A stretch of DNA of 64,000 nucleotides from positions 1 through 64,000 of the forward strand of contig JAWBRA010000006.1 of the NCBI GenBank assembly GCA_038844785.1, written 5' to 3'. The first letter of the stretch is position 1. Each line of letters opens with the position of its first letter. The position numbers and the translations under genes are program-made. The stretch is from Candidatus Caldarchaeum sp. (GTDB taxonomy: Archaea; Thermoproteota; Nitrososphaeria_A; Caldarchaeales; Caldarchaeaceae). Shown here piece after piece: positions 1 through 64,000 of this stretch. Under the pieces are notes generated by a model that worked only from the letters and a program-made list of their open reading frames with translations, did not search any database and was not told where the DNA came from.

Positions 1-2
1 TG

Positions 3-1070
3 ATTAACGCCCTTGAGGAGAGGCTTGGAATAGAACGTCAGCCGGCTGAGGCTGAGGTTCAGCAAACCAGCCCTCCCGAAGCTCCTGAGACCCCGCAGAC
101 GGTTCAACAGCCGAAAGTTGTCGTTGACCTGAAGCTGTTAGCTAAATACCCTTGGCTTGAAGAAGCTCGTCAATTTCTGAAGGCCTTCTACCTAAACAAG
201 CTATCCGACGACGTTATCAGCAGGGGGAGGGAGAGAATTCTCGAAGCTCTTGACAGGGGAGAGCTCGGGGTTACACCCAAGCTTGAAAACCCCTTCGTAG
301 AGCTTCTATCCTTCCCCATAGCCAAAGCCATCGTTGCGACAATTAATGATGACTGGCTGATAAGACGATGGTCTCTCGCAGAGTCCGCTAGGTGTGAGAG
401 GTTGTTACACCTAGAGCAGCAACATGTTTTCGACTTTCTGCTGAGAAAGCTTGAGTTGGCTGTGGAGAGACATGGTGAAGGGTATAGGATAAGGTTCAAC
501 CACTACCTGATGTCTGCCGGCGACCTTCTCAGAGACGTTTCATGGAAGCTGGTGAATCAAAGACTTCACGGCGGCTGGGTTTACATTTCAAAGACAAGGC
601 TTACCAGACTAGTCAGACAACACCTCTACACCAGCCTTCACAGAAGCTTTGAGAACACGCCGAAGGTAACAAAGATACCGGAGAACCTTTCAACAGTCAT
701 GGCTGATGTTGTCGAGAGACTTCAGGAGATAAAGGCGAAACAACGACCTCTGATGGTCTCAGGCAGAATGCCGCCGTGCATCGAGGCTATTAAGCAGAGG
801 CTGCAAGACGCAACTCACATGGAGAACTTCATCTATGCTGCCTTCTGCCTGAACAAGGGCCACGCAGTTAAGGAGGTTCTTCAGGCTTTCACCATCAGAG
901 GCGATTTCGACGAAAGGGTCGCACGCTATCAGGTTGAACACATAGCTGGCATGAGGGGGAGTAGAATTAAATATAGACCTCCATCATGTCAGACGATGAA
1001 GTCGCTAGGACTCTGCATTAAAGACGGACAACTCTGCCCTAAAAACATCAGAAACCCGCTGGAATTCTGA
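3..1070 (+). CDS. priL: DNA primase large subunit (PriL) domain with an N-terminal extension; 5' end lies outside the window
   Basis: The frame is open from position 3: INALEERLGI, a Pro/Gln/Glu linker, then LAKYPWLEEARQFL (typical PriL start). C-terminal Fe-S domain motifs MPPC, YQVEHIAG, YRPPSC, GLC, LCPKNIRNPL. Confidence 0.85.
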   Translation: MNALEERLGIERQPAEAEVQQTSPPEAPETPQTVQQPKVVVDLKLLAKYPWLEEARQFLKAFYLNKLSDDVISRGRERILEALDRGELGVTPKLENPFVELLSFPIAKAIVATINDDWLIRRWSLAESARCERLLHLEQQHVFDFLLRKLELAVERHGEGYRIRFNHYLMSAGDLLRDVSWKLVNQRLHGGWVYISKTRLTRLVRQHLYTSLHRSFENTPKVTKIPENLSTVMADVVERLQEIKAKQRPLMVSGRMPPCIEAIKQRLQDATHMENFIYAAFCLNKGHAVKEVLQAFTIRGDFDERVARYQVEHIAGMRGSRIKYRPPSCQTMKSLGLCIKDGQLCPKNIRNPLEF

Positions 1071-1086
1071 CGACACCACCCAAACA

Positions 1087-1360
1087 CCTCTCTTTTTTGC
1101 TTTCCCCGATGGGAGAACCTTCCGCTGGAGAGATGTTCTCCGGCGGGAGGTTTTCCCTCCTGTCGGGGAGTCTCTCCGGCGGCCTAGGCCTCCCGGGACA
1201 GCCATGTCAGGAGACATGGCACCCGGACCCCAGCCCCTTGAGGGTGGGTGGTGGCTGGGGATTGCTGGGAGCGTCCTGCTCCCTCAACAAACCCTACGGC
1301 TCTGGGGTAATGGCGCCCTCCATGAGCCGTCCAAGGCCTTGGCGCCGGTAAAAAGAGGGG
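1087..1360 (+). ncRNA. Candidate multi-branched structured RNA / leader
   Basis: 21-bp stem 1111-1131/1137-1157 whose three non-WC pairs are all G-U on the + strand. Second domain closed by 1176-1191/1334-1348 with several internal hairpins. Outer helix 1087-1097/1350-1360. Confidence 0.55.
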
Positions 1361-1366
1361 AGAGAG

Positions 1367-2302
1367 ATGTCTGAGGACTTCCGCTGGGTTGACCCGGCCG
1401 TCTATAAGTGGTGGCTGGGTAGCGAGCACTACGTAAGTCTCAAGAACTTCGACGGCTATACTTTGCCGCAGGCTAAACCGACTACTCTGCCTTTCCTGCC
1501 CAAGGAGTTCCACCAGCATCCTGCGACGATGAACCCTTGGCTGTCAATATGGCTGTTTAGACGGTACCTCTACCTTCAAAGAGTCGTTGTCGAGCCTATG
1601 TGCGGGGTGGGGGGAACAGCTGTGTAAGCTCCTATTCTCATCCCGCCCATAGCATGCGGGCTTCACGCAGGTCAAACGTTCATCGTCAACGACATCGACA
1701 GGAGATACGCAACGATAGCCCATGGAATTCTGTCGGAGCTTCTACGGCTCACCAACCACTCCTCTACGGTGTTTAAGTTCGAAGGCCCTGCTGAAACGCT
1801 GCACTACCAGATAAGGGAGAGGGCGACGGAGCTGGGCCTCCCTCGGAGAGGGGGGTTCGCCAACGCCGTCGTCTTCAGCCCACCATACTGCAACATGCTG
1901 AAATCTTTGAAATCTCCACGACAAGACTTGAGAGGGTTTTCCAAGGACGACATGAGGACTTTTACGAAGAACAGCTATAGGGCTTTCGTTACACAGCTGG
2001 TTGCTTCCGCCTACCTCATGCTGAGGGTTTACGGTAGATGCGTCGTGGTTGTCAAGGACGTTGTTTCGACGGGTTTGGGAAGGCAGGTCCAAGACATAGT
2101 GGCTGAGGCGATGGGCTTCGTAGGCTTCAAGAAGGTCAAAGTCCACACGTTTCTCATCGAGAAACCTTCCGCCTACGTGGAATGGCATAGAAGCCAAGGC
2201 CATAGATACGAACACCTGCTATACGAATACGTTGTCGAAGGCCAGAAAACCGCCAACATAAAGCCCAAACAAGCCGTCAAGACGGAGGTTGAAGGGAAGT
2301 GA
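1367..2302 (+). pseudogene. N4C/N6A DNA methyltransferase interrupted by one in-frame TAA (1625-1627)
   Basis: ORFs 1367-1627 and 1769-2302 share a frame and the region between them is open. SAM-binding motif I VVEPMCGVGGT, then VNDID and catalytic motif IV FSPPY. Confidence 0.8.
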
Positions 2303-2616
2303 GCGAAACGGCGGTGGAAAAAATCAGAAACAGATACGCCGACTTCTTCACCACTTTTGCAGAGAGGACTGATTTCCAGAGGGTTCTGGAGATTGTGGAC
2401 AACGCCACCAACACCGCCGTCTCCGACGACGTAGCCGTGATAGGGAAGCTGATTGTCTTATCTGATGCGGAGAGGGCTGTTGACGCTTTTGCAGACTTCT
2501 ACCGAAGAATTTTACCGCCGACAATCGTCAACAACCTGTCTGAAGACCTGAAATGGGTTCTGAATAAAGCCCGTGAGACCGCTACAGTACTGTGGCTGGA
2601 GGGACAGAAGAGATGA
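2299..2616 (+). CDS. Hypothetical protein (105 aa)
   Basis: GTGA overlap with the methyltransferase stop; plausible helical protein; no family recognised. Confidence 0.6.
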   Translation: MSETAVEKIRNRYADFFTTFAERTDFQRVLEIVDNATNTAVSDDVAVIGKLIVLSDAERAVDAFADFYRRILPPTIVNNLSEDLKWVLNKARETATVLWLEGQKR

Positions 2617-2619
2617 TGA

Positions 2620-3445
2620 CTGAGACCCCGAAAAGAGGCTTATAAACCTCTCGGGAGAGAAGTAAGAAGGTTCTACGTCGATGTTCACTGGTCTGCAAAC
2701 GGTGGACATAGAGCGAAGCCACACATCGTCTTTGACGGACATCAGTATGTTATGACGGCTCGTCTTGTGGATGTTCCCGTAGCCGAAGGCGATGAGGTTT
2801 ACCTCGACGTCGTGCATCCAGCCATGTATGACAATGTTTCAGCGCTCCTCAGCCGTGGTGTCAGGGTTTTCAGGTTGAGGAGGACGGACCTAATAGCCGC
2901 TTACAGAAACAGGCTGTCGCTGTACAAGAACGATGAAAACGATGCCAAAGTATTATCGATGATGGGTCGAGATTGTTTCAAGGAAGTTACCGCGGAATAC
3001 GTTGAGCTTATGAAGCTCATCGACGAATACCATAAACAGCTTAACCTTCTGAAGTTGGTGAAGCAGTTTAAAGCATCCGCAGAGGCGGTGAATCTTTTCC
3101 GCAAAAACAAGCAGAGGGTGGCACGTCAGATAATAAGTATGGCGACGAACACAATAAGCATATACAGGCCTTTATGCGAAACTCTCGGTTTATCAGATGA
3201 CTCTCTATGGTAAGGTTGCTCTCGCAGACCTTCTTCTACACGTAGACTTTACGGCTAAGCTGAGAAGCATTCTATGCTACACCGGACTCTATAAACCCAA
3301 CAACGGAAGATACAACCATCGACTGAAACAGGCTGTCCAATCCCTAGCAATCAGCCACTACAGGAAAAACAAGGTCAAAGCCAAGGAAGTCAGACAACTG
3401 CTGAGAAAAATCAAGAACTACGTCAGAGCTGGAGGCCCGGCCTGA
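2620..3445 (+). pseudogene. Compact IS110-family (DEDD RuvC-like + Nop/Tnp20-like) recombinase/transposase, frameshifted near 3200
   Basis: Open frame from 2620 with FYVDVH, EVYLD and KNDENDAKVL (cf. IS110 KTDxxDA), then a coiled coil. After a slip in a CT repeat: ILCYTGLYKP..GRYNHRLKQAV (cf. L.AY.GL.P...GN..LR). Confidence 0.7.
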
Positions 3446-3590
3446 CAGCGGGGAAAAGCCGGATGAAGGCCGGGCAATAGCAGGGCGAACGCCTTTGAGG
3501 TGATTTAACAGCAAATGCACGGTTTTCATTCGGCTTCTCAGACGCTGTCGGATGACGGGCCTCCAGCCAAACTCTCCTCTCTATTTTTAC
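3428..3590 (+). ncRNA. IS110-associated 3' structured RNA candidate, copy A
   Basis: Long interrupted hairpin closed by GCTGGAGGCCC (3428-3438)/GGGCCTCCAGC (3557-3567), followed by a pyrimidine/T tail; homologous to copies B-D. Confidence 0.6.
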
Positions 3591-4995
3591 TCTTAAAATT
3601 TTTATAGACCGGCGACCAAAACCCCGCCGAGCCGGAGTAGGCCAGTCTGATAGAGAGAAATACTGCGAGTACTGAAACGACCACCAAAGTCGCTGCTGTT
3701 AGAGCCCACCAGTTGTCGCGGGTGTAGTTCACCGTGTAGCTGTGCGACGGCTTGGCCAAAGGTTTTTCGTCAACGGCTCTGACCCGCGGGTTGAATGGGA
3801 AAGCTTTCTTCATAGTCTCCAAAGCGTAGTAAGCCGGGCTGAACATAAATATCCTAAGCTGTGGGAAGCCGTCCATTATGTCTTCCAACGGATTTTCGAC
3901 CTTATGTGGAACATCTCCGAGGCCACGGTAATCGCTCCAAAAGTTCCCAACACCTTCGAAAGTCCATGTAACGCTTGGGTTTCGCTCGCCCACCACAACT
4001 ATCTGCTGAAGATTCTCGACGAAGTTGTTAGCGTACATCACACCTCCCGACTGTCCGTCTATCCAAACGCCTATGTAGTTGAAGGCAACTGTGTTGTTTC
4101 TTATGAGCTGGAACATACGAGGTGGGTAAGGCGAGTATTCGATGACAAACCCGTTTACGTGCCCGTAGATGAGGTTTCTTTCAACTGTTAGGTTTCCAGA
4201 CTCTCTGAGAAAGATACCTTCGCTGACAGCCTCCCCCTTGTTTTCCTTGACTATGTTGTTTGCAACATACAGGTTGTAGGAGTACATGAGAGCGAGGCCG
4301 ACAAGGTTATGGCTTACTATGTTGTCTGCTATCGTGTAGTTATAAGAGTACATCAGATGTATGCCGTACCTAGAGCGGGTTATTATGTTTCCTTTTATCG
4401 TTGTGTTGTATGCGTGTTCGTTGTATATTCCGTCTTTGCTGTTTGTTATACGGTTGTTGATGACGGTTGTGTTGAAGGTGTACCAGAGATATATTCCATG
4501 TCCTCTTTCGTTAATGTCCTTGTTAGCGAAGCTTTCTAAAGTGTTGTTCTCTACCACGGTGTTTCTGGATTTCAGAAGGTAGACTGGGAAAAGAGCGTTT
4601 ATGATCACGTTGCCTATTATTCTGCCGTTGTCGCCTTTGATCTTTATCCCAGCCGCCTCCATCGAGATGTCGGGGTTGGAGTTGATGATCTTTAAGCCTG
4701 AGATAGTGACGTTGTCGGCTTCAACGACAATGACGTCGCTCACGTAGTTTCCGTCGATAACCGGGTAACCCACGCCTTTCAAGGTCATTGTTTTCCTGAT
4801 TACTATCGGCCCACAGTAACGTCCCTGCTCAATAATTAAAACTCCTCCATGAGGTGTTTCGTCGACCATTTGCTGGAGCGTTGTGTTGCTGCAGGCTTGT
4901 TGCTGGCCGCCGATGGCCTCTACTACGGCCGCTAAAGCCAGCAGACAGATGGTAGCGTAGACGAGCGGCTTTCCTCCAGCCTTAGACGACCTCAC
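3538..4995 (-). CDS. nosD: Nitrous oxide reductase maturation protein NosD
   Basis: Beta-helix repeats, RGHGIYLW, RYGIHLMYS, GNFWSDY; C-terminal TM helix. The last ~25 codons run into the IS110-like element. Confidence 0.9.
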   Translation of the reverse strand: MRSSKAGGKPLVYATICLLALAAVVEAIGGQQQACSNTTLQQMVDETPHGGVLIIEQGRYCGPIVIRKTMTLKGVGYPVIDGNYVSDVIVVEADNVTISGLKIINSNPDISMEAAGIKIKGDNGRIIGNVIINALFPVYLLKSRNTVVENNTLESFANKDINERGHGIYLWYTFNTTVINNRITNSKDGIYNEHAYNTTIKGNIITRSRYGIHLMYSYNYTIADNIVSHNLVGLALMYSYNLYVANNIVKENKGEAVSEGIFLRESGNLTVERNLIYGHVNGFVIEYSPYPPRMFQLIRNNTVAFNYIGVWIDGQSGGVMYANNFVENLQQIVVVGERNPSVTWTFEGVGNFWSDYRGLGDVPHKVENPLEDIMDGFPQLRIFMFSPAYYALETMKKAFPFNPRVRAVDEKPLAKPSHSYTVNYTRDNWWALTAATLVVVSVLAVFLSIRLAYSGSAGFWSPVYKNFKSKNREESLAGGPSSDSV

Positions 4996-5582
4996 CTTCT
5001 TCTCCTAAACTTTGCAATTATATTCGGCGGTATTTGAATCATAGCAGCCGCTAACGGGAGGAAGAAGGCTGGCCCTAAGTAGCTAGCGATCTTGAAGTTC
5101 GCTATCTCGTAGTAGCCGAAGAAAGGCGGGTCAAAGGGCTCTATCTTGACTGGAGCGCTTGGATGAATGGTGTGAGTGTAGTTGTAAAGCCAGCTGTAGA
5201 TGTAAGCTGGGGTTGCGACAACCAAAACTAGGTAGACAATCCACAGGAGTGTATGAGCTTGTTTCTTGTGTCTCAGAAGCCCTGTCAAAACTGTGAGAAG
5301 GGTTAGAACTCCGTACAGGGGCTGCAGGTAAACCGTCTCAATTATTTTCTCAGGCTTGATCTCGCCAAGCCCCACATAGTGGTTGACTATGTTAACCTCG
5401 TTAACATCGCCATGAATTCCGGTTAAGGGTATGACGACTACTTCAAGCCATCTCTGGGCGTACATCGGTGCGTTCAACCTTATCGTCCACAGAGGCAGCG
5501 GTAAAGATAACAAAACTAAAACCGCTGGGATTACTGTGAAGAGCGTTAGCTTTCTATAGTTGATTCGGTATGTTTCAACCAT
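4992..5582 (-). CDS. NosB-like membrane protein of clade II nos clusters
   Basis: PLWTIRLNAPMY, NIVNHYVGL, PPFFG...IANF motifs; multiple TM segments; lies between nosL and nosD. Confidence 0.75.
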   Translation of the reverse strand: MVETYRINYRKLTLFTVIPAVLVLLSLPLPLWTIRLNAPMYAQRWLEVVVIPLTGIHGDVNEVNIVNHYVGLGEIKPEKIIETVYLQPLYGVLTLLTVLTGLLRHKKQAHTLLWIVYLVLVVATPAYIYSWLYNYTHTIHPSAPVKIEPFDPPFFGYYEIANFKIASYLGPAFFLPLAAAMIQIPPNIIAKFRRRR

Positions 5583-6081
5583 GATGGGTCACCGCGCCTT
5601 TTTTTACTTCTTCGATTATTTTCTGCCAGCTGTAAACGTGGCCATCGTGTTTATGGGCTATCTGCTCAGCCACGCTCGAATCCTTTGCCGCCACTATACC
5701 GCTGCTCATAGGCGTCCAGAGTTTTTTGGGGTCTGCTTTGACGTAGTTGGCAGCCATCGCGTCAAGCTGTTCTTTTGTGTGGTAATCGAAGACCGCTGCA
5801 GCCAATACTTTAACACGTTCAGAGCTCTCGATGTAGTCTTTCAGCATGCATTTGATGTCGTCATACTTCCACCAGTCATCCATGCCTTCAACGAATAGTC
5901 CTGCTGCAAACTCCTGCCTGCTTATGACCATGCCGCACCGCTTGCACTTGTCTTTGTCCAAGTATATGAGGAGCCGAGGTATCTGTCTGGCGGGCTGTAG
6001 GGTTAGGTAGACAGCGGCAGCAGTCACTGCTGCCACTGCTACAACTCCCACAACTAGCGCACGCCGTTTCAACGCAGTCAC
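5575..6081 (-). CDS. nosL: Copper chaperone NosL
   Basis: CKRCGMVI, DDIKCM and TPMSSG motifs; N-terminal anchor. Confidence 0.9.
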   Translation of the reverse strand: MTALKRRALVVGVVAVAAVTAAAVYLTLQPARQIPRLLIYLDKDKCKRCGMVISRQEFAAGLFVEGMDDWWKYDDIKCMLKDYIESSERVKVLAAAVFDYHTKEQLDAMAANYVKADPKKLWTPMSSGIVAAKDSSVAEQIAHKHDGHVYSWQKIIEEVKKGAVTHHG

Positions 6082-6091
6082 GTATTCTTGG

Positions 6092-8143
6092 TTACGCAGG
6101 CTCTACCTCGAGCCAGCCAGCCATCTCGAGGTGCAGAGGTGAGCAGAACTCTATGCAGTAGAAGCAGTAGACACCCGGCTTGTCGGCTGTGAACTCTATG
6201 GTTGCTGTCTCTCCAGGCTCGATGCTTGCTATGATGTTATATTCTGAGAGGGCGAATGCGTGCGTCGCGTCTCTTGCTGTTTCTACGTTGGTTATGTGTA
6301 GTCTGACAAGGTCTCCTGCCTTACATCTGATTATGTCAGGTGTTATTGTGCTTCTTATCTCCGTCGCCCAGACCTCGGTCACCCATCTTCCACCCTCCTG
6401 ATGCCTGTGTATTCGTTCCTTGCCCTTTTCTGTGGCGTTCGGGTCTTTCTCGAAGGTTTCGGGGTTTGTTCCGACGGGATAGACTTCCAATGGCTTGAGC
6501 TTGCTCGCCAGAATCATTTTCGCGTAGTGAGGCTCCCCTATTCCTATGGGCATGTCATACAAAAGCTCCATCTTCTCACCCGATATGTCTATCAGCTGGA
6601 AGTTCTGAGGTAGCAGTGGACCTATGTTCATGAACCTGTCCAAAGACCATTTGTTCAAGGCTACAAGATACTTGCCTTTCGGGCTGGGTGAGTCGCTCTC
6701 AGGCGTGCACAGGTGGCCGATGTTATAGTGTATCTTTATCCGGTCCACGAGCTTGAATGGGTTTGGACCCGTGTAGTCTGGAGGCCCTAACGTATACTTG
6801 TTGACCTCGTTGCCTATGAAGGTGCTTACATACCCGTGTCCTTTGTCGTCGAACTCGTTGTGCAAAGGCCCTAGAGCCGTCTCTATCTGCGCTGCTTTTG
6901 CATCCTCGAAGCGTATTATGGGGACGCCGTACGGGTCTGTTCCCTCAAACCTTTTGTCGGCTATGGCGCTTTTGATTTTCTCAACGTCGTATATCGTGAC
7001 AACTGGCGAAAGCTTTCCGCCGATGACGACGTATCTGCCACTCGGCGACATGTCGCATCCGTGTGGACTCTTGGGTTCGGGGACGAAGAACAGCACACCT
7101 TCTTTCACCGCGGTTTCGAGAGTGACGACTTTAACGCCGTTCATCTCAACAGCTTTACCAGCTCTAACGAGCTCCTCAGCTTTCTTCCAGTTGATAACAT
7201 GCAGGTAGTCGAAGTCACGTTGCGAGGCTCCGACTTCAAGCGGCGGCCGTCCCTCCAAAACACCGCCGATGGCTCTCTCTGTGTTTATGGAGTTTGTGAA
7301 GGCAAACCCGTCCGAAGGACCCCAGCCCACGATCTCAAGGTCCTGCATGTATGGTGGAAGCTCTATCTGGAAGCTTCTGGCCAGGTCAAACCGGCCTTTA
7401 GCCCTGTCGAAGGCTATGAAACTTGCACAGCCTCTGAAGTAGTCGGCGAAGTTCTTTTCAGTCAACGGAACGTATGTCACGCCTGGTTTGTATCCTTTAC
7501 CTGGCTCCCATGGAGCTGGGAACTGGCTCATACAAGCTACGTATTCGGTGTTGGGTGTAGTGCATGCTCCACCGTGCTGTGTCTGTGTGTTAGGCAGCTT
7601 AACGATGTCTTTCGTCTCGAAGTCTCGGAGGCTTATGGCTGCCATTCTAGCATTCAGCTTATCTCCTATGAACAGCCATTCGCCGACATACTCTGCGTTT
7701 CTCCTGTCAAACTCTGGATGATGTGTGTCACCCATAGTTAACAACCTCACTCCGTTACTGCCCTTTTCAAGCAGCCGCATTGTCTTCACGTCACCGTAAC
7801 CATATCCCTGCCAAGGCTCCACAGTGTAAACAGCTATCACTTTCAAGAGCCTCATCGAAGGAACGCCTATGACGAGAACCTGTCCCGAATGCCCACCCGA
7901 TGAAAACATAACAAACTCGTCATATACTCCTCCCGGCACATACGTCTTGAGAGCTGCGACTGCATGGGCTGTGGTCAGTTTACGCTCTGTTATGACTTTT
8001 TCAACGGCTGCCGCGACAGGCGGTGCCGGCGGTGTGATAAACCTTCCCGCAGTGAATCCTGCAGCAGCTCCAACAACAACACCTGCACCCAAAGCTGATA
8101 TAAGCTTCCTACGACTCACTTTGGTCTCCTTAACCACACCCAT
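6092..8143 (-). CDS. nosZ: Nitrous oxide reductase (clade II-like) with Tat signal
   Basis: SRRKLI Tat motif, SGGHSGQ, DTHHP, PKSPHG, GPLH, GEPH, CuA motif CIEFCSPLHLEM. ATG at 8143 preferred over 8197. Confidence 0.97.
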   Translation of the reverse strand: MGVVKETKVSRRKLISALGAGVVVGAAAGFTAGRFITPPAPPVAAAVEKVITERKLTTAHAVAALKTYVPGGVYDEFVMFSSGGHSGQVLVIGVPSMRLLKVIAVYTVEPWQGYGYGDVKTMRLLEKGSNGVRLLTMGDTHHPEFDRRNAEYVGEWLFIGDKLNARMAAISLRDFETKDIVKLPNTQTQHGGACTTPNTEYVACMSQFPAPWEPGKGYKPGVTYVPLTEKNFADYFRGCASFIAFDRAKGRFDLARSFQIELPPYMQDLEIVGWGPSDGFAFTNSINTERAIGGVLEGRPPLEVGASQRDFDYLHVINWKKAEELVRAGKAVEMNGVKVVTLETAVKEGVLFFVPEPKSPHGCDMSPSGRYVVIGGKLSPVVTIYDVEKIKSAIADKRFEGTDPYGVPIIRFEDAKAAQIETALGPLHNEFDDKGHGYVSTFIGNEVNKYTLGPPDYTGPNPFKLVDRIKIHYNIGHLCTPESDSPSPKGKYLVALNKWSLDRFMNIGPLLPQNFQLIDISGEKMELLYDMPIGIGEPHYAKMILASKLKPLEVYPVGTNPETFEKDPNATEKGKERIHRHQEGGRWVTEVWATEIRSTITPDIIRCKAGDLVRLHITNVETARDATHAFALSEYNIIASIEPGETATIEFTADKPGVYCFYCIEFCSPLHLEMAGWLEVEPA

Positions 8144-8187
8144 ATCTCTTCTCAGCAGTGAGAGAGCGGCGGGCCAGAAAGCCGTTA

Positions 8188-8205
8188 CGTCTAACATGTT
8201 AGACG
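8188..8205. promoter_or_regulatory. Perfect 18-bp palindrome CGTCTAACATGTTAGACG, candidate operator
   Basis: Perfect inverted repeat in the divergent nosZ / cupredoxin intergenic region. Confidence 0.5.
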
Positions 8206-8245
8206 CTGTCTATCACGTCGCACACAAACTATTTCTGTAATATCC

Positions 8246-8755
8246 ATGCACAAGCGTTTAGTGGGCGGTTTGATCCGTGGAAAAAAGAGAAAAGTCGATG
8301 GAATGCTGGTTGTTTTCAGCACGCTCGTGTTCCTCGCCTCGGCTTTGGCTTTCATCACGGGGCCGGCAAAAGCGGTCACAGGTTCTACGAAAGAGTTCAT
8401 CATAACGGCGCGTCAGTGGGCCTACGACCCGCCTGCAATAGAAGTCGAGCAGGGAGACGAAGTGATAATCAGACTTAAATCCATAGACATTTCACATGGC
8501 ATATATGTCGAAGGATATGACATCAGGGCTGACTTGATTCTCGAGGAGGGAAAGCCCAACGAGGTTGTGTTAAAGTTTATAGCAGATAAACCAGGCTCTT
8601 TCATTTTCAGATGCTCCGTCAACTGCGGACCGTTCCATCCCTTCATGACAGGCGTGCTTAAGGTAAACCCCAACTACATCTTTCAGGGAGCGGCTATGCT
8701 GGCTGTGTTGACGGGGATGCTCAGCTTAGTTTACCTAGCGGTTTTCAGGAGGTAG
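8246..8755 (+). CDS. Membrane-anchored CuA-type cupredoxin (COX II-like domain)
   Basis: ARQWAY, DISHG, CSVNCGPFHPFM; N- and C-terminal hydrophobic segments. Confidence 0.85.
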   Translation: MHKRLVGGLIRGKKRKVDGMLVVFSTLVFLASALAFITGPAKAVTGSTKEFIITARQWAYDPPAIEVEQGDEVIIRLKSIDISHGIYVEGYDIRADLILEEGKPNEVVLKFIADKPGSFIFRCSVNCGPFHPFMTGVLKVNPNYIFQGAAMLAVLTGMLSLVYLAVFRR

Positions 8756-10258
8756 TTGAAGATGGAGAGCCAGCAGCAGTACAAATGGCGGTTCGACCTC
8801 TTCAGAATACCTTTGATCAAATGGTTTGTCCGCAAGAGATGGTTCCAGTTCGCCGTCATAACCCCCAACCTCGCCATTTTCTTCATACTGATGACGGCGG
8901 GACTCTATGGACTGCCTGTCGGGAACAAGAACATATCGGTGCTCGTAGTCTGGATACTTTGGTGGGCTGCTTTGATGATACTGCTTGTTCCGTTAGGAGG
9001 CCGTATATGGTGTATGATCTGTCCGATGCCAGCTATAGGCGAATGGCTTCAGCGCAGGACGTTGACGCAGAAGAAGGAGAAAAACCTTGGCTTGGGTAAA
9101 AAATGGCCAAAATTCCTCGACAACATATGGCTTCAGAACTTTAGCTTCTTGACGGTCTCCTCTTTCATCGGCGTGCTCACCACAAGGCCTTTAGCAACAG
9201 CCATAATGCTTATCGTTCTTGTTATAGTTTTACCAACGATACTGCACCTCCTATTCGAGCGTAGAGTTTTCTGCCGCTACGTATGCCCCGTCTCAGGCTT
9301 CATAGGACTTTACTCTATGCTAGCGCCGTTAGAGCTAAGGGTCAAAAGCAGGGAGGTCTGTTTGAAACATGTTGGGAAAGAATGTTTCAAGGGTAGTGAA
9401 AACGGTTATGGATGTCCGTGGTATGAGTTTCCGCAGAACCTCAACAGAAACGCCTACTGCGGGCTTTGCATGGAGTGTGTCAAAACATGCCCGCTCGACA
9501 ACATAGCTTTAAACCTGAGAATCGGGGGAGACGACCTGCTCGTCGAACCGTGGCATGGTATAAAGAAGCGTGGGCTCGACGAAGCCTTCAAAGTATTCAT
9601 AATGACTACTTTGTCTATACTTTACGCCCTTGTTTTCGTCGGCCCCTACGGCTGGCTCAAAGATTTAGCCAACGTCACGGGCGGGGCCACCTTCAAAGAA
9701 ACGTGGTCGCCTCAGGGCAACCTGCTGCTTGAATCATTTAATGTGGAAAGCTTTCTGCTTTTCGCAGGGCTTGTATGGGGTAGCACGCTTTTAGCAGCTC
9801 CCGCAGTATTCCTCGCCTTCTCATACGCCGCCAAGCTTGCGTCCGGCGTGAAACACATACCGCTCAAAAAAATTTTCATCAACTTCTCATACAGCTTAGT
9901 CCCGTTAAGTTTGATGTCGTGGGTTGCGTTCTCGCTCTACATCCTTTTGGTCAACGGCTCATACTTAGTAGCGGCCCTGTCCGACCCGTTTGGATGGGGC
10001 TGGGATCTGTTCGGCACTAAACACTTTCCGTGGACGCCTGTTTTAACAAGCATCATCCCCTACATACAAGCAGCCCTGTTGATAGCAGGCCTCTACCTGT
10101 CTGTAAAGCTGGCTTACAGGATTGCGCAGCGGACGATGCCCAGCAGAAACGCCGCTATAAAGGCTGCGATACCCTTTGCAGCCATGCTGACAGGCCTCTG
10201 CCTGCTATACCTCGGCCTTTGGCTCGACTCCTTCTACTGGGGGTGGATAGCCTGGTGA
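8756..10258 (+). CDS. Polytopic 4Fe-4S membrane protein (NosH/NapH/NosR-C-like)
   Basis: GRIWCMICP, FCRYVCP, CGLCMECVKTCP; many TM helices. Confidence 0.85.
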   Translation: MKMESQQQYKWRFDLFRIPLIKWFVRKRWFQFAVITPNLAIFFILMTAGLYGLPVGNKNISVLVVWILWWAALMILLVPLGGRIWCMICPMPAIGEWLQRRTLTQKKEKNLGLGKKWPKFLDNIWLQNFSFLTVSSFIGVLTTRPLATAIMLIVLVIVLPTILHLLFERRVFCRYVCPVSGFIGLYSMLAPLELRVKSREVCLKHVGKECFKGSENGYGCPWYEFPQNLNRNAYCGLCMECVKTCPLDNIALNLRIGGDDLLVEPWHGIKKRGLDEAFKVFIMTTLSILYALVFVGPYGWLKDLANVTGGATFKETWSPQGNLLLESFNVESFLLFAGLVWGSTLLAAPAVFLAFSYAAKLASGVKHIPLKKIFINFSYSLVPLSLMSWVAFSLYILLVNGSYLVAALSDPFGWGWDLFGTKHFPWTPVLTSIIPYIQAALLIAGLYLSVKLAYRIAQRTMPSRNAAIKAAIPFAAMLTGLCLLYLGLWLDSFYWGWIAW

Positions 10259-10668
10259 AACTACGCCCTTCGGAATTGATAGCTATAGTGCTGCTTGGCT
10301 TCACAGTTCTAGTTACGTTGTTTGGGCCTTTTTACTACAACAATGTTGCAAAAGCTGAGAAAGACAAAGAACATGTGTTCTATGTCACGGCGCGGCAATG
10401 GGTCTTCGAGCCAGCAGAGTTTGTTGTTAAAAAAGGCGAAAAAGTCACGTTCATCGTCTCAAGCGCTGACGTGGTCCATGGGTTCATGATAACGGGCTAT
10501 AACATAAACGCTGTCATCAACCCTGGCGAGTTTGTGAAGATAACGTTCACAGCGGACAGAGCTGGGGTTTTCGAGATTAGATGCTCTGTTTACTGCGGAG
10601 AACCGTTGCTCAACTCGGGTGCTGGACACTGGCTGATGAAAGGGGTTCTTAAGGTAGTCGAACTGTGA
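10255..10668 (+). CDS. Second CuA-type cupredoxin
   Basis: GTG start overlapping the upstream stop; ARQWVF, DVVHG, CSVYCGE...GHWLM. Confidence 0.85.
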   Translation: MKLRPSELIAIVLLGFTVLVTLFGPFYYNNVAKAEKDKEHVFYVTARQWVFEPAEFVVKKGEKVTFIVSSADVVHGFMITGYNINAVINPGEFVKITFTADRAGVFEIRCSVYCGEPLLNSGAGHWLMKGVLKVVEL

Positions 10669-10771
10669 GAGAACGTTTAATTAATGTAAATACGTTGTAA
10701 ACATCTGTATACAAAATAAGACAAAGGTTTTTCATACAGCAGAAAAGAAATATACCCTAGCCCCAAAGAGG

Positions 10772-11413
10772 ATGAAAAAACTTTCACTCAAAATAGACAT
10801 ACCGCCCCAAAGCTGGATAAGAAATATTGCGAAAACCCAGGGAGTAACTGGCGTAAAACTGTTGGACTGCATCCCCTCAAACAATTCGATGAACGAGTTC
10901 TTTGAAATAACCTGCAGCCCCGAGGCGATGGCGGAAGTTGTCAAGAACCTTCAAGAAACACCCGGCATACAAGATTTGGAAGTAACGCTGAAGATGTCTT
11001 CAGGCAAGATCGTCGGCTCACTGAAGACAACGCAGTGCAACCTCTGCAAGCACTTTGCATCCTCGGAATGCTTCCTCGGTTCAGCTGTTTACGAGCTTGA
11101 CAAAGGAAGGCTCCGCTGGTCTTTCTACGTAAGGGAAAGATATGTTCCGCAGATTCTTACAGCTTTGGAGAAGGAAGGAATAACGTACGAGGTAGAGCAT
11201 AACATTAACGTAGATGTTGCTGAAGAGCTCACGCCTCTCCAGGAAAGACTGTTAGACAGGGCGCTTAGAGAAGGGTATCTGGACATCCCCAGAAGAGCAA
11301 GAGTAGAGCATCTTGCTAAAGAATTCGGGATAACAAAGGCCTCGCTCTCGATTACTCTGAGACGCGCGCTGAGGAAAGCTGTCAAAGCTTATCTTGAACA
11401 GGCTAAACCATGA
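10772..11413 (+). CDS. Bat/HTH-10 family transcriptional regulator
   Basis: C-terminal LTPLQERLLDRALREGYLDIPRR...LAKEFGITKASLSITLRRA. Confidence 0.85.
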   Translation: MKKLSLKIDIPPQSWIRNIAKTQGVTGVKLLDCIPSNNSMNEFFEITCSPEAMAEVVKNLQETPGIQDLEVTLKMSSGKIVGSLKTTQCNLCKHFASSECFLGSAVYELDKGRLRWSFYVRERYVPQILTALEKEGITYEVEHNINVDVAEELTPLQERLLDRALREGYLDIPRRARVEHLAKEFGITKASLSITLRRALRKAVKAYLEQAKP

Positions 11414-11465
11414 TACATGTGTGTTACAGCCTGTTTCCCAGCTAAAACCTCTACCTAAAGCAAGT

Positions 11466-11826
11466 TTACCCGACTATTACTTTTTCCTTTTTTCTTGGTT
11501 TTTTCTTAATGTTCTGTTTCAATAGGGAATCTGTCTCTGTTCTCGTATGTTTTATGGCATATGCTGCAGAATGATTGTCCTCTGTTATACTGTGGCTGAA
11601 TACCTGAGGGTATAAAAGGGGATTCCTCATATTCTTTATAGGTGAGTCTTGGTATTCCATCCTCAACCCATAGGTCTATTCTAATCTCTCTTCTGTAGTT
11701 AGCCTCGTAATCAAGCAGGTTTTTAAACATGCTGGGTATTCTAAGCTTAAAGCCCGCAGTAACGTCGTATCTTCCTTTAAACACCTTGCCTTTAACATAG
11801 TCTCCTTTGTCGGGTATGTTTAAGGA
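11466..11826 (-). pseudogene. Degenerate 3' fragment of a zinc-ribbon protein gene (copy 1)
   Basis: LNIPDKGDYV...YNRGQSFCSICHKTYENRDR...KKKPRKK; frameshifted; homologous to 17545-17880. Confidence 0.6.
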
Positions 11827-11852
11827 TGGTAAGCCGTCTCCGAGAGAGGCGG

Positions 11853-12060
11853 GTCATACAGACATCTCAGAAAGTTCTTCGGACTCTTCAAAGGAAGGGG
11901 GTCAACAAGTTCTACAGCAAAACAGCGAGACAGGCGCTTTAAAGGCTTACAACAGCAGTTCTGAACAACACACCACAAAGCAAAAGACGAAGAAAGAATC
12001 CTACGGAGAATCTGGAAGACTGTTAAGGAGACCCGGGAAAGGCTGGAGGCGCATGCCTGA
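11853..12060 (+). pseudogene. C-terminal remnant of the IS110-like recombinase
   Basis: Translates across shifts to SYRHLRKFFGLFK..NKFYSKTARQAL*RLTT..KAKDEERILRRIWKTV, aligning with 3197-3445 (YTGLYK..NGRYNHRLKQAV..KAKEVRQLLRKI). Confidence 0.65.
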
Positions 12061-12215
12061 ACAGCAGAGAAAAACCACTCTGGAAAAGCCGGCCCACCTA
12101 TAAACAGACCGTATCAAATAGATATGGCCCCGAGGTTATTAGTCGGCCTTTCTCATGGGTTTCCTTGATGTTGTTCTGGTTGACTGCCTCCAGCCAACTC
12201 TCCCCTTATTTTTTC
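12041..12215 (+). ncRNA. IS110-associated 3' structured RNA candidate, copy B
   Basis: Closing stem GGCTGGAGGC (12041-12050)/GCCTCCAGCC (12186-12195); inner GCCGGC/GTCGGC stem; two-stranded internal loop; apical hairpin; T-rich tail. Confidence 0.6.
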
Positions 12216-12288
12216 ATCTTTTAATTTAAATGTTGAATGAAAACCCCACCTTATCCAGCAAAACATAAGAGTTTAACTATAGGGTTGT

Positions 12289-12744
12289 ATGATTTACCAA
12301 CGTATGAGTGTGCAGGCTCCTGGGGTCGGGAGGATTAGGATTTTGTTGGCGAAGCCGGGGTTGGACGGTCATGACAGGGGGCTTCTCATCTTAGCCAGAG
12401 CTTTTAGGGATGCGGGTTTTGAGGTTGTTTACGGCGGAATACTGAGAAGCCCCGAGGAAGTTGTTGAGACAGCTATTCAGGAGGATGTTGACGTTGTTGC
12501 GTTAAGCCTCCACAACGCCGACCACATCCCAAACTTCATCAAGGTGGCGAGGCTTTTGAGGGAGAAAGGTGCTGGAGACATTTTGGTAGTGGGCGGCGGG
12601 ATAATTCCACCAGAGCACAAACCAATCTTGGAGAGGGAGGGTATTTCAGGGAACTTCGGCCCCGGAACGCCGCTCCAAACAATCATAGACCATATCGTCG
12701 AAAGGGTGAAGAGGGAGAGGTGGGGAGAAGCTAAACAGACCTGA
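12289..12744 (+). CDS. Acyl-CoA mutase cobalamin-binding small subunit (IcmB/MCM C-terminal domain)
   Basis: KPGLDGHDRG B12-binding motif, SxH, GGGIIP. Confidence 0.93.
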   Translation: MIYQRMSVQAPGVGRIRILLAKPGLDGHDRGLLILARAFRDAGFEVVYGGILRSPEEVVETAIQEDVDVVALSLHNADHIPNFIKVARLLREKGAGDILVVGGGIIPPEHKPILEREGISGNFGPGTPLQTIIDHIVERVKRERWGEAKQT

Positions 12745-12806
12745 CATGAGGTAAGGTTCCTCACATCGGTGGATGGTTTCGAGCGGCTGGGATGTCGGCA
12801 GCGTTT

Positions 12807-14588
12807 TTAGATTATGACTGGTTCACGCCATGTTCCGAACACTTCCCGCCCTACGTTCATAATCTCCTCCAACGACGCATAGCTTCTTACGGCTTCTAGT
12901 ATGTATGGCATGACGTTCACGTCCTCGCGTTCAAAGGCTTTGCGGAGGTTTTCAAGAGCTTTCCGCACTCTTTCGTTATCCCTTTCCCTCTTCACCTGCT
13001 GAAGCCTTTCAACCTGCTTCTTGGCAACGCTTTCGTCGACGACAAGATATCTGATGGGCTGGTCTTCTGGGATGGTGTATTTGTTGACGCCGACCAGGAC
13101 CTCTTCACCGCTCTCGATAGCCAGCTGCGTCCTGTAGGCTGCTTCATGAATCTCCCGCTGTGGGTAGCCTGCCTCTATAGCCGCAAGCATTCCGCCAAGC
13201 TCGTCAATTTTCTGGAAATACTTTAACGCGTCCTCTACCATTTGTTCGGTGAGCCATTCAACGTAGTAGGAGCCTGCCAACGGGTCTATGGTGTCAGCCA
13301 CACCTGTCTCCTCGGCGATTATCTGCTGCGTCCTCAACGCGACGAGGACAGCCTGCTCCGTTGGAAGGGCCCAAGCCTCGTCGTAGGAGTTTGTGTGCAG
13401 GGACTGTGTTCCACCTAAGACAGCCGCTAAAGCTTCTATGGCTGTCCTGATTATGTTGTTGAGGGGCTGCTGCCATGTGAGGGACGCTCCAGAGGTCTGT
13501 GTGTGGAAGCGTAGTGTAAGCGACCGTGGGTTTTCGGCGCCATAAAACTCTTTCAACACGGTCGCCCACAGCTTTCTCGCCGCCCTGAATTTAGCTATCT
13601 CCTCGAAGAAGTTGATGGTTGAGTTGAAGAAGAAGGAGAAATGGGGGGCGAAGCTGTCAACTTTCATGCCCGAGCTTAGCCCTAGGTCTACGTAGGTGAA
13701 CCCGTCCATCAGGGTGAAGGCAAGCTCCTGCAGCGCTGTGGCTCCAGCCTCTCGTATATGGTAGCCGCTGATGCTGATGAAATGCCAGCGTGGCATGTTT
13801 TTGACGCAGAAATCCATCATATCCCTTATTATTCGCAGGTGGGCTTCGGGTGTGAAGGCCCACTCCTTCTGAGCTATAAACTCCTTTAGAATGTCTGTCT
13901 GGGTTGTTCCGCTCAGCATGCGTATTGGAACCCCTTGTTTCTCGGCGACGACGATGAGCATGGCCAGCAGAACAGCTGCGGGAGCGTTTATCGTCATAGA
14001 GACGCTCACTTTGTCCAAAGGTATTCCGTTGAAAACTATCTCCATGTCCTTCACAGTAGCTACAGAGACGCCGCATTTACCAACTTCTCCCTCGCTCCGA
14101 GGGTTGTCTGGGTCGTATCCGTATAGTGTTGGCATGTCGAAGGCAACGCTCAAACCAGTTTCACCGTGCTCCAGCAAGAAACGGAACCGTTGGTTGGTGT
14201 CCTCGGGCGTCCCGAATCCGGCGAACTGTCTCATAGTCCAAAGCCTTCCCCTATGCATCGTGGTGTATATGCCTCTTGTGAAGGGATGCCTGCCTGGAAA
14301 ACCTAAGTCAAGTCCGTAGTCTAGCCATCTAACGTCGAGAGGTGTGTACAATGGTTTGACAACAAACCCCGAAGATGTTTTGAAGATTTTCTTCCTTTCA
14401 CCTGTTGCTGCGGCTGTATGGGCGTAGCTTTCCTCCCAGTCTTTTACGCTACGTTCAAGCTTTTCTAAAACATCATCACGGAACATTGGCGAGGTTTGAC
14501 GACGTTCGTTCAGAAAACTAATCTTCTCATTCCAGTAGCTGAGACGTCTTTCACTGAATTGCCGCAGCCTATCAGATAACCCGCCCAC
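12807..14588 (-). CDS. Acyl-CoA mutase large subunit, isobutyryl-CoA mutase-like (IcmA)
   Basis: WTMRQFAGF, GTTQTDILKEFIAQKEW, ISISGYHIREAG, GGTQSLHTN. Confidence 0.92.
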   Translation of the reverse strand: MGGLSDRLRQFSERRLSYWNEKISFLNERRQTSPMFRDDVLEKLERSVKDWEESYAHTAAATGERKKIFKTSSGFVVKPLYTPLDVRWLDYGLDLGFPGRHPFTRGIYTTMHRGRLWTMRQFAGFGTPEDTNQRFRFLLEHGETGLSVAFDMPTLYGYDPDNPRSEGEVGKCGVSVATVKDMEIVFNGIPLDKVSVSMTINAPAAVLLAMLIVVAEKQGVPIRMLSGTTQTDILKEFIAQKEWAFTPEAHLRIIRDMMDFCVKNMPRWHFISISGYHIREAGATALQELAFTLMDGFTYVDLGLSSGMKVDSFAPHFSFFFNSTINFFEEIAKFRAARKLWATVLKEFYGAENPRSLTLRFHTQTSGASLTWQQPLNNIIRTAIEALAAVLGGTQSLHTNSYDEAWALPTEQAVLVALRTQQIIAEETGVADTIDPLAGSYYVEWLTEQMVEDALKYFQKIDELGGMLAAIEAGYPQREIHEAAYRTQLAIESGEEVLVGVNKYTIPEDQPIRYLVVDESVAKKQVERLQQVKRERDNERVRKALENLRKAFEREDVNVMPYILEAVRSYASLEEIMNVGREVFGTWREPVII

Positions 14589-14724
14589 GGGTTATAAAAT
14601 CTGACGGTGACTATTATTTGTTACACATCCGAGACGTCTATCCAGGTTTATAGCGTCTCGGGCATTTGCTACGGGTGTAAAACCCGCCCTTCACGTTGGA
14701 TTGTCTTGGCGCTGGTGAAAACCT

Positions 14725-15690
14725 CTAGGATGTGTGCATGGGTTTTGTTAGGCATTCGTTGAGGAGCAGTGGGAGTTTGAGCCAGGCTATGACTCGGGGC
14801 TCTAGCCCATCCGCAACCAGTTTCTCAACCTCAGCTGCGAACTGTCTGTTTGACGCAAGCTTTTCAGCCGCAGACCTCATTCTTTCCAGCATCATAGCCA
14901 CAACCTCCGCGACTGCTTGCCTCTTTCTCCTAGCCGATATTTCTCCGGACATGTTCAGCCTCTCCCATGTTTTCAAAAGGGTTTCAACGAGCTCTCCGAC
15001 GCCTTCTCCACGTGTAGCTACTGTTTTCAGGACAGTTGGTTTGGCGTCTCTCCTACTCAGCATGGTTTCAAGCATCGTCGCAGTCAAGGAGCTTCTAACG
15101 TCGTCGGCTTTGTTAACCACGTATACGTCGCCTACCTCCAAAAGCCCGGCTTTGATGGCTTGGATGCTGTCCCCCATGTCGGGTGTTACAACTATAGCCA
15201 CCACGTCGGCCACGTCGTTGACCGAGACATCGGTCTGGCCTGCTCCAGCCGTTTCAACCAAGATGACGTCAAAACCGGCTGCGTCGAAAACCCTTAAAAC
15301 CGCTCTCGCGTTGACCGCAACACCGCCCCTAACGCCTTTCGTAGCCATGCTCCTGATAAACACGCCGGGCTTTGATGAGACAGCGGTCATCCTAACCCTG
15401 TCTCCGAGAACAGCGCCTCCCGTGAATGGGCTTGAAGGATCTATTGCGAGAACTCCGACCTTCAACCCTTTACCTGTCAGGTGTTCGACTACACGTCCTA
15501 TTAGGGTGCTTTTCCCGGAGCCGGGAGGGCCTGAAAAACCTATTACCGGCCTTCCGCTCAGGTGTCTGTGTAGTTTTGACAGGAAAATCTCGGCGTCTGC
15601 ATGGTAAAGCTCCACCATGCTGATGGCTTTGGCGAGGGCTTTAGAGTCGCCTGCTAAAACATTCCTAACAAGTTGGTCGACCTCAGACAT
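14725..15690 (-). CDS. meaB: MeaB/ArgK mutase-associated GTPase
   Basis: GPPGSGKST, DPSSPFTGGAVLGDRVRM, ETAGAGQ, NKAD. Confidence 0.93.
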   Translation of the reverse strand: MSEVDQLVRNVLAGDSKALAKAISMVELYHADAEIFLSKLHRHLSGRPVIGFSGPPGSGKSTLIGRVVEHLTGKGLKVGVLAIDPSSPFTGGAVLGDRVRMTAVSSKPGVFIRSMATKGVRGGVAVNARAVLRVFDAAGFDVILVETAGAGQTDVSVNDVADVVAIVVTPDMGDSIQAIKAGLLEVGDVYVVNKADDVRSSLTATMLETMLSRRDAKPTVLKTVATRGEGVGELVETLLKTWERLNMSGEISARRKRQAVAEVVAMMLERMRSAAEKLASNRQFAAEVEKLVADGLEPRVIAWLKLPLLLNECLTKPMHTS

Positions 15691-15866
15691 CCCAACAACT
15701 TACACCAACAGCCTCTTAAAGTCTCATACGGCTTGCGACATGCTTAAGGCTGGGGTGTATAAATTTGTCCAAAAAACTACCAGCAGCACGGTGAAGAGTA
15801 TAGCGATGATTCCCGTCAAGCATATGATGTAGTTGTAGAAAGCTGCTTCGGTTTATCCATTTAAGC

Positions 15867-17210
15867 TTATTTGATTTGCTGCATCGCATGTCTATAGATG
15901 TGTGCTATTAAGCCGAAGAGCATAACGACAACCCCTAAGTTGAAAAGCGACAGGTTCTTCAACCCCTCGAGATATTGTTGGAAAGCAATCAGCGAGAGAA
16001 TGCCTATCACCGCCAGCAGCCCCATGATAATTCTCACCGACCACTCATACGGAAGCTGTATTGTGACGGGCCGTGCTTTTGGAGCAGGCCTCGCGGAACT
16101 TGACATGGGTGGAGCGATGTATTTGTAGCTGATTATGAAAGTTGCCGCTATCAGGAAAAGCAGCGTCGGGTAAAAGATGAGAGGCTCCACATACACCGCC
16201 GAAAAAGCGTCGACACGAGGCTTCGTGTAAAAGCCCCACACCGTTGTGACGATTATGAGGACTATGCTTGAAAGACCCGCTGCGGTAAGAAAAGGCCGTT
16301 CCTTCCAGCTGAGTTTTTTCGACCTGTCGACGAAGGGGACTAGCAAAAAGAAAAGTATGAAGAGCAAAGGCAGCAAAGCACCTGAAGTAAACCTCTCCAA
16401 ACCCGTCCTGATGAATGCGTAAATCGCTGTAAGATACCATTCCGGAACTTCCACGATAGCGCGGGTTGGGTCGTATTTTGAACCAAGTTCCACGGGATAC
16501 AGGCCGCCGGCCACCAGTATGGCTCCTATTACTCCTGCGACGACAGGCGGGTCGAAGACAAGGTTGCGTGGGAAATGAACCAAGACCAGTAACAGCATCA
16601 CCATGGGTAGGATGAAGACGTGGAGTGCGTAAAACCTGATGATCAGGTCGTACAGCCCGCCTCCCAAAAGTATTGGAGCCACTTGAGGACCCAGTATTGG
16701 TGCTGCGTTCGTCAAGCCTACCGCTATGTTAACCGCCAGCATGGCTCTTTGGTTGAGTATTAGGTCATAGCCGGTGAAAGCTTCCAAAACAGTCACAGTC
16801 CCAAGGATTATACCAGTCACCCAGATGACCTCGTTCTTCACCTTATACCTGCCGCTAAAGTACTGGTAGAAGAGATGGGCGATGGCTAGGAAAACCATGG
16901 CGTTGGATGCGTGGTAGTGAATGTTCCGGAGGAAGAACCCGAACTCGATGTTTTCCTCGATCTCTTTGACGCTGTCGTAGGCTAGGCGTACATCAGGCCG
17001 GTAGTAGAACATCAACAAACCTCCTGTTATCCCGAGGATTAGGAAGACGATGGCGGTTAAGGTGCCGAGATAGCCGAACGGGCTTACAGCTAGACGGGGA
17101 ACCTGAAACCTGAACGTGACAATCGGCGTCCTCTCCAGCCTTTCGACAAGCCATTTGACAAACTCGTCAAAAACCCTTCCAAGAGGACCTGCCTCAACCT
17201 TCTGAGCCAT
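15867..17210 (-). CDS. Cytochrome b (bc-complex type)
   Basis: RNIHYHASN, AHL, RFYALHVF, VHF heme ligands; PEWY motif. Confidence 0.92.
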   Translation of the reverse strand: MAQKVEAGPLGRVFDEFVKWLVERLERTPIVTFRFQVPRLAVSPFGYLGTLTAIVFLILGITGGLLMFYYRPDVRLAYDSVKEIEENIEFGFFLRNIHYHASNAMVFLAIAHLFYQYFSGRYKVKNEVIWVTGIILGTVTVLEAFTGYDLILNQRAMLAVNIAVGLTNAAPILGPQVAPILLGGGLYDLIIRFYALHVFILPMVMLLLVLVHFPRNLVFDPPVVAGVIGAILVAGGLYPVELGSKYDPTRAIVEVPEWYLTAIYAFIRTGLERFTSGALLPLLFILFFLLVPFVDRSKKLSWKERPFLTAAGLSSIVLIIVTTVWGFYTKPRVDAFSAVYVEPLIFYPTLLFLIAATFIISYKYIAPPMSSSARPAPKARPVTIQLPYEWSVRIIMGLLAVIGILSLIAFQQYLEGLKNLSLFNLGVVVMLFGLIAHIYRHAMQQIK

Positions 17211-17544
17211 TACCTCAGACAGCTTCTTTTCAATATATAAGGAATGCGGCTGGAAGCCTCTCACACATACTATTAGACTACTTTATTAGCCTAATCACCG
17301 AAGCCTAATAACAAAGTTCAACAGATGTTGTTTGATTTTATAGCATATGGTTAAAAGCAAACGGTCAAAAGGTCAACCTTCGTCTGATAAAAACCCTTGG
17401 GTCATAGCCAGCGCCGTGTTCAAAATACATGCTCAACAAGCAGAAACATCTGTTGAACAAGCTTATAGGGTTCCTGAACAACGCAGGCTACACGTCAAAA
17501 ACCATCAATAAAATCAAAAACGGAAGCCTAACCATGAATTAGAT

Positions 17545-17880
17545 AGTTGATTTATCTCTCTTTCTTCTTGTTTTTTCCTTAATATTCTGTTGCAGTTGGG
17601 GCATTTATCTCTATTAGAGAAGGTTTGACAGCATCTTCTACAATACCATTCTCCCTGTCATAATTTGGTTGACGGTCTGAAATGGGGGCTCCTTATGTCC
17701 TTCATAGCTGAAAAATGGTATTCCGTTTTTAACCCATAGGGCTATTCTAACCTCTCTCGTCGTTAGCCTCTAAATGGAACAGCGGTTTATACATGTTCGG
17801 TGTTCTAAACCTCCATCACGCTGTAATGTCATATCTCCCTAACAACACCTATGTAGTCTCCTTTATCGGGTATGTTTAAA
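17545..17880 (-). pseudogene. Degenerate 3' fragment of a zinc-ribbon protein gene (copy 2)
   Basis: Nucleotide similarity to 11466-11826; encodes GEWYCRRCCQTFSNRDKCPNCNRILRKK; several frameshifts and stops. Confidence 0.6.
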
Positions 17881-18142
17881 GACCGCCAAACAGTTATAGG
17901 TAGTTTAAGCCTCATAGAACCTGTTACATACTATCCTAGCCGCATGATACTCGGTTTTTGGAAAGAAAATATCTAATGTAGGCTGTCCATCCTGCTGACA
18001 GGGCTGCGGCTATGGCCCAGTACGTTGTTTTCACGTCCAGCGTCGTTCACCTCTGCGACGTACAAGTGGAATACCGTGCTGCTCATGTTTCGTTCTACGC
18101 CGTACTGGATGGCTTAGCGTAGCTGTTTCTCCAGTTACTCTT

Positions 18143-18400
18143 CTAGCTCTTGAGTAGTACTATGTCCTGTCGCAGGTCTTCCACGGAGTGGTATGGAATG
18201 TACTTGGGGGCGTGACGACGACGTAGGCGCCGGATTAGTTTTGAGTATACCGCGTAAACGTCGTATGTTGTAACTTTGTTGCTGCTTACGGCTGCCGGCA
18301 TATAATCCATGCCAGTGATGGTCAAGGGTTCGGCGTAGATTAAACCGAGGGCTCTGGCGACTTCATGCTTCATTATCGTGTTAAGGCGGGGTTTCCTCAA
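18143..18400 (-). CDS. Hypothetical protein / possible fragment
   Basis: 85-aa ORF overlapping the end of the upstream gene; no family recognised. Confidence 0.35.
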   Translation of the reverse strand: MRKPRLNTIMKHEVARALGLIYAEPLTITGMDYMPAAVSSNKVTTYDVYAVYSKLIRRLRRRHAPKYIPYHSVEDLRQDIVLLKS

Positions 18401-19937
18401 CCTGTTTAGATACGTATGTTGTGTTGTACCGTGTGTATGCTAGATACGGCTGTGGAAGGTCTGCCCATGACACGTGTACTGTGCAGGGATTTTCGTTTAC
18501 CGCGAAGCTTACCTTCAGGTTCGGAAGCCAAAGGTATTTATGGAAAGTATCTTTAAGGCAGAAAGATATTTTGTCAGGCAACGGTGCGGCTGACATTGAG
18601 TAGACTACTTGAGGCGATGTAAGTAGGGCGAGACACGCTAGCACAGTGTAGTAGAAGCTTAAGGAAACGGTGATGACGGCCAGCTTAGCCAGTTTTCCCG
18701 TCTCATACTCGAAGGTGATTAAAGCATGTACGGTTGGTATCCTGTCAACCTCCGATATCGCTGATATTGCGAACAGGAAGGGAATCACCAAGGTTCTGCT
18801 AGCGTCAAACTCGACTGGTTGCCAGTGAACTTCAATTTGTTGAAACTCCTTTCCATCCACTTTGATGAACTCTTTAGATAGGCCTCCGAACCATGGTGGG
18901 AACCCGTTCACTATGTTTTTGTCCCACCCTACCTCCATCACCATGGTCACTTCCTTGCCGGAGAGCAGCATTCTCACAAGCCTGTCGTCATCCCTCCTCT
19001 CAGCCTTGTAAGGTACTGGTGGAAGGAGGAAGGGCACCTGAGTAATAGTCATCACCGTCGGTCCCTCCCAGACCATGAAGACTTTTTCGCCCGTGACCTG
19101 CACCGGCTCCGCTTTCAGGCTGACCGAAATCCTCTTAGGTTGTATCTTAACGCCCTCGGGAACATTTACGATGAAGTAGCAGAGGGCTCCCGTCGGAGGC
19201 ACGTCATAGCTTATGGTGAACTTTCGACTTGATGGGTCGAGCTCAAAAGTCCCACATTGTTGGACAAACATGTTATCATATAACTTTGCTTTCCACGCCG
19301 GTAGTTGTTCCATCCTGTTCGTTACGTTGTGGAACCAAGCAGGTAGCCTTAGGTTGCTTATGGAGCCAACATCATAAACAAACGCTATTGACGTTACTTC
19401 GTAGTATGGGGACACCCCTGGGTCGGGCATATATGAGACTATCAATATTCGGTCTGCTATCGTTATGGACTTTACAGTAGCAGAGCCGTGGTACGATAGG
19501 CCTGGGTCTGGTATTCGCTGTGAGAAGGCTGGTCTGATGTCCAGACCTCCGAGCGCCAAGTCGTTTCCCGCGATGAAATCGGTGAAGTTAGCCGGACCGT
19601 TTACGTCCCACGAAGTTCTGCCGTATAGTCTGGCGAACGTCGGAGAACCAAGCTTGGATATCCAGTAGCATGCGAAAGGCTCTTTCATAATTCCACGGGA
19701 GTAGACCACCCCTTCGCGATGGACTAATGTGGTGCCACAGTATTTGTAGCCAAGCCTCTCCAAGTAAGGCTTCCATAACTCGACATCGTACGACCTTACC
19801 GAAAGTACATAGTCGCGATAGAATTTAGTTTGCTCGGTTGGTTGAGGGTAGACGCTCCACAAGTAGTAGATTAAAGCTATTGGAAGAATGGCCACAAGCA
19901 ATGCCGCAACAACCTTCAAACCCGTTTTAACACTCAA
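18381..19937 (-). CDS. Hypothetical membrane-anchored/secreted protein (518 aa)
   Basis: N-terminal TM helix, beta-rich body, possible second TM near residue 430; putative RBS GGGGGT upstream. Confidence 0.65.
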   Translation of the reverse strand: MSVKTGLKVVAALLVAILPIALIYYLWSVYPQPTEQTKFYRDYVLSVRSYDVELWKPYLERLGYKYCGTTLVHREGVVYSRGIMKEPFACYWISKLGSPTFARLYGRTSWDVNGPANFTDFIAGNDLALGGLDIRPAFSQRIPDPGLSYHGSATVKSITIADRILIVSYMPDPGVSPYYEVTSIAFVYDVGSISNLRLPAWFHNVTNRMEQLPAWKAKLYDNMFVQQCGTFELDPSSRKFTISYDVPPTGALCYFIVNVPEGVKIQPKRISVSLKAEPVQVTGEKVFMVWEGPTVMTITQVPFLLPPVPYKAERRDDDRLVRMLLSGKEVTMVMEVGWDKNIVNGFPPWFGGLSKEFIKVDGKEFQQIEVHWQPVEFDASRTLVIPFLFAISAISEVDRIPTVHALITFEYETGKLAKLAVITVSLSFYYTVLACLALLTSPQVVYSMSAAPLPDKISFCLKDTFHKYLWLPNLKVSFAVNENPCTVHVSWADLPQPYLAYTRYNTTYVSKQVEETPP

Positions 19938-19959
19938 TCTTAATTCTACCCCCTATTCT

Positions 19960-20190
19960 TCATCTTATCTCGTTAGGATCAATACACTCATTATTTGAAC
20001 ATTGTATTTGATTTGCGCAGCCGGCAGGCACACAGTAACAATAATCAGTCCACTCTGTGAGTGTGCTGCTGGTAAAAATTGTTGTGGTTCCCCAGCTGGT
20101 GCTGGTTTGAGTAATGGTGACAGTAGCTGTCATGGTGGTGGTTGTAAGAGGTTCCGAGCAATGTTTTATAAGATTTTGCTCCGCCGGATG
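19960..20190 (-). pseudogene. Thr-rich, Cys-rich C-terminal fragment of a surface protein, truncated by the IS6 remnant
   Basis: ...CSEPLTTTTMTATVTITQTSTSWGTTTIFTSSTLTEWTDYCYCVPAGCANQIQCSNNECIDPNEIR*; the frame is open up to the IS6 end at 20191. Confidence 0.5.
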
Positions 20191-20650
20191 GGCTCTGTTA
20201 ACTTAAGGCCTTTGGCCCAGGGCTGCGGTTGTTTAGTCATGTTTGTTAGGCGGAGGACGGCTTTGCCTCTGGCCCTGTTTGGGCTTTACCTCGTGGCCCT
20301 AGGTCTGAGCTTTAGATGCGCTTCTGGGGCTGTTGAGCCTTTCGTCGGCAGGGGTCATGTGGCCTAAGTGGGTTTAGAGGCTCCCGGGATTCAGGAGGCT
20401 GTTCAGGGTTAGGTGTAGGGTGTCCATGTTTCTCTTGGATGAGACGGCTGATGGTTAAAGGGCTTCTGGCATGGGTGTGGGTTGCTTACGAGCCTTTCAT
20501 CAAAAGAACCCTAGGGTTCTGGCTATGAATAGCATCTAGGCTGGGATGTTCCTTAGGACGCTTGTGGAGGCTTACGGCAAGCATCCAGTCTGGACAGATG
20601 GGGCCCCATGGTAGAGGCATGCGCTAGGCTTGGGCCGCCATCGTCTTCCT
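20191..20650 (+). mobile_element. Degenerate IS6-family element
   Basis: Starts with GGCTCTGTT (IS6-type TIR); fragments FLLDET, AWVWVAYEPF and YGKHPVWTDGAPW* with multiple frameshifts and stops. Confidence 0.8.
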
Positions 20651-20728
20651 TGGAAGGGTTTTGATAGCAGCAGCTGAAACGTTGTTAAACGACGCTGTGG
20701 CCGATTCTGAAGAAGCAGCTGAAGCGCT

Positions 20729-20935
20729 TCATCTTCTCTTGCCTTTTCCGCTTTTCTTCATACGTGTTAGGGTGATGCGGTTTTTCGACGGTTCGACAAT
20801 CATTTTTAGCTGGTCGCCTTCGCGGAAGATGAACTGGCTGTCCGAGCTGACTTTAGAAGGTATGTGGATGTAAAGGTATGTTTTACCGCTTAGGTGCTTC
20901 TTTTTCCGAAGGTAGACCGTGGCGACGAGCGGCAT
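20729..20935 (-). CDS. Small AbrB/MazE-like DNA-binding protein
   Basis: KTYLYIHIPSKV..D..F.FREGDQLKMIVE swapped-hairpin pattern. Confidence 0.65.
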   Translation of the reverse strand: MPLVATVYLRKKKHLSGKTYLYIHIPSKVSSDSQFIFREGDQLKMIVEPSKNRITLTRMKKSGKGKRR

Positions 20936-20988
20936 TTGGTCCTAGTTTTCATCGGTGTGTTTGTATATAAAAGTTGTGGATAAAATTG

Positions 20989-22026
20989 TTATGAAAGAAG
21001 GCCTGCGGCTTTCCTAGCTATTGCTGCAGCCATCTCCGAGGTTTTGGCTGTGCCACCCATGTCTACTGTTACATACTTTTTTTCGGCGATAACCTCTTCC
21101 GTAGCCCGTTCAACTGCTTCGCCGTATTTTGTCAGCCCAACGTATTTCAGCATCCAAGCACCCGCTAAAATTGTTGCTGTCGGGTTCACTCTATCCATGC
21201 CCTTATACTTTGGCACGCTTCCGTGGGCAGGCTCGAACATGGCGTAACGGTCTCCTATGTTTGCTGCGTAAACCATTCCTATGTTTCCCACGAGGCCTGA
21301 AGCAAGTTCAGACAGCACATCCATAAACAGGTTCGTGCTAAGGATGACGTTTTGGTTGAACCTGTTAGGGTTTTTCACAAGCTGCTGTGACATGTTATCT
21401 ATGTAGTACTCCTCGTACTGAATGTTCGGAAATTCTTTCGCAACTTTCTCGACAGCCTCCCAGAAGACCCCGTCGGTAACCCGTAGAATGTTGCGTTTAG
21501 TTACAACTATTACCTTGCTCCACCCTCTCTCCGCGGCCAGCCTGAACGCCCAGCGTGCAATCCTCTCGCTGTTTCTGCCGGTTATTTTCCTAACCGCTAT
21601 GGAAACATCATCCGTAAGCCTGTACTCTATGCCGGCATACAGGCCTTCGGTAGCTTCTCTCACGCATACGAAGTCAAACGGCCCGAAAATCTGGGAGAGC
21701 GGGCTTTCAGCACCTTTGAAAGTTTTTACCGGTCGAACGTTGGCGTAAAGGTCCATGCCCTGTCTGATGGACACTGCCACACTCCTCGGCGCTTTAGGGT
21801 CTGGCGGTGTTGTGGTGGGTGCCTTGAAGCAAGCGTCGCTGGATTTGAGAGCCTCCCATGTCTCCTCAGGTATCATAGAGTTTCCTCCATGTTTCATCCA
21901 CCATTCAGACCCCGCCTCACATTCAATCAGCTCGAGAGGCGGGTTAATAGCTTCTAAAACAGTCTTCAACGCTGCTGCGAGCTCTGGCCCCGTACCATCA
22001 CCTTTGATAAGCACCACCTTAGGCAT
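20989..22026 (-). CDS. Isocitrate/isopropylmalate dehydrogenase family protein
   Basis: IKGDGTGPE, LYANVRP, REATEGLY, NLFMDVLSE, FEPAHGS, VNPTATIL. Confidence 0.92.
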   Translation of the reverse strand: MPKVVLIKGDGTGPELAAALKTVLEAINPPLELIECEAGSEWWMKHGGNSMIPEETWEALKSSDACFKAPTTTPPDPKAPRSVAVSIRQGMDLYANVRPVKTFKGAESPLSQIFGPFDFVCVREATEGLYAGIEYRLTDDVSIAVRKITGRNSERIARWAFRLAAERGWSKVIVVTKRNILRVTDGVFWEAVEKVAKEFPNIQYEEYYIDNMSQQLVKNPNRFNQNVILSTNLFMDVLSELASGLVGNIGMVYAANIGDRYAMFEPAHGSVPKYKGMDRVNPTATILAGAWMLKYVGLTKYGEAVERATEEVIAEKKYVTVDMGGTAKTSEMAAAIARKAAGLLS

Positions 22027-22108
22027 GCTAATCCACCATAACAAGTCGTTTTTCTCACCTAATAAATGATTCAAGAAATTGGCTGGCAGTCAAAAAGACG
22101 TTTGGCCG

Positions 22109-24454
22109 CTAGCGTTCGTTGCTGTTATTGTTCTGGCTCAACAAGGATAGTATTGTTTCGGGTTTCAGCGGAAGGGTTTTGACACGTTTGCCGATCGCTC
22201 GGGAGACAGCGTTTGCAACGGCGGAGGCAACAGGGTTTGTCGCAAGCTCACCGATGCTTTTCGCCCCAAACGGGCCGTATGGGTCGAAAGAGTCGGTGAA
22301 ATAGATTTTCACTTCACCCATCTCAACAGCCGACGGCAGATGATAGTCCATGAAGGATGGGTTGAGGTATTTTCCGTCGCCAACGACCACTTCTTCAAGA
22401 AGAGCGTAGCCCAGGCCTGTTGCTATCCCGCCGTGCGCCTGCCCCTCAGCCTCTGCAGGGTTTACGACCGTGCCAACGTCATAGCCTCCAGCTAGTCTTT
22501 CAACCTTCACCAACCCTGTCTCAGTGTCCACGGAGACTTCAGCGAAGATGACGGCCCAGCTGGGTGGTGCTGCGTTTGGCCTTAAGCCGCTGACCGCAAT
22601 CGGCAGAAAACCCCTGCGCGTCTTAAACCTCATCGCAACATCCGACAGCTTAACATATCTTTCAACCGCTTCTTTATGCACAACACGGCCTTGCTTTATC
22701 TCCAGGTCGTGTGGGGAGCATTCAAGCATTTCAGCAGCCTGCTGGAGGATTTGCTGTTTGAGCGTCTCGGCGGCCGCTAAAACCCCTAAACCTCCTACGT
22801 AGGTTCCACGGCTTGCATGCGTGCCCATGTCGAAGGGAGTGTTCTGGGTGTTTCCTGCTTCCACGTAGATGTCTTCAACAGCCACGCCCAAGGCCTCGGC
22901 GCAGATAGCTGCGAGGGTTTCATGTTCTCCAGGCCCCATCTCAACCATGGCCGTCGTAAGGCTGATCGTTCCATCTTCGTTCAGCTTCAGCACAGCGCCC
23001 GCCCCCTCCTGCCTGTCCTGCATCTCAGCCATCTGGCCACCTGTGCCGGAAGTATGGTGTCCAACAGCCACGCCAACACCCCTCACAACATGGTTGCCGA
23101 CGATTCTCCGCATGCTCCATCCAAGCTCATGGGAAAGCTTTCTCGCAACTTTCTCCAAGTTCATCGACTTGATTACGGTTGTGACCGTAGGTCCCTGCCC
23201 ATAGTAAACATCCCCTTCTTTTGGAAGGTTTTTCAACCTGAACTCAAGCGGGTCCATGCCCAGGTCTTCAGCTACCTCGTCGACCAATGATTCTAGGGCG
23301 AAGTTTTGCTGGGGGTTTCCGAATCCTCTCATCGCCCCGCAGACTGGAAGGTTTGTGTAAACACCTTTCCCTTCGTAGTAACGGTATGCCGCGGCATAGC
23401 TTGAGATAAACCAGCCGCCGACGCATGTCACAGCCTCCACCATATGGTCTGCGTAAGCCCCGCTCTGGAGCAAAGCCTTCATTTCCATAACCTCAATCTT
23501 CCCTTCGCTGCTGACGCCTATCTTGACATCCATAGCAGCAGCTCTGCGGGCGGTTGTGTAGAAATCCTCCTGCCGTGAAGATACATACTTCACCGTCCTG
23601 CCTGTCCTTAAGGCTAGGTAGGCTATGACAGGCTCGTGTATCGCCAGGTTGTATTTTGCTCCAAACCCTCCTCCCAACGGCAGCGCATGAACTATGACAC
23701 GGTTCATGGGAATCTGCAGGGCTTGCGAAAGCCAGTATCGAGTTCCATGGATTGACTGGGTTGTGCAGTAGACGTCTAGAGAGCCGTCAGGCCTTGGCGA
23801 GCAGATAACAGCCCGAGGCTCTATTGCAGCGTTGTACATTATCTGTGTCCTGAAACTGTCCTCATAGATTTTCGCGGTCCTTGAGTATGCATCGCTTCTG
23901 CTGCCTATCTCAACGACGTCGCTGAACCCTATGTTTGAGACCATCTTCTTCACAGACCCGCCCAGCTCAACCTCCTCATGGACAAGCGGTGCGTCAGGCT
24001 TCAGAGCCTCTTCGACTGAGGCTACGTAGTCAAGAGCCTCGTAGTCGGCTTCTATCAAGTCGAGGGCGTCCAAGGCTTTTTCAGACGAGTCAGCCGCCAC
24101 AGCTGCGACTATGTCGCCTGCAAACCTCTGTCTTACGTCAAGGATTTTACGGTCTTTGATGACTTTCCAAGGAACTGGGGAGAAGGTTCTTCCAAACCTG
24201 TGCTGGGGGACGTTGAAAGGCGTTAACACAGCAGCTACTCCGTTAAGCGCCTCAGCTCTCTTGACATCAATGTTTTTAACTATGCAGCTTGGGTAGGGTG
24301 AGTGGAGAAGAGCTGCGTAAAGTGTTTTTGCTGGTTGTATGTCTGCAGTGTACTTTATACGTCCTGTAACTCTCTGTATTATGTCCCTGCGTAGTCTCCG
24401 TTTTCCAATGTATGTGAAAACATTGCCCTGCAATATCTTATCCACCTTTCTCAA
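22109..24454 (-). CDS. Xanthine dehydrogenase family molybdopterin-binding subunit
   Basis: GGGFGAK, AMRGFGNPQ, EMGPG, ASR, GAKSIGE. Confidence 0.92.
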   Translation of the reverse strand: MRKVDKILQGNVFTYIGKRRLRRDIIQRVTGRIKYTADIQPAKTLYAALLHSPYPSCIVKNIDVKRAEALNGVAAVLTPFNVPQHRFGRTFSPVPWKVIKDRKILDVRQRFAGDIVAAVAADSSEKALDALDLIEADYEALDYVASVEEALKPDAPLVHEEVELGGSVKKMVSNIGFSDVVEIGSRSDAYSRTAKIYEDSFRTQIMYNAAIEPRAVICSPRPDGSLDVYCTTQSIHGTRYWLSQALQIPMNRVIVHALPLGGGFGAKYNLAIHEPVIAYLALRTGRTVKYVSSRQEDFYTTARRAAAMDVKIGVSSEGKIEVMEMKALLQSGAYADHMVEAVTCVGGWFISSYAAAYRYYEGKGVYTNLPVCGAMRGFGNPQQNFALESLVDEVAEDLGMDPLEFRLKNLPKEGDVYYGQGPTVTTVIKSMNLEKVARKLSHELGWSMRRIVGNHVVRGVGVAVGHHTSGTGGQMAEMQDRQEGAGAVLKLNEDGTISLTTAMVEMGPGEHETLAAICAEALGVAVEDIYVEAGNTQNTPFDMGTHASRGTYVGGLGVLAAAETLKQQILQQAAEMLECSPHDLEIKQGRVVHKEAVERYVKLSDVAMRFKTRRGFLPIAVSGLRPNAAPPSWAVIFAEVSVDTETGLVKVERLAGGYDVGTVVNPAEAEGQAHGGIATGLGYALLEEVVVGDGKYLNPSFMDYHLPSAVEMGEVKIYFTDSFDPYGPFGAKSIGELATNPVASAVANAVSRAIGKRVKTLPLKPETILSLLSQNNNSNER

Positions 24455-26738
24455 TCAAGCTTTTAATCTGCTCTGGTTTTATGGGTATATTGTTAACCTC
24501 TATGCCCAACGCATCTCTGACGGCGTTAGCGACGGCGGCCGGAATAGGTATCAACGCAAGCTCAGCCAACCCTTTCGCCCCAAACGGGCCGTAGGCAGTT
24601 TTATCCTCGAAGTAGACGGGGTCCTGTATCTCTGGGATTTCTAGGGCTGAGGGGATAAGGTAGTCCATGAAGTTTGCTGTTAGAATTCTCCCCTCCTCAA
24701 ACTCTAGTCTTTCCAGCAAGGAATAGCCCAGACCTTGGGCTATCGCTCCATGTATCTGTCCCAACGAGATGGCTGGGTTTATTATCCGTCCGCAAGCCGC
24801 TCCAGGCCATACCTGTGTCACCTCAACTCTTCCTGTCTCCACGTCAACCCTCACCTCAGCCATCACAGCTGAGTAGGAGTAGATAGTGTATGCATGGCCT
24901 TGACCGCTTGACTCGTCGAATTTACCTTTCGGCAGGAAGAAGTATCCGCTGGCGGTGAGGTCAACACCCTTTGAATAGCATGCGTTGACGACTTCTCTCC
25001 ATTCAAGATAACGGTTCGTAGCACCTCTGACGGAAATCCTGCCCTCGTCTATCTGGATGTCATCTGGGTTGGCTTCAAGAAGCTCTGCGGCAACCCTTAC
25101 GATTCTTTTTCTCACTTTTCCCGCTGCGATTAATGCGGCTGACCCGCCGAGCGTAAGCCCACGCGAGCCATGTGTAGCCCCGGTGTCGGGTGCGAGGCTT
25201 GTCCCTCCTTCAACCTTCACCCACTCGTAGGGGACGCCTAAAACCTCCGCTACGACCTGCCTTATCGCCGTATGCGTTCCCTGGCCAAACTCCACGATTC
25301 CTGTTTGGATTGTTATGCTTCCGTCTCTGTAAACCGTCAGTGTTGCCGACCCCCAGTCTGGCACGCCTCTGCTAGTGCTTATGCCGTGCCATGAACACGC
25401 GACGCCATATCCGTAGACATAGTTTCCTTCACGCAGACGTTTACGGGCTTTTAACACGTCTAACTTCTTCATCCGCTCGAGCAGAGACGCTATGCCGGTG
25501 TCTTCTGGCATAGGCTGGGATGTGGCTGAAAGGTCTCCGGGGCGTAGCAGGTTTTTCAGCCTGAACTCAACTGGGTCCATCCCCAGCTTTCGCGCCAGCT
25601 CATCCATCTGCCTCTCTGCAGCAAACTGTGACTGCGGGTTCCCGAAACCTCTGAAACTTCCCTGATAAACCTTGTTCGTATATACAAGCTTGCCAACTAC
25701 GTTGACGTGGGGAACTCTGTATGGACCTGAAGCATGTACGACAGCTCTCCATAGAGTATATGGCCCTCGGTTGGCGTATGCTCCGCTGTCGAAAAAAATC
25801 TCAGCATCCACAAACTTTAGAACACCGTCTTTTGAAGCCCCGCTCCTATACCTTATTATGGCGGGGTCTCTTTTGCAGTGGCTGGTAAAGCTCTCCTCCC
25901 GACTGTAATGTAGGAAAACTGGTTTTTTCATACACCATGCGGCCAGAGCAGCCTGAGCTGAGACGATGGGGCCCATGTCGTCTTTCCCGCCGAAAGCGCC
26001 GCCGACGGCTGGCTGTATTATCGTCACCCTACTGTACGGCAGGCCGAGGACCCGTGCGACAGTCTTCTGGGCAAGATGAGGGTATTGGGCTTGGCTTATG
26101 ACAGTTATTCCATCGTATGTGGGTGTAGCGAGAGCCGCCTCAGTCTCAATGTATGCGTGATCTTGAGGAGATAGAGTATACGTGTTTTCAACAACGGCAT
26201 CAGACTCGGCCTCCCCTTTCTCTACGCTACCCTTCTTAACCTGAGCGGTGATAGCCACGTTTGAGCCTTTCTCCTCATGTACCAAAACCTTATTTTCTAA
26301 AGCTTCAAAAACGTCGTAAACAGCTGGAAGAGGGGAGATGTCCAGCTCAACCTTCTCCAGAAGGTCTTCAACGGTGTATTGGTCGCTGGCTACAGCTAAG
26401 GCTACTGGCTCACCGTAGAACCTGACCCTGCCTTCGGCGAGCACAGGCTGGTCTGCGATAGCGTATCCTACCTGATTCTCTCCAGGCACATCTCTCGCGG
26501 TTATCAGATAGCCGTTTCCGTCGTTAAGTTTAACAGAGCTGATAATGCCGTGCGGTGTCGTGCTTCGCACAATCCTCGCAAAAAGACAATGGCTGTCCAC
26601 GTAATCCTCTACATACCGCAGCAATCCTTTAACTCCTGCAATAGACTCGTACCGTACGACGTTCTTTTTGACAACGATAAACCTATCATGTGAAAGCCAT
26701 TCATTCAGTATAGCCAGAGAGTCTTCCTCCGATTTCAT
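24438..26738 (-). CDS. Xanthine dehydrogenase family molybdopterin-binding subunit
   Basis: GGAFGGK, FRGFGNPQ, EFGQG, GSR, GAKGLAE. Confidence 0.92.
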   Translation of the reverse strand: MKSEEDSLAILNEWLSHDRFIVVKKNVVRYESIAGVKGLLRYVEDYVDSHCLFARIVRSTTPHGIISSVKLNDGNGYLITARDVPGENQVGYAIADQPVLAEGRVRFYGEPVALAVASDQYTVEDLLEKVELDISPLPAVYDVFEALENKVLVHEEKGSNVAITAQVKKGSVEKGEAESDAVVENTYTLSPQDHAYIETEAALATPTYDGITVISQAQYPHLAQKTVARVLGLPYSRVTIIQPAVGGAFGGKDDMGPIVSAQAALAAWCMKKPVFLHYSREESFTSHCKRDPAIIRYRSGASKDGVLKFVDAEIFFDSGAYANRGPYTLWRAVVHASGPYRVPHVNVVGKLVYTNKVYQGSFRGFGNPQSQFAAERQMDELARKLGMDPVEFRLKNLLRPGDLSATSQPMPEDTGIASLLERMKKLDVLKARKRLREGNYVYGYGVACSWHGISTSRGVPDWGSATLTVYRDGSITIQTGIVEFGQGTHTAIRQVVAEVLGVPYEWVKVEGGTSLAPDTGATHGSRGLTLGGSAALIAAGKVRKRIVRVAAELLEANPDDIQIDEGRISVRGATNRYLEWREVVNACYSKGVDLTASGYFFLPKGKFDESSGQGHAYTIYSYSAVMAEVRVDVETGRVEVTQVWPGAACGRIINPAISLGQIHGAIAQGLGYSLLERLEFEEGRILTANFMDYLIPSALEIPEIQDPVYFEDKTAYGPFGAKGLAELALIPIPAAVANAVRDALGIEVNNIPIKPEQIKSLIEKGG

Positions 26739-26763
26739 CGCGGGCTAATCATGCAGAGTTAAT

Positions 26764-26783
26764 TTAAACTTGAACAAGTTTAA
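26764..26783. promoter_or_regulatory. Inverted repeat TTAAACTTG-AA-CAAGTTTAA (bidirectional TATA boxes / operator)
   Basis: Perfect 9-2-9 palindrome in the 70-bp divergent gap between the XDH genes and the amidohydrolase. Confidence 0.55.
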
Positions 26784-26808
26784 GACCGTCTTTAATCAAT
26801 GAAATAAT

Positions 26809-28128
26809 ATGTCCAGCGTGCTGATAAGAAAATGCCGTGTTGTAACGCCTTATGGAGTTTTCAAAACAGATATCTACGTGTCTGACGGGAAAATTGACGC
26901 GTTAGGTGACGGTCTGAAGGAGCGGGGTGCCGATGTAATAGACGCTGAAGGAATGTACGTTTTTCCAGGGTTCGTGGACGAGCATGTCCATTTCAGGGAG
27001 CCGGGCATGGAGTTTAAAGAGGATTTTGAAACAGGTACGCTGGCGGCGGCTGCAGGCGGTGTGACAACCGTGTTAGAGATGCCTAACACTGTTCCTCCGG
27101 TAGCTGACGTAAAAGAGCTGAGGCGGAAGGCTTCGCTGTTGAAAGACAAAGCTTACGTGGACTTCGGGCTATACGGCGTTCTCACAGACGATTCCTTGGA
27201 CAACATTGAGGAGATGCTGGAGGCCGGTGCAATCGGTTTCAAAGCTTTCCTCGGACCCACCACGGGGGATATACCTACGCCCAGTGACGGCACAGTCCTC
27301 GAAGCATTAGAAAAATCGAGGGAGAAAGGGTTCACGATAGCCTTCCACTGCGAAAACCGCCAGTTGGTCCACTATTTTGAACAGAAGGCACGGAAACAAA
27401 AGCTTTCCCCGCTCACCCATCTTGAGTCACGGCCAGCCGTATGCGAAGTTGACTCCGTTAGAAAAATCACGTACTATGCTGAGAAAACCGGTGGAAAAGC
27501 TTTGCTGCTACACCTCAGCAGCGGCGAGACAGTTGACTACCTCAGTTCAAGCCATCTCGAAAACGTTATAGCTGAGACATGTCCTCACTACCTTTTCTTC
27601 GACAGCCGCGACTATGAGAAGCTTGGGCCGTTGATAAAGGTCAACCCTCCGATAAGGACGGATGCCGACAGGAAGAAACTATGGAATGCGTTGCGGCAAG
27701 GCATCGTAAGCAACATAGGCTCAGACCATGCACCTCATACGTTGCAGGAGAAGGAGAGAGGAATGCTGGAGGCGTCCTCGGGAATGGTAGGCGTGGAGAC
27801 GGTGGGGCCGCTGATGGTTAACGCAGCGTTGAACGGATACGTTTCACTCGAGAGAGCTTGCGAGGCACTGTCGGCAAACCCAGCTAAAACCTTCGGCATC
27901 TACCCAAGAAAAGGGGCTATAATGCCTGGGTCAGACGCAGACCTTGTAATAATCGACCCACGGGAAAAATCGAGAATAGCTGCTTCGAAGCTGCACAGCA
28001 AGCAGAAGTTCACACCCTTCGACGGATACGAGCTGTCCATGAAAATAAGATACACTATACTGCGGGGCGAGGTCATCGCAGCCGACGGTGAGCCAACTGG
28101 GAAGAAAACCGGTAAGCAGATCCCGTAA
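26809..28128 (+). CDS. Cyclic amidohydrolase (dihydroorotase/allantoinase family)
   Basis: DEHVHFREPG, MPNT, ETCPHYL, KVNPPIR, GSDHAPH. Confidence 0.92.
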   Translation: MSSVLIRKCRVVTPYGVFKTDIYVSDGKIDALGDGLKERGADVIDAEGMYVFPGFVDEHVHFREPGMEFKEDFETGTLAAAAGGVTTVLEMPNTVPPVADVKELRRKASLLKDKAYVDFGLYGVLTDDSLDNIEEMLEAGAIGFKAFLGPTTGDIPTPSDGTVLEALEKSREKGFTIAFHCENRQLVHYFEQKARKQKLSPLTHLESRPAVCEVDSVRKITYYAEKTGGKALLLHLSSGETVDYLSSSHLENVIAETCPHYLFFDSRDYEKLGPLIKVNPPIRTDADRKKLWNALRQGIVSNIGSDHAPHTLQEKERGMLEASSGMVGVETVGPLMVNAALNGYVSLERACEALSANPAKTFGIYPRKGAIMPGSDADLVIIDPREKSRIAASKLHSKQKFTPFDGYELSMKIRYTILRGEVIAADGEPTGKKTGKQIP

Positions 28129-28165
28129 CAGAGTTGTTAAATACAGGCTTACAAGCAAACACCAC

Positions 28166-29452
28166 ATGGACAGGAGAATCAGCGCTATCACCAGAGCTCA
28201 AGCTCTGGTTGTAGTTGCTGTTGTTGTGATAGCAGCAGTCGCCGGCGTAGGTCTTTTAACGATAGGCATCCCAGGCGCTGGACGAACACCTCAAATCAGT
28301 GAAGTCAGGATCGGGCTTGTGGAGCCTCTCAGCGGAGCATACGCCGTGTTCGGCAACGAGGCTAAGCAAGCGGCTGAGTTGGTAGTGGATGAGATAAACA
28401 GTAAAGGCGGTATATCCAGCCTCGGAGGCGCTAAGCTAAGGCTTTTCGTAGAAGACAGCAAGAGTACGGCTGATGGTGCTAGGCTTGCCGCTGAAAAGCT
28501 CGCGAACGTTGATAAAGTAAACGTCATCATAGGAGCGTTCATCAGCGCGCACACCCTTACAATGCTCGACGTGACCGAGCCGAAGAAAATCCTAGTCATG
28601 GCTGACGCCCTAGTCGACTACCTTACCGCGAGAGGGTTCAAATACATTGTGAGACTGCCGCCGAAGGCTTCGGTGCACGGAGCAACGAGCGTCGACTTCG
28701 CCGTAGAGCTCTTCAAACAAAATGGGATGAAGATAGAAAGGCCTGTGATAGTTCATTTTGACGGGCTATTCGGCGAGGTTACAGCCGACGGCATATACAC
28801 TAGGCTGAGAGACCTTGGGATAAGGGTTGTTGACAGAATCAAGTATCCAACCGACATAACCGACATGTCGCCCATCATCGAGAGGATAAGACAGGCGAAC
28901 CCTGATATTGTCTTCGTCGTCCCCTACTACGCCGACTCCGTGCTTTTCGCCAAAGCTGTGAAAACCCTCGGCCTCAAGGTTAAGTTCATAGCCGGAGCAG
29001 GAGGGACAGGTCTCGCAGACCCAGAGTCGATAAAAGCCGCCGGAGACGCAACAGAGTACATCACAAACACCTACAGCTACGACCCGTTCCTGCCGACAAC
29101 CTACAACAAACAGCTCGTCCAAAACTTCCAGAACAAGTATGGAAAACTTCCTACGGAGGCTGCCGGAATAATCTTCTACACGCTTTGGACGTTGAAAGAA
29201 GCTCTGGAGCTCAGCGGGAAGAAGTTCCCCGACAACCCGCTCTCGGGAGACAGTTTGATGCAAGCATTGTCCGAGCTAGATCTTAGAAGCGGCCCAGCTG
29301 CTGAGACATACCCGTCCGGAAGGATAAAGATAGGGCCTACCGGAGACAACATATATGCTCAGGCTGTCGTCCTCCAAGTCCAGAACGGCAAGCCCGTGCT
29401 GGTATATCCGTTTGAAAAAGCATCGGCTAAAACACTGTTCCCGAGACCATAG
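28166..29452 (+). CDS. Liv/HAAT-type ABC transporter substrate-binding protein
   Basis: N-terminal anchor, IGLVEPLSG, INSKGGI; PBP1 fold pattern. Confidence 0.9.
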   Translation: MDRRISAITRAQALVVVAVVVIAAVAGVGLLTIGIPGAGRTPQISEVRIGLVEPLSGAYAVFGNEAKQAAELVVDEINSKGGISSLGGAKLRLFVEDSKSTADGARLAAEKLANVDKVNVIIGAFISAHTLTMLDVTEPKKILVMADALVDYLTARGFKYIVRLPPKASVHGATSVDFAVELFKQNGMKIERPVIVHFDGLFGEVTADGIYTRLRDLGIRVVDRIKYPTDITDMSPIIERIRQANPDIVFVVPYYADSVLFAKAVKTLGLKVKFIAGAGGTGLADPESIKAAGDATEYITNTYSYDPFLPTTYNKQLVQNFQNKYGKLPTEAAGIIFYTLWTLKEALELSGKKFPDNPLSGDSLMQALSELDLRSGPAAETYPSGRIKIGPTGDNIYAQAVVLQVQNGKPVLVYPFEKASAKTLFPRP

Positions 29453-29495
29453 CCTCAAACACCCTTTTTATTTTCCGCGTAAAGTGTAACATGAC

Positions 29496-30374
29496 ATGGT
29501 TGGAGCCGAACTACCTCTCCTGCTCCTTCAAACAGTAGTTTTCGGCTTGATGCTTGGCGGGGTCTACGCTCTCGCAGCAATGGGTCTAGCGCTGCTTTTC
29601 GGCGTGGCTAACCTAATCAACTTCGCCCACGGCGAATACGTCATGCTCGCCATGTACATAACTTATCTAGTAAGCATAAGCTTTTTCCAAGACCCTGTTC
29701 TCTCGCCTGTTGTAACCATCCCGGCTTTCTTCGGCATAGGTGTCTTGACTTATCTTGGGGTTTTTAAAAGGCTGATAAAAGCACCCCCGCTCTCCCAGAT
29801 AGCTGCGACAGTAGGTATACTGGTGTTGCTGCGGAACCTAGCTCTGGCCATTTGGGCTGCGGAGCCCAAAGCACCTCCCACCACCGTTTTCGCTAGCTCT
29901 ATAATCATCGGGCCGATAATCATCCCGTTAGACAAGCTGCTGGCAACATGCGTGAGTCTAGCGGCTCTAGCAGCACTCAACCAGTTTCTTGAAAGAAGCA
30001 GGCTAGGGGTTGCGATGCGGGCGGCAGCAGACGATGTTGAAGCTGTTTCATTGATGGGTGTGGACGTGGGTAGACTTTTTTTATTGACTACAGGAATAAG
30101 CATGGCTCTTGTGGGACTGTCAGGCTCGCTCATAATGACATATCAAGCGGTGACACCTACCTCAGGCCTGTTGTTCGGTCTGCTCACGTGGGCGATAGTG
30201 GCTTTAGCTGGGCTGGGAACAGTCAAAGGCATCTTCATATCCTCGATAATCTTCGGTCTTGCCGACAGCTTTGCCTCAGGCCTTTGGGATGCCAGAGGCA
30301 GGGAGATAGCCCTGTACGGCTTGTTCATACTTATTCTATGGCTTAAGCCTAAGGGGTTGTTCGGGAGGAGGTAG
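29496..30374 (+). CDS. livH: LivH-like ABC permease
   Basis: GGVYALAAMGL..FGVANLINFAHGE motif. Confidence 0.9.
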   Translation: MVGAELPLLLLQTVVFGLMLGGVYALAAMGLALLFGVANLINFAHGEYVMLAMYITYLVSISFFQDPVLSPVVTIPAFFGIGVLTYLGVFKRLIKAPPLSQIAATVGILVLLRNLALAIWAAEPKAPPTTVFASSIIIGPIIIPLDKLLATCVSLAALAALNQFLERSRLGVAMRAAADDVEAVSLMGVDVGRLFLLTTGISMALVGLSGSLIMTYQAVTPTSGLLFGLLTWAIVALAGLGTVKGIFISSIIFGLADSFASGLWDARGREIALYGLFILILWLKPKGLFGRR

Positions 30375-30376
30375 AC

Positions 30377-31342
30377 GTGAAAGCCGGTTTTCCCATAGCG
30401 GTTCTCGCAGCACTGCTTCTGCTACTCCCGCTTATGCTAGGGCTAAACGACTACTATGTTTTCCTCACGACGTTAATCCTACTCTACACCACGATAGTGG
30501 TGGCTTGGCAGCTGATCGGCGGTCTGGGAGGCCAGCTCGACCTGGGGGCTGGAGCCTACCATGGGCTGGGAGCAATAATCACAGGCTACTTCATGGTTTA
30601 CCATAACTTATCCGGATGGGCTGGGCTTGTCTTAAGCGGTTTAGCGGCTGCTGGAGTGGCGTTCATCATAGGTTATCCAAGCTTCAGGTTTGGACTGCGT
30701 GAGGTTTGGTACGCCCTCTCCTCGCTTGCCCTCGTCCTGATACTGCAGAAAATTTTCCTGCTTTGGACAGATGTTGCAGGCCCTCTTGAAAGATACATAC
30801 CTTACATGGAGTTCGACCCGTTCTTCATGAAGTCAGGCTACAAAGTCTTTTACTACTACATCGTCTTAGCGCTTCTGGCGGCAACCTTCATCATAGTCTT
30901 CAAGGTCAAAAAAGGAAAGACTGGCCTCTATCTGATGAGCATCAGGGAAAACGAGGACGCGGCGGAGATGCTGGGAGTGGATGTCAGAAAATACAAGCTG
31001 CTGGCGTTGATGCTTTACAGTTTCATAACAGCTATCACAGGCGGGGTTTACACAAGCATGGTGGGTTTCTACCATCCAACCCTCTTCGACAGCTGGATAA
31101 GCATCCAGACAGTAACTCTAGCGATAGCGGGTGGATTGGGCCATTTCTGGGGTCCGGCCATCACGTCGGCGGTCTTGCTCTCCGTGCAAGAATATCTGAG
31201 GATAACCCTCGGCGCGGTTATCATAGGTCTTCATCAAGTCATCTTCGGCATAACCCTGATAATCATAATACTCTTCAAACCCGACGGTGTAGGCCCGTTG
31301 ATAGACAGTCTGACAACAAGGCTTATGAAGCTGCAGCGGTAA
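30377..31342 (+). CDS. livM: LivM-like ABC permease
   Basis: GQLDLGAGAYHGLG, SIRENEDAAEMLGV, KPDG. Confidence 0.9.
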   Translation: MKAGFPIAVLAALLLLLPLMLGLNDYYVFLTTLILLYTTIVVAWQLIGGLGGQLDLGAGAYHGLGAIITGYFMVYHNLSGWAGLVLSGLAAAGVAFIIGYPSFRFGLREVWYALSSLALVLILQKIFLLWTDVAGPLERYIPYMEFDPFFMKSGYKVFYYYIVLALLAATFIIVFKVKKGKTGLYLMSIRENEDAAEMLGVDVRKYKLLALMLYSFITAITGGVYTSMVGFYHPTLFDSWISIQTVTLAIAGGLGHFWGPAITSAVLLSVQEYLRITLGAVIIGLHQVIFGITLIIIILFKPDGVGPLIDSLTTRLMKLQR

Positions 31343-31377
31343 TCCTTTTTAACATGCCGGCAATAGTGTGAACTAGG

Positions 31378-32112
31378 TTGGCGGTCTTAAAAGTTGAAAA
31401 CTTGACGAAGAAATTCGGCGCCATCACCGCGTTGAACAACGTCAGCATGTCTGTCAACGAGCATGAGATAGTGGGTTTGATAGGGCCTAACGGAGCTGGA
31501 AAAACAACACTCTTCAACGTCGTCACAGGCTTTCTCAAGCCTGATTCAGGGAGGGTGAAGCTGTTCGGAGAAGACGTTACCGGGTTTAACCCGCATCAGA
31601 TAGCCTTCAGAGGCGTCGCACGATGCTTTCAAGTTGTCAAGCCTTTCCTCGGGATGACCGTTTTCGAAACCGTAATGGTTGGTGCTTACCTGAGGACACG
31701 TGACGCTAAAACCGCTGAGGCAAAGGCTGTTGAGGCCATGAAGCTTACCGGAATATACGGGCTTAGAAACAGGATGGCGAGGGAGCTGAACACGCCGCAG
31801 CTGAAGCTTGTCGAGCTGGCGCGAAGCCTGGCCACAAAACCGCGCATCCTCCTGCTGGATGAGCTTGTATCAGGGCTGACGCCAACCGAAGTAGACCACA
31901 TGACGGGCTTGATGAGAAAGTTGAACATAGAGCTTGGTATAACTATACTGTTGGTGGAGCATGTCATGAGATTTGTCATGAACATCTCCAACAGGGTGGT
32001 TGTGCTGAACCATGGCGAGGTAATAAGCGAGGGCACGCCTCAGGAGGTCAGCAACGACGTCAAAGTCATAGAAGCGTATCTGGGAACGAGAAACACCGCT
32101 GGGAAGGGTTGA
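31378..32112 (+). CDS. livG: LivG-like ABC ATPase
   Basis: GPNGAGKTT, LLLDE, VEHVM. Confidence 0.92.
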   Translation: MAVLKVENLTKKFGAITALNNVSMSVNEHEIVGLIGPNGAGKTTLFNVVTGFLKPDSGRVKLFGEDVTGFNPHQIAFRGVARCFQVVKPFLGMTVFETVMVGAYLRTRDAKTAEAKAVEAMKLTGIYGLRNRMARELNTPQLKLVELARSLATKPRILLLDELVSGLTPTEVDHMTGLMRKLNIELGITILLVEHVMRFVMNISNRVVVLNHGEVISEGTPQEVSNDVKVIEAYLGTRNTAGKG

Positions 32113-32828
32113 GAGACATGGCCATGCTAGAAACCGTCAACCTTAACGCAGGATATTCAAGCCTCCAAATACTCTGGGACGTCAACATATCTGTTCCTGA
32201 AGCATCCATAACCGCTTTGATAGGATCTAACGGGGCGGGGAAAAGCACTCTGATAAAAACCCTAGCTGGATTACTAAAGCCTTACTCAGGGAAAATCTTC
32301 TTCAAAAACGTCGACATAACCGGGATGCCCCCTCATAAGATCAAGTCTCTCGGACTTTCCACAGTTCCCGAAGGAAGAAGACTGTTTCCAAACCTGACTG
32401 TGAGGGAGAACCTTCTGATGGGGGCATACAGCATCCGTGACCGTAAGCAGTTTGATGAAAAAATCTCATGGGTTGAGGAGATGTTCCCCGTCCTTCGCGA
32501 GAGAAGCAGCCAGCCTGCGCGACAGCTGAGCGGCGGCGAGGCCCAGATGCTTGCAATAGCGAGAGCTCTTGTCTCCAGCTCAGACCTTCTGGTTGTAGAC
32601 GAGCCAAGCCTTGGTTTGGCGCCAAAGCTTGTTGACATGATTTTCGCAAAGCTCGAGGAGCTTAGGGAGAAAGATTTCACAATACTCGTTGTAGACCAGT
32701 TTGTTGAAAGAGCTTTGAACGTCTGCGACTACGTCTACGTAATGGAGAACGGGAGGATAGTCATGTCGGGAACCAGCGACGAAATCCAGAACAACGTGGA
32801 GCTCAAGAAACATTACATCGGTCTTTAG
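32109..32828 (+). CDS. livF: LivF-like ABC ATPase
   Basis: GSNGAGKST, VPEGRRLF, LSGGE, DEPSLGLAP. Confidence 0.92.
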   Translation: MRDMAMLETVNLNAGYSSLQILWDVNISVPEASITALIGSNGAGKSTLIKTLAGLLKPYSGKIFFKNVDITGMPPHKIKSLGLSTVPEGRRLFPNLTVRENLLMGAYSIRDRKQFDEKISWVEEMFPVLRERSSQPARQLSGGEAQMLAIARALVSSSDLLVVDEPSLGLAPKLVDMIFAKLEELREKDFTILVVDQFVERALNVCDYVYVMENGRIVMSGTSDEIQNNVELKKHYIGL

Positions 32829-33751
32829 CTGGGAATTTTCAGCGACAGCAGAGATGCGATTAATGCTGCCCTAACGTATACGCCGTTCTCGGCTTGGGTA
32901 AAATACTTTGCCTGCGGGATGCCGTCAACCTCGGGTGAAAGCTCGTCAACCCTTGGAAGCGGATGCAGTATGATGGGTGTTTTTCTCAGCCTTTTTAACG
33001 CCTCCAACGTAACGGTGTAGCTCCCCTTCAACGATTCGTAGAGCTTTTGGTCTGTAAACCTCTCCTTTTGAAGCCTCGTCACATACAGAACGTCGAGCTC
33101 ATGCTTCACTTCTTCAAGCCGTGTGTGCTGATGTGTTTCGAGGTTTTTGACAGCCTCCAATATTTCTTGTCTTATCTGAAGCTCCGGCGGAGCGATAAAG
33201 TGTATTTTGACGTCATCGAATTTTGACAGGAGGTAGGAGAGGCTGCTGGGTGTTCTACCGTACCTGAGGTCCCCCATGATGCCTATCCTTAAACCATCAA
33301 CACTTCCAAAGATCTCCCAAATAGTGTAAACATCCAGCAGAGCCTGTGTTGGATGCTCGTTCCAGCCGTCTCCGGCGTTTATCACGGAGCAGCGGACGAT
33401 TTTTGATGTTTTCTCAGCAGCTCCAACCTCCCTACTTCTCAAAACTATGATGTCAGGTGCATATCCGTCCAGCATTCGTACAGTATCCTCGAAAGACTCG
33501 CCCTTAGCCCTGCTGGTAACCTCTTCAGGCCCAAAGTCTATAACCATTCCCCCAAGCCTTTTCATGGCGAAGGTGAAGCTCAATCTAGTCCTAGTGCTTG
33601 GTTCAAGGAATACCGTTATGAGAATCCTGTCGCCCGCTATGTCGATGACCCTATGCTGTTTAAACAGCTGCTTAAGCTTCCGAGAGTCTTCGAAAAGCTT
33701 CAGCACTTCCTGCCGTTCAAACTGTTTTGCAGAAAGGATGTGACGGGTCAT
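32825..33751 (-). CDS. pyrB: Aspartate carbamoyltransferase catalytic subunit
   Basis: EPSTRTRLSF, NAGDG..HPTQ, RLQKER, HPLPR. Confidence 0.95.
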   Translation of the reverse strand: MTRHILSAKQFERQEVLKLFEDSRKLKQLFKQHRVIDIAGDRILITVFLEPSTRTRLSFTFAMKRLGGMVIDFGPEEVTSRAKGESFEDTVRMLDGYAPDIIVLRSREVGAAEKTSKIVRCSVINAGDGWNEHPTQALLDVYTIWEIFGSVDGLRIGIMGDLRYGRTPSSLSYLLSKFDDVKIHFIAPPELQIRQEILEAVKNLETHQHTRLEEVKHELDVLYVTRLQKERFTDQKLYESLKGSYTVTLEALKRLRKTPIILHPLPRVDELSPEVDGIPQAKYFTQAENGVYVRAALIASLLSLKIPS

Positions 33752-33869
33752 GGATTACGCTGGCCAGATACCGTATTTAGGTGTTAAAGGAAGCTACAGC
33801 GGAAAACCAACAGTAACACACGAACAGAATCTATCTCTAAATTGTGGTTTATCCATAACTGCTGTTAGA

Positions 33870-35585
33870 ATGGTGGCTGATTTAGATGTTGATGTGGCTG
33901 TAATTGGCTCAGGCCTAGCTGGCCTGCGTGCTGCAATAGAAGCCAGCAGAACAAGCAAGAACAAGCTTGTTGTGGGTGTTTTCACGAAGACACAGGTCAT
34001 GCGTTCTCATTCCGTCTCAGCCGAGGGAGGCACGGCTGCAGTCCTATACCCGGAGGAGGGCGACTCCTACCAATCCCATATCTACGACACGATTAAAGGC
34101 TCGGACTTCCTAGCCGACCAAGACGCCGTCGAGCTCTTCGTAAAGAAAGCCCCTGAGGAGATTTTACAGCTTGAGAGATGGGGCATGCCGTGGTCTAGAC
34201 GGCCGGATGGTAAGATTGCTCAAAGGTCTTTCGGCGGGCAGAGCTATCCACGCGCCTGCTACGCCGAGGATAAGGTTGGCTTCTTCGAGATGAGCACCCT
34301 CTACGACACCGCTCTCAAACATGACAACATCCAGTTCTTCCCTGAATGGGCGGCCATCTCGCTGTTGGTGGAAAAGGGAAAATTCAAGGGGCTTGTTGCT
34401 TTGGAGCTCAAGACAGGGAAAACACACGTGGTGGCTGCTAAAGCAGGCATCATGGCAACAGGTGGTGCTGGAAGGCTTTACACATTCGCAACATATGGAT
34501 ACTCTTCAACTCCTGATGGCCTCTACATAGCCTACCGTGCTGGAGCACCTCTGAAAGACATGGAGTTCGTCCAATTCCATCCAACAGGTCTTGCACCGTC
34601 AGGCATCTTGATAACTGAGGCGGCGAGAGGCGAGGGGGGAATACTCGTCAACGCAAAAGGCGAAAGATTCATGAAAAAATACGCGCCTGAGAAGATGGAG
34701 CTTGCGCCACGCGACATCATCTCTAGAGCTATGTATACGGAGATGGCTGAGGGTAGGGGGGTTGAGGGCCCTGATGGCATGAAGCACCTCTACCTTGACC
34801 TACGTGAGGTGGGCGAGGAGAAGATAAAGAAACGACTTGCTGGAATACGTGAGATATGCATGCGGCTTGCTGGGATAGACCCCATAAACGAACCCATCCC
34901 GGTCAGGCCAGTAGCCCACTACTACATGGGTGGTATAGATACAAACATCGGAGGGGCCACAAACATAGCTGGGTTATGGGCTGCCGGCGAGGTTGCATGC
35001 GTATCGATAAACGGCGCCAACAGGCTTGGTTCAAACTCTACAACAGAGTGTCTTGTCTGGGGAGCTATAACAGGTAAGGCGGCTGCGGAGTACGTCATCG
35101 CTGGACACAACCCGACAGCCATCTCCGCCTCAGAAGTTGAAGCAATCAACAAACATGTATACGACGAGCTGCTGGGAAAAGCTCCCCGGGAAAATCCCTA
35201 CGACATCAGGGCCGAGCTGCAATCAACCATGGAGAGAACATGCCACATCTACCGTGATGAAAAAACGATGCTGGAAGGCTTGGATGAGCTTAGAAAGCTA
35301 AAGCAGAAGATGTTCAGAGGTGTTGTAGACAGCAGCAGGTATTACAACACAAACCTGATGAATGTTCTCGAGATAGAAATGATGATCGATGTAGCTGAGA
35401 TAATTCTAGTGTCTGCGTTGAACAGGAAGGAATCCCGCGGAGCCCATGCAAGGATAGACTATCCGAAAAGAGATGACGTCAACTTTCTCAAACACACGCT
35501 CGCATACTACACCGAGGAGGGGCCGAGAATTGAGTATATTAATCCAACAATAACGGAATACATGCCTACGGAGCGGAGGTATTGA
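33870..35585 (+). CDS. sdhA: Succinate dehydrogenase flavoprotein subunit
   Basis: GSGLAG, RSHSVSAEGG, QFHPT, ELAPRD, HYYMGG, GANRLGSNS, ESRGAH. Confidence 0.95.
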   Translation: MVADLDVDVAVIGSGLAGLRAAIEASRTSKNKLVVGVFTKTQVMRSHSVSAEGGTAAVLYPEEGDSYQSHIYDTIKGSDFLADQDAVELFVKKAPEEILQLERWGMPWSRRPDGKIAQRSFGGQSYPRACYAEDKVGFFEMSTLYDTALKHDNIQFFPEWAAISLLVEKGKFKGLVALELKTGKTHVVAAKAGIMATGGAGRLYTFATYGYSSTPDGLYIAYRAGAPLKDMEFVQFHPTGLAPSGILITEAARGEGGILVNAKGERFMKKYAPEKMELAPRDIISRAMYTEMAEGRGVEGPDGMKHLYLDLREVGEEKIKKRLAGIREICMRLAGIDPINEPIPVRPVAHYYMGGIDTNIGGATNIAGLWAAGEVACVSINGANRLGSNSTTECLVWGAITGKAAAEYVIAGHNPTAISASEVEAINKHVYDELLGKAPRENPYDIRAELQSTMERTCHIYRDEKTMLEGLDELRKLKQKMFRGVVDSSRYYNTNLMNVLEIEMMIDVAEIILVSALNRKESRGAHARIDYPKRDDVNFLKHTLAYYTEEGPRIEYINPTITEYMPTERRY

Positions 35586-36059
35586 GTGATGAGTGTAGTT
35601 GTTAACGCGTTGAAGACCTGGCTCATACCTATCCGATACGGTGTGGAGCGATGGAGTTACACGTTGCAGCGTGTTTCAGGTGTTGTGCTCACCTTATACT
35701 TCATAGCCCACGTTGTCGAGACAGGCAACGTAGTAGGCGGAGCTGGTGTTTGGACGCTTCCACCCTACGAGTATGCTGAAAGGGTTTGGAACGAGACTAA
35801 AGCGTTTCTCGCAAACCCGCTGTTCGACGCAGGGCTGGCCGTCTTAGCTTTTCTAATCTTCTTCCACACAGTCAACGGCGTCAGGCTTTTCCTAACCCAT
35901 CTAGGGCTGACATTGGGCAAGCCTGGCAGGCCAGAGTATCCCTACAGGGCTGCGTCCATGACCGTGGCTCAGAAAGCGCTTTTCTGGATAAGCGTGGTGC
36001 TCGCCGTCGCCGCCCTTGTTTACGCAGTCGACGTATTCTTTAAGGTGCTGCAGATATGA
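35586..36059 (+). CDS. sdhC: Succinate dehydrogenase cytochrome b subunit
   Basis: LQRVSG..H, FHTVNGVR; 3 TM helices. Confidence 0.88.
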   Translation: MMSVVVNALKTWLIPIRYGVERWSYTLQRVSGVVLTLYFIAHVVETGNVVGGAGVWTLPPYEYAERVWNETKAFLANPLFDAGLAVLAFLIFFHTVNGVRLFLTHLGLTLGKPGRPEYPYRAASMTVAQKALFWISVVLAVAALVYAVDVFFKVLQI

Positions 36060-36418
36060 GGGAGAAGAACTTAATGCTGCTCCACTACATTACCGGCTTG
36101 GGCATTATCATATTCGGGGGAATCCATCTAGCCACCGTTTTTCTACTCAGCCCTTACCACGCCAGCATGGAGTTTGACAACAACCCCTTCGCCGTTCTTT
36201 CTGTCTACAGAAACGTGCTGCTGGCAGGTAGCTTGGAGGGTTTACTTATTCTCGTGACATTCCATGGCTTCAACGGCCTGCGGGTGATTCTCCAAGAACT
36301 CCACCAGGGAAAAACCTACACAAGGGCTGTCAGCCTTCTGCTGACCATCGTGGGAATAGCGGTGGTGGTTTACGGGACGAGAACCATTCTGATAGCCCAT
36401 CAGCTTGCAAGCTTGTAA
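36056..36418 (+). CDS. sdhD: Succinate dehydrogenase membrane anchor
   Basis: HYITG, HGFNGLRVI; 3 TM helices. Confidence 0.88.
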   Translation: MREKNLMLLHYITGLGIIIFGGIHLATVFLLSPYHASMEFDNNPFAVLSVYRNVLLAGSLEGLLILVTFHGFNGLRVILQELHQGKTYTRAVSLLLTIVGIAVVVYGTRTILIAHQLASL

Positions 36419-36422
36419 GTAG

Positions 36423-37145
36423 GTGATTGGTTTGGAGGAGGTAAAGTTCAAGGTTTTGCGCTACGACCCTGACAAGGACGGGAAGAAGACATACCAGACA
36501 TATACTGTCCCCGTCAGTAGAGGTATGACGGTTCTGCAGGGCCTGCTCTACATAAAGGAGAAGATCGACCAGACTCTTGCGATAAGGTTTTCATGCAGGA
36601 TGGCTACCTGCGGCTCCTGTGGAATGACTATTAACGGTCTTCCAAGGCTTGCCTGCTACACCCTGATAGAAGAGCTGAAAACCAGAACAATTACGGTTGA
36701 GCCTTTACGAAACTTCCCATTAATCAGAGACCTCGTAGTGGACTTTGACGAATTCTTCCAAAAACACAGGTCAGTGAAACCCTACCTGATAAGAATAGAC
36801 ACCTACGAGCAGGAAAAATCAAACATTTCCTATCTTCAGTCGGATGAGGAGCTCGAAAAATACCTGCAGTTTACATACTGTATAAAATGCGGCCTCTGCT
36901 ACGCAGCATGCCCGGTGGTGGCCACCGACAAGCATTTCCTCGGCCCTCAAGCGCTCGCACAGCTTTACCGATATCTTGCCGACTCACGCGACGAAGGGGG
37001 CAGGGATAGATTAGCATCCGTAGCTGACGGACACTCGCTTCTCAGATGCCATTTCGCAGCCTCCTGCAGCCAAGTCTGCCCGAAAGGCGTTGACCCAGCC
37101 CTCGCCATACAGCTGCTCCGCAGGGAAGTGCTTTTAAAGGGCTGA
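36423..37145 (+). CDS. sdhB: Succinate dehydrogenase Fe-S subunit
   Basis: SCRMATCGSC, CIKCGLCYAACP, CHFAASCSQVCP. Confidence 0.95.
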   Translation: MIGLEEVKFKVLRYDPDKDGKKTYQTYTVPVSRGMTVLQGLLYIKEKIDQTLAIRFSCRMATCGSCGMTINGLPRLACYTLIEELKTRTITVEPLRNFPLIRDLVVDFDEFFQKHRSVKPYLIRIDTYEQEKSNISYLQSDEELEKYLQFTYCIKCGLCYAACPVVATDKHFLGPQALAQLYRYLADSRDEGGRDRLASVADGHSLLRCHFAASCSQVCPKGVDPALAIQLLRREVLLKG

Positions 37146-37164
37146 AAGACGTTCAAACAACAGC

Positions 37165-38517
37165 TTGGCCGTGTATCCCGCTTTCATTCTTTTCGTCGCG
37201 GTAGGAGTAGCCGTAGCCGGATTCCTCTTTTTTGTGAGAGGACTCAGACCTGTGTTTAACGCCGAAAACCTTACGGCAGCGCTACCGCTACTCTTCACAG
37301 CTTCATACGGAGCTGAGTATGTAGTGTCAGTAGGCCTGTGGCCTGCTGCTTTACTGACTACAGCTGTAGTAGTCGGGTTTTTTATTCCTTTAGCGGTGCT
37401 TGCCGAAAAATCCAGCATGCCGAAGCCTGCTGGGTTCAGGGCAGTTCGTAATATAGGCCTTCTCATGACGTTTGCAGCCGTTTTCAAGCTTTTGACAGAC
37501 AACGGGTTGAACCCAATAACTGTAGTCATCTTCGCTGCATCGGGATTTGTCTACACATCGTTTTCTGGCAGACTGGGTAGGATACCTGCCCTAGCTCTTT
37601 CAAACATTACGGCAGCGGCCGGGCTTTCCCTGTCTTTCGTAATTCCTCGAACTATTTTCACAACAGACACAACACTCATAGTTGCTATAATCACGTTGTA
37701 CACGTTGGGGACGCTCAGCCAGACGAAACTAGAGAGGTTTAAGGAATGTTTAACACCAGTCCATCTTGCGTTGCTAACCGTCCTCACGGCTGCATTGCTG
37801 ATCTCTCCACTATCCCGGGTTGAGACAGTGGATTCGGAGCTGAGGCTAGGCCAAGCCTTCTTCTTGATTCCAGCGGTTTTTCTAACATTTTCTTCGGCAG
37901 GAGCCAGGAACGCTTCCAGGTTTTTTGAAGCAATGCTGTTTTCGCTAGCTGCCAGCATAGCTGCCGTGGGAGGGGCGTTTCCCAACGCCGCGGCAGAGCT
38001 CCTTACACCTTTGGTGGGAGCTCCTGTCAAAGGAATGGCTGCTCAAGCCGTCCAAGCTGTTTTACAGCTGACGGGGCTTTCGACGCTGACCATGGTTCTG
38101 GCCCAGATGTCTGAAGCTGTTCAAACTGCCATCAAAACCAGGATCAGTACCGCTCTCACATACGGGGCTCCAGCCGCAGCGATAATTTTGGCCGTATCCT
38201 CTGTAGTTGGTCAGCCCTCCGGACAAGCGATTCTTTTGGCAGGCTCTGTTAACATGCTTGCTTTCTCTCTTCTGATGGTGTGGTTGGGCGGGGTATGGCT
38301 GATGCCGGCTGTTTTCCTTTTCATAACGTCATCCAACACGGTCATCATCCAGGCCTTGTCGCAGTTTTCCGTAGGCGTTCAGCCGTTCAACCCGCTTGTT
38401 TTCACATCCTTCATACCTTCGGCAACGTCCATGGCTGCGGTGGGTTTAGGGGTCTGGGGTTTTTCAGACGCTGTGGCGGCATGGCTTAGACGGCGAGCTT
38501 TATTAACAGGCATTTAA
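37165..38517 (+). CDS. Polytopic membrane protein, putative transporter
   Basis: 450 aa, very hydrophobic, more than 10 TM segments; family not confidently recognised. Confidence 0.65.
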
Positions 38518-38539
38518 CCTGAAAACTCTGGCGAAGGGT

Positions 38540-38968
38540 TTGGGAAACGGCGAATACGCAGCCCGGCATCTGAGAAAAGTCAGGAACAGGTTCAGATGGG
38601 CTATCAGAAAGTATAGAATAAGGATGTTGAGGCTTAAAGAGAAGACGGACCCGCTTGAGGGCGCGCCCATGGCTCGGGGGATAGTGGTACAGAAAGTGGG
38701 AATCGAGTCGAGACAGCCCAACTCAGCGGTTCGAAAATGCGTAAGGGTTCAGCTAATTAAAAACAGTAAGGTTGTGACCGCTTTCTTACCCGGCGACGGA
38801 GCGCTCAACGTCGTCGACGAACATGACGAGGTGCTGATAGAAGGGATTGGCGGCTCGATGGGCAAGTCAATGGGCGACCTGCCGGGCGTAAGATACAAAG
38901 TGATAATGGTGAACGACGCGCCGTTGGATTTGCTGGTAACAGGCGAGGTCAAGAAACCCAAACGCTGA
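38540..38968 (+). CDS. rps12: 30S ribosomal protein S12 (uS12, archaeal type)
   Basis: [50 protein letters not shown]. Confidence 0.97.
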
Positions 38969-38985
38969 ACCTGCTGGTGAAAAAC

Positions 38986-39897
38986 CTACGGCATGATGTT
39001 TCGGACAGCGTCAACGAGCTCATTCAAATTCTGATATGTTCTGTCAGGTATTTTGGCGAGTATTTCCGAGACCCTTGCCCTCTGTCGTCTTGTTTTGTCG
39101 AACAGCTTCCATCCATGTCTGTCGATTAGATGCTGTTTGCTGGCTGGAAAGACCGCGTCATCCATCACCTCGGCGAACGACTCCACCCCCGTGCTGCTTG
39201 TAACAGGAGCCATCTGTCCCGTGTTTCTGTAAACCTTCAACCTCGCCGCATCCACATACATTCTAATTCCATGGAAGCTTAGGAAAACTCTCTTCGACGG
39301 AGTATTTTCAGCTTTCGTGTTTATCTCCACGACCTCGCTGTCGTCAAACTGATACATGTTGTGAACCCCTCTGCCGAAGAGCCGTGAATAGGTTATCCCC
39401 TCGTCGTAGTATTTCGGCATTTCCCTCGAGATGTCCGTCACATGGATTATGCCGATGTCCATCATCGTTTTGAAAGATTCTGCGGCTACCGGGCCTCTGG
39501 CCTCAAGCCCAACTTTGACACCGTCGCAATCCACGCTCGAGAAGAAAGTGGTGAGGAGCATGCTGGTTATGCTGAGTGTTGGAGGTGTTTCTAAAACGAG
39601 CAGGGGAGCGTGTAAAACCCTGCAAACATCAACGCAGTGTTCAAAGGCTTTGAAACACTGCTCCACAGCCCTCAACCCATACACATGCGTGACATGTCTG
39701 TGACATTTGACCGTGAAGACGAATTTTTCATCGACCGTTGAACGCCACGACATACACTGGCTCAAAGGAACCTTCTTGTAGAACGTGCTGTTCACTTCGA
39801 CGAAGTCGAAAGCTTTGCTGTATTCGCGGAGGCTGTTTCTCCCAGGGATTATGAAGTACTGCCAACCACCTGCACCGATGAGAACCTCACCAGCCAT
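38986..39897 (-). CDS. DUF72 family protein with a C-terminal DUF2795-like domain
   Basis: IGAGGWQY, VEVNSTFY, FTVK, YSRLFG; C-terminal FPASKQHLI...LAKIPDRTYQN. Confidence 0.85.
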   Translation of the reverse strand: MAGEVLIGAGGWQYFIIPGRNSLREYSKAFDFVEVNSTFYKKVPLSQCMSWRSTVDEKFVFTVKCHRHVTHVYGLRAVEQCFKAFEHCVDVCRVLHAPLLVLETPPTLSITSMLLTTFFSSVDCDGVKVGLEARGPVAAESFKTMMDIGIIHVTDISREMPKYYDEGITYSRLFGRGVHNMYQFDDSEVVEINTKAENTPSKRVFLSFHGIRMYVDAARLKVYRNTGQMAPVTSSTGVESFAEVMDDAVFPASKQHLIDRHGWKLFDKTRRQRARVSEILAKIPDRTYQNLNELVDAVRNIMP

Positions 39898-39903
39898 CCA
39901 GCG

Positions 39904-41085
39904 ATGAGAACGCTTAAAGCATTTGATAAGCTTTTAACAGTCAGCTTGGGTAGGATACTGCTGGGGACGAGCGGCTGGAGCTACGACGAATGGGTCGGGC
40001 CTGTTTACAAGAGTAAGAACGAGCCGAAGTTAAGGCGATACAGCAGCTTCTTCAAAACAGCTGAGATGGATTCAAGCTTCTACGCATATCCGAGAAAGGA
40101 GACGGTCATGGCCATGGCCGACAACGTTCCCGAATATTTCGTGTTCACGGCGAAGGCGCCGCAGGAAGTAACCCACAACCTCAAGCTGGATGTAAGGGCT
40201 GGAGCCGACAAAGCCCTTCAGAGATTCACGGAGGTTATGAGGCCGTTGAACAACGCAGGCATGCTTGGATGCATACTTCTCCAGCTTCCGCCTAAGATGG
40301 AGAACAACCCCGAAAAGCTGGAAACATTCCTCGAAGCCGTTGACAAAGACTTCAGATATTCCGTCGAGTTCAGACATCCATCATGGCTCAACGAACAAAC
40401 ATACAGAATACTGGGGAAGAACAATGTTGCCTACACAATCGTCGACGAGCCTCTGCTGCCGCCGACAGTGAAGGTTACAGCAGACTTTGCGTACGTTAGA
40501 TGGCATGGAAGAGGGAGTGAGCCATGGTACAACTATCTCTACAGCGTTGAAGAGCTTGTGGAATGGGTTCCAAGGCTGACAGCTGTTGCCGAGAAAGTTG
40601 ACGTCGTGTACGGGTATTTCAACAACCACTTCCACGGATACGCCGTCTACAACTGCGTACAGGTTTTGGAAATGCTCGGCCTTGCAGAGGAAAAGCATGC
40701 AAACCTCAAGCAGCAGATAGAGAACTACTTCGACATGATGGGTCTGGAGAGGACGGGGGCCCGGGACGATTTTACAAGGCTTCTCTCCATGTTTGTGGAC
40801 AGGCGGCGGCTTGAACGTGCGTCGGAGATAGCTGTGGAATCGGTCACCGTGTTGGAGGACGACGGAGCCAGAATTAGGGCTAAAGTGAAAGAATACACGG
40901 TAGAGATAGACACCGCGTCCAAGAGAGTTTACCACGACTGTCAAGACTGGGCTAGGACGTCAAAAAACAAGAAGCTATGCAAACATGTGGCAAAACTGCT
41001 CGAAACGCTTCCCAGAGAAAGGGCAGCGCAAATGCTTAGAAGCATGGCTGAGGATGCAGAAACCTGGCGGTTCGACACAACTTAA
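39904..41085 (+). CDS. DUF72 family protein fused to a SWIM zinc finger
   Basis: LGTSGWSY, EMDSSFY, VEFRHPSW, YVRWHG, YFNNH; C-terminal HDCQDW...LCKH. True start may be ~39946. Confidence 0.88.
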   Translation: MRTLKAFDKLLTVSLGRILLGTSGWSYDEWVGPVYKSKNEPKLRRYSSFFKTAEMDSSFYAYPRKETVMAMADNVPEYFVFTAKAPQEVTHNLKLDVRAGADKALQRFTEVMRPLNNAGMLGCILLQLPPKMENNPEKLETFLEAVDKDFRYSVEFRHPSWLNEQTYRILGKNNVAYTIVDEPLLPPTVKVTADFAYVRWHGRGSEPWYNYLYSVEELVEWVPRLTAVAEKVDVVYGYFNNHFHGYAVYNCVQVLEMLGLAEEKHANLKQQIENYFDMMGLERTGARDDFTRLLSMFVDRRRLERASEIAVESVTVLEDDGARIRAKVKEYTVEIDTASKRVYHDCQDWARTSKNKKLCKHVAKLLETLPRERAAQMLRSMAEDAETWRFDTT

Positions 41086-41197
41086 TGAGACACTGAGCCG
41101 CTGCGTGGAGTTTTCACTATTTTGTTGATTGTTTCTACGTCTTTTTTGAAGTCGAGGCAGCCGTGTGGCAGCAGGCCACCGCCGAACGATTTAGGGA

Positions 41198-41352
41198 GGG
41201 TTGCTCTCAAGGGGTGAGAGCAGAGAGACATGATGAGCCTGCATAGGAAGGCGGCGAAAAAGTTTTTCCACAAACCCCATGTCGGCACCGTCAAAAGCAT
41301 AGAAGGAATCACAGTTCTCAGGCTGGCGGAAACCCTCCACAACATACTCAAA
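41198..41352 (+). repeat. 155-bp direct repeat, copy 1 (154/155 identical to 63659-63813)
   Basis: GGGTTGCTCTCAAGGGG...CAACATACTCAAA; carries a truncated copy of the gene starting at 63691. Confidence 0.95.
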
Positions 41353-41470
41353 CGGCTTGGAGGAGATACTTAAACGTCTTGACAGACATTGGGCGGAGCT
41401 CCTCAAGCTTAGGGAAGACATGCTACAAGGATTCAGAAGACATGATGATCGGGTAACGGGAAAACTTTAA

Positions 41471-41630
41471 GGAAAAAAAGGGGAGGGTTTGGCTGGAGGC
41501 AACCAGCAAGACAGCATCAAAGAACCCCAAAGAGAGGCCGGTACGTTTGGGTATGTGTCATGTATGGGTTTTACACCTATACACGTTAAATCGTTCGTCA
41601 TACCGGCTTTGGGGTTTTTCTCTGCTCTCT
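41471..41630 (-). ncRNA. IS110-associated structured RNA candidate, copy C
   Basis: GCCTCCAGCC + pyrimidine tail; GCCGGTAT/GTACCGGC stem enclosing two symmetric 15-nt loop strands (GAC-N9-AAC) and an apical hairpin. Confidence 0.6.
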
Positions 41631-41764
41631 AAGCCGGTTGTAGCTTCTCACACATCTAACTCTCTCCACGTCAACGTAATGCAGGCCCGCCTCTCAACAA
41701 GCATCCTAACCCTCTCCTCCAAGTCTGGAGCCCGCCTGTAAGTTATCAACGCAGAGGAAGCGTT

Positions 41765-41855
41765 GTGGAGGTTTATGAGCTTTTACAGTAGCCAGGGCCG
41801 ACGGCATTAACACCGCATTGATAGAGCTTAAGTGGAGGTTTATGAGCTTTTACAG
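41765..41855 (+). repeat. 24-bp direct repeat GTGGAGGTTTATGAGCTTTTACAG x2 with a 43-bp spacer
   Basis: Identical copies at 41765-41788 and 41832-41855; the second overlaps the pantoate kinase stop codon. Confidence 0.9.
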
Positions 41856-42770
41856 CGCGTTCAACGTGATGGACGAGTTCGTTTCCCCGACTACTATGCG
41901 GTGCTGCGGAAACCTCGTCCTCAGCGTTGCTGCGATGTTTTCAACGTCTTCCTCGTAGACGAGGGCGTGGACGGCTTTGCCGACCATGTTCATAGCGTAG
42001 CCCAATGTCGGAAGCCTCTCCATCGCTGTGAAAATCTCATGGACCTGCTGGTCGACGAAGCCTGCTTCAGCTGCGAAGGCTCTCGCCTGGCTTAGGAAGT
42101 TTTCAGGCGTGGGTTTCTGGAGAATCCTCTCGATGTATGTGTCGCCGAGCCTTTCCAAGTGCTGGAGCCTTTCAACAGAGGCTATGGCGTCTGAGGTCGG
42201 TATCTGGCCCGCCACCACGGACACGATTTTGCAGCGTGAAGGAAGAGGTATCTCGTCTGTTATCGAGTGGTCCGGCGACCCCTCCCTTAAAACAAGAACC
42301 AAACCGGTCTTCCCAAAACCAGCCTCGCTGTTCAAACCAGTTCTGCATTCAAGCTCTATGTAGTGGGTTAGTTTGACTGCTTCACGGAGCGTAATAGGTT
42401 TTCCGGACAGATAGGAAAGGGACATGATAACGCCTAAGGCTGAGGCTGCGCTTGTTCCGAAACCTGTAGCTATAGGTACGTGTATCCGATGTTTAACAAC
42501 TACAAAGCCCTCTAAACCGCATAGTTTTCTAGCAAGCTCCACAGCCTTCTCCGACGGCGGGAAAGACGCAGGCTTCCCGTTAATCTCAATCCTTAAACCA
42601 GACCCGCCGTCCAAAACCTCGACAGCGGTTTCAACCCCCGGCACGAAGGAGAAACCTCCTCCCCTAGCCCCAACCCTGTCAGGGTCTTCCCGAAGTTTTC
42701 CGTTGTCCAGAACCTTGGGGGAGAATATGCTTGAAAGAGGTGTAGGCGTCTTGATGAAAGCTTTCCGCAA
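41850..42770 (-). CDS. Pantoate kinase (archaeal GHMP kinase)
   Basis: GARGGG, PIATGFGTSAA, HYIELECRTGL, MNMVGKAV. Confidence 0.85.
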   Translation of the reverse strand: MRKAFIKTPTPLSSIFSPKVLDNGKLREDPDRVGARGGGFSFVPGVETAVEVLDGGSGLRIEINGKPASFPPSEKAVELARKLCGLEGFVVVKHRIHVPIATGFGTSAASALGVIMSLSYLSGKPITLREAVKLTHYIELECRTGLNSEAGFGKTGLVLVLREGSPDHSITDEIPLPSRCKIVSVVAGQIPTSDAIASVERLQHLERLGDTYIERILQKPTPENFLSQARAFAAEAGFVDQQVHEIFTAMERLPTLGYAMNMVGKAVHALVYEEDVENIAATLRTRFPQHRIVVGETNSSITLNAL

Positions 42771-42772
42771 GC

Positions 42773-43510
42773 TTATTCACGCGCGGCTACAGGCACAGCT
42801 TTTCTCACAGCAGCAGTCAACGGCGGCAGCAAAGTCATCAGAAAAGGTATCTCCGTCAAATAAGTCCAGAGGAACCAGATGGCTGCGGCGAACAGGGGAA
42901 GGTTTTGCCCTCCACCCGCCACGGCTGGCAGGGAGAAGAACTGGCTGTATCCCCAGACCCCAAGCCCTATCATAGTTGCTCCTAGAAGAAGCCCTATTGA
43001 TGACGCGGCTATAAGACCTGCGTAAACAGGCCTGTAAAGACTGTAGAAGACGCTTATCCCGAAGGAGAGGACTGCGGCGCCTAAGAAAACCGAGCCGGTT
43101 AAAGCATCGCCGAAGAAATTCATCCAAAGGGCCAGCAGAGTCACGGTCAACGGTATAGCCTGCAACGCTACAGACAGCGACGGCCCACGTCCGGCTCTTC
43201 CGAGAGCCTTTGCAAGCACCCCTAAGACGTAGAAGCCGGCCATGTTGGATGTGACGCCGACGGTTATGCTTAGCACGGGGTCGCCGTGGATGAGCATGTC
43301 GCTTACGAAGATTCCAATGCCCGCTCCAACCGCGCCTATGCGAGGCGAGTAGACTACGGCGAAAACCGCAGGTATGACGACCGACGGCCAGAAACGCACC
43401 GTGCCTACAACAGGCGCGAAGACCCCCAGATAAGTCAGATATCCCACACCAGCGTACAAAGCAGCGTTAGCCGCTATAAGAACGAGTTCAAGCGATTTTT
43501 TGTAGGGCAT
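42773..43510 (-). CDS. ECF transporter S-component-like membrane protein
   Basis: AALYA...VRFWPSVVIP...GAVGAGIG.FVSD; co-transcribed with pantoate kinase. Confidence 0.75.
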   Translation of the reverse strand: MPYKKSLELVLIAANAALYAGVGYLTYLGVFAPVVGTVRFWPSVVIPAVFAVVYSPRIGAVGAGIGIFVSDMLIHGDPVLSITVGVTSNMAGFYVLGVLAKALGRAGRGPSLSVALQAIPLTVTLLALWMNFFGDALTGSVFLGAAVLSFGISVFYSLYRPVYAGLIAASSIGLLLGATMIGLGVWGYSQFFSLPAVAGGGQNLPLFAAAIWFLWTYLTEIPFLMTLLPPLTAAVRKAVPVAARE

Positions 43511-43574
43511 AGCGATATCTATATAGTTTTGTGTCTGAAAACCTTTTCCTATATAGTTTATAGTGTCACAATTT

Positions 43575-44069
43575 TCAAACAAGCTTCTTGAGAACGTCGA
43601 TCCTGACAGGTAGTTTCATGTCCCGGACCGCTAAAACCTTTCCCCGGATGTCCGACAAAACGAGTAGCTTTTGCCCTACTTTCCATGGGCGATAGTCGAA
43701 GAACTTGACTAGCGTCATGTCTTCCGACACCGCCTCTACTTCGAAGCCGTTTGCGGTGAAGCTGAAGGACGGGGTCATGGGCAGGAAGAAGAACCAGTCG
43801 TTGCCCTTTTGTTTTACAGACCTAACCACGGCACGTCTAAGCCTTCTACCCATCTTCTCGAGCCTATCTTTAACAACCATGAAAACAGATAGGCTTGTCG
43901 GAATGGTGAAAAACAGCTTAAGAAGGCTGTCCTGCCCTGTCAGATACACGACGGCAAGGGCCGCGGAGAAGATGGTCAACACCTCCAGCTTGAGTATGAA
44001 AGCCATTCTGTCACGCTGCAGCCTACCCTCAAAGCTTACAGCAAAGGGCAGACCCATGCCATAACCCAT
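43575..44069 (-). CDS. Hypothetical membrane protein
   Basis: Two TM segments plus a soluble C-terminus. Confidence 0.6.
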   Translation of the reverse strand: MGYGMGLPFAVSFEGRLQRDRMAFILKLEVLTIFSAALAVVYLTGQDSLLKLFFTIPTSLSVFMVVKDRLEKMGRRLRRAVVRSVKQKGNDWFFFLPMTPSFSFTANGFEVEAVSEDMTLVKFFDYRPWKVGQKLLVLSDIRGKVLAVRDMKLPVRIDVLKKLV

Positions 44070-44090
44070 CCAACACGAGTTGTAAAAAAC

Positions 44091-44315
44091 TTATTGCTTT
44101 AGCGTTATACCGCCACGTTTAGACAGCTTCCTCACGTATATGATGGTTATTAAGGCCGTCCATCCTAGGGCTGCGAAAAGCCACACGACAAGGTTTAACG
44201 GCGTCAAAAGGCCGTTGAAATAAAACAGCACAAGAAGAATTACAGGCACCGCTGTCAGCAAAACCGCCAGCAGAGTTGATTCAACGATGAATTTCATCTG
44301 TCTAGACAGCCGCAT
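44091..44315 (-). CDS. Small hypothetical membrane protein
   Basis: 74 aa, two TM helices. Confidence 0.55.
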   Translation of the reverse strand: MRLSRQMKFIVESTLLAVLLTAVPVILLVLFYFNGLLTPLNLVVWLFAALGWTALITIIYVRKLSKRGGITLKQ

Positions 44316-44394
44316 CGCTGAAAAAAGGAGCTTAACGCGAGGTAAAAAACATGCTTAAGCTGGCGGGGAGAATATCTGTTCAATTGCCTTACTG

Positions 44395-45672
44395 CTATGT
44401 TATGTTTGCTCCCAGCCTTTTCAGGTCTTCGAGGAAGCCGGGGTATGAGACATCCGCCGACTCCATCCCTAAAACTCTTAGCCCTTTACTTAACGCCAGG
44501 CCTAAGGCTGTGAAAGCCATGAAGAGCCTGTGGTCGCCGTGGCTGTCTAGCAAAACACCGCCCTCAATATCCTTACTCCCCTCTATGACAAGCCCGTCAT
44601 GCTCTTCTTTCACGTTGACCCCCAGCTTTCTAAGCTCTGTGGCAACGGCTGAGATGCGGTCGCTCTCCTTCAACCGTGCGTGAGCAACTCCATACAGCCT
44701 GACAACCCCGTCGTTCAAAGCCGCCATGACCGCGGCTACTGGAAGCAGGTCAGGACTGTCTGTAAGCCTAAACTCAACGTCAACGTCTTTTGTACGGCCC
44801 TCAACCTCTATTCTCCCGCTTCCCACTATTATCCTCGAGCCGAAGGATTCGGCTATGTGTAGGATGGCCGAGTCTGCCTGAGGCATCTGCATGCCTAGGT
44901 TTGTGATTGTAGCACGTCCGCCTGTTAGGTGGGCAGCCGCTATTATGAAGGCTGCTGAACTGAAGTCGCCGGGGATTGTGAAGTCCGCTCCCTGAAGGGT
45001 TTGAGGTTCTACGGTGAATTGTCTAAACCCTTCCACGCCTATTTTTCCTCCGAAAATCTCCACCATTTTTATGGTTGCCTCGACATAAGGTTTTGAAACA
45101 AGCTCGCCTTCAACGGAAACGGTAACTTGATGGGATGCTCTGAGGCCTGTCAGGAGGAGGGATGTTACATACTGCGATGATTCTGAGCCTTTTATCGACG
45201 TCCATCCTCCTTCCACTCCTCCGCCCTTAACCACAACGGGAGCCGTTCCAGAACCTCGTGTAGACCAGCACTCCACGCCAAGATCTCTGAGCGATTGGAG
45301 AAGAGGGCCTAAGGGCCTTCTTCTGATGCTTTCGTCTCCCGTGAGGATGGTGTAGCCTTTTTCTACGAGAGCTGAAAGACCGGTGTATATCCTGAGCGTC
45401 GTCCCCGAGTTCATCACGTTAATAACGTCTTCGGGACAGTGGAATCTCCTGACCCCTTTTATCTCTAGAAAATCGTTTCCCTGTTTTATTTCAACGCCCA
45501 GCATCTTTGAAGCGTTGATTGTTGCCTGTGTGTCGCGTGAGATGAGCGGTTTTCTAACGATAGATTTTTCCTCGGCAAGGCTTGCGAGGGCGACTGCCCT
45601 ATGGGTGTAGCTTTTGCTGGGCGGTGCTTCAACAACACCTTCAACCTTAGAAGGCTTTACGGAGACCGTCAT
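44395..45672 (-). CDS. aroA: 3-phosphoshikimate 1-carboxyvinyltransferase
   Basis: PPSKSYTHR, NSGTTLR, SSQY, PGDFSSA, RLKESDR, DHR. Confidence 0.96.
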   Translation of the reverse strand: MTVSVKPSKVEGVVEAPPSKSYTHRAVALASLAEEKSIVRKPLISRDTQATINASKMLGVEIKQGNDFLEIKGVRRFHCPEDVINVMNSGTTLRIYTGLSALVEKGYTILTGDESIRRRPLGPLLQSLRDLGVECWSTRGSGTAPVVVKGGGVEGGWTSIKGSESSQYVTSLLLTGLRASHQVTVSVEGELVSKPYVEATIKMVEIFGGKIGVEGFRQFTVEPQTLQGADFTIPGDFSSAAFIIAAAHLTGGRATITNLGMQMPQADSAILHIAESFGSRIIVGSGRIEVEGRTKDVDVEFRLTDSPDLLPVAAVMAALNDGVVRLYGVAHARLKESDRISAVATELRKLGVNVKEEHDGLVIEGSKDIEGGVLLDSHGDHRLFMAFTALGLALSKGLRVLGMESADVSYPGFLEDLKRLGANIT

Positions 45673-46526
45673 GGTTCATCGCCTACGGGGCTGGGGTTTA
45701 TCCGACATTTGATTACCCTGCCTTCGAAGGATTGGAAGGCTTCAAAAACCCTCTCAACATCCTCCTCCCTGCATATTGCGGCGACCGCGGGCCCCGTCCC
45801 GGACAACCCTGCAGCCAGCGCACCAGCACGTAAGGCCTGTAAAGCAGGCTGCGTAGGCAGTCCAAGAGCCGCTGAATGTATTAAGCCGTTCAGAGTCATG
45901 GCTTTCCAGTAATGCCCTTCGTAAGCGAGGTTGAAGGCTAGCAGGGCAAGCTCTCTCACCGGCTCGAGCAGCTCTTTCCTAAAGTGTTTGGTGTATGTTT
46001 TGCCGGGTGGTATGTATATGACCGTCATCAAGCCGCTGTCCACATAATCTCTCTTCAGTATTTTTCTTTCATGGTTGTTTGTTACGACTACTCCACCCAG
46101 CATGCAGGCTGCAGCGTCGTCTAAAGCACCTGTTATCGAAGTGCCTGAGCGTATTGAGGCTTCTGCAACAAGCTTTAGAAACTCTTCCGCCGGCAGTTTC
46201 CCGTCAACTGCGTTGAGAAAAGCTTTGGCAATCGCAACCGCTGCCGAGCTTGAGCTCTTAAGCCCAACAGCCATCGGTATCTCAGACTTTGTCGAAACCC
46301 TGCATCCATTGACCGATACTCCTAAACGCTGGGCGAAAACCCTAACAACTTCCTCCGCCAGCTGCGGGTCTGACCTCACACCGTTGATCTCAAGCACAAA
46401 CGAATTGCTCGACGTCAGTTCGAGGAAAGCCTCTGTCTGGAGGTTTATTCCAAGCGCAGCTCCATAACCTGTTGAGATAGCGTTCACTATTGACACGGCT
46501 CCGTACGCTTTTCCGACACCCCTCAT
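45669..46526 (-). CDS. aroK: Archaeal shikimate kinase (GHMP)
   Basis: IVNAISTG.G, GLKSSSSAA, SITGALDDA, GLSGTGP. Confidence 0.93.
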   Translation of the reverse strand: MRGVGKAYGAVSIVNAISTGYGAALGINLQTEAFLELTSSNSFVLEINGVRSDPQLAEEVVRVFAQRLGVSVNGCRVSTKSEIPMAVGLKSSSSAAVAIAKAFLNAVDGKLPAEEFLKLVAEASIRSGTSITGALDDAAACMLGGVVVTNNHERKILKRDYVDSGLMTVIYIPPGKTYTKHFRKELLEPVRELALLAFNLAYEGHYWKAMTLNGLIHSAALGLPTQPALQALRAGALAAGLSGTGPAVAAICREEDVERVFEAFQSFEGRVIKCRINPSPVGDEP

Positions 46527-47359
46527 TTCTCGAACACCTTGAGCGCGTTCACCACGGCTTTCTCCATCACCTTACGGTCGGGCTCTATGCCCAACCATAT
46601 CTTCAAAGCTTCAGCCCCCTGCGCCACAAGCATCTTGACACCATTTATCGTCTTCGCACCCTTGGCCTTGGCTGTTTTGAGAAGCTTTGTCTCGACAGGG
46701 TTGTAGACCATGTCGAACACGGTCATGTTGCTGTGAAGCAGCTTGCCCGGTATGGGTGTTGAGTTGGTGTTTGGATACATGCCGACGGGTGTGGCGTTTA
46801 TCAACAGCTCTGTTTCTCTCATTATATCCTCCAGCTTCATCGAGCCGAATTTGACAAACCTGCATCCCACCCCCTTTCTCTCCGCAAACCTCTTGAACAT
46901 TTTCATGGTGCTAGCTCTTCTTCCGACGAAAACCACATCTCTGAACCCGCGTTTCTTCAAAGCTATGGCTGCGGCTCTGGCGGCTCCGCCCACGCCCAAC
47001 ACAACAACGTTTCCGTCAACCTCCTGCTGGGAGGGGATGACAGCCAGAACGCCTGCAACATCAGTGTTATAACCCACAAGCTTTCCGCCCTTTATCTTCA
47101 CGACGTTCACCGCCTCAACCTCTCTGGCCGAGGTCTTAAGCTCGCTGAGATGCTTTATGATGGTGACTTTGTGAGGGATGGTTACGTTGAAGCCGAGAAA
47201 ATTCATCAAAGGTGCTGAGCTGCAGAAAGCCTTCAGGTCCCGTGGCTTCACCTCAACGGGGATGTAGAAAATTTCCTCAACCCCAGCGTGACGCAACGCC
47301 GCGTTAACCATCGCTGGAGAAGCAGTGTGACCAATAGGATAGCCGATGACGCCGAGCAA
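46523..47359 (-). CDS. aroE: Shikimate dehydrogenase
   Basis: GYPIGHTASP, NVTIPHK, GYNTD, GVGGAAR, NATPVGM, DMVYNP. Confidence 0.95.
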   Translation of the reverse strand: MLGVIGYPIGHTASPAMVNAALRHAGVEEIFYIPVEVKPRDLKAFCSSAPLMNFLGFNVTIPHKVTIIKHLSELKTSAREVEAVNVVKIKGGKLVGYNTDVAGVLAVIPSQQEVDGNVVVLGVGGAARAAAIALKKRGFRDVVFVGRRASTMKMFKRFAERKGVGCRFVKFGSMKLEDIMRETELLINATPVGMYPNTNSTPIPGKLLHSNMTVFDMVYNPVETKLLKTAKAKGAKTINGVKMLVAQGAEALKIWLGIEPDRKVMEKAVVNALKVFEK

Positions 47360-47440
47360 GCCAGACCTCAGCCAGCCACCACCCTCCTAAGCCCTCCCCA
47401 ACCAGCCTGTATCTGCGAGTGCAGTATTTAATCTTCTGGA

Positions 47441-47565
47441 AGGAAAAAACAAGGGGAGAGTTGGCTGGAGGCAACCAGCAGAACAACATCAAGAAACCCA
47501 CAAGAAAGGCCTACTGATACAGCCGGGCCATATCAAATAGATACAGACTGTTAAACGTAGGGGAA
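47441..47565 (-). ncRNA. IS110-associated structured RNA candidate, copy D (5'-truncated)
   Basis: Closely similar to the reverse complement of 12100-12215, with different loop sequences. Confidence 0.55.
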
Positions 47566-47739
47566 AAGAGGCTTCGGAGCCATCTTCCCAAGACCGGAAT
47601 AAGGTTAGCATGCTTCCATACGCCCGTGGGTGAACGAATGTTAAACGATTGTGATATTTTGATATTTTGAATATTTAAAGTATTTTTGTCGCTGCGCAAT
47701 TTTTATATGTCGGACAACCGCTTCAAAAATGAACGGAAT

Positions 47740-49107
47740 ATGGCTGAGTCGAAACCAGCGTCGAGAAGGTCTGTTCTTACGTCGGGCATAGCTGCTGCGG
47801 CTGGGCTTCTCGTCGGAATTGCCGCGGGCTCGCAAGCCTTTCCCAGAACAGTAACCGCTGAAAAAACCGTCGTGCAAACGCAGGCGGTGACGAGAACGGA
47901 GACGAGAGCAGAGACGAGAACCGAGACAGTGGTCAAGCAGCCGCCACGAATTCCGGCTGGAGACTTCACGTGGAAGGTTTCAGGGTCGACGAACATCGTC
48001 GTCGTCGGCGCAGGACCTGCAGGCGCCCAGTTCACCAAAAGGATAGTCGAGCTCGTTAAAAACGTCAACGTGACAATCATAGACAGGAACAGTTTCTGGG
48101 TGTCGGGTCCAAGCCACGTGGACTTTGTCGGCGGGATTAAGGAGCTGAAGGACGCTGTCGTCTATTTTGACAAGCTTGTCGGGGACAGAGTGAGGCTGGT
48201 CAACGCCAACGTGGTCGCGATAGACCCTGCTGAAAGACGTGTCGAAACCAACTACGGCTATACAAAGTATGACCTGCTTGTTCTGGCGCCTGGCATCGAG
48301 CTGGCAACATGGGAAGTTCCGGGCCTTGAGAGGGTGAAGAACCTCCACGCATGGGACCCCGGCCTAGCCGTGCGTCTCAGGGAAGAGCTTCGGAAGCTCG
48401 ACGGGGGAAACGTTGTCTTCAGCGTTCCACCAGCACCCTACAAATGCCCGCCAGCACCCTACGAGGTCGCGTTTCTCAGCCACGAATACCTCAGAGAGCT
48501 GGGCAAGAAGGTCAACGTCATCGTTCTGGACGCCAACGCCAACCCCCAGCCTCCACCCAAAGCCAAGATCTTCTCGGAACATATGACCAAACTCGGAATC
48601 GACTACAGGCCCAACTTCAAGGTCGTAGAGGTTGACGCCGACAAGTCGGAGGTTGTTTCCGACAAGGGCGAGCGTGTAAAGTTCGACTTCCTATCCTTAC
48701 TGCCGCCCAACGTTGCGCCCGGCTTCGTAAGAAGAGCTGGTTTAGGCGCCAGGTTCATGGACATCGACCCTGCCACGTTCAAGAGCAAGAGCTACGACGA
48801 CATATACGGTTTGGGTGATGCGGTTGCATCGCCTTACACGAAGTCGGCTTATGTTGCGCAGAGGTCTGGGAGGAGGCTGGCTGAGCTGACCGCTGAGAAG
48901 CTGGGCGTCACACCTCCCGAGAAGGTATCGGTCTTCAACACATGCTGGAGCTATGTCAACAAGAAACAGCTGTCGGTGATAGAGGTCGAGTGGGATGCCA
49001 AAGGTGCTGTCGTGTCAGGCTATCCGAAGGTCGGAGACCCAACTGAAGAGAACTTCGGAAGAAGACAGGCTTGGGAGCGGTCTCTCCTGCTGGGCATCTA
49101 CGGCTAA
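47740..49107 (+). CDS. Flavocytochrome c sulfide dehydrogenase flavoprotein (FccB/SoxF-like), Tat-exported
   Basis: SRRSVL Tat motif, Thr-rich linker, GAGPAG, YKCPPAPYE, GDA, KSA, NTCWS. Confidence 0.85.
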   Translation: MAESKPASRRSVLTSGIAAAAGLLVGIAAGSQAFPRTVTAEKTVVQTQAVTRTETRAETRTETVVKQPPRIPAGDFTWKVSGSTNIVVVGAGPAGAQFTKRIVELVKNVNVTIIDRNSFWVSGPSHVDFVGGIKELKDAVVYFDKLVGDRVRLVNANVVAIDPAERRVETNYGYTKYDLLVLAPGIELATWEVPGLERVKNLHAWDPGLAVRLREELRKLDGGNVVFSVPPAPYKCPPAPYEVAFLSHEYLRELGKKVNVIVLDANANPQPPPKAKIFSEHMTKLGIDYRPNFKVVEVDADKSEVVSDKGERVKFDFLSLLPPNVAPGFVRRAGLGARFMDIDPATFKSKSYDDIYGLGDAVASPYTKSAYVAQRSGRRLAELTAEKLGVTPPEKVSVFNTCWSYVNKKQLSVIEVEWDAKGAVVSGYPKVGDPTEENFGRRQAWERSLLLGIYG

Positions 49108-49111
49108 AGCC

Positions 49112-49891
49112 ATGACACGTCTCAACTACATCCCTATCCTTTTTTCATCAGCGCTCCTAGCGCTTGCTTTCATGCAAGTCATCCTAGCGCCGGCGTCTAA
49201 GTCAAACTTCACAGTCTCCAAATTCACTCTGGCACAGGACGAGATGAAGATAGTTGAGTTATCGCTGAAGCCAGGCGACAGATACATCATCGGCTTGGAG
49301 ACCACGGGGTTGAGCGACCTGTACGTGCTGGGTGGCAGAGATGCTGAAACTTTCAAAAAAGACGGAAGCGTTCCCTCGACTGCAACCGGCTTCCACTTCC
49401 TGAAAACACTCACCTACGCGCTTCCGTCGCAGACCGGCGGAACTTACCTCATCTTGGTCAAACAGCGTGAAGCCGGAGAGGTTACGCTGCGCATCGAGCC
49501 GGGGTTGATCGACGACGCAACCCGAAAACTCAGGTCAGGCAAGGAGGTTCTCAGAAACTCGTTCGAATCAGTTTTGCCTAAGGATGCTCGCCTCACGCTA
49601 CCAGTGTACCAGTTCATCCCCGGAACGAAGCTGCATCTGAACGTCGAAGGCGATGCTATGGTGGCGTTGCTTGACATGGACGGGTTTTACGCCTACAGCA
49701 AGGGAAGGAAACAGCTCTCAGACCTGTGCAAAACATCGAACTGTCTGAAAGGCTCTGGAAGCCTCAGCCTCGACTCCGAAGACTTTGTCGACCTTTATCT
49801 CGTGGCCGAGGACAGCCGTTCTCCAACGAAGCTGTCCATGCAGGTAATCGCAACGGAGAAAATGCTCTTCTATGTCGGGACCTGTTCATGA
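49112..49891 (+). CDS. Hypothetical secreted/anchored protein
   Basis: N-terminal signal/TM; beta-rich; in an operon with the FccB-like gene. Confidence 0.65.
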   Translation: MTRLNYIPILFSSALLALAFMQVILAPASKSNFTVSKFTLAQDEMKIVELSLKPGDRYIIGLETTGLSDLYVLGGRDAETFKKDGSVPSTATGFHFLKTLTYALPSQTGGTYLILVKQREAGEVTLRIEPGLIDDATRKLRSGKEVLRNSFESVLPKDARLTLPVYQFIPGTKLHLNVEGDAMVALLDMDGFYAYSKGRKQLSDLCKTSNCLKGSGSLSLDSEDFVDLYLVAEDSRSPTKLSMQVIATEKMLFYVGTCS

Positions 49892-50319
49892 GGAAATACC
49901 TGACCGCAGCCGCTATGCTTGCGGTCTCAGCGCTGGTTGTCTACTTTTTCTTCTCTGGGCTCGTCTACGGCAACAAGCCTAGCCAGCTGCCGACGACAAC
50001 AACGGTGACGGTGGTCATCCGCCACGGCGCATATAAGGGAGACCCATCCCTAGCCTACGAGCCTACACACATAAAGGTGGTGTTGAAAGTGAACAACACT
50101 GTTGTCTGGGTTAACGAAGACATCGTACTACATGATGTGACCCATGAGCCCTGCGCATATAACGAGCCGGGCTGCATCGAAAAGTTTAGGTCAAAGCTGT
50201 TGGACAAAAATGAGAGCTTCACCTTTACTTTCGACAAGGTAGGAACATATAGATACCGATGCTCACCCCATCCGTGGATGCGTGGAACCGTGGTCGTCGA
50301 GGCAGGTGGGAAGCAGTGA
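49888..50319 (+). CDS. Blue-copper cupredoxin (plastocyanin/amicyanin-like)
   Basis: WVNED..HDV, YRCSPHPWMRG. Confidence 0.88.
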   Translation: MRKYLTAAAMLAVSALVVYFFFSGLVYGNKPSQLPTTTTVTVVIRHGAYKGDPSLAYEPTHIKVVLKVNNTVVWVNEDIVLHDVTHEPCAYNEPGCIEKFRSKLLDKNESFTFTFDKVGTYRYRCSPHPWMRGTVVVEAGGKQ

Positions 50320-51422
50320 AAACCATGCAAACAGTCTCCCTAATCACCATGGTAATCGTGATAGCTTCTGTCGCTGTCTACATGGCTGGAGGCTTCATAC
50401 AGCATGCTCTGTTCATAGTCTTCGGCGTCCTTTACGGCTACGCAATCTACAAGGCGAGGATCTGTTTTGCGACAGCCTTCTACGGAGACCCCAACGTCAT
50501 GACAGCCATACTGATAAGCCTAGCTGTAGCCAGCTTAGGCTCAACATTTATAGTGATGAACGGGTTGAACGTGCCTCCCGCTCTGCCCGTCGGCCCCCAC
50601 ATTCTTATCGGCTCCTTCCTTTTCGGGCTGGTCATGCCCTTCACAGGCGGCTGCATAACAGGCGTGATGTTCAGGTTTGGAGCCGGACATGCGAAAGCGC
50701 TCGCATCCATAACTGGAATTCTCGTCGGAAACTTCCTAGGCTCTTACTTCGTCTGGGGGGTTGTGGAGCCGTTCATAGACATCGGCAGGGGTTTCAGCTT
50801 TTTCCAAATCCTCGGGCCCTTGGGCGGCTTGGCGCTCAACCTATGTCTGATATACGTGCTGCTGATGATTACCTGGAGGCCGTGGAGAGGTCTGTCCCAG
50901 AACTTTAGCATCAAGTCGGTTATCTCTAACATGAAGCAGGCGTTCAACTCTGGCTGGTGGCCTGCATGGCTTGGAGGGCTTGTCATAGCCCTCGTGTTCA
51001 TCGTCCAGTTCGCCCTCTACTCATCGCTGTCAATCCAGCTCCCCATAGCACGGTTTACGCTCTGGTCGGCGTCGTCTTTGATAGACGTGGAGCAGGTTGC
51101 TTGGGCGGTTAGGTGGGGTGTTCGAGAGACTTTCAACGACCCTCTCCAGCTGCTGGTCATCGGGTTGGTTGTCGGCGCGATGCTGGGCTCAACCTCCTCC
51201 GGCAACTTCAGCTGCTACATGGGGGGAAGGCGGAAAGACATGGTCACAGGCTTCCTGGCCGGCGTATTCATGGGGATAGTTGTCTGGATAGCGGTCGGAT
51301 GCAACGTTTCAGGTTTCTGGGCTTCGGTCGCAACACTCCGGCCGGAGGGCTGGCTGTACGCGCTCGGCATGTTCCTCGGCGCCAGAACAGGCATGAAAAT
51401 CCTAACCAAGATGTATCTGTGA
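50316..51422 (+). CDS. YeeE/YedE (SoxT/TsuA-like) sulfur-compound transporter
   Basis: RICF, GGCITG and GCNVSG Cys motifs; many TM helices. Confidence 0.85.
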   Translation: MKTMQTVSLITMVIVIASVAVYMAGGFIQHALFIVFGVLYGYAIYKARICFATAFYGDPNVMTAILISLAVASLGSTFIVMNGLNVPPALPVGPHILIGSFLFGLVMPFTGGCITGVMFRFGAGHAKALASITGILVGNFLGSYFVWGVVEPFIDIGRGFSFFQILGPLGGLALNLCLIYVLLMITWRPWRGLSQNFSIKSVISNMKQAFNSGWWPAWLGGLVIALVFIVQFALYSSLSIQLPIARFTLWSASSLIDVEQVAWAVRWGVRETFNDPLQLLVIGLVVGAMLGSTSSGNFSCYMGGRRKDMVTGFLAGVFMGIVVWIAVGCNVSGFWASVATLRPEGWLYALGMFLGARTGMKILTKMYL

Positions 51423-51461
51423 ACACGCCTGCCGACATGGCCGGAGAAACGTTATGCAAGC

Positions 51462-54248
51462 TTAAGCTGACAGCTTGAAGGCTTGCGGCGTAGGTTTGAA
51501 GGGTCTCAGAAGCCACAGCGGCCGTCTCAGGTCTCCCGACGGCGGCCTCGTCAACCCAAGCCAGCGTCTGTAAACCTCCATGCTCTTCTGCAAATCAACG
51601 TATACGTCTCCATACCTGTCTCCCGGGCGGGCTTTCTCAACCCTGACCTTCTGATGCCATGCATGCTGGCCGCTCACCGGGTCTGGCTGGACTGGAAACG
51701 TCAGGTTCACGGTCACGCCTGAATCGGTCCACCAAATCCTCGAGGTGTCAGGGTCTTTCGTCTTGAACGGACGGATGTCGACAACCCTTCTCATCCTGAA
51801 AACATCTCCCTCCTCGACGATTTCCACCAAGGCTGAGGCGATTCTCGACGCGCCTACGTCGTTGAAAAGCCTGAACCTTCCAAAATGCTCCGTGCATCCC
51901 ACGACGCCGGGAAGGATTCCCTCCGTAACCCAGGCCTTGCTCACAAAGTAGCCCGTTTCCGTAACCACCCTGACTAGGTCGCCGGTTTTGACTCCCAGCC
52001 GCTCGGCGTCACGAGGGTTCATCCACAACGGGTTGGTGTGCGAGATCTCCGTAAGCCATTTAGCGTTGTTTGAACGGGTGTGGATTTGAGTGGGAACACG
52101 CATCGTCGAAACTAGGACAAACTCGTTCTTCTCCCTGTCAACGTTGCTGGGGTGCACATGGCTGGGTGTGTATGACGGTACGGAGTATTCCGGCCATCCC
52201 CACTCCTTCAAAGTCCTGGAGTAGAACTCTATCTTTCGCGACGGGGTTGGAAAGCCGACGACCGCTCTGCCGTCAACCATCACACCTATCCTGTAACCTT
52301 TCTCGGTCAGCTCCGTCGCAGGCATGGGAACCATGTTAACCCTTTTAGGCGGGCTCCGAGAGTAAATCACATCCGTTTCTTCATCGACGTATCCGTCGCC
52401 AATCTCTACAGGTGTCTCGTGGTTGTTGTAGCTTTCCGGCTTCAGCTCGTATGCTCCAAACTTCCTCATGTAGGTGAGCGGGTCAAGCCCCATCTCCGCA
52501 GCCTTCTCCTTCAAGCCCGGAACAGAGTTGGAGAAAATCCAGCCGTAGAATTCGTCGACGGTAATCTTCTCACCTGGCTTGGAAGGCGACTCGAACTGTT
52601 TTCTGATTCCAAGGCTTCCGTCGGGGTCTATCCTCCAAGAAAGCTCAATCCAGAAAGCGGCTTCGTCCATGCATTCGGCAGGCTGTTCAAGCTTTCTCCC
52701 CAGCTTCTCCTCAACAACCCTCGCTACAGGCTGTCTGAAACCAATCCAAACGCCCGCATAAGACTCGTAGCTGTGGATGTCATGTCTCTCAAGCGCCGTT
52801 CCAACAGGCAGGACAAGGTCTGCATACCACGCAGTCTCGTTCCAGAAGGGTGTGAGAGCGGCTATGAACTCTATTTTGCTTTCATCCCGTAAAACCTTAG
52901 CCCACATGAAGCCGTCTGGATAGGTCACAACTGGGTTGAAGGCTCTGGGCATGTAGACCGAAATCTTCCCCCTGCCTTCTTCGAGCAGGTGCGGGAGCAG
53001 GAAGCTCATCTCATAATGTGCGAGTGGAAACTCCTTCGGAAACAACAGCTCGTTCCACACCTTCTGCGGAGCTGGATGATGGGGCAGACGCGGCACAAAC
53101 TTGTGGTAGACGTTGAGGTCCATGCCGCCTTTCGTCCCTATGCTCCCCGTCAACGCGTGGAGGAAGACAAGCGCTCGCGCCACCTGCCAGCCGCCAAGGT
53201 TCCCCGCGCATGCAGACCGCCATGTGTGGCTGGAGAACGCATGTCCAGCCTTCGCAATCTCCCTCGCCAGAGTTCTCACAACCTCGGCCGGAACACGGCA
53301 CTCCCTCTCAACAAACTCAGGCGAGTAAACCGAGTAAACCTCCTTCAAAACCTTGACGAAGTTCTCGAAAGTTGGTTGTTTGTCCTTGTGCTCCTCAACC
53401 ATGTATTCCCGCCAGTTGACCCATTTGCGGAGAAACTCCCGGTCATACAGGTCTTCTTGGAGAATTATGTTGGCGATGCCCAAGAGTAGCGCGGCCTCTG
53501 TTCCAGGCCAGCAGCAAACCCAGTAGTCAGCCATCGCGGCTGTGTTGGAAAGCCTGACGTCGATGACGGCCAGCTTGGCACCTCTCTTCTTCCCCTCGAT
53601 TATCCTCTGGGCGTGGGGGTTGAAGTAATGCCCGCTCTCAAGATGGTCCGATATCAGCAGGATGAACCTAGCGTTCTCGAAGTCGGAGCAAGGCCTGTCA
53701 GCCCCCATGATGAACGAGTAGCCAGCTCTTGCTGAGGCGGAGCAGACGTTGGTGTGGCTGTTCCTCCCGTCAACGCCCCAAGACTGGAGTATCCACTCCA
53801 TAAACCCGTCCTCACCCGGCCTCCCAACATGGTACATCACCTCGTTCATTCTCCCTTGTTTGAGGCATCTCCGGATTCTCTCAGCAAGCATGTCGAGGGC
53901 TTCGTCCCAGCTTATCCTAACCCATCTGCCCTCGCCTCTTTTGCTGCCGTCAGCCCTCTTCATAGGGTGCGGAATCCTTTCAGGGTCGTAGAACTGGTTG
54001 AGCGATGCTGGACCTTTAGCACAGTTCCTGCCCCTGCTGGTTGGGTGGAAAGGATTGCCCTCCAGCTTTACAATCCTAAGGTCTTGTTTGTCGACGTATG
54101 CGAGAAGCCCGCAGCCAGCCTCGCAGTTGAAACACACCGTGGGAACAATCATGTACTTTTTCTTGACGCGGTTGGGCCATGCAGCAGCATCATATTCTTC
54201 CCAGTCATCCCATTTGTCGGGCGGTGGATGGCTGAGAAATTTTTGCAT
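51462..54248 (-). CDS. Cytoplasmic molybdopterin oxidoreductase catalytic subunit (Psr/Soe-like)
   Basis: CFNCEAGC...C Fe-S motif, SHTNVCS Mo-ligand Cys, C-terminal MGD-binding domain; no Tat signal. Confidence 0.88.
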   Translation of the reverse strand: MQKFLSHPPPDKWDDWEEYDAAAWPNRVKKKYMIVPTVCFNCEAGCGLLAYVDKQDLRIVKLEGNPFHPTSRGRNCAKGPASLNQFYDPERIPHPMKRADGSKRGEGRWVRISWDEALDMLAERIRRCLKQGRMNEVMYHVGRPGEDGFMEWILQSWGVDGRNSHTNVCSASARAGYSFIMGADRPCSDFENARFILLISDHLESGHYFNPHAQRIIEGKKRGAKLAVIDVRLSNTAAMADYWVCCWPGTEAALLLGIANIILQEDLYDREFLRKWVNWREYMVEEHKDKQPTFENFVKVLKEVYSVYSPEFVERECRVPAEVVRTLAREIAKAGHAFSSHTWRSACAGNLGGWQVARALVFLHALTGSIGTKGGMDLNVYHKFVPRLPHHPAPQKVWNELLFPKEFPLAHYEMSFLLPHLLEEGRGKISVYMPRAFNPVVTYPDGFMWAKVLRDESKIEFIAALTPFWNETAWYADLVLPVGTALERHDIHSYESYAGVWIGFRQPVARVVEEKLGRKLEQPAECMDEAAFWIELSWRIDPDGSLGIRKQFESPSKPGEKITVDEFYGWIFSNSVPGLKEKAAEMGLDPLTYMRKFGAYELKPESYNNHETPVEIGDGYVDEETDVIYSRSPPKRVNMVPMPATELTEKGYRIGVMVDGRAVVGFPTPSRKIEFYSRTLKEWGWPEYSVPSYTPSHVHPSNVDREKNEFVLVSTMRVPTQIHTRSNNAKWLTEISHTNPLWMNPRDAERLGVKTGDLVRVVTETGYFVSKAWVTEGILPGVVGCTEHFGRFRLFNDVGASRIASALVEIVEEGDVFRMRRVVDIRPFKTKDPDTSRIWWTDSGVTVNLTFPVQPDPVSGQHAWHQKVRVEKARPGDRYGDVYVDLQKSMEVYRRWLGLTRPPSGDLRRPLWLLRPFKPTPQAFKLSA

Positions 54249-54319
54249 GCTCAGCTACGGATGTCCGAGATTTATTTAAATATTTAGTTATTACGGAAAG
54301 CTTATCTATTTTCTTCATC

Positions 54320-55816
54320 GTGGACAAAGTAATGCCTAGCTATGGTTTTGTGATCGACCAGACACGGTGTATTGGTTGTCATGCTTGCACCGTCGCATGC
54401 AAGATGGAGAACCATGTGGCTTTGGGCGTTTTCAGAACATGGGTCAAGTACATCGAGCGGGGAGCTTTTCCAAACGCCAGAAGGTTCTACACGGTTTTAC
54501 GATGCAACCATTGCGACGACGCTCCATGCGTGAAAATCTGCCCAACATCTGCGCTTTTCAAACGGCGAGATGGTATAGTTGACTTTGACGACAGCAGATG
54601 CATAGGATGCAAGGCATGTATGCAAGCATGCCCGTACGACGCTCTCTACATAGACCCTGAGGAGAACACCGCCGCCAAATGCCATTTCTGCGCCCACAGA
54701 ATCGAGCAGGGTTTGGAGCCTGCCTGCGTGATTGTTTGTCCAACTGGAGCAATTTTATGGGGTGATTTGGAGGACCCGCTGAGCAAGGTATCGCGGGCTA
54801 TGAGAGACAACCCGGTTATGGTCAGGAAGCCGGAGCAGAAGACCAAGCCCAAACTCTACTACATCGGAGCAGACCAGCATGCCTTAACGCCGACCTCGCT
54901 GACGAAACATTCCTTCTACATGTGGTCTGACAGAAGCGCTGACGGCGGAGACAGCTCGTCTCCCTCTAGCGGCGGGTCGCGCGTGGTGTACGATGTGGAG
55001 CATCCAAAGCCTTGGAAGCTAAAAATATCAACCTACGTTTTCACGAAAGCTGTGGCGGCAGGCCTGATGATGATGCTGGCAATTCTCAGCCTGTTCCTAT
55101 CAACGCCACCGAACCTTTTCACAAACGTCATACCGTCCGTCAGCCTTCTGTTCCAAGCTGTGACGGGCTTCCTCCTCGTCGCAGACCTCAAAAAACCAAC
55201 GCGGTTCCATTACATCTTTCTCAAGCCAAACTTCTCTTCATGGCTTGCGAAAGGGGCTTTCGTTCTGGGGGTTTTCGGCCTAGTAACAGTCATATGGATG
55301 TTTTCGCAAAATATTGTTCTCTCAATCCTCACAATTCCGCTCGCGGCCTTGGCCGCTGGCTACAGCAGTTTCCTTTTCAACCAGTGTGAGGGAAGGGACT
55401 TCTGGCAGTCGCCGTCTTCGCTGCTGCATTTTGTCTTCTCAGCCATCCAAGCCGGCTCGGCCGCAACAATACTGATAGCATTTGCTGGACAGCTGGGAGT
55501 TCTGGGAATCAGCCTGCTGGGTGTTTCGCTGGCCTTGTCAAACATCGTCTTAACCCTCGTTCTATTGGCGGATGTGTTCATGCACCATGCTACGGCTGAG
55601 GGTGAGGTTGCTGCGTATTACCTGAGTAGGGGTGGCGGGGCCCCGCTTTTCTGGACAAGCATCACAGCTTTCATCATCTCAACGATAGCGGCTGTCACCT
55701 ACGTTTTGAGAACCGATTCTATCCTCGGATTCCTGGCGTCTCTGACAGCGTTGGCAGGCTTGTTCATCTATGAAACTGTGTGGGTTAAGGCTGGGCAGGT
55801 GGCGCCTCTAAGCTAG
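54320..55816 (+). CDS. NrfC/PsrB-type 4x[4Fe-4S] domain fused to an NrfD/PsrC membrane anchor
   Basis: CIGCHACTVACK, CNHCDDAPC..CP, CIGCKACMQACP, CHFC; C-terminal DLKKP.RF and TM helices. Confidence 0.92.
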   Translation: MDKVMPSYGFVIDQTRCIGCHACTVACKMENHVALGVFRTWVKYIERGAFPNARRFYTVLRCNHCDDAPCVKICPTSALFKRRDGIVDFDDSRCIGCKACMQACPYDALYIDPEENTAAKCHFCAHRIEQGLEPACVIVCPTGAILWGDLEDPLSKVSRAMRDNPVMVRKPEQKTKPKLYYIGADQHALTPTSLTKHSFYMWSDRSADGGDSSSPSSGGSRVVYDVEHPKPWKLKISTYVFTKAVAAGLMMMLAILSLFLSTPPNLFTNVIPSVSLLFQAVTGFLLVADLKKPTRFHYIFLKPNFSSWLAKGAFVLGVFGLVTVIWMFSQNIVLSILTIPLAALAAGYSSFLFNQCEGRDFWQSPSSLLHFVFSAIQAGSAATILIAFAGQLGVLGISLLGVSLALSNIVLTLVLLADVFMHHATAEGEVAAYYLSRGGGAPLFWTSITAFIISTIAAVTYVLRTDSILGFLASLTALAGLFIYETVWVKAGQVAPLS

Positions 55817-55895
55817 CATACAGTCAGAACACCTGGTCAACCATCGCCGTAGACTTTTTAACTTCCTGAACGTGCTTCAAGCACAGCGGTTCAAA

Positions 55896-56660
55896 ATGGA
55901 GTATGTCCCCGTCCTGCTTGCGGCCTTTGTGATAGGGATTGCTTCAGCGGTTGTGGGAGCGGTTATAGGGGCAGGCGGCGGCTTCATATTCGTTCCCATA
56001 ACCACGATGCTGCTCGACCTTCCACCTCGCACAATAATACCTGCAAGCCTCTCGCTTGTTTTCACCAACTCCCTCGCCGCTACTTGGATAAGGTTTTCAA
56101 AAGGCTCGTTCAGCTTCAACAAACTCTTGCCTTTGAGCCTTCTACTCATACCTGGAGTGATAACAGGAAGCATAACCGTATCGGGTTTCAGCGCGCCGAT
56201 GTTTAAGTTGGCTTTCGGCATCTTCCTGATAACGATATCAACGTTCATGGCCGTCGTCGAGAGAAACACTTCCGGAAAAGGTGATGGAGAAAAGCTGTTG
56301 ACAACAATGGTTATAGTAGGTATTTCGGGGTTGGTGTCAAGCCTTTTCGGAGTAGGCGGAGGTTTGCTGATGGTGCCGAGCTTCGCAACGGTCGCTGGCA
56401 TGAATATTAGGAAGGCGGTGTATTCGAGTCAGTTTTTCACGATGTTCAGCTCGCTGTTCAGTCTTTTTGCATTTGGGCTGCAAGGCCACTTCGACGTTTT
56501 TTTGAGCACAGCATCCGCGTTAGGAGGCTTAACGGGGGGTGCGTTGGGAGCAGCCTTCAGCATCAAGGCGAGCAGCCGCCAGCTCAAAACAGTGGTGATA
56601 ACAGCCTTTACCTCAATAGGGTTTTGGATGATAATTTCAACGATGACAGGGTTCACTTGA
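55896..56660 (+). CDS. TauE/SafE sulfite exporter family protein
   Basis: Duplicated G.GGG..VP motifs; about 8 TM helices. Confidence 0.88.
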   Translation: MEYVPVLLAAFVIGIASAVVGAVIGAGGGFIFVPITTMLLDLPPRTIIPASLSLVFTNSLAATWIRFSKGSFSFNKLLPLSLLLIPGVITGSITVSGFSAPMFKLAFGIFLITISTFMAVVERNTSGKGDGEKLLTTMVIVGISGLVSSLFGVGGGLLMVPSFATVAGMNIRKAVYSSQFFTMFSSLFSLFAFGLQGHFDVFLSTASALGGLTGGALGAAFSIKASSRQLKTVVITAFTSIGFWMIISTMTGFT

Positions 56661-56815
56661 CAGATTCACATCCCACACATTATGTTCATCGTTGACAAGC
56701 GTAGCATCTAAATCATTACAAACCGGTTCTGTTCATGTGATTGGAGAAGGCGACACGGCGGAGTTGTCTAACTCGCGTTGAGGGGCCTTGTTTCGAAAGA
56801 GGAAAAATTAAATGG

Positions 56816-57241
56816 TTAGATGAAGATTGCGAGAGTTTTCGGGTCTGAAGCCATCTCGAGGAATGTCGAAGCACCTATCACGTCGTCGCAGACATCCACA
56901 AGGTCTTCCTGCTTCAAGCCGAAAAGGTTCATCGTAGGCGAGCAAGCGTGTATCTTGACACCGCTCTGCTTAGCCATCTTGAGCATGTCCACGAGCTTAG
57001 GCATGCCACCTTTAGCCAAAAGCTGGTCGAGCATTTCCCTGCTCATCCCCAGGTCAACGGAGGGGGCTATGGTTTCAGCCATCTGCTTGGTTAGAAGCTT
57101 CATTCCGCCGAACGTGAAGTATATGTGGGCTTCTTTTCCCTGGGCTACTGCTGTGGTTGCGAGGATGAGGGCTGGATAGAGGCCGTCGGCTGTGCCGCGG
57201 CTCGCAACAATAACCAACCGAGTCTTCTCTTCAGACAACAT
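56816..57241 (-). CDS. DsrE2/DsrE-family sulfurtransferase
   Basis: YFTFGG, GVKIHACSPTM, IGASTF. Confidence 0.88.
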   Translation of the reverse strand: MLSEEKTRLVIVASRGTADGLYPALILATTAVAQGKEAHIYFTFGGMKLLTKQMAETIAPSVDLGMSREMLDQLLAKGGMPKLVDMLKMAKQSGVKIHACSPTMNLFGLKQEDLVDVCDDVIGASTFLEMASDPKTLAIFI

Positions 57242-57244
57242 ACA

Positions 57245-57493
57245 TCACCTCATCCTCTGGATCAAGAACCTGTAAACCTTAGGCGATTCCCCTTCCTCGC
57301 TGTATGAGATTATTTTGTTGCCTGACGTCCGAGACCATGCTTCAAGGTCTGGCTTCGAAGCCGGGTCAGTGGCCAAAACCTCCAAAACCTCGCCCACCGC
57401 TATGCTCTGGATGGCTTTGTTTGTTTTGATGACAGGCATGGGACACATGTCGCCCCGAGCGTCTAAAACAAGTGCGGGTTTGATGGATGACAT
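57245..57493 (-). CDS. tusA: Sulfur carrier TusA
   Basis: LDARGDMCPMPV, ATDP...D..AW. Confidence 0.93.
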   Translation of the reverse strand: MSSIKPALVLDARGDMCPMPVIKTNKAIQSIAVGEVLEVLATDPASKPDLEAWSRTSGNKIISYSEEGESPKVYRFLIQRMR

Positions 57494-57532
57494 ATTTGCA
57501 TAACACAGTCTTTCCAGGTATAAAAACTTTTT

Positions 57533-58360
57533 TTACTTACAAGTCTGCATATTACCTCGCATGCTGTTCTTCACAGCGTTAAGCAGGGTCTGATGCTGCA
57601 TATAATCGGAATCACGTATACAATGCTTTGCCCCGCGCTCCTCAAGCATCTTCGGCAAGCGGACATGATTCTTCACAAAATCCTCGGTCTCAAAAACTTC
57701 ATAGTCGCATCCTTTTTTCGTTAGGTGTTTGAGGAAGGCTTTGACGAAGCTTGTCGCCGTTATCTCAGGGTTAAGCTGGCTGAGGTTTGTGACCGGTGGG
57801 CAGCCGGGTGGATGGATGCAAAGCCTGTTGAGTTTCTCCAGGTCTGTCGATATCAGGAGAGTTCCGTGGATGAGAACGGAGTTGAGCTTCGCCCTCGCAG
57901 CCATTCCGGAAATCTTGAACCCCATCAGGTCAATTCTATTGGGCGGTGTGAAAAAGGCCTCTAAGCCAAACTCGCGAAGAGTTCCGCAGATGATGCCTGC
58001 GGCGTAGGCGAACAGGCGGATGGGCGGGATAAATCCACCGCTTTCTTTCCGTATGTAAAAGCTCCAGTTCAGGTTGCCCAAGTCATGGAAAACCACGCCC
58101 CCGCCTGTGGACCTCTTCAAAACCCTCACACCCAGCCTGCTAGCCTCATCCTCACGGTACCATCCATAGCTGATGTGCCGTGTCTGGCCTGTGACAAGAC
58201 AGTCGGTGTTTTTCCAAAACCTCACCAGCATTCCGGGCAGCGATTTCTCCTCCACACCCTGAAGTAGTATGTCCTCTAGCGCCAGGTTGAATTCTGGAAG
58301 AGTGCTTGTTGTAAGAAGTATCAGGATACGTTTCTCGGTCAATAATATCGGATCACTCAC
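57533..58360 (-). CDS. Lipoate:protein ligase (LplA/sLpl catalytic domain)
   Basis: NLALE, RSTGGGVVFHDLGNLN, KISG.A, HGTLL. Confidence 0.9.
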   Translation of the reverse strand: MSDPILLTEKRILILLTTSTLPEFNLALEDILLQGVEEKSLPGMLVRFWKNTDCLVTGQTRHISYGWYREDEASRLGVRVLKRSTGGGVVFHDLGNLNWSFYIRKESGGFIPPIRLFAYAAGIICGTLREFGLEAFFTPPNRIDLMGFKISGMAARAKLNSVLIHGTLLISTDLEKLNRLCIHPPGCPPVTNLSQLNPEITATSFVKAFLKHLTKKGCDYEVFETEDFVKNHVRLPKMLEERGAKHCIRDSDYMQHQTLLNAVKNSMRGNMQTCK

Positions 58361-58784
58361 TCCTACATTCTACGCCCCATTCGTCGATAATCTTCCTATA
58401 TTTTTCAGCGGCCTCCTTCCCTTTCGTGAGGAGTTGAAGTTCTTTCTCCAACGCTTCCGGCTTTATCTGCACAACCCAGCTGCCGTAAGGGTCGCTGTTT
58501 ATTAGAGAGGGGTTGGAGACAACTTCGCCGTTCGTTTCCACCACGACGCCTGTCAAAGGCGACCGCATGGGCCCCATGTATTTTGCGCTCTCTATTGTTG
58601 CGAGGATTCCGCCGCGAGGAACTTTAGTCCCTTTCCCCTTTACCTTGACGTAGATTATCTCTCCGGCGTAGGCTTGGGCGGGGTCTGTTGCTCCGACGAG
58701 CACGGCGTCGCCGTCAACTTTGACCCAAACATGATACTCTAAATCGTAGTAAAGGTCTTCGGGTATGTTGCATCCCTTATACAT
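58353..58784 (-). CDS. lbpA: Lipoate-binding protein LbpA (GcvH-like) of the sHdr system
   Basis: IESAK lipoyl-Lys, NSDPYG, plus N-terminal (GCNIP) and C-terminal (VEC) cysteines typical of LbpA; sHdr context. Confidence 0.85.
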   Translation of the reverse strand: MYKGCNIPEDLYYDLEYHVWVKVDGDAVLVGATDPAQAYAGEIIYVKVKGKGTKVPRGGILATIESAKYMGPMRSPLTGVVVETNGEVVSNPSLINSDPYGSWVVQIKPEALEKELQLLTKGKEAAEKYRKIIDEWGVECRSE

Positions 58785-58800
58785 GTTCTATGCACCTTTT

Positions 58801-59205
58801 TTAGAAGTAGACCACGGCTGTGTCTGGGTCTGAGGCCATCTCTATGAGCGTGGCCGCTCCAGCGAACTGCGCGCCCTCTGGAAGGTCTTTCTGGTCCATC
58901 TTCCAGATGACTTTGGCCGCCACGCTGCAGACAAGGAATTTGACGCCGCTCTTCAACGCGAGGTCCACAACCTTCTGAAGAGGTTCTCCGTCGTCGGTTG
59001 TCTTCAGGCTCTGAGCCACGTCCTTCTTCAGAAGCGAAGGGCCTTCAGCTATGAAGAACAAAAACGTCTCGTAGCCCATGGCAGCCGCCGCCGAAGCGTA
59101 GTAAAACGGGGTGAACGCTTTTTTCGGCTCGTTCATGCCTGTGCTGACAACGAACAGGAAACGTTTTTTAGCTGAGGAATCTTGGCTGTTGGCTTCCAAA
59201 GCCAT
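58801..59205 (-). CDS. DsrE-family protein
   Basis: PFYYASAAAAMG, FF..EG, GVKFLVCSVA, AGAAT. Confidence 0.85.
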   Translation of the reverse strand: MALEANSQDSSAKKRFLFVVSTGMNEPKKAFTPFYYASAAAAMGYETFLFFIAEGPSLLKKDVAQSLKTTDDGEPLQKVVDLALKSGVKFLVCSVAAKVIWKMDQKDLPEGAQFAGAATLIEMASDPDTAVVYF

Positions 59206-59263
59206 GGTGGGTAGTAAAATAATGGTTATATATAACGTTTTATCGAAATATTCGAAAGTTGTA

Positions 59264-60040
59264 ATGTATGCAACGGTCTCCCAGAAGCTTCGAAAACGTG
59301 TTGAGAGGCTTAACGGGGACGGATGGTTTTACGGCGGGCTTCCCGGCCTTCAATGGGAGGTGCAGAACGCGCTAAAGGCTGACGGCGAGGTTGTCAAAAA
59401 GATTGCCGCCGAGTTTTACCAAGATTTCCGGCTTCACGAGTTTTTCCACGCGTGCATAAACTGTGGGAACTGCACGTCGAGGTGTCCAGCTTTCAGGTTC
59501 GCAGACTTTTCACCGAGAGTGGTTGTGCAGAAAGTGATGCATGGGAGGAGCGAGCCGCTGCTACTTTACCAGATGATTGACCAATACATCTGGGCGTGCT
59601 TTCAATGCTATTCATGCTGGGATGTCTGTCCGGCGCAGAACAACCCAGGCGGGTTGATAGCTATGCTGAAAGAGTTGGCTGTCAAGCATGGTCTTCAGTC
59701 GGCGAAGAAGACTCTCGAACCCTACAGCCGTGTTCTCTACAAGCTGATGACCACGGGGACGCAGATAACCCCCGACATGCACAGCTCGATAGCTCCTTTC
59801 AGGGATTGGGGTCCGCACAAAGCCGAGCTCGCTAAAAACCTTAGGGCTGAGAGAGCCGGCGTACCCGTCGAAAGCCTAGCCGGCGTATTGGACAAGGGAT
59901 GGAAGGTTGACCCTGAAACCATCAGGGAGCTGTTGATAATCGAGAGAGAGGCCGGGGTGATAGACACAGTCAAAAACACGTTGAAGGACGTGGGCGAGTT
60001 TGTTGAGGAAGCCGAGAGAGAATATGGTGTTGGTGCATGA
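59264..60040 (+). CDS. hdrC1: Sulfur-oxidising heterodisulfide reductase-like subunit sHdrC1
   Basis: CINCGNCTSRCP, CFQCYSCWDVCP, FRDWGP. Confidence 0.88.
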   Translation: MYATVSQKLRKRVERLNGDGWFYGGLPGLQWEVQNALKADGEVVKKIAAEFYQDFRLHEFFHACINCGNCTSRCPAFRFADFSPRVVVQKVMHGRSEPLLLYQMIDQYIWACFQCYSCWDVCPAQNNPGGLIAMLKELAVKHGLQSAKKTLEPYSRVLYKLMTTGTQITPDMHSSIAPFRDWGPHKAELAKNLRAERAGVPVESLAGVLDKGWKVDPETIRELLIIEREAGVIDTVKNTLKDVGEFVEEAEREYGVGA

Positions 60041-61311
60041 CTGAGGAAATAGTCGTAGGCAGCGGTGAAAGCGTCGAGCTGAAGCGGGAGGAGGCGAAGC
60101 TTTTCGAGAGACATCTATTCGCCGCAAAAGCACATCTGTCATACGGAACGGTTGAAGAATATCTCAAGATGCTGGAGAAGATGAGGGAGCTGGAGAAACA
60201 GGGCGAGATAGACGTTTTCCACGTCGCCGACGAATTCCAGCCTGTAACAGTCCGGACTCTGAGCGGACGGCAGAAGAAGATACCGACTGTGGAGCTGTGG
60301 CAGCACAAATCCTGCGGACAGTGCGGCCACATCCCCGGATACGTCACATCGCTCTACTGGATTATGAAGGAGCTTGACGTACCCTTTGTCGACGACACAA
60401 ACCAAACCTCATGCACCGCATGGAATTACTACGGCTCGGGTACCTCTAACCCCGTAGCCCTCACAGCGGTTTTCCTGAGAAACATGCACGTCGCTTGGGA
60501 GAAGAACGCCTACCCGCTCATACACTGCGGCACAAGCTACGGCGACTACAAGGAGGTTCGCTTCCTTGTCATAATGAACAGGGAGCTGAGGGAACGTGTT
60601 AAAGCCATCCTGAAGAAGATCGACAGAGACATAGTTGTTCCCGAGGAGCTTGTCCACTACAGCGAATGGCTTCATGTGATGAGAAACAGAGTCGCTGAGA
60701 AGAGGAAATATGATGTTTCCAACGTTACTGTCGCGGTTCACGCTGCATGCCACACATACAAGCTGATGCCGGAAGACTACACGTATCAAGACGACATTCT
60801 AGACGGTGTAAGGCCTGCTCCGACAACCAGCGTAGCCCTTGCACTCGGTGCGAAGGTTGCCGACTACCGCAACTGGTATGACTGCTGTGGCTTCGGCTTC
60901 AGACACATACTGACGGAGAGGGAGATGAGCAGGTCGTTCGCCTACTTCCGAAAGATTCAGCCCATAGTGCGCGACACCAGGGCAGACGTTCTTCTAACCC
61001 ATGACACTGGATGCGTGACAACGCTTGACAAAAGCCAGGTCGTCCCGCTCGTCCACGGCTATAAGGAAACCATCCCCGTGATGTCTGATTCGCAGTTCGC
61101 CGCCCTAGCCATGGGCGCCCACCCGTTCATCGTCTGCCAGCTGCACTGGCACATCGCGGAGAGCAAAAACCTCATGGCTAAAATGGGGATTGAATGGGAG
61201 AAATACATGGACGACTACAAACGCTACATCGACGAGATAAAGAAAGGTGCTCGCAGGCCCTCGTTCATAAAATCTCCTGCACGCAGGCTTACGCCAAGAA
61301 AGCCAAGTTGA
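60037..61311 (+). CDS. hdrB1: sHdrB1
   Basis: KSCGQCGHIPGY, QTSCTAWNY, HCGTSYG, HAACH, WYDCCGFGFRH, HDTGC. Confidence 0.9.
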   Translation: MTEEIVVGSGESVELKREEAKLFERHLFAAKAHLSYGTVEEYLKMLEKMRELEKQGEIDVFHVADEFQPVTVRTLSGRQKKIPTVELWQHKSCGQCGHIPGYVTSLYWIMKELDVPFVDDTNQTSCTAWNYYGSGTSNPVALTAVFLRNMHVAWEKNAYPLIHCGTSYGDYKEVRFLVIMNRELRERVKAILKKIDRDIVVPEELVHYSEWLHVMRNRVAEKRKYDVSNVTVAVHAACHTYKLMPEDYTYQDDILDGVRPAPTTSVALALGAKVADYRNWYDCCGFGFRHILTEREMSRSFAYFRKIQPIVRDTRADVLLTHDTGCVTTLDKSQVVPLVHGYKETIPVMSDSQFAALAMGAHPFIVCQLHWHIAESKNLMAKMGIEWEKYMDDYKRYIDEIKKGARRPSFIKSPARRLTPRKPS

Positions 61312-61335
61312 AGTAAAACAAGGGTTCGACGGGCC

Positions 61336-62406
61336 ATGAACGGTTTACCTCCTGTTTTGGTCATCGGCGGCGGACCAGCTGGCCTGAGGGCTGCAGCTGA
61401 CTTGGCTGACCTGGGTTACAGCGTTGTTTTGGTGGAGAAAAGGGGGGAGCTTGGAGGAGCGCCTGTGAGATGGAAGTATAAGACGCTCGCGCCTGAGCTG
61501 AGGCCGACTGAAGAGGTGATGATGCCGTTGATAGAGTATGCTGAGAAGAACGGCCGTGTGAAGGTGTATAAGAACTCGGTGGTTGAGAGATGCGAAGGCG
61601 GCGCAGGCGACTTCGCGGTAACTGTCAAGAATTTGAGCAACGGCTCTTCAGAGAAGATAAAAGCCTCAGCCATAATAGTGGCAACAGGGTTTGAACACTT
61701 CGACGCCCGCTTTGACCCACGGTATGGTTATGGAAGAAACCCCAACGTCATAGGTATTCATGAGCTTGAAGGCATGATTAAGGAGGGGAGAATCGTCAAA
61801 CACGACGGCACACCTCCCAAGCGGATAGCGTTCATTTTCTGCGTGGGCTCGAGGGACAGGGCGACGAACCCATGGTGCTGCACGGTCTGCTGCGGCGTAA
61901 GCATAAAGCAAGCCATCGAAGTCAAGGAACTCCTGAAAGACGCTGAAATATACGTGATTTATATGGACATAAGAACCTTCGGGCTCTGGGAGAAGCTTTA
62001 CTGGACGAGCATGGAGGAGTATGGAATCAACTACGTCAGGGGACGTGTTGGAGAGATATACTACTTGGACGGCAAGCTTCTGGTCAAGGGCGAGGACACG
62101 CTCGTCAGAGGGCCTTTCGAGGTTCTGTTTGACATGGTTGTGCTGGCGGTGGGCATGGAGCCGGGCGAGGGGACGAAACAAATCGCCAAAGCGTTAAACC
62201 TCCGGGTCAACGAGTTCGGCTTCCTGAAGCCCAAACACCCCAACATACACTATGACTCGGGACGCGAAGGTATTTTCCTAGCCGGCGCCTGCGTGGCCCC
62301 TATGTCTGTCGAGGAAGCGATAGCGGAAGGCTCGGCCGCCGCCATGCAGGCTGTCAAGCTGCTCAACAGGCTGTCACCGGTGCTGGCTAAAAGCGGTGGA
62401 GGCTGA
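61336..62406 (+). CDS. hdrA: sHdrA (short FAD/Fe-S subunit)
   Basis: GGGPAG, CVGSRD...WCCTVCC, YMDIR; lacks the ferredoxin inserts, as in sHdrA. Confidence 0.9.
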   Translation: MNGLPPVLVIGGGPAGLRAAADLADLGYSVVLVEKRGELGGAPVRWKYKTLAPELRPTEEVMMPLIEYAEKNGRVKVYKNSVVERCEGGAGDFAVTVKNLSNGSSEKIKASAIIVATGFEHFDARFDPRYGYGRNPNVIGIHELEGMIKEGRIVKHDGTPPKRIAFIFCVGSRDRATNPWCCTVCCGVSIKQAIEVKELLKDAEIYVIYMDIRTFGLWEKLYWTSMEEYGINYVRGRVGEIYYLDGKLLVKGEDTLVRGPFEVLFDMVVLAVGMEPGEGTKQIAKALNLRVNEFGFLKPKHPNIHYDSGREGIFLAGACVAPMSVEEAIAEGSAAAMQAVKLLNRLSPVLAKSGGG

Positions 62407-62852
62407 TGCCGTCCAAGAAGAAGGGAGAGTTCATCGTCGAACGGAGCTACGTTGACGACCAGCGTATAATCGAGCCTGAGAAGCTTGAGCTGGGCGGCGT
62501 TGACATGTCAGGCCGCTGGGGAGTTCTCATCCTACCCAGAACGATCGAAGACTTTGACCACACGCTCTACGAAGAGGTTAAACAACATCCCCGCGGCAAG
62601 AACATTCACAAATGCTGGCAGTGCGGTAACTGCACAGCAGCATGCCCCGTCGCTGAGGAAAACCCGCTCTTCAACCCACGATACCTCATACACATAACCC
62701 GACTGGGATACAGGCTTGAGCTGCAGAAGTTCGGAAAATACGTCTATTTCTGCTCAAGCTGCGGAAGATGTAGCGAGGCATGTCCCAAGGGTGTTGACCC
62801 CAGCGGTGTGATGGAGGCGATTGGAACAGTGTTGAGGAGGCATGCATTATGA
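62406..62852 (+). CDS. Short sHdrC2-like ferredoxin
   Basis: GVDMSGRW N-terminus, CWQCGNCTAACP, CSSCGRCSEACP. Confidence 0.8.
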   Translation: MPSKKKGEFIVERSYVDDQRIIEPEKLELGGVDMSGRWGVLILPRTIEDFDHTLYEEVKQHPRGKNIHKCWQCGNCTAACPVAEENPLFNPRYLIHITRLGYRLELQKFGKYVYFCSSCGRCSEACPKGVDPSGVMEAIGTVLRRHAL

Positions 62853-63694
62853 AACGTAGCGGAATGGGAGACGCAGTCGCATGGACTGCCACAACCATTA
62901 CAGCTTTAACGCTCATCGTCCTCTGGCTCAGCCTCATCATCCTCAACGCAGGCCACGGCGTGCAGATAGACCGAAACACCGTCCTGAGCAAGGACATAGT
63001 TGACGCCGCCGGGCTGTCATCACTCGCCCTCATCATCATCGCGGTTCTGATAAAAATCAGGCGGAAAAGCGTGGCCATCCTTCTGCAGGAGATACTTTCC
63101 ATGCTGAGGCCGGTGAAAAACATGCCTGCTAACGGCGGAAAACCCGCAGCCTTCGACACGGCAGCTCTGAAGGAGATGCTGAGGATAGGGGTTTACGAGG
63201 TGTTGGTGTTGGGGAAGATGGGGAAGTGCGAGGACTTCAAGCAGTGGTTGAGCCATCTGCTTACCATGTGGGGCTTCATAGGTCTGTTCATAACAACTTC
63301 CATCGACGCCATCGTAAACCCTGGCGCCAACCCGCTCCCCATCCTACATCCAGTCAGAATCCTCGGCAACATCTCCGGCATCGTTTTCATGACAGGCTTA
63401 ACTCTTTCGATAACGAGGAGGCTGGTTGACGGCAGTGTCAGGGCTAACAGCATGTTCTCCGACTGGTCTTTTCTAGCTGTGATGTATGGCACCGGCGCAA
63501 CAGGATTTATGGTTCAGTGGTTCGCCGACACTGGCAACGCGTTTGGAACCGTAATCACCTATATCGCACACCTGTTTTTCGTCGCCGCTCTCATACCCAC
63601 AGCTCCTTGGACCAAGTTCATTCACGCGCTCTGGAGGCCTTCATGGGTGATCTACAGCGGGTTGCTCTCAAGGGGTGAGAGCAAAGAGACATGA
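62849..63694 (+). CDS. QmoC/HdrE/NarI-like membrane (putative heme b) subunit
   Basis: WLSHLLTMWGF, AHLFFV..L.P.APWTKFIHALWRP; 5-6 TM helices. Confidence 0.75.
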   Translation: MKRSGMGDAVAWTATTITALTLIVLWLSLIILNAGHGVQIDRNTVLSKDIVDAAGLSSLALIIIAVLIKIRRKSVAILLQEILSMLRPVKNMPANGGKPAAFDTAALKEMLRIGVYEVLVLGKMGKCEDFKQWLSHLLTMWGFIGLFITTSIDAIVNPGANPLPILHPVRILGNISGIVFMTGLTLSITRRLVDGSVRANSMFSDWSFLAVMYGTGATGFMVQWFADTGNAFGTVITYIAHLFFVAALIPTAPWTKFIHALWRPSWVIYSGLLSRGESKET

Positions 63695-63813
63695 TGAGCC
63701 TGCATAGGAAGGCGGCGAAAAAGTTTTTCCACAAACCCCATGTCGGCACCGTCAAAAGCATAGAAGGAATCACAGTTCTCAGGCTGGCGGAAACCCTCCA
63801 CAACATACTCAAA
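63659..63813 (+). repeat. 155-bp direct repeat, copy 2
   Basis: Matches 41198-41352 with one substitution. Confidence 0.95.
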
Positions 63814-64000
63814 AGCCTAAACATGGACTACGAATACTCGGTTGAAAACGATGGAAACAGATACACGTTAGATTTTGTGGCATCGTTCAGGCAGCGGAGC
63901 CCGATGCAGTTGTGGATTTACGCCTACGAATCTTACATCGGATGCGTTGTGGAGATCAAGGTTTATCATGAGCTTGAGCTAAGCGCCGAGGCGGACGAGG
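63691..64000 (+). CDS. Hypothetical protein, runs off the window
   Basis: ATGA overlap with the upstream stop; open frame MMSLHRKAAKKFFHKPHVG... to the window end. Confidence 0.6.
   Translation, partial: MMSLHRKAAKKFFHKPHVGTVKSIEGITVLRLAETLHNILKSLNMDYEYSVENDGNRYTLDFVASFRQRSPMQLWIYAYESYIGCVVEIKVYHELELSAEADE

Follow-up and report, generated by a model that had tools for sequence, protein, structure and literature searches.

A bridge or seek RNA is a feature of the IS110/IS1111 insertion sequences, reportedly described by Durrant and colleagues in 2024. The stem-loop TIGR-Tas systems, as presented by Faure et al. (2025, PMC12045711), have an effector, TasR, with a RuvC domain, a coiled coil and a Nop-like domain, and a guide unit that combines a closing stem and a central hairpin with two ~9-nt spacers. 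In these tigRNAs, the tandem spacers are directed at opposite strands of neighbouring DNA segments, the guide may overlap the 3' end of the coding sequence, and the natural targets are stated to be difficult to identify. Finally, Sugahara et al. [quoted passage not shown] In the portion of that paper considered here, the insertion is a putative transposon for which a pNOB8-like integrase and a plasmid origin are proposed, and an RNA, the protein fold and a guide-target relation are not described.

The window analysed here, 64,000 nt from a member of the Caldarchaeales (genome of 1,736,080 bases), contains four dispersed repeats that probably represent mostly decayed guide-RNA copies of a selfish DNA element from hot-spring archaea. 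The 'a + b' insertion, which shares with this element the GC-rich region, the ORF beside a tRNA, the repeated tRNA 5' fragment, the new intron and the presence of several copies, very probably belongs to the same family; P0124, a protein of C. subterraneum, and the HR01 type A protein share 69% identity. The repeats were found where the original prediction had placed them, namely copy A (3428-3590, +), copy B (12041-12215, +), copy C (41471-41630, -) and copy D (47441-47565, -). The annotated features are as follows.

2615..3600, +, core of the copy A element, a decayed type A element with a conserved left-end motif, ORF remnants, RNA and tail (BLAST, contig breaks)
2620..3445, +, TasR/IS110-like ORF of copy A in two frames, 2620-3213 and 3158-3445 (stop-to-stop ORFs)
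3428..3568, +, copy A RNA, from 5' arm to 3' arm (consensus fold of seven type A copies; covariance model, 53 bits)
3479..3487, +, 5' spacer of copy A, 9 nt, flanked by constant AT and AA (variable column block of the type A alignment)
3505..3513, +, 3' spacer of copy A, 9 nt (reverse complement patterned like a tRNA anticodon loop, GTT)
11484..11823, +, left-end module 'X' of the copy B element (BLAST)
11506-11853, -, small ORF carried by the 'X' module (ORF list)
11857..12040, +, C-terminal remnant of the type B ORF of copy B, the leader and most of the ORF being deleted (BLAST, reading frames)
12042..12195, +, copy B RNA, type B, with a tail to ~12215 (consensus fold; covariance model, 133 bits)
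12095..12108, +, 5' loop strand of copy B (consensus fold)
12128..12143, +, 3' loop strand of copy B (consensus fold)
41491..41644, -, copy C RNA, type C, ORF absent and 5' arm degenerate (covariance model, 43 bits)
41585..41599, -, 5' loop strand of copy C (sequence)
41545..41559, -, 3' loop strand of copy C (sequence)
41465..41490, -, tail of copy C, C-rich and then a T-run (sequence)
47441..47565, -, copy D, a type B RNA of which the 3' two-thirds remain, with loops, hairpin, 3' strand, a 3' arm at 47463-47472 and a tail (BLAST)
47548..47562, -, 5' loop strand of copy D (sequence)
47513..47527, -, 3' loop strand of copy D (sequence)

Common to all four copies are the 3' arm GCCTCCAGCC and, after it, a tail that is first C-rich and then T-rich; in each, two loop strands lie between an inner stem and an apical hairpin, as predicted. 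The 5' arm GCTGGAGGC pairs with the 3' arm in copies A and B; its proposed loss holds for copy D, whereas in copy C the arm is merely degenerate. The four repeats do not, however, represent one scaffold: their stem sequences differ and define three sub-families, A (copy A), B (copies B and D) and C (copy C), into which the other copies in the genome also fall. A 12-mer of the 3' arm occurs 38 times in the genome, and BLAST with three RNA queries gave ~35-40 copies, a count in which some copies lie at contig ends and one repeat may have been counted twice.

The copies in the window are relics. By BLAST, copy A is homologous to further type A copies from 2602-2615 to about 3591-3597, and contigs from public DNA runs break at 2615 and 3428. 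Its ORF is frameshifted; both parts can be aligned to the L002 type A protein and to the family alignment but have no match in Pfam or NCBIfam, and the 5' arm of the RNA overlaps the final codons. In copy B, the ORF is reduced to a short C-terminal remnant which, together with the RNA, is 81% identical over 363 nt to a full type B copy on contig C12 (BLAST). The 'X' module preceding this remnant is a ~390 nt repeat with ~40 copies, and its small ORF had no match in a Pfam search; public DNA-run contigs break at 11487, in this module, and at 12215, where the tail ends. Copies C and D consist of RNA without an ORF. Copy D, which also lacks the 5' arm, is 87.7% identical to type B over 81 nt (BLAST) and gave no covariance-model match at E <= 0.01.

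Consensus folds depict the RNA as a long rod of ~140-165 nt, with a closing stem, an internal loop of ~13 x 13 nt and an apical hairpin, that starts within the last codons of an ORF of 270-300 aa and ends at a T-run. A covariance model built on nine copies from this genome and run on 85 related loci and the window located the RNA directly after the ORF in 75 of the 85 loci and recovered copies A, B and C. In the alignment of these 75 loci, which was fitted to the model and has antisense rows among its sequences, 90.9% of the cells are paired (69.6% when shuffled and 36-49% when slid), and compensatory changes affect 47 of the 51 pairs, a value as high being reached in none of 500 shuffles. The hypervariable loops differ more between copies than the stems do, with mean pairwise identities of 0.52 versus 0.89 among nine type B copies and 0.65 versus 0.94 among seven type A copies. 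Loop length is fixed, and constant boxes (AU...AA, CC...YAG and GAC...UUUAAC) flank the variable 9 nt; the TTTAAC/ATAAAC motif does recur, as had been noted, but it is such a box beside the spacers and not part of the variable guide. Neither the consensus folds nor the covariation alignment contained a second internal loop.

The proposal that the loops covary with the insertion flank was borne out in the related loci for both loop strands. In 8 of 27 related loci, an exact match of at least 9 nt to the reverse complement of the 3' loop strand lies downstream of the element (1.6% in a swapped-loci control), and in 5 of 18 the 5' loop strand itself has such a match upstream (control, 2.3%). These matches are 12-19 times more common than in the control and orientation-specific, the remaining three orientations being at control level. 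In the relatives, the 5' loop strand is identical to a sequence on the element's left, and a sequence on its right is complementary to the 3' loop strand. Loci L086 and L068 contain both half-sites, ~1.6 kb apart, with 5-7 nt common to both junctions. Collectively, these observations support a conserved scaffold with programmable loops for the family as a whole. The link between loops and flanks finds no support in the window copies themselves: none of the four has a convincing match to its own flanks, and among the type B and C copies of this genome the 3' loop strand has a downstream match of at least 9 nt in only 2 of 20, with none for copies B, C and D of the window. The best target-like match of the copy B 3' loop strand, 14/18 to a tRNA intron on contig C28, was equalled in 2 of 60 shuffles. 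One might regard the RNA only as a structured 3' end with unconstrained loops, serving a multicopy gene as terminator or stability element, given that it ends in a T-run and that flank matches are missing in the window. We disfavour this reading as very improbable because it does not account for the orientation-specific matches at 12-19 times the control level, the fixed loop length with constant boxes beside the 9 variable nucleotides, or the exact 9/9 matches of spacers to tRNA genes found in two genomes.

The tRNA matches concern type A, in which the two half-sites abut on opposite strands of a tRNA gene and together extend from the D-stem 3' strand to the anticodon loop. For three copies in this genome, the reverse complement of the 3' spacer matches, at 9/9 or 8/9 positions, the anticodon loop of a tRNA located ~130 nt downstream, and the same is true of both HR01 loci. 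With both spacers considered, the guide on contig C9 matches at 17/18 positions once a 30-nt intron is removed, and does so equally in 10 related genomes whose tRNA-Lys has no intron; in G034, guide and spliced tRNA-Lys(CTT) agree at 17/18, and the guide on contig C1 reaches 15/18 without gaps. Several type A copies (those on contigs C2, C24, C47 and C12, and copy A of the window) do not match the adjoining tRNA; the spacers of copy A jointly match, by eye, 14/18 of the intron-less tRNA-Asn on contig C12. The 5' spacer is in the tRNA sense and the 3' spacer is antisense, and therefore the spacers read opposite strands. This also bears on whether the RNAs could be box C/D-like sRNAs that guide 2'-O-methylation of tRNA, as the complementarity of type A 3' spacers to anticodon loops, the predicted Nop-like domain of the protein and the GAUGA-like and CUGA-like motifs near the type A closing stem might indicate. 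A 5' spacer in the tRNA sense cannot pair with the tRNA itself, the loop strands of the other sub-families match DNA on either side of the element, the N-terminal domain retains its acidic residues, and the RNA is ~140-165 nt long, compared with ~60 nt, all of which renders this explanation scarcely credible.

The tRNA adjoining a type A element usually has an intron of ~30 nt within the 5' half-site, and all six tRNA genes with an AT-hairpin intron in the D-arm lie just downstream of a type A RNA. On contig C9, positions 1-22 of tRNA-Lys are repeated directly 2.14 kb upstream, with the left junction at the 5' edge of the target rather than at its centre. An empty, intron-less site is present in the related genome G009, where the same flanks enclose an intact tRNA-Lys and no element. 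In G006, an identical element and guide adjoin an intron-less, fully matching tRNA-Lys, and therefore either the intron is dispensable for coexistence or the G006 copy is inactive. An intact 18-mer target was not found in the genome studied here, which is compatible with homing but equally expected by chance.

The protein of 270-300 aa has no sequence match in Pfam, NCBIfam or PDB. An AlphaFold model (pLDDT 86, pTM 0.82) predicts a RuvC nuclease domain, a coiled coil and a Nop-like domain, and the best structural match in VIA-align is TasR (9mty_A; Z 15.6, 243 residues), with IS621 and ISCro4 at Z 14.4-14.5 over 256-258 residues (IS110/IS1111 comparison structures 8wt6, 8wt9 and 9t56), the Nop domain of TasH at Z 12-13 and Nop5 at Z 7.5; Foldseek agreed. 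The predicted fold is thus about equally close to TIGR-TasR and to IS110 recombinases. Five aspartates, and no serine, are invariant among 39 family sequences. The original annotation of the ORF as a recombinase is accordingly not supported: the fold suits a TasR nuclease just as well, and there is no conserved serine.

An insertion sequence of the IS110/IS1111 type is nonetheless a possible, if doubtful, alternative. Here, the protein would be a recombinase, not just a nuclease, guided to its target by the single loop of a bridge or seek RNA; the donor ends would be read by a second loop elsewhere (the GC-rich 5' leader, for example) or by that one loop, and strand exchange would occur at a short core common to both loop strands. 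The predicted full-length fold, tied with that of TasR, agrees with this possibility, as do sub-threshold matches to the IS110 DEDD domain in 4 of 21 distant family members, the RNA located 3' of the ORF, as in IS1111 elements, and inside the element, and half-sites flanking the element, with 5-7 nt common to both junctions in L086 and L068. The tandem-spacer geometry is that of the target loop of the IS110 bridge RNA, one loop with two strands specifying the left and right target flanks around a common core. One genome, moreover, holds many copies at different sites, and site-specific recombination was proposed for the 'a + b' insertion (Sugahara et al. 2012, PMC3293823). However, neither IS110 Pfam domain was matched at the gathering score, and the C-terminal domain has no invariant or near-invariant serine, the apparently equivalent position being, by eye, S in ~27 of 38 sequences and otherwise G, N, D or Y. 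Furthermore, the RNA has only one internal loop, with no donor loop found, and LAGLIDADG nuclease genes occupy the same framework: in this genome, LAGLIDADG ORFs are bracketed by this X module on one side and by the 3' arm with its tail on the other, a parallel with protein-guided homing.

With the stem-loop TIGR-Tas systems, the family shares the domain architecture of the protein, the layout of the guide unit, the tandem-spacer geometry of the tigRNAs, with spacers for opposite strands, and the overlap of guide and coding sequence. It differs from them in having a single guide unit per gene instead of the array described for TIGR, additional helices in its 140-165 nt rod, boxes other than the TIGR UG/CG...CNA, a protein without a Pfam Nop match, a multicopy, mobile lifestyle and natural targets that are recognisable in the flanking DNA of the element and in tRNA genes. 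It may already be among the published Tas loci. Stem-loop TasR and TasA are reported to act as repressors in a 2026 preprint (bioRxiv 10.64898/2026.09.09.750476), the TasR being catalytically dead, which offers a precedent for an RNA-guided DNA-binding regulator that represses or tunes a downstream gene or tRNA from its promoter or 5' part. Several 3' loop strand matches indeed fall in AT-rich, TATA-like sequence upstream of downstream genes, and in G006 the element and a fully matching target coexist side by side. We consider this function improbable: the repressor TasRs of the preprint have inactivated RuvC residues, whereas the RuvC aspartates are invariant in the 39 sequences here, and regulation would explain neither the half-sites on both sides of the element nor the existence of filled and empty alleles.

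The evidence thus favours, as the probable explanation, an RNA-guided, TasR-like homing or insertion element of 1-2.2 kb, of which each repeat would be the guide-RNA module, the other parts being the left-end module 'X', often a GC-rich leader, and the protein of 270-300 aa, with one rod-shaped RNA per element. The large internal loop would offer two spacers of ~9 nt, the 5' spacer pairing with one DNA strand at the left half of an ~18 bp target and the 3' spacer with the other strand at the right half. The RNA is presumably transcribed and bound by the protein; public sequencing runs holding the window sequence are DNA runs only, and one RNA-library contig from a relative covers the element from left-end motif to tail and may be carried-over DNA. 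The complex would cut the uninterrupted target, into which the element is then copied, so that it would occupy its own recognition site, as a homing-endonuclease gene does. For sub-family A, the target would be the tRNA gene from the D-stem 3' strand to the anticodon loop; the element would supply its own promoter and tRNA 5' part, and the spliceable intron of ~30 nt that usually splits the 5' half-site may be protective. Homing appears a plausible route of spread, but on its own it leaves unexplained the ~35-40 copies at different sites with different guides.

Beyond the 2012 description of the element, as far as the portion of that paper considered here extends, these results add a probable guide RNA, a predicted protein fold and a relation between guide and target. 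In the better-preserved relatives, the DNA bordering the insertion on both sides is mirrored in the variable loops, and the site is often a tRNA gene that then bears a new intron.

The four RNA repeats predicted in the window were found at the expected positions (listed below), with the common 3' arm GCCTCCAGCC followed by a C-rich and a T-rich tail; the complementary 5' arm is present in copies A and B, degenerate in C and missing in D. In the whole genome (GCA_038844785.1; 1.74 Mb in 57 contigs, 50% G+C; window on contig C6), the 12-mer of the arm occurs 38 times, and BLAST searches with three RNA queries yielded approximately 35-40 RNA copies of three sub-families, here called types A, B and C, a count in which one repeat may appear twice because many copies lie at contig ends, where links between loops and flanks are likewise unreliable. 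The single scaffold of the original prediction holds as one architecture, whereas its stem and hairpin sequences differ among the three types. Rfam gave no match to the window at the gathering score and none to the full element, GC-rich leader included, at E <= 1. At one type C locus (L039; contig C4, ~13840-14180), the 3' strand and the 3' arm are tandemly duplicated, giving two GCCTCCAG arms at a spacing of ~70 nt.

Features of the element in the window and on other contigs (C9, C10, C12, C26) of the same genome
Window, 3428-3590, + strand: RNA copy A, type A
Window, 12041-12215, + strand: RNA copy B, type B
Window, 41471-41630, - strand: RNA copy C, type C
Window, 47441-47565, - strand: RNA copy D, type B
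Window, 11484-11823: X repeat, left end of the element
Window, 17526-17881: further copy of the X repeat
Contig C12, ~40660-41390: GC-rich leader
Contig C9, ~12090-12870: GC-rich leader
Contig C10, ~7150-8073: LAGLIDADG-type ORF of locus L004, downstream of X and running into the GCCTCCAGCC arm and tail
Contig C26, ~13340-13990: LAGLIDADG-type ORF of locus L006, downstream of X and running into the GCCTCCAGCC arm and tail

RNAalifold derived the same long rod from nine type B and seven type A copies, in which a closing stem (9-10 bp) is followed by additional helices, a 'guide stem', an internal loop (~13 x 13 nt) and an apical hairpin. The stems are nearly invariant within the genome. The type B alignment served to build a covariance model, with which the window and 85 related loci were searched. 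In 75 of these loci, the RNA was located immediately 3' of the ORF, with one unit per locus; of the window copies, the model recovered A, B and C and missed D. In the resulting alignment, which was fitted to the model, includes ~20 antisense rows and to that extent favours structure, 90.9% of the cells are paired, compared with 69.6% after shuffling and 36-49% with partners slid, both-sided changes occur in 47 of 51 pairs, and none of 500 shuffles reached the observed values. As predicted, the loops vary far more than the stems, with mean pairwise identities of 0.52 versus 0.89 in type B and 0.65 versus 0.94 in type A. Each type A loop strand reads AT, nine variable bases, AA, and the variable core is framed by the constant boxes CC...TAG or CAG in type B and GAC...TTTAAC in type C; the recurring TTTAAC/ATAAAC motif pointed out in the original prediction is real and represents such a constant box beside the variable core. 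That the RNA is a plain structured 3' end of the upstream gene is a less good fit and, in our estimate, highly improbable.

The RNA is one part of an element that begins with the X module and continues through an often present GC-rich leader, an ORF of 270-300 aa and the rod-shaped RNA to a T-run. The X repeat (~390 nt, ~40 copies genome-wide) carries a small ORF of ~115 aa (11506-11853, - strand) on the strand opposite to the putative nuclease gene, for which Pfam gave no match. The conserved left end contains an 18-nt near-palindrome (2633-2650 in the window, with equivalents in ~15 other copies), the variation of which preserves pairing, G-T combinations included, and which has the look of a BRE/TATA promoter as well; the closest ATG or GTG upstream of the ORF is shifted by one base relative to its frame in several copies. 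In many copies, X and the ORF are separated by the GC-rich leader, which is ~730 nt long, falls into three sequence types and is probably region 'a' of Sugahara et al. 2012. Just upstream of copy A, an ORF (1628-2302, + strand) without a Pfam match contains an SPPY-like motif. Motifs of this kind are typical of DNA N-methyltransferases. Window sequence was present in hot-spring DNA runs and in no RNA run, an absence of reads that is uninformative on expression, and the contig breaks in the DNA runs (2615, 3428, 11487 and 12215) coincide with module borders. A joint of 11507 to 12109 in one DNA run was set aside, its shorter side being 21 letters only. A metatranscriptome contig from a relative (1,078 nt) spans the element from the left-end motif to the tail and is a weak hint of transcription, as it may be carried-over DNA.

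The 5' arm of the RNA overlaps the last codons of the 270-300 aa ORF, the product of which has the conserved ending ...RLEAPA. In the window, this ORF is split into two frames at copy A, reduced to a C-terminal remnant at copy B and lacking at C and D. Searches of Pfam, NCBIfam, PHROGs and the PDB sequences turned up nothing informative for the protein; its relatives, at least 395, all annotated as 'hypothetical', belong to Nitrososphaerota, Caldarchaeum among them, and to a Thermofilaceae bin, and form only 112 clusters among 1.84 billion representative proteins. A confident AlphaFold model based on 39 sequences (pLDDT 86, pTM 0.82) aligned in VIA-align over its full length with the TIGR-Tas nuclease TasR (9mty_A; Z 15.6, rmsd 3.7 over 243 residues; Foldseek E 1.6e-5) and with the IS110-family recombinases IS621 and ISCro4 (Z 14.4-14.5) and, through residues 129-296, with the Nop domains of TasH (Z 12.4-13.4); the match of the C-terminal half to archaeal Nop5 was weaker (Z 7.5). 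The predicted model thus has in common with TasR the architecture of RuvC, coiled coil and Nop-like domain. At the sequence level, a Nop domain was not found in the element protein: Pfam Nop gave no match at E <= 10 for two family members, and there are no precomputed Pfam domains among the 120 homologues listed.

Across the 39 sequences, the N-terminal domain has five aspartates (D20, D43, D62, D67 and D113) and one histidine that never vary. Serine is absent from both the invariant and the 90%-conserved columns of that set, whereas IS110/IS1111 recombinases have a conserved catalytic serine. PF01548 (DEDD) produced sub-threshold matches in 4 of 21 distant members (E 0.01-0.04; 14-16 bits against a cut-off of 29), and PF02371, the C-terminal transposase domain, had no Pfam match in the family members searched. 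Judged by residue conservation, the family looks like a TasR-kind nuclease more than an IS110 recombinase.

To cover the other sub-families, loops were parsed in 35 loci of other genomes and metagenomes; the strict parser handled 20 of 78 metagenome loci, and the flank statistics cover 27 and 18 loci. The predicted link between loops and flanks was borne out in these loci on both sides: the reverse complement of the 3' strand has an exact match of at least 9 nt within 700 nt downstream in 8 of 27 loci (1.6% in the swapped-loci control), and the 5' strand, read forward, has one within 2.45 kb upstream of the ORF in 5 of 18 (2.3% in the corresponding control). The other strand orientations gave 0-2 matches, the level of the controls. 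Two loci, L086 and L068, carry both matches, with half-sites flanking a segment of ~1.6 kb, 5-7 bases common to both junctions, and the two loop strands overlapping on that core. One flank match falls in the 3' half of a tRNA, and most others lie in AT-rich, promoter-like sequence; a regulatory role fits less well and appears improbable. Within the genome under study, the same link was seen in few copies of types B and C, with a downstream match of at least 9 nt in 2 of 20 copies and none for window copies B, C and D, and comparison of the two types with their own downstream 400 nt gave a noisy result.

Loop strands that match the left and right insertion flanks, here in 5 of 18 and 8 of 27 loci against controls of ~2%, are also a property of IS110/IS1111 elements. 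Recombination of the IS110 kind would account better than homing for the core shared by both junctions and for the large number of dispersed copies; bridge RNA has a target and a donor loop, whereas the RNA 3' of the ORF in our element has a single large internal loop, and together with the serine-free conserved columns we regard such recombination as the less likely mechanism.

The type A guides relate to tRNA genes. In three copies of the genome, the reverse complement of the 3' spacer (the nine variable bases of that loop strand) lies 128-136 nt downstream of the 3' arm, with 9/9 or 8/9 positions matching, and these sites are the anticodon loops of the tRNA genes Arg-TCG, Lys-TTT and Met-CAT; all 7 distinct type A 3' spacers show this complement-of-anticodon-loop pattern. 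The 5' spacer is in the tRNA sense, its counterpart in the tRNA being the 3' strand of the D-stem together with the beginning of the anticodon stem. The guide on contig C9 matches 17/18 contiguous positions of tRNA-Lys after removal of a 30-nt insert, and likewise 17/18 in the intron-less tRNA-Lys of ten related genomes. The guide on contig C1 reaches 15/18, ungapped, in a tRNA-Ala encoded on the opposite strand. In archaeon HR01, the tRNA-Leu genes downstream of the two type A-like loci match the 3' spacer at 9/9 and, next to it, four bases of the 5' spacer; one of these guides matches tRNA-Leu(CAG) of our genome at 17/18 (counted by eye), and a guide of genome G034 matches its own spliced tRNA-Lys(CTT) at 17/18. 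For Lys, the lone mismatch would amount to an rU-dG wobble. With the two spacers in opposite senses, only double-stranded DNA, and not the tRNA, can be the target. In box C/D sRNAs, both guides are complementary to the target RNA, whereas the type A 5' spacer has the sequence of the sense strand of the tRNA; a methylation guide is a less good fit and highly improbable. The guides on contigs C2, C24, C47 and C12 and that of window copy A did not match the adjoining tRNA; the last resembles tRNA-Asn(GTT) at 14/18, by eye. A search of the whole genome for an intact two-spacer target in all orientations with gaps of -3 to 15 gave chance-level matches only (16/18), and at zero gap in all loop registers none reached 16/16.

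The tandem-spacer geometry of tigRNAs has been described in these terms (PMC12045711). TIGR-Tas guides have two ~9-nt spacers on opposite strands of adjacent target segments, and type A has 9 + 9 nt; the guides there form a tandem array, whereas here there is a single unit per locus. According to a preprint, tigRNAs carry box D (UG/CG) and box C (CNA) beside the spacers (bioRxiv 10.64898/2026.09.09.750476). These motifs do not flank the spacers of the element RNA, which have AT...AA, CC...TAG/CAG and GAC...TTTAAC instead. Tandem-spacer geometry is also that of the bridge RNA target loop. Collectively, we consider it probable that this is an RNA-guided element of the TIGR-Tas/IS110 kind in which a single guide loop encodes both halves of the target.

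Such an element would spread by homing, the protein-RNA complex cutting the uninterrupted site and the element then being copied in. Homing is favoured by the conserved acidic residues and the lack of a conserved serine, by the position of the element inside its own target, by the existence of an empty allele, and by the use of the same framework by homing-endonuclease genes. The left edge of the element on contig C9, 2.14 kb upstream of tRNA-Lys, carries a second copy of the first 22 bases of that gene, and this left junction is the edge of the target. The tRNA-Lys gene lacks an intron in ten related genomes, one of which (G009) has the left and right flanks of C9 with no element and no RNA match, that is, an empty site; the comparison of empty and filled alleles covers this one site. 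Homing-endonuclease-type elements likewise interrupt or abut their own recognition site and have empty and filled alleles in related genomes. Two LAGLIDADG ORFs (L004 and L006) occupy the space between the X module and the 3' arm and tail of the guide RNAs, and one element framework may carry either a protein-guided or an RNA-guided nuclease.

The half-sites flank the element, and in type A an intron splits the 5' half-site; in tRNA-Lys, this intron is located four bases into it. A homologous AT-rich hairpin intron interrupts the D-arm of six tRNA genes, every one of which is preceded by a type A RNA at a distance of ~60 nt; by eye, a type A RNA also precedes two further tRNA genes with variant introns. 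Another related genome, G006, has the identical element and guide, yet its tRNA-Lys is intron-less, and from this arrangement the intron would be a separate, later gain or loss, unnecessary for coexistence with the element. Tentatively, RNA-guided nuclease cassettes may be what creates non-canonical introns in the tRNA genes of archaea, spreads them and also fragments these genes. In this reading, the guide is aimed at the intron-less gene, with the intron four bases into the 5' half-site, and the homologous introns of the Lys, Met, Arg and Tyr tRNA genes are all situated behind such cassettes; the type B sub-family may in turn target those introns. Compared with tRNA genes, types B and C have exact 9-mers in introns only and none in exons. 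In a shuffle test, 3 of 11 distinct type B guides reach 14-15/18, a score equalled by no more than 2 of 60 shuffles, and none of the 7 type C guides did so, so that an aim of type B at tRNA introns is a weakly supported lead.

ARAGORN found only 27 tRNA genes in the genome, a shortfall attributed to non-canonical introns, and a scan for T-arms was therefore used instead. Many tRNA genes, several Leu genes included, have introns in the D-loop, in the D-stem or after the anticodon stem. The tRNA-Glu(CTC) gene on contig C14 (~46945-47040) has a 16-nt insert after the anticodon stem, 13 bases of which are shared with the 5' arm of the type A RNA. The tRNA-Gln(CTG) gene occurs four times (contigs C1, C26, C33 and C35), in three cases ~150-270 nt beyond a type B RNA and behind a conserved module; the sequence preceding tRNA-Gln(CTG) resembles the 5' loop and hairpin of the type B RNA. 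On contig C12 (~41740-41800), a fragment resembling the D-arm and anticodon stem of tRNA-Thr(GGU) abuts the X of a type B element, whose 3' loop strand resembles the junction sequence with a 4-nt insert.

A tRNA-Thr gene in a natural Caldiarchaeum population has been described with a GC-rich region, an ORF, a repeat of the tRNA 5'-fragment and a new intron at 24/25; an integrase-type mobile element was proposed, and no RNA was reported (Sugahara et al. 2012, PMC3293823). The arrangement is the same as in the type A element of our genome. The element (2012) and the protein fold class and guide architecture (2024-2026) are already known; new here, as we found no description in the literature (the TIGR supplementary tables may list the family), are the family's guide RNA, its occurrence as a single unit, its natural targets as read here and the link to tRNA intron gain.

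TIGR-Tas and IS110-kind RNA-guided proteins are new genome-editing tools, and the present family is compact, with 270-300 aa and one RNA, and comes from hyperthermophiles. The targets of the element can be read from the genome, in its own flanks and in tRNA genes. Natural targets and biological roles of TIGR-Tas are given as mostly unknown in PMC12045711; the spread of tRNA introns by these cassettes, if true, would give a TIGR-Tas-like system its first natural targets and a biological role. The transposon of 2012 would be recast as an RNA-guided element, and the old question of how archaeal tRNA genes gain non-canonical introns and become split would be linked to it in a form that can now be tested at the bench.
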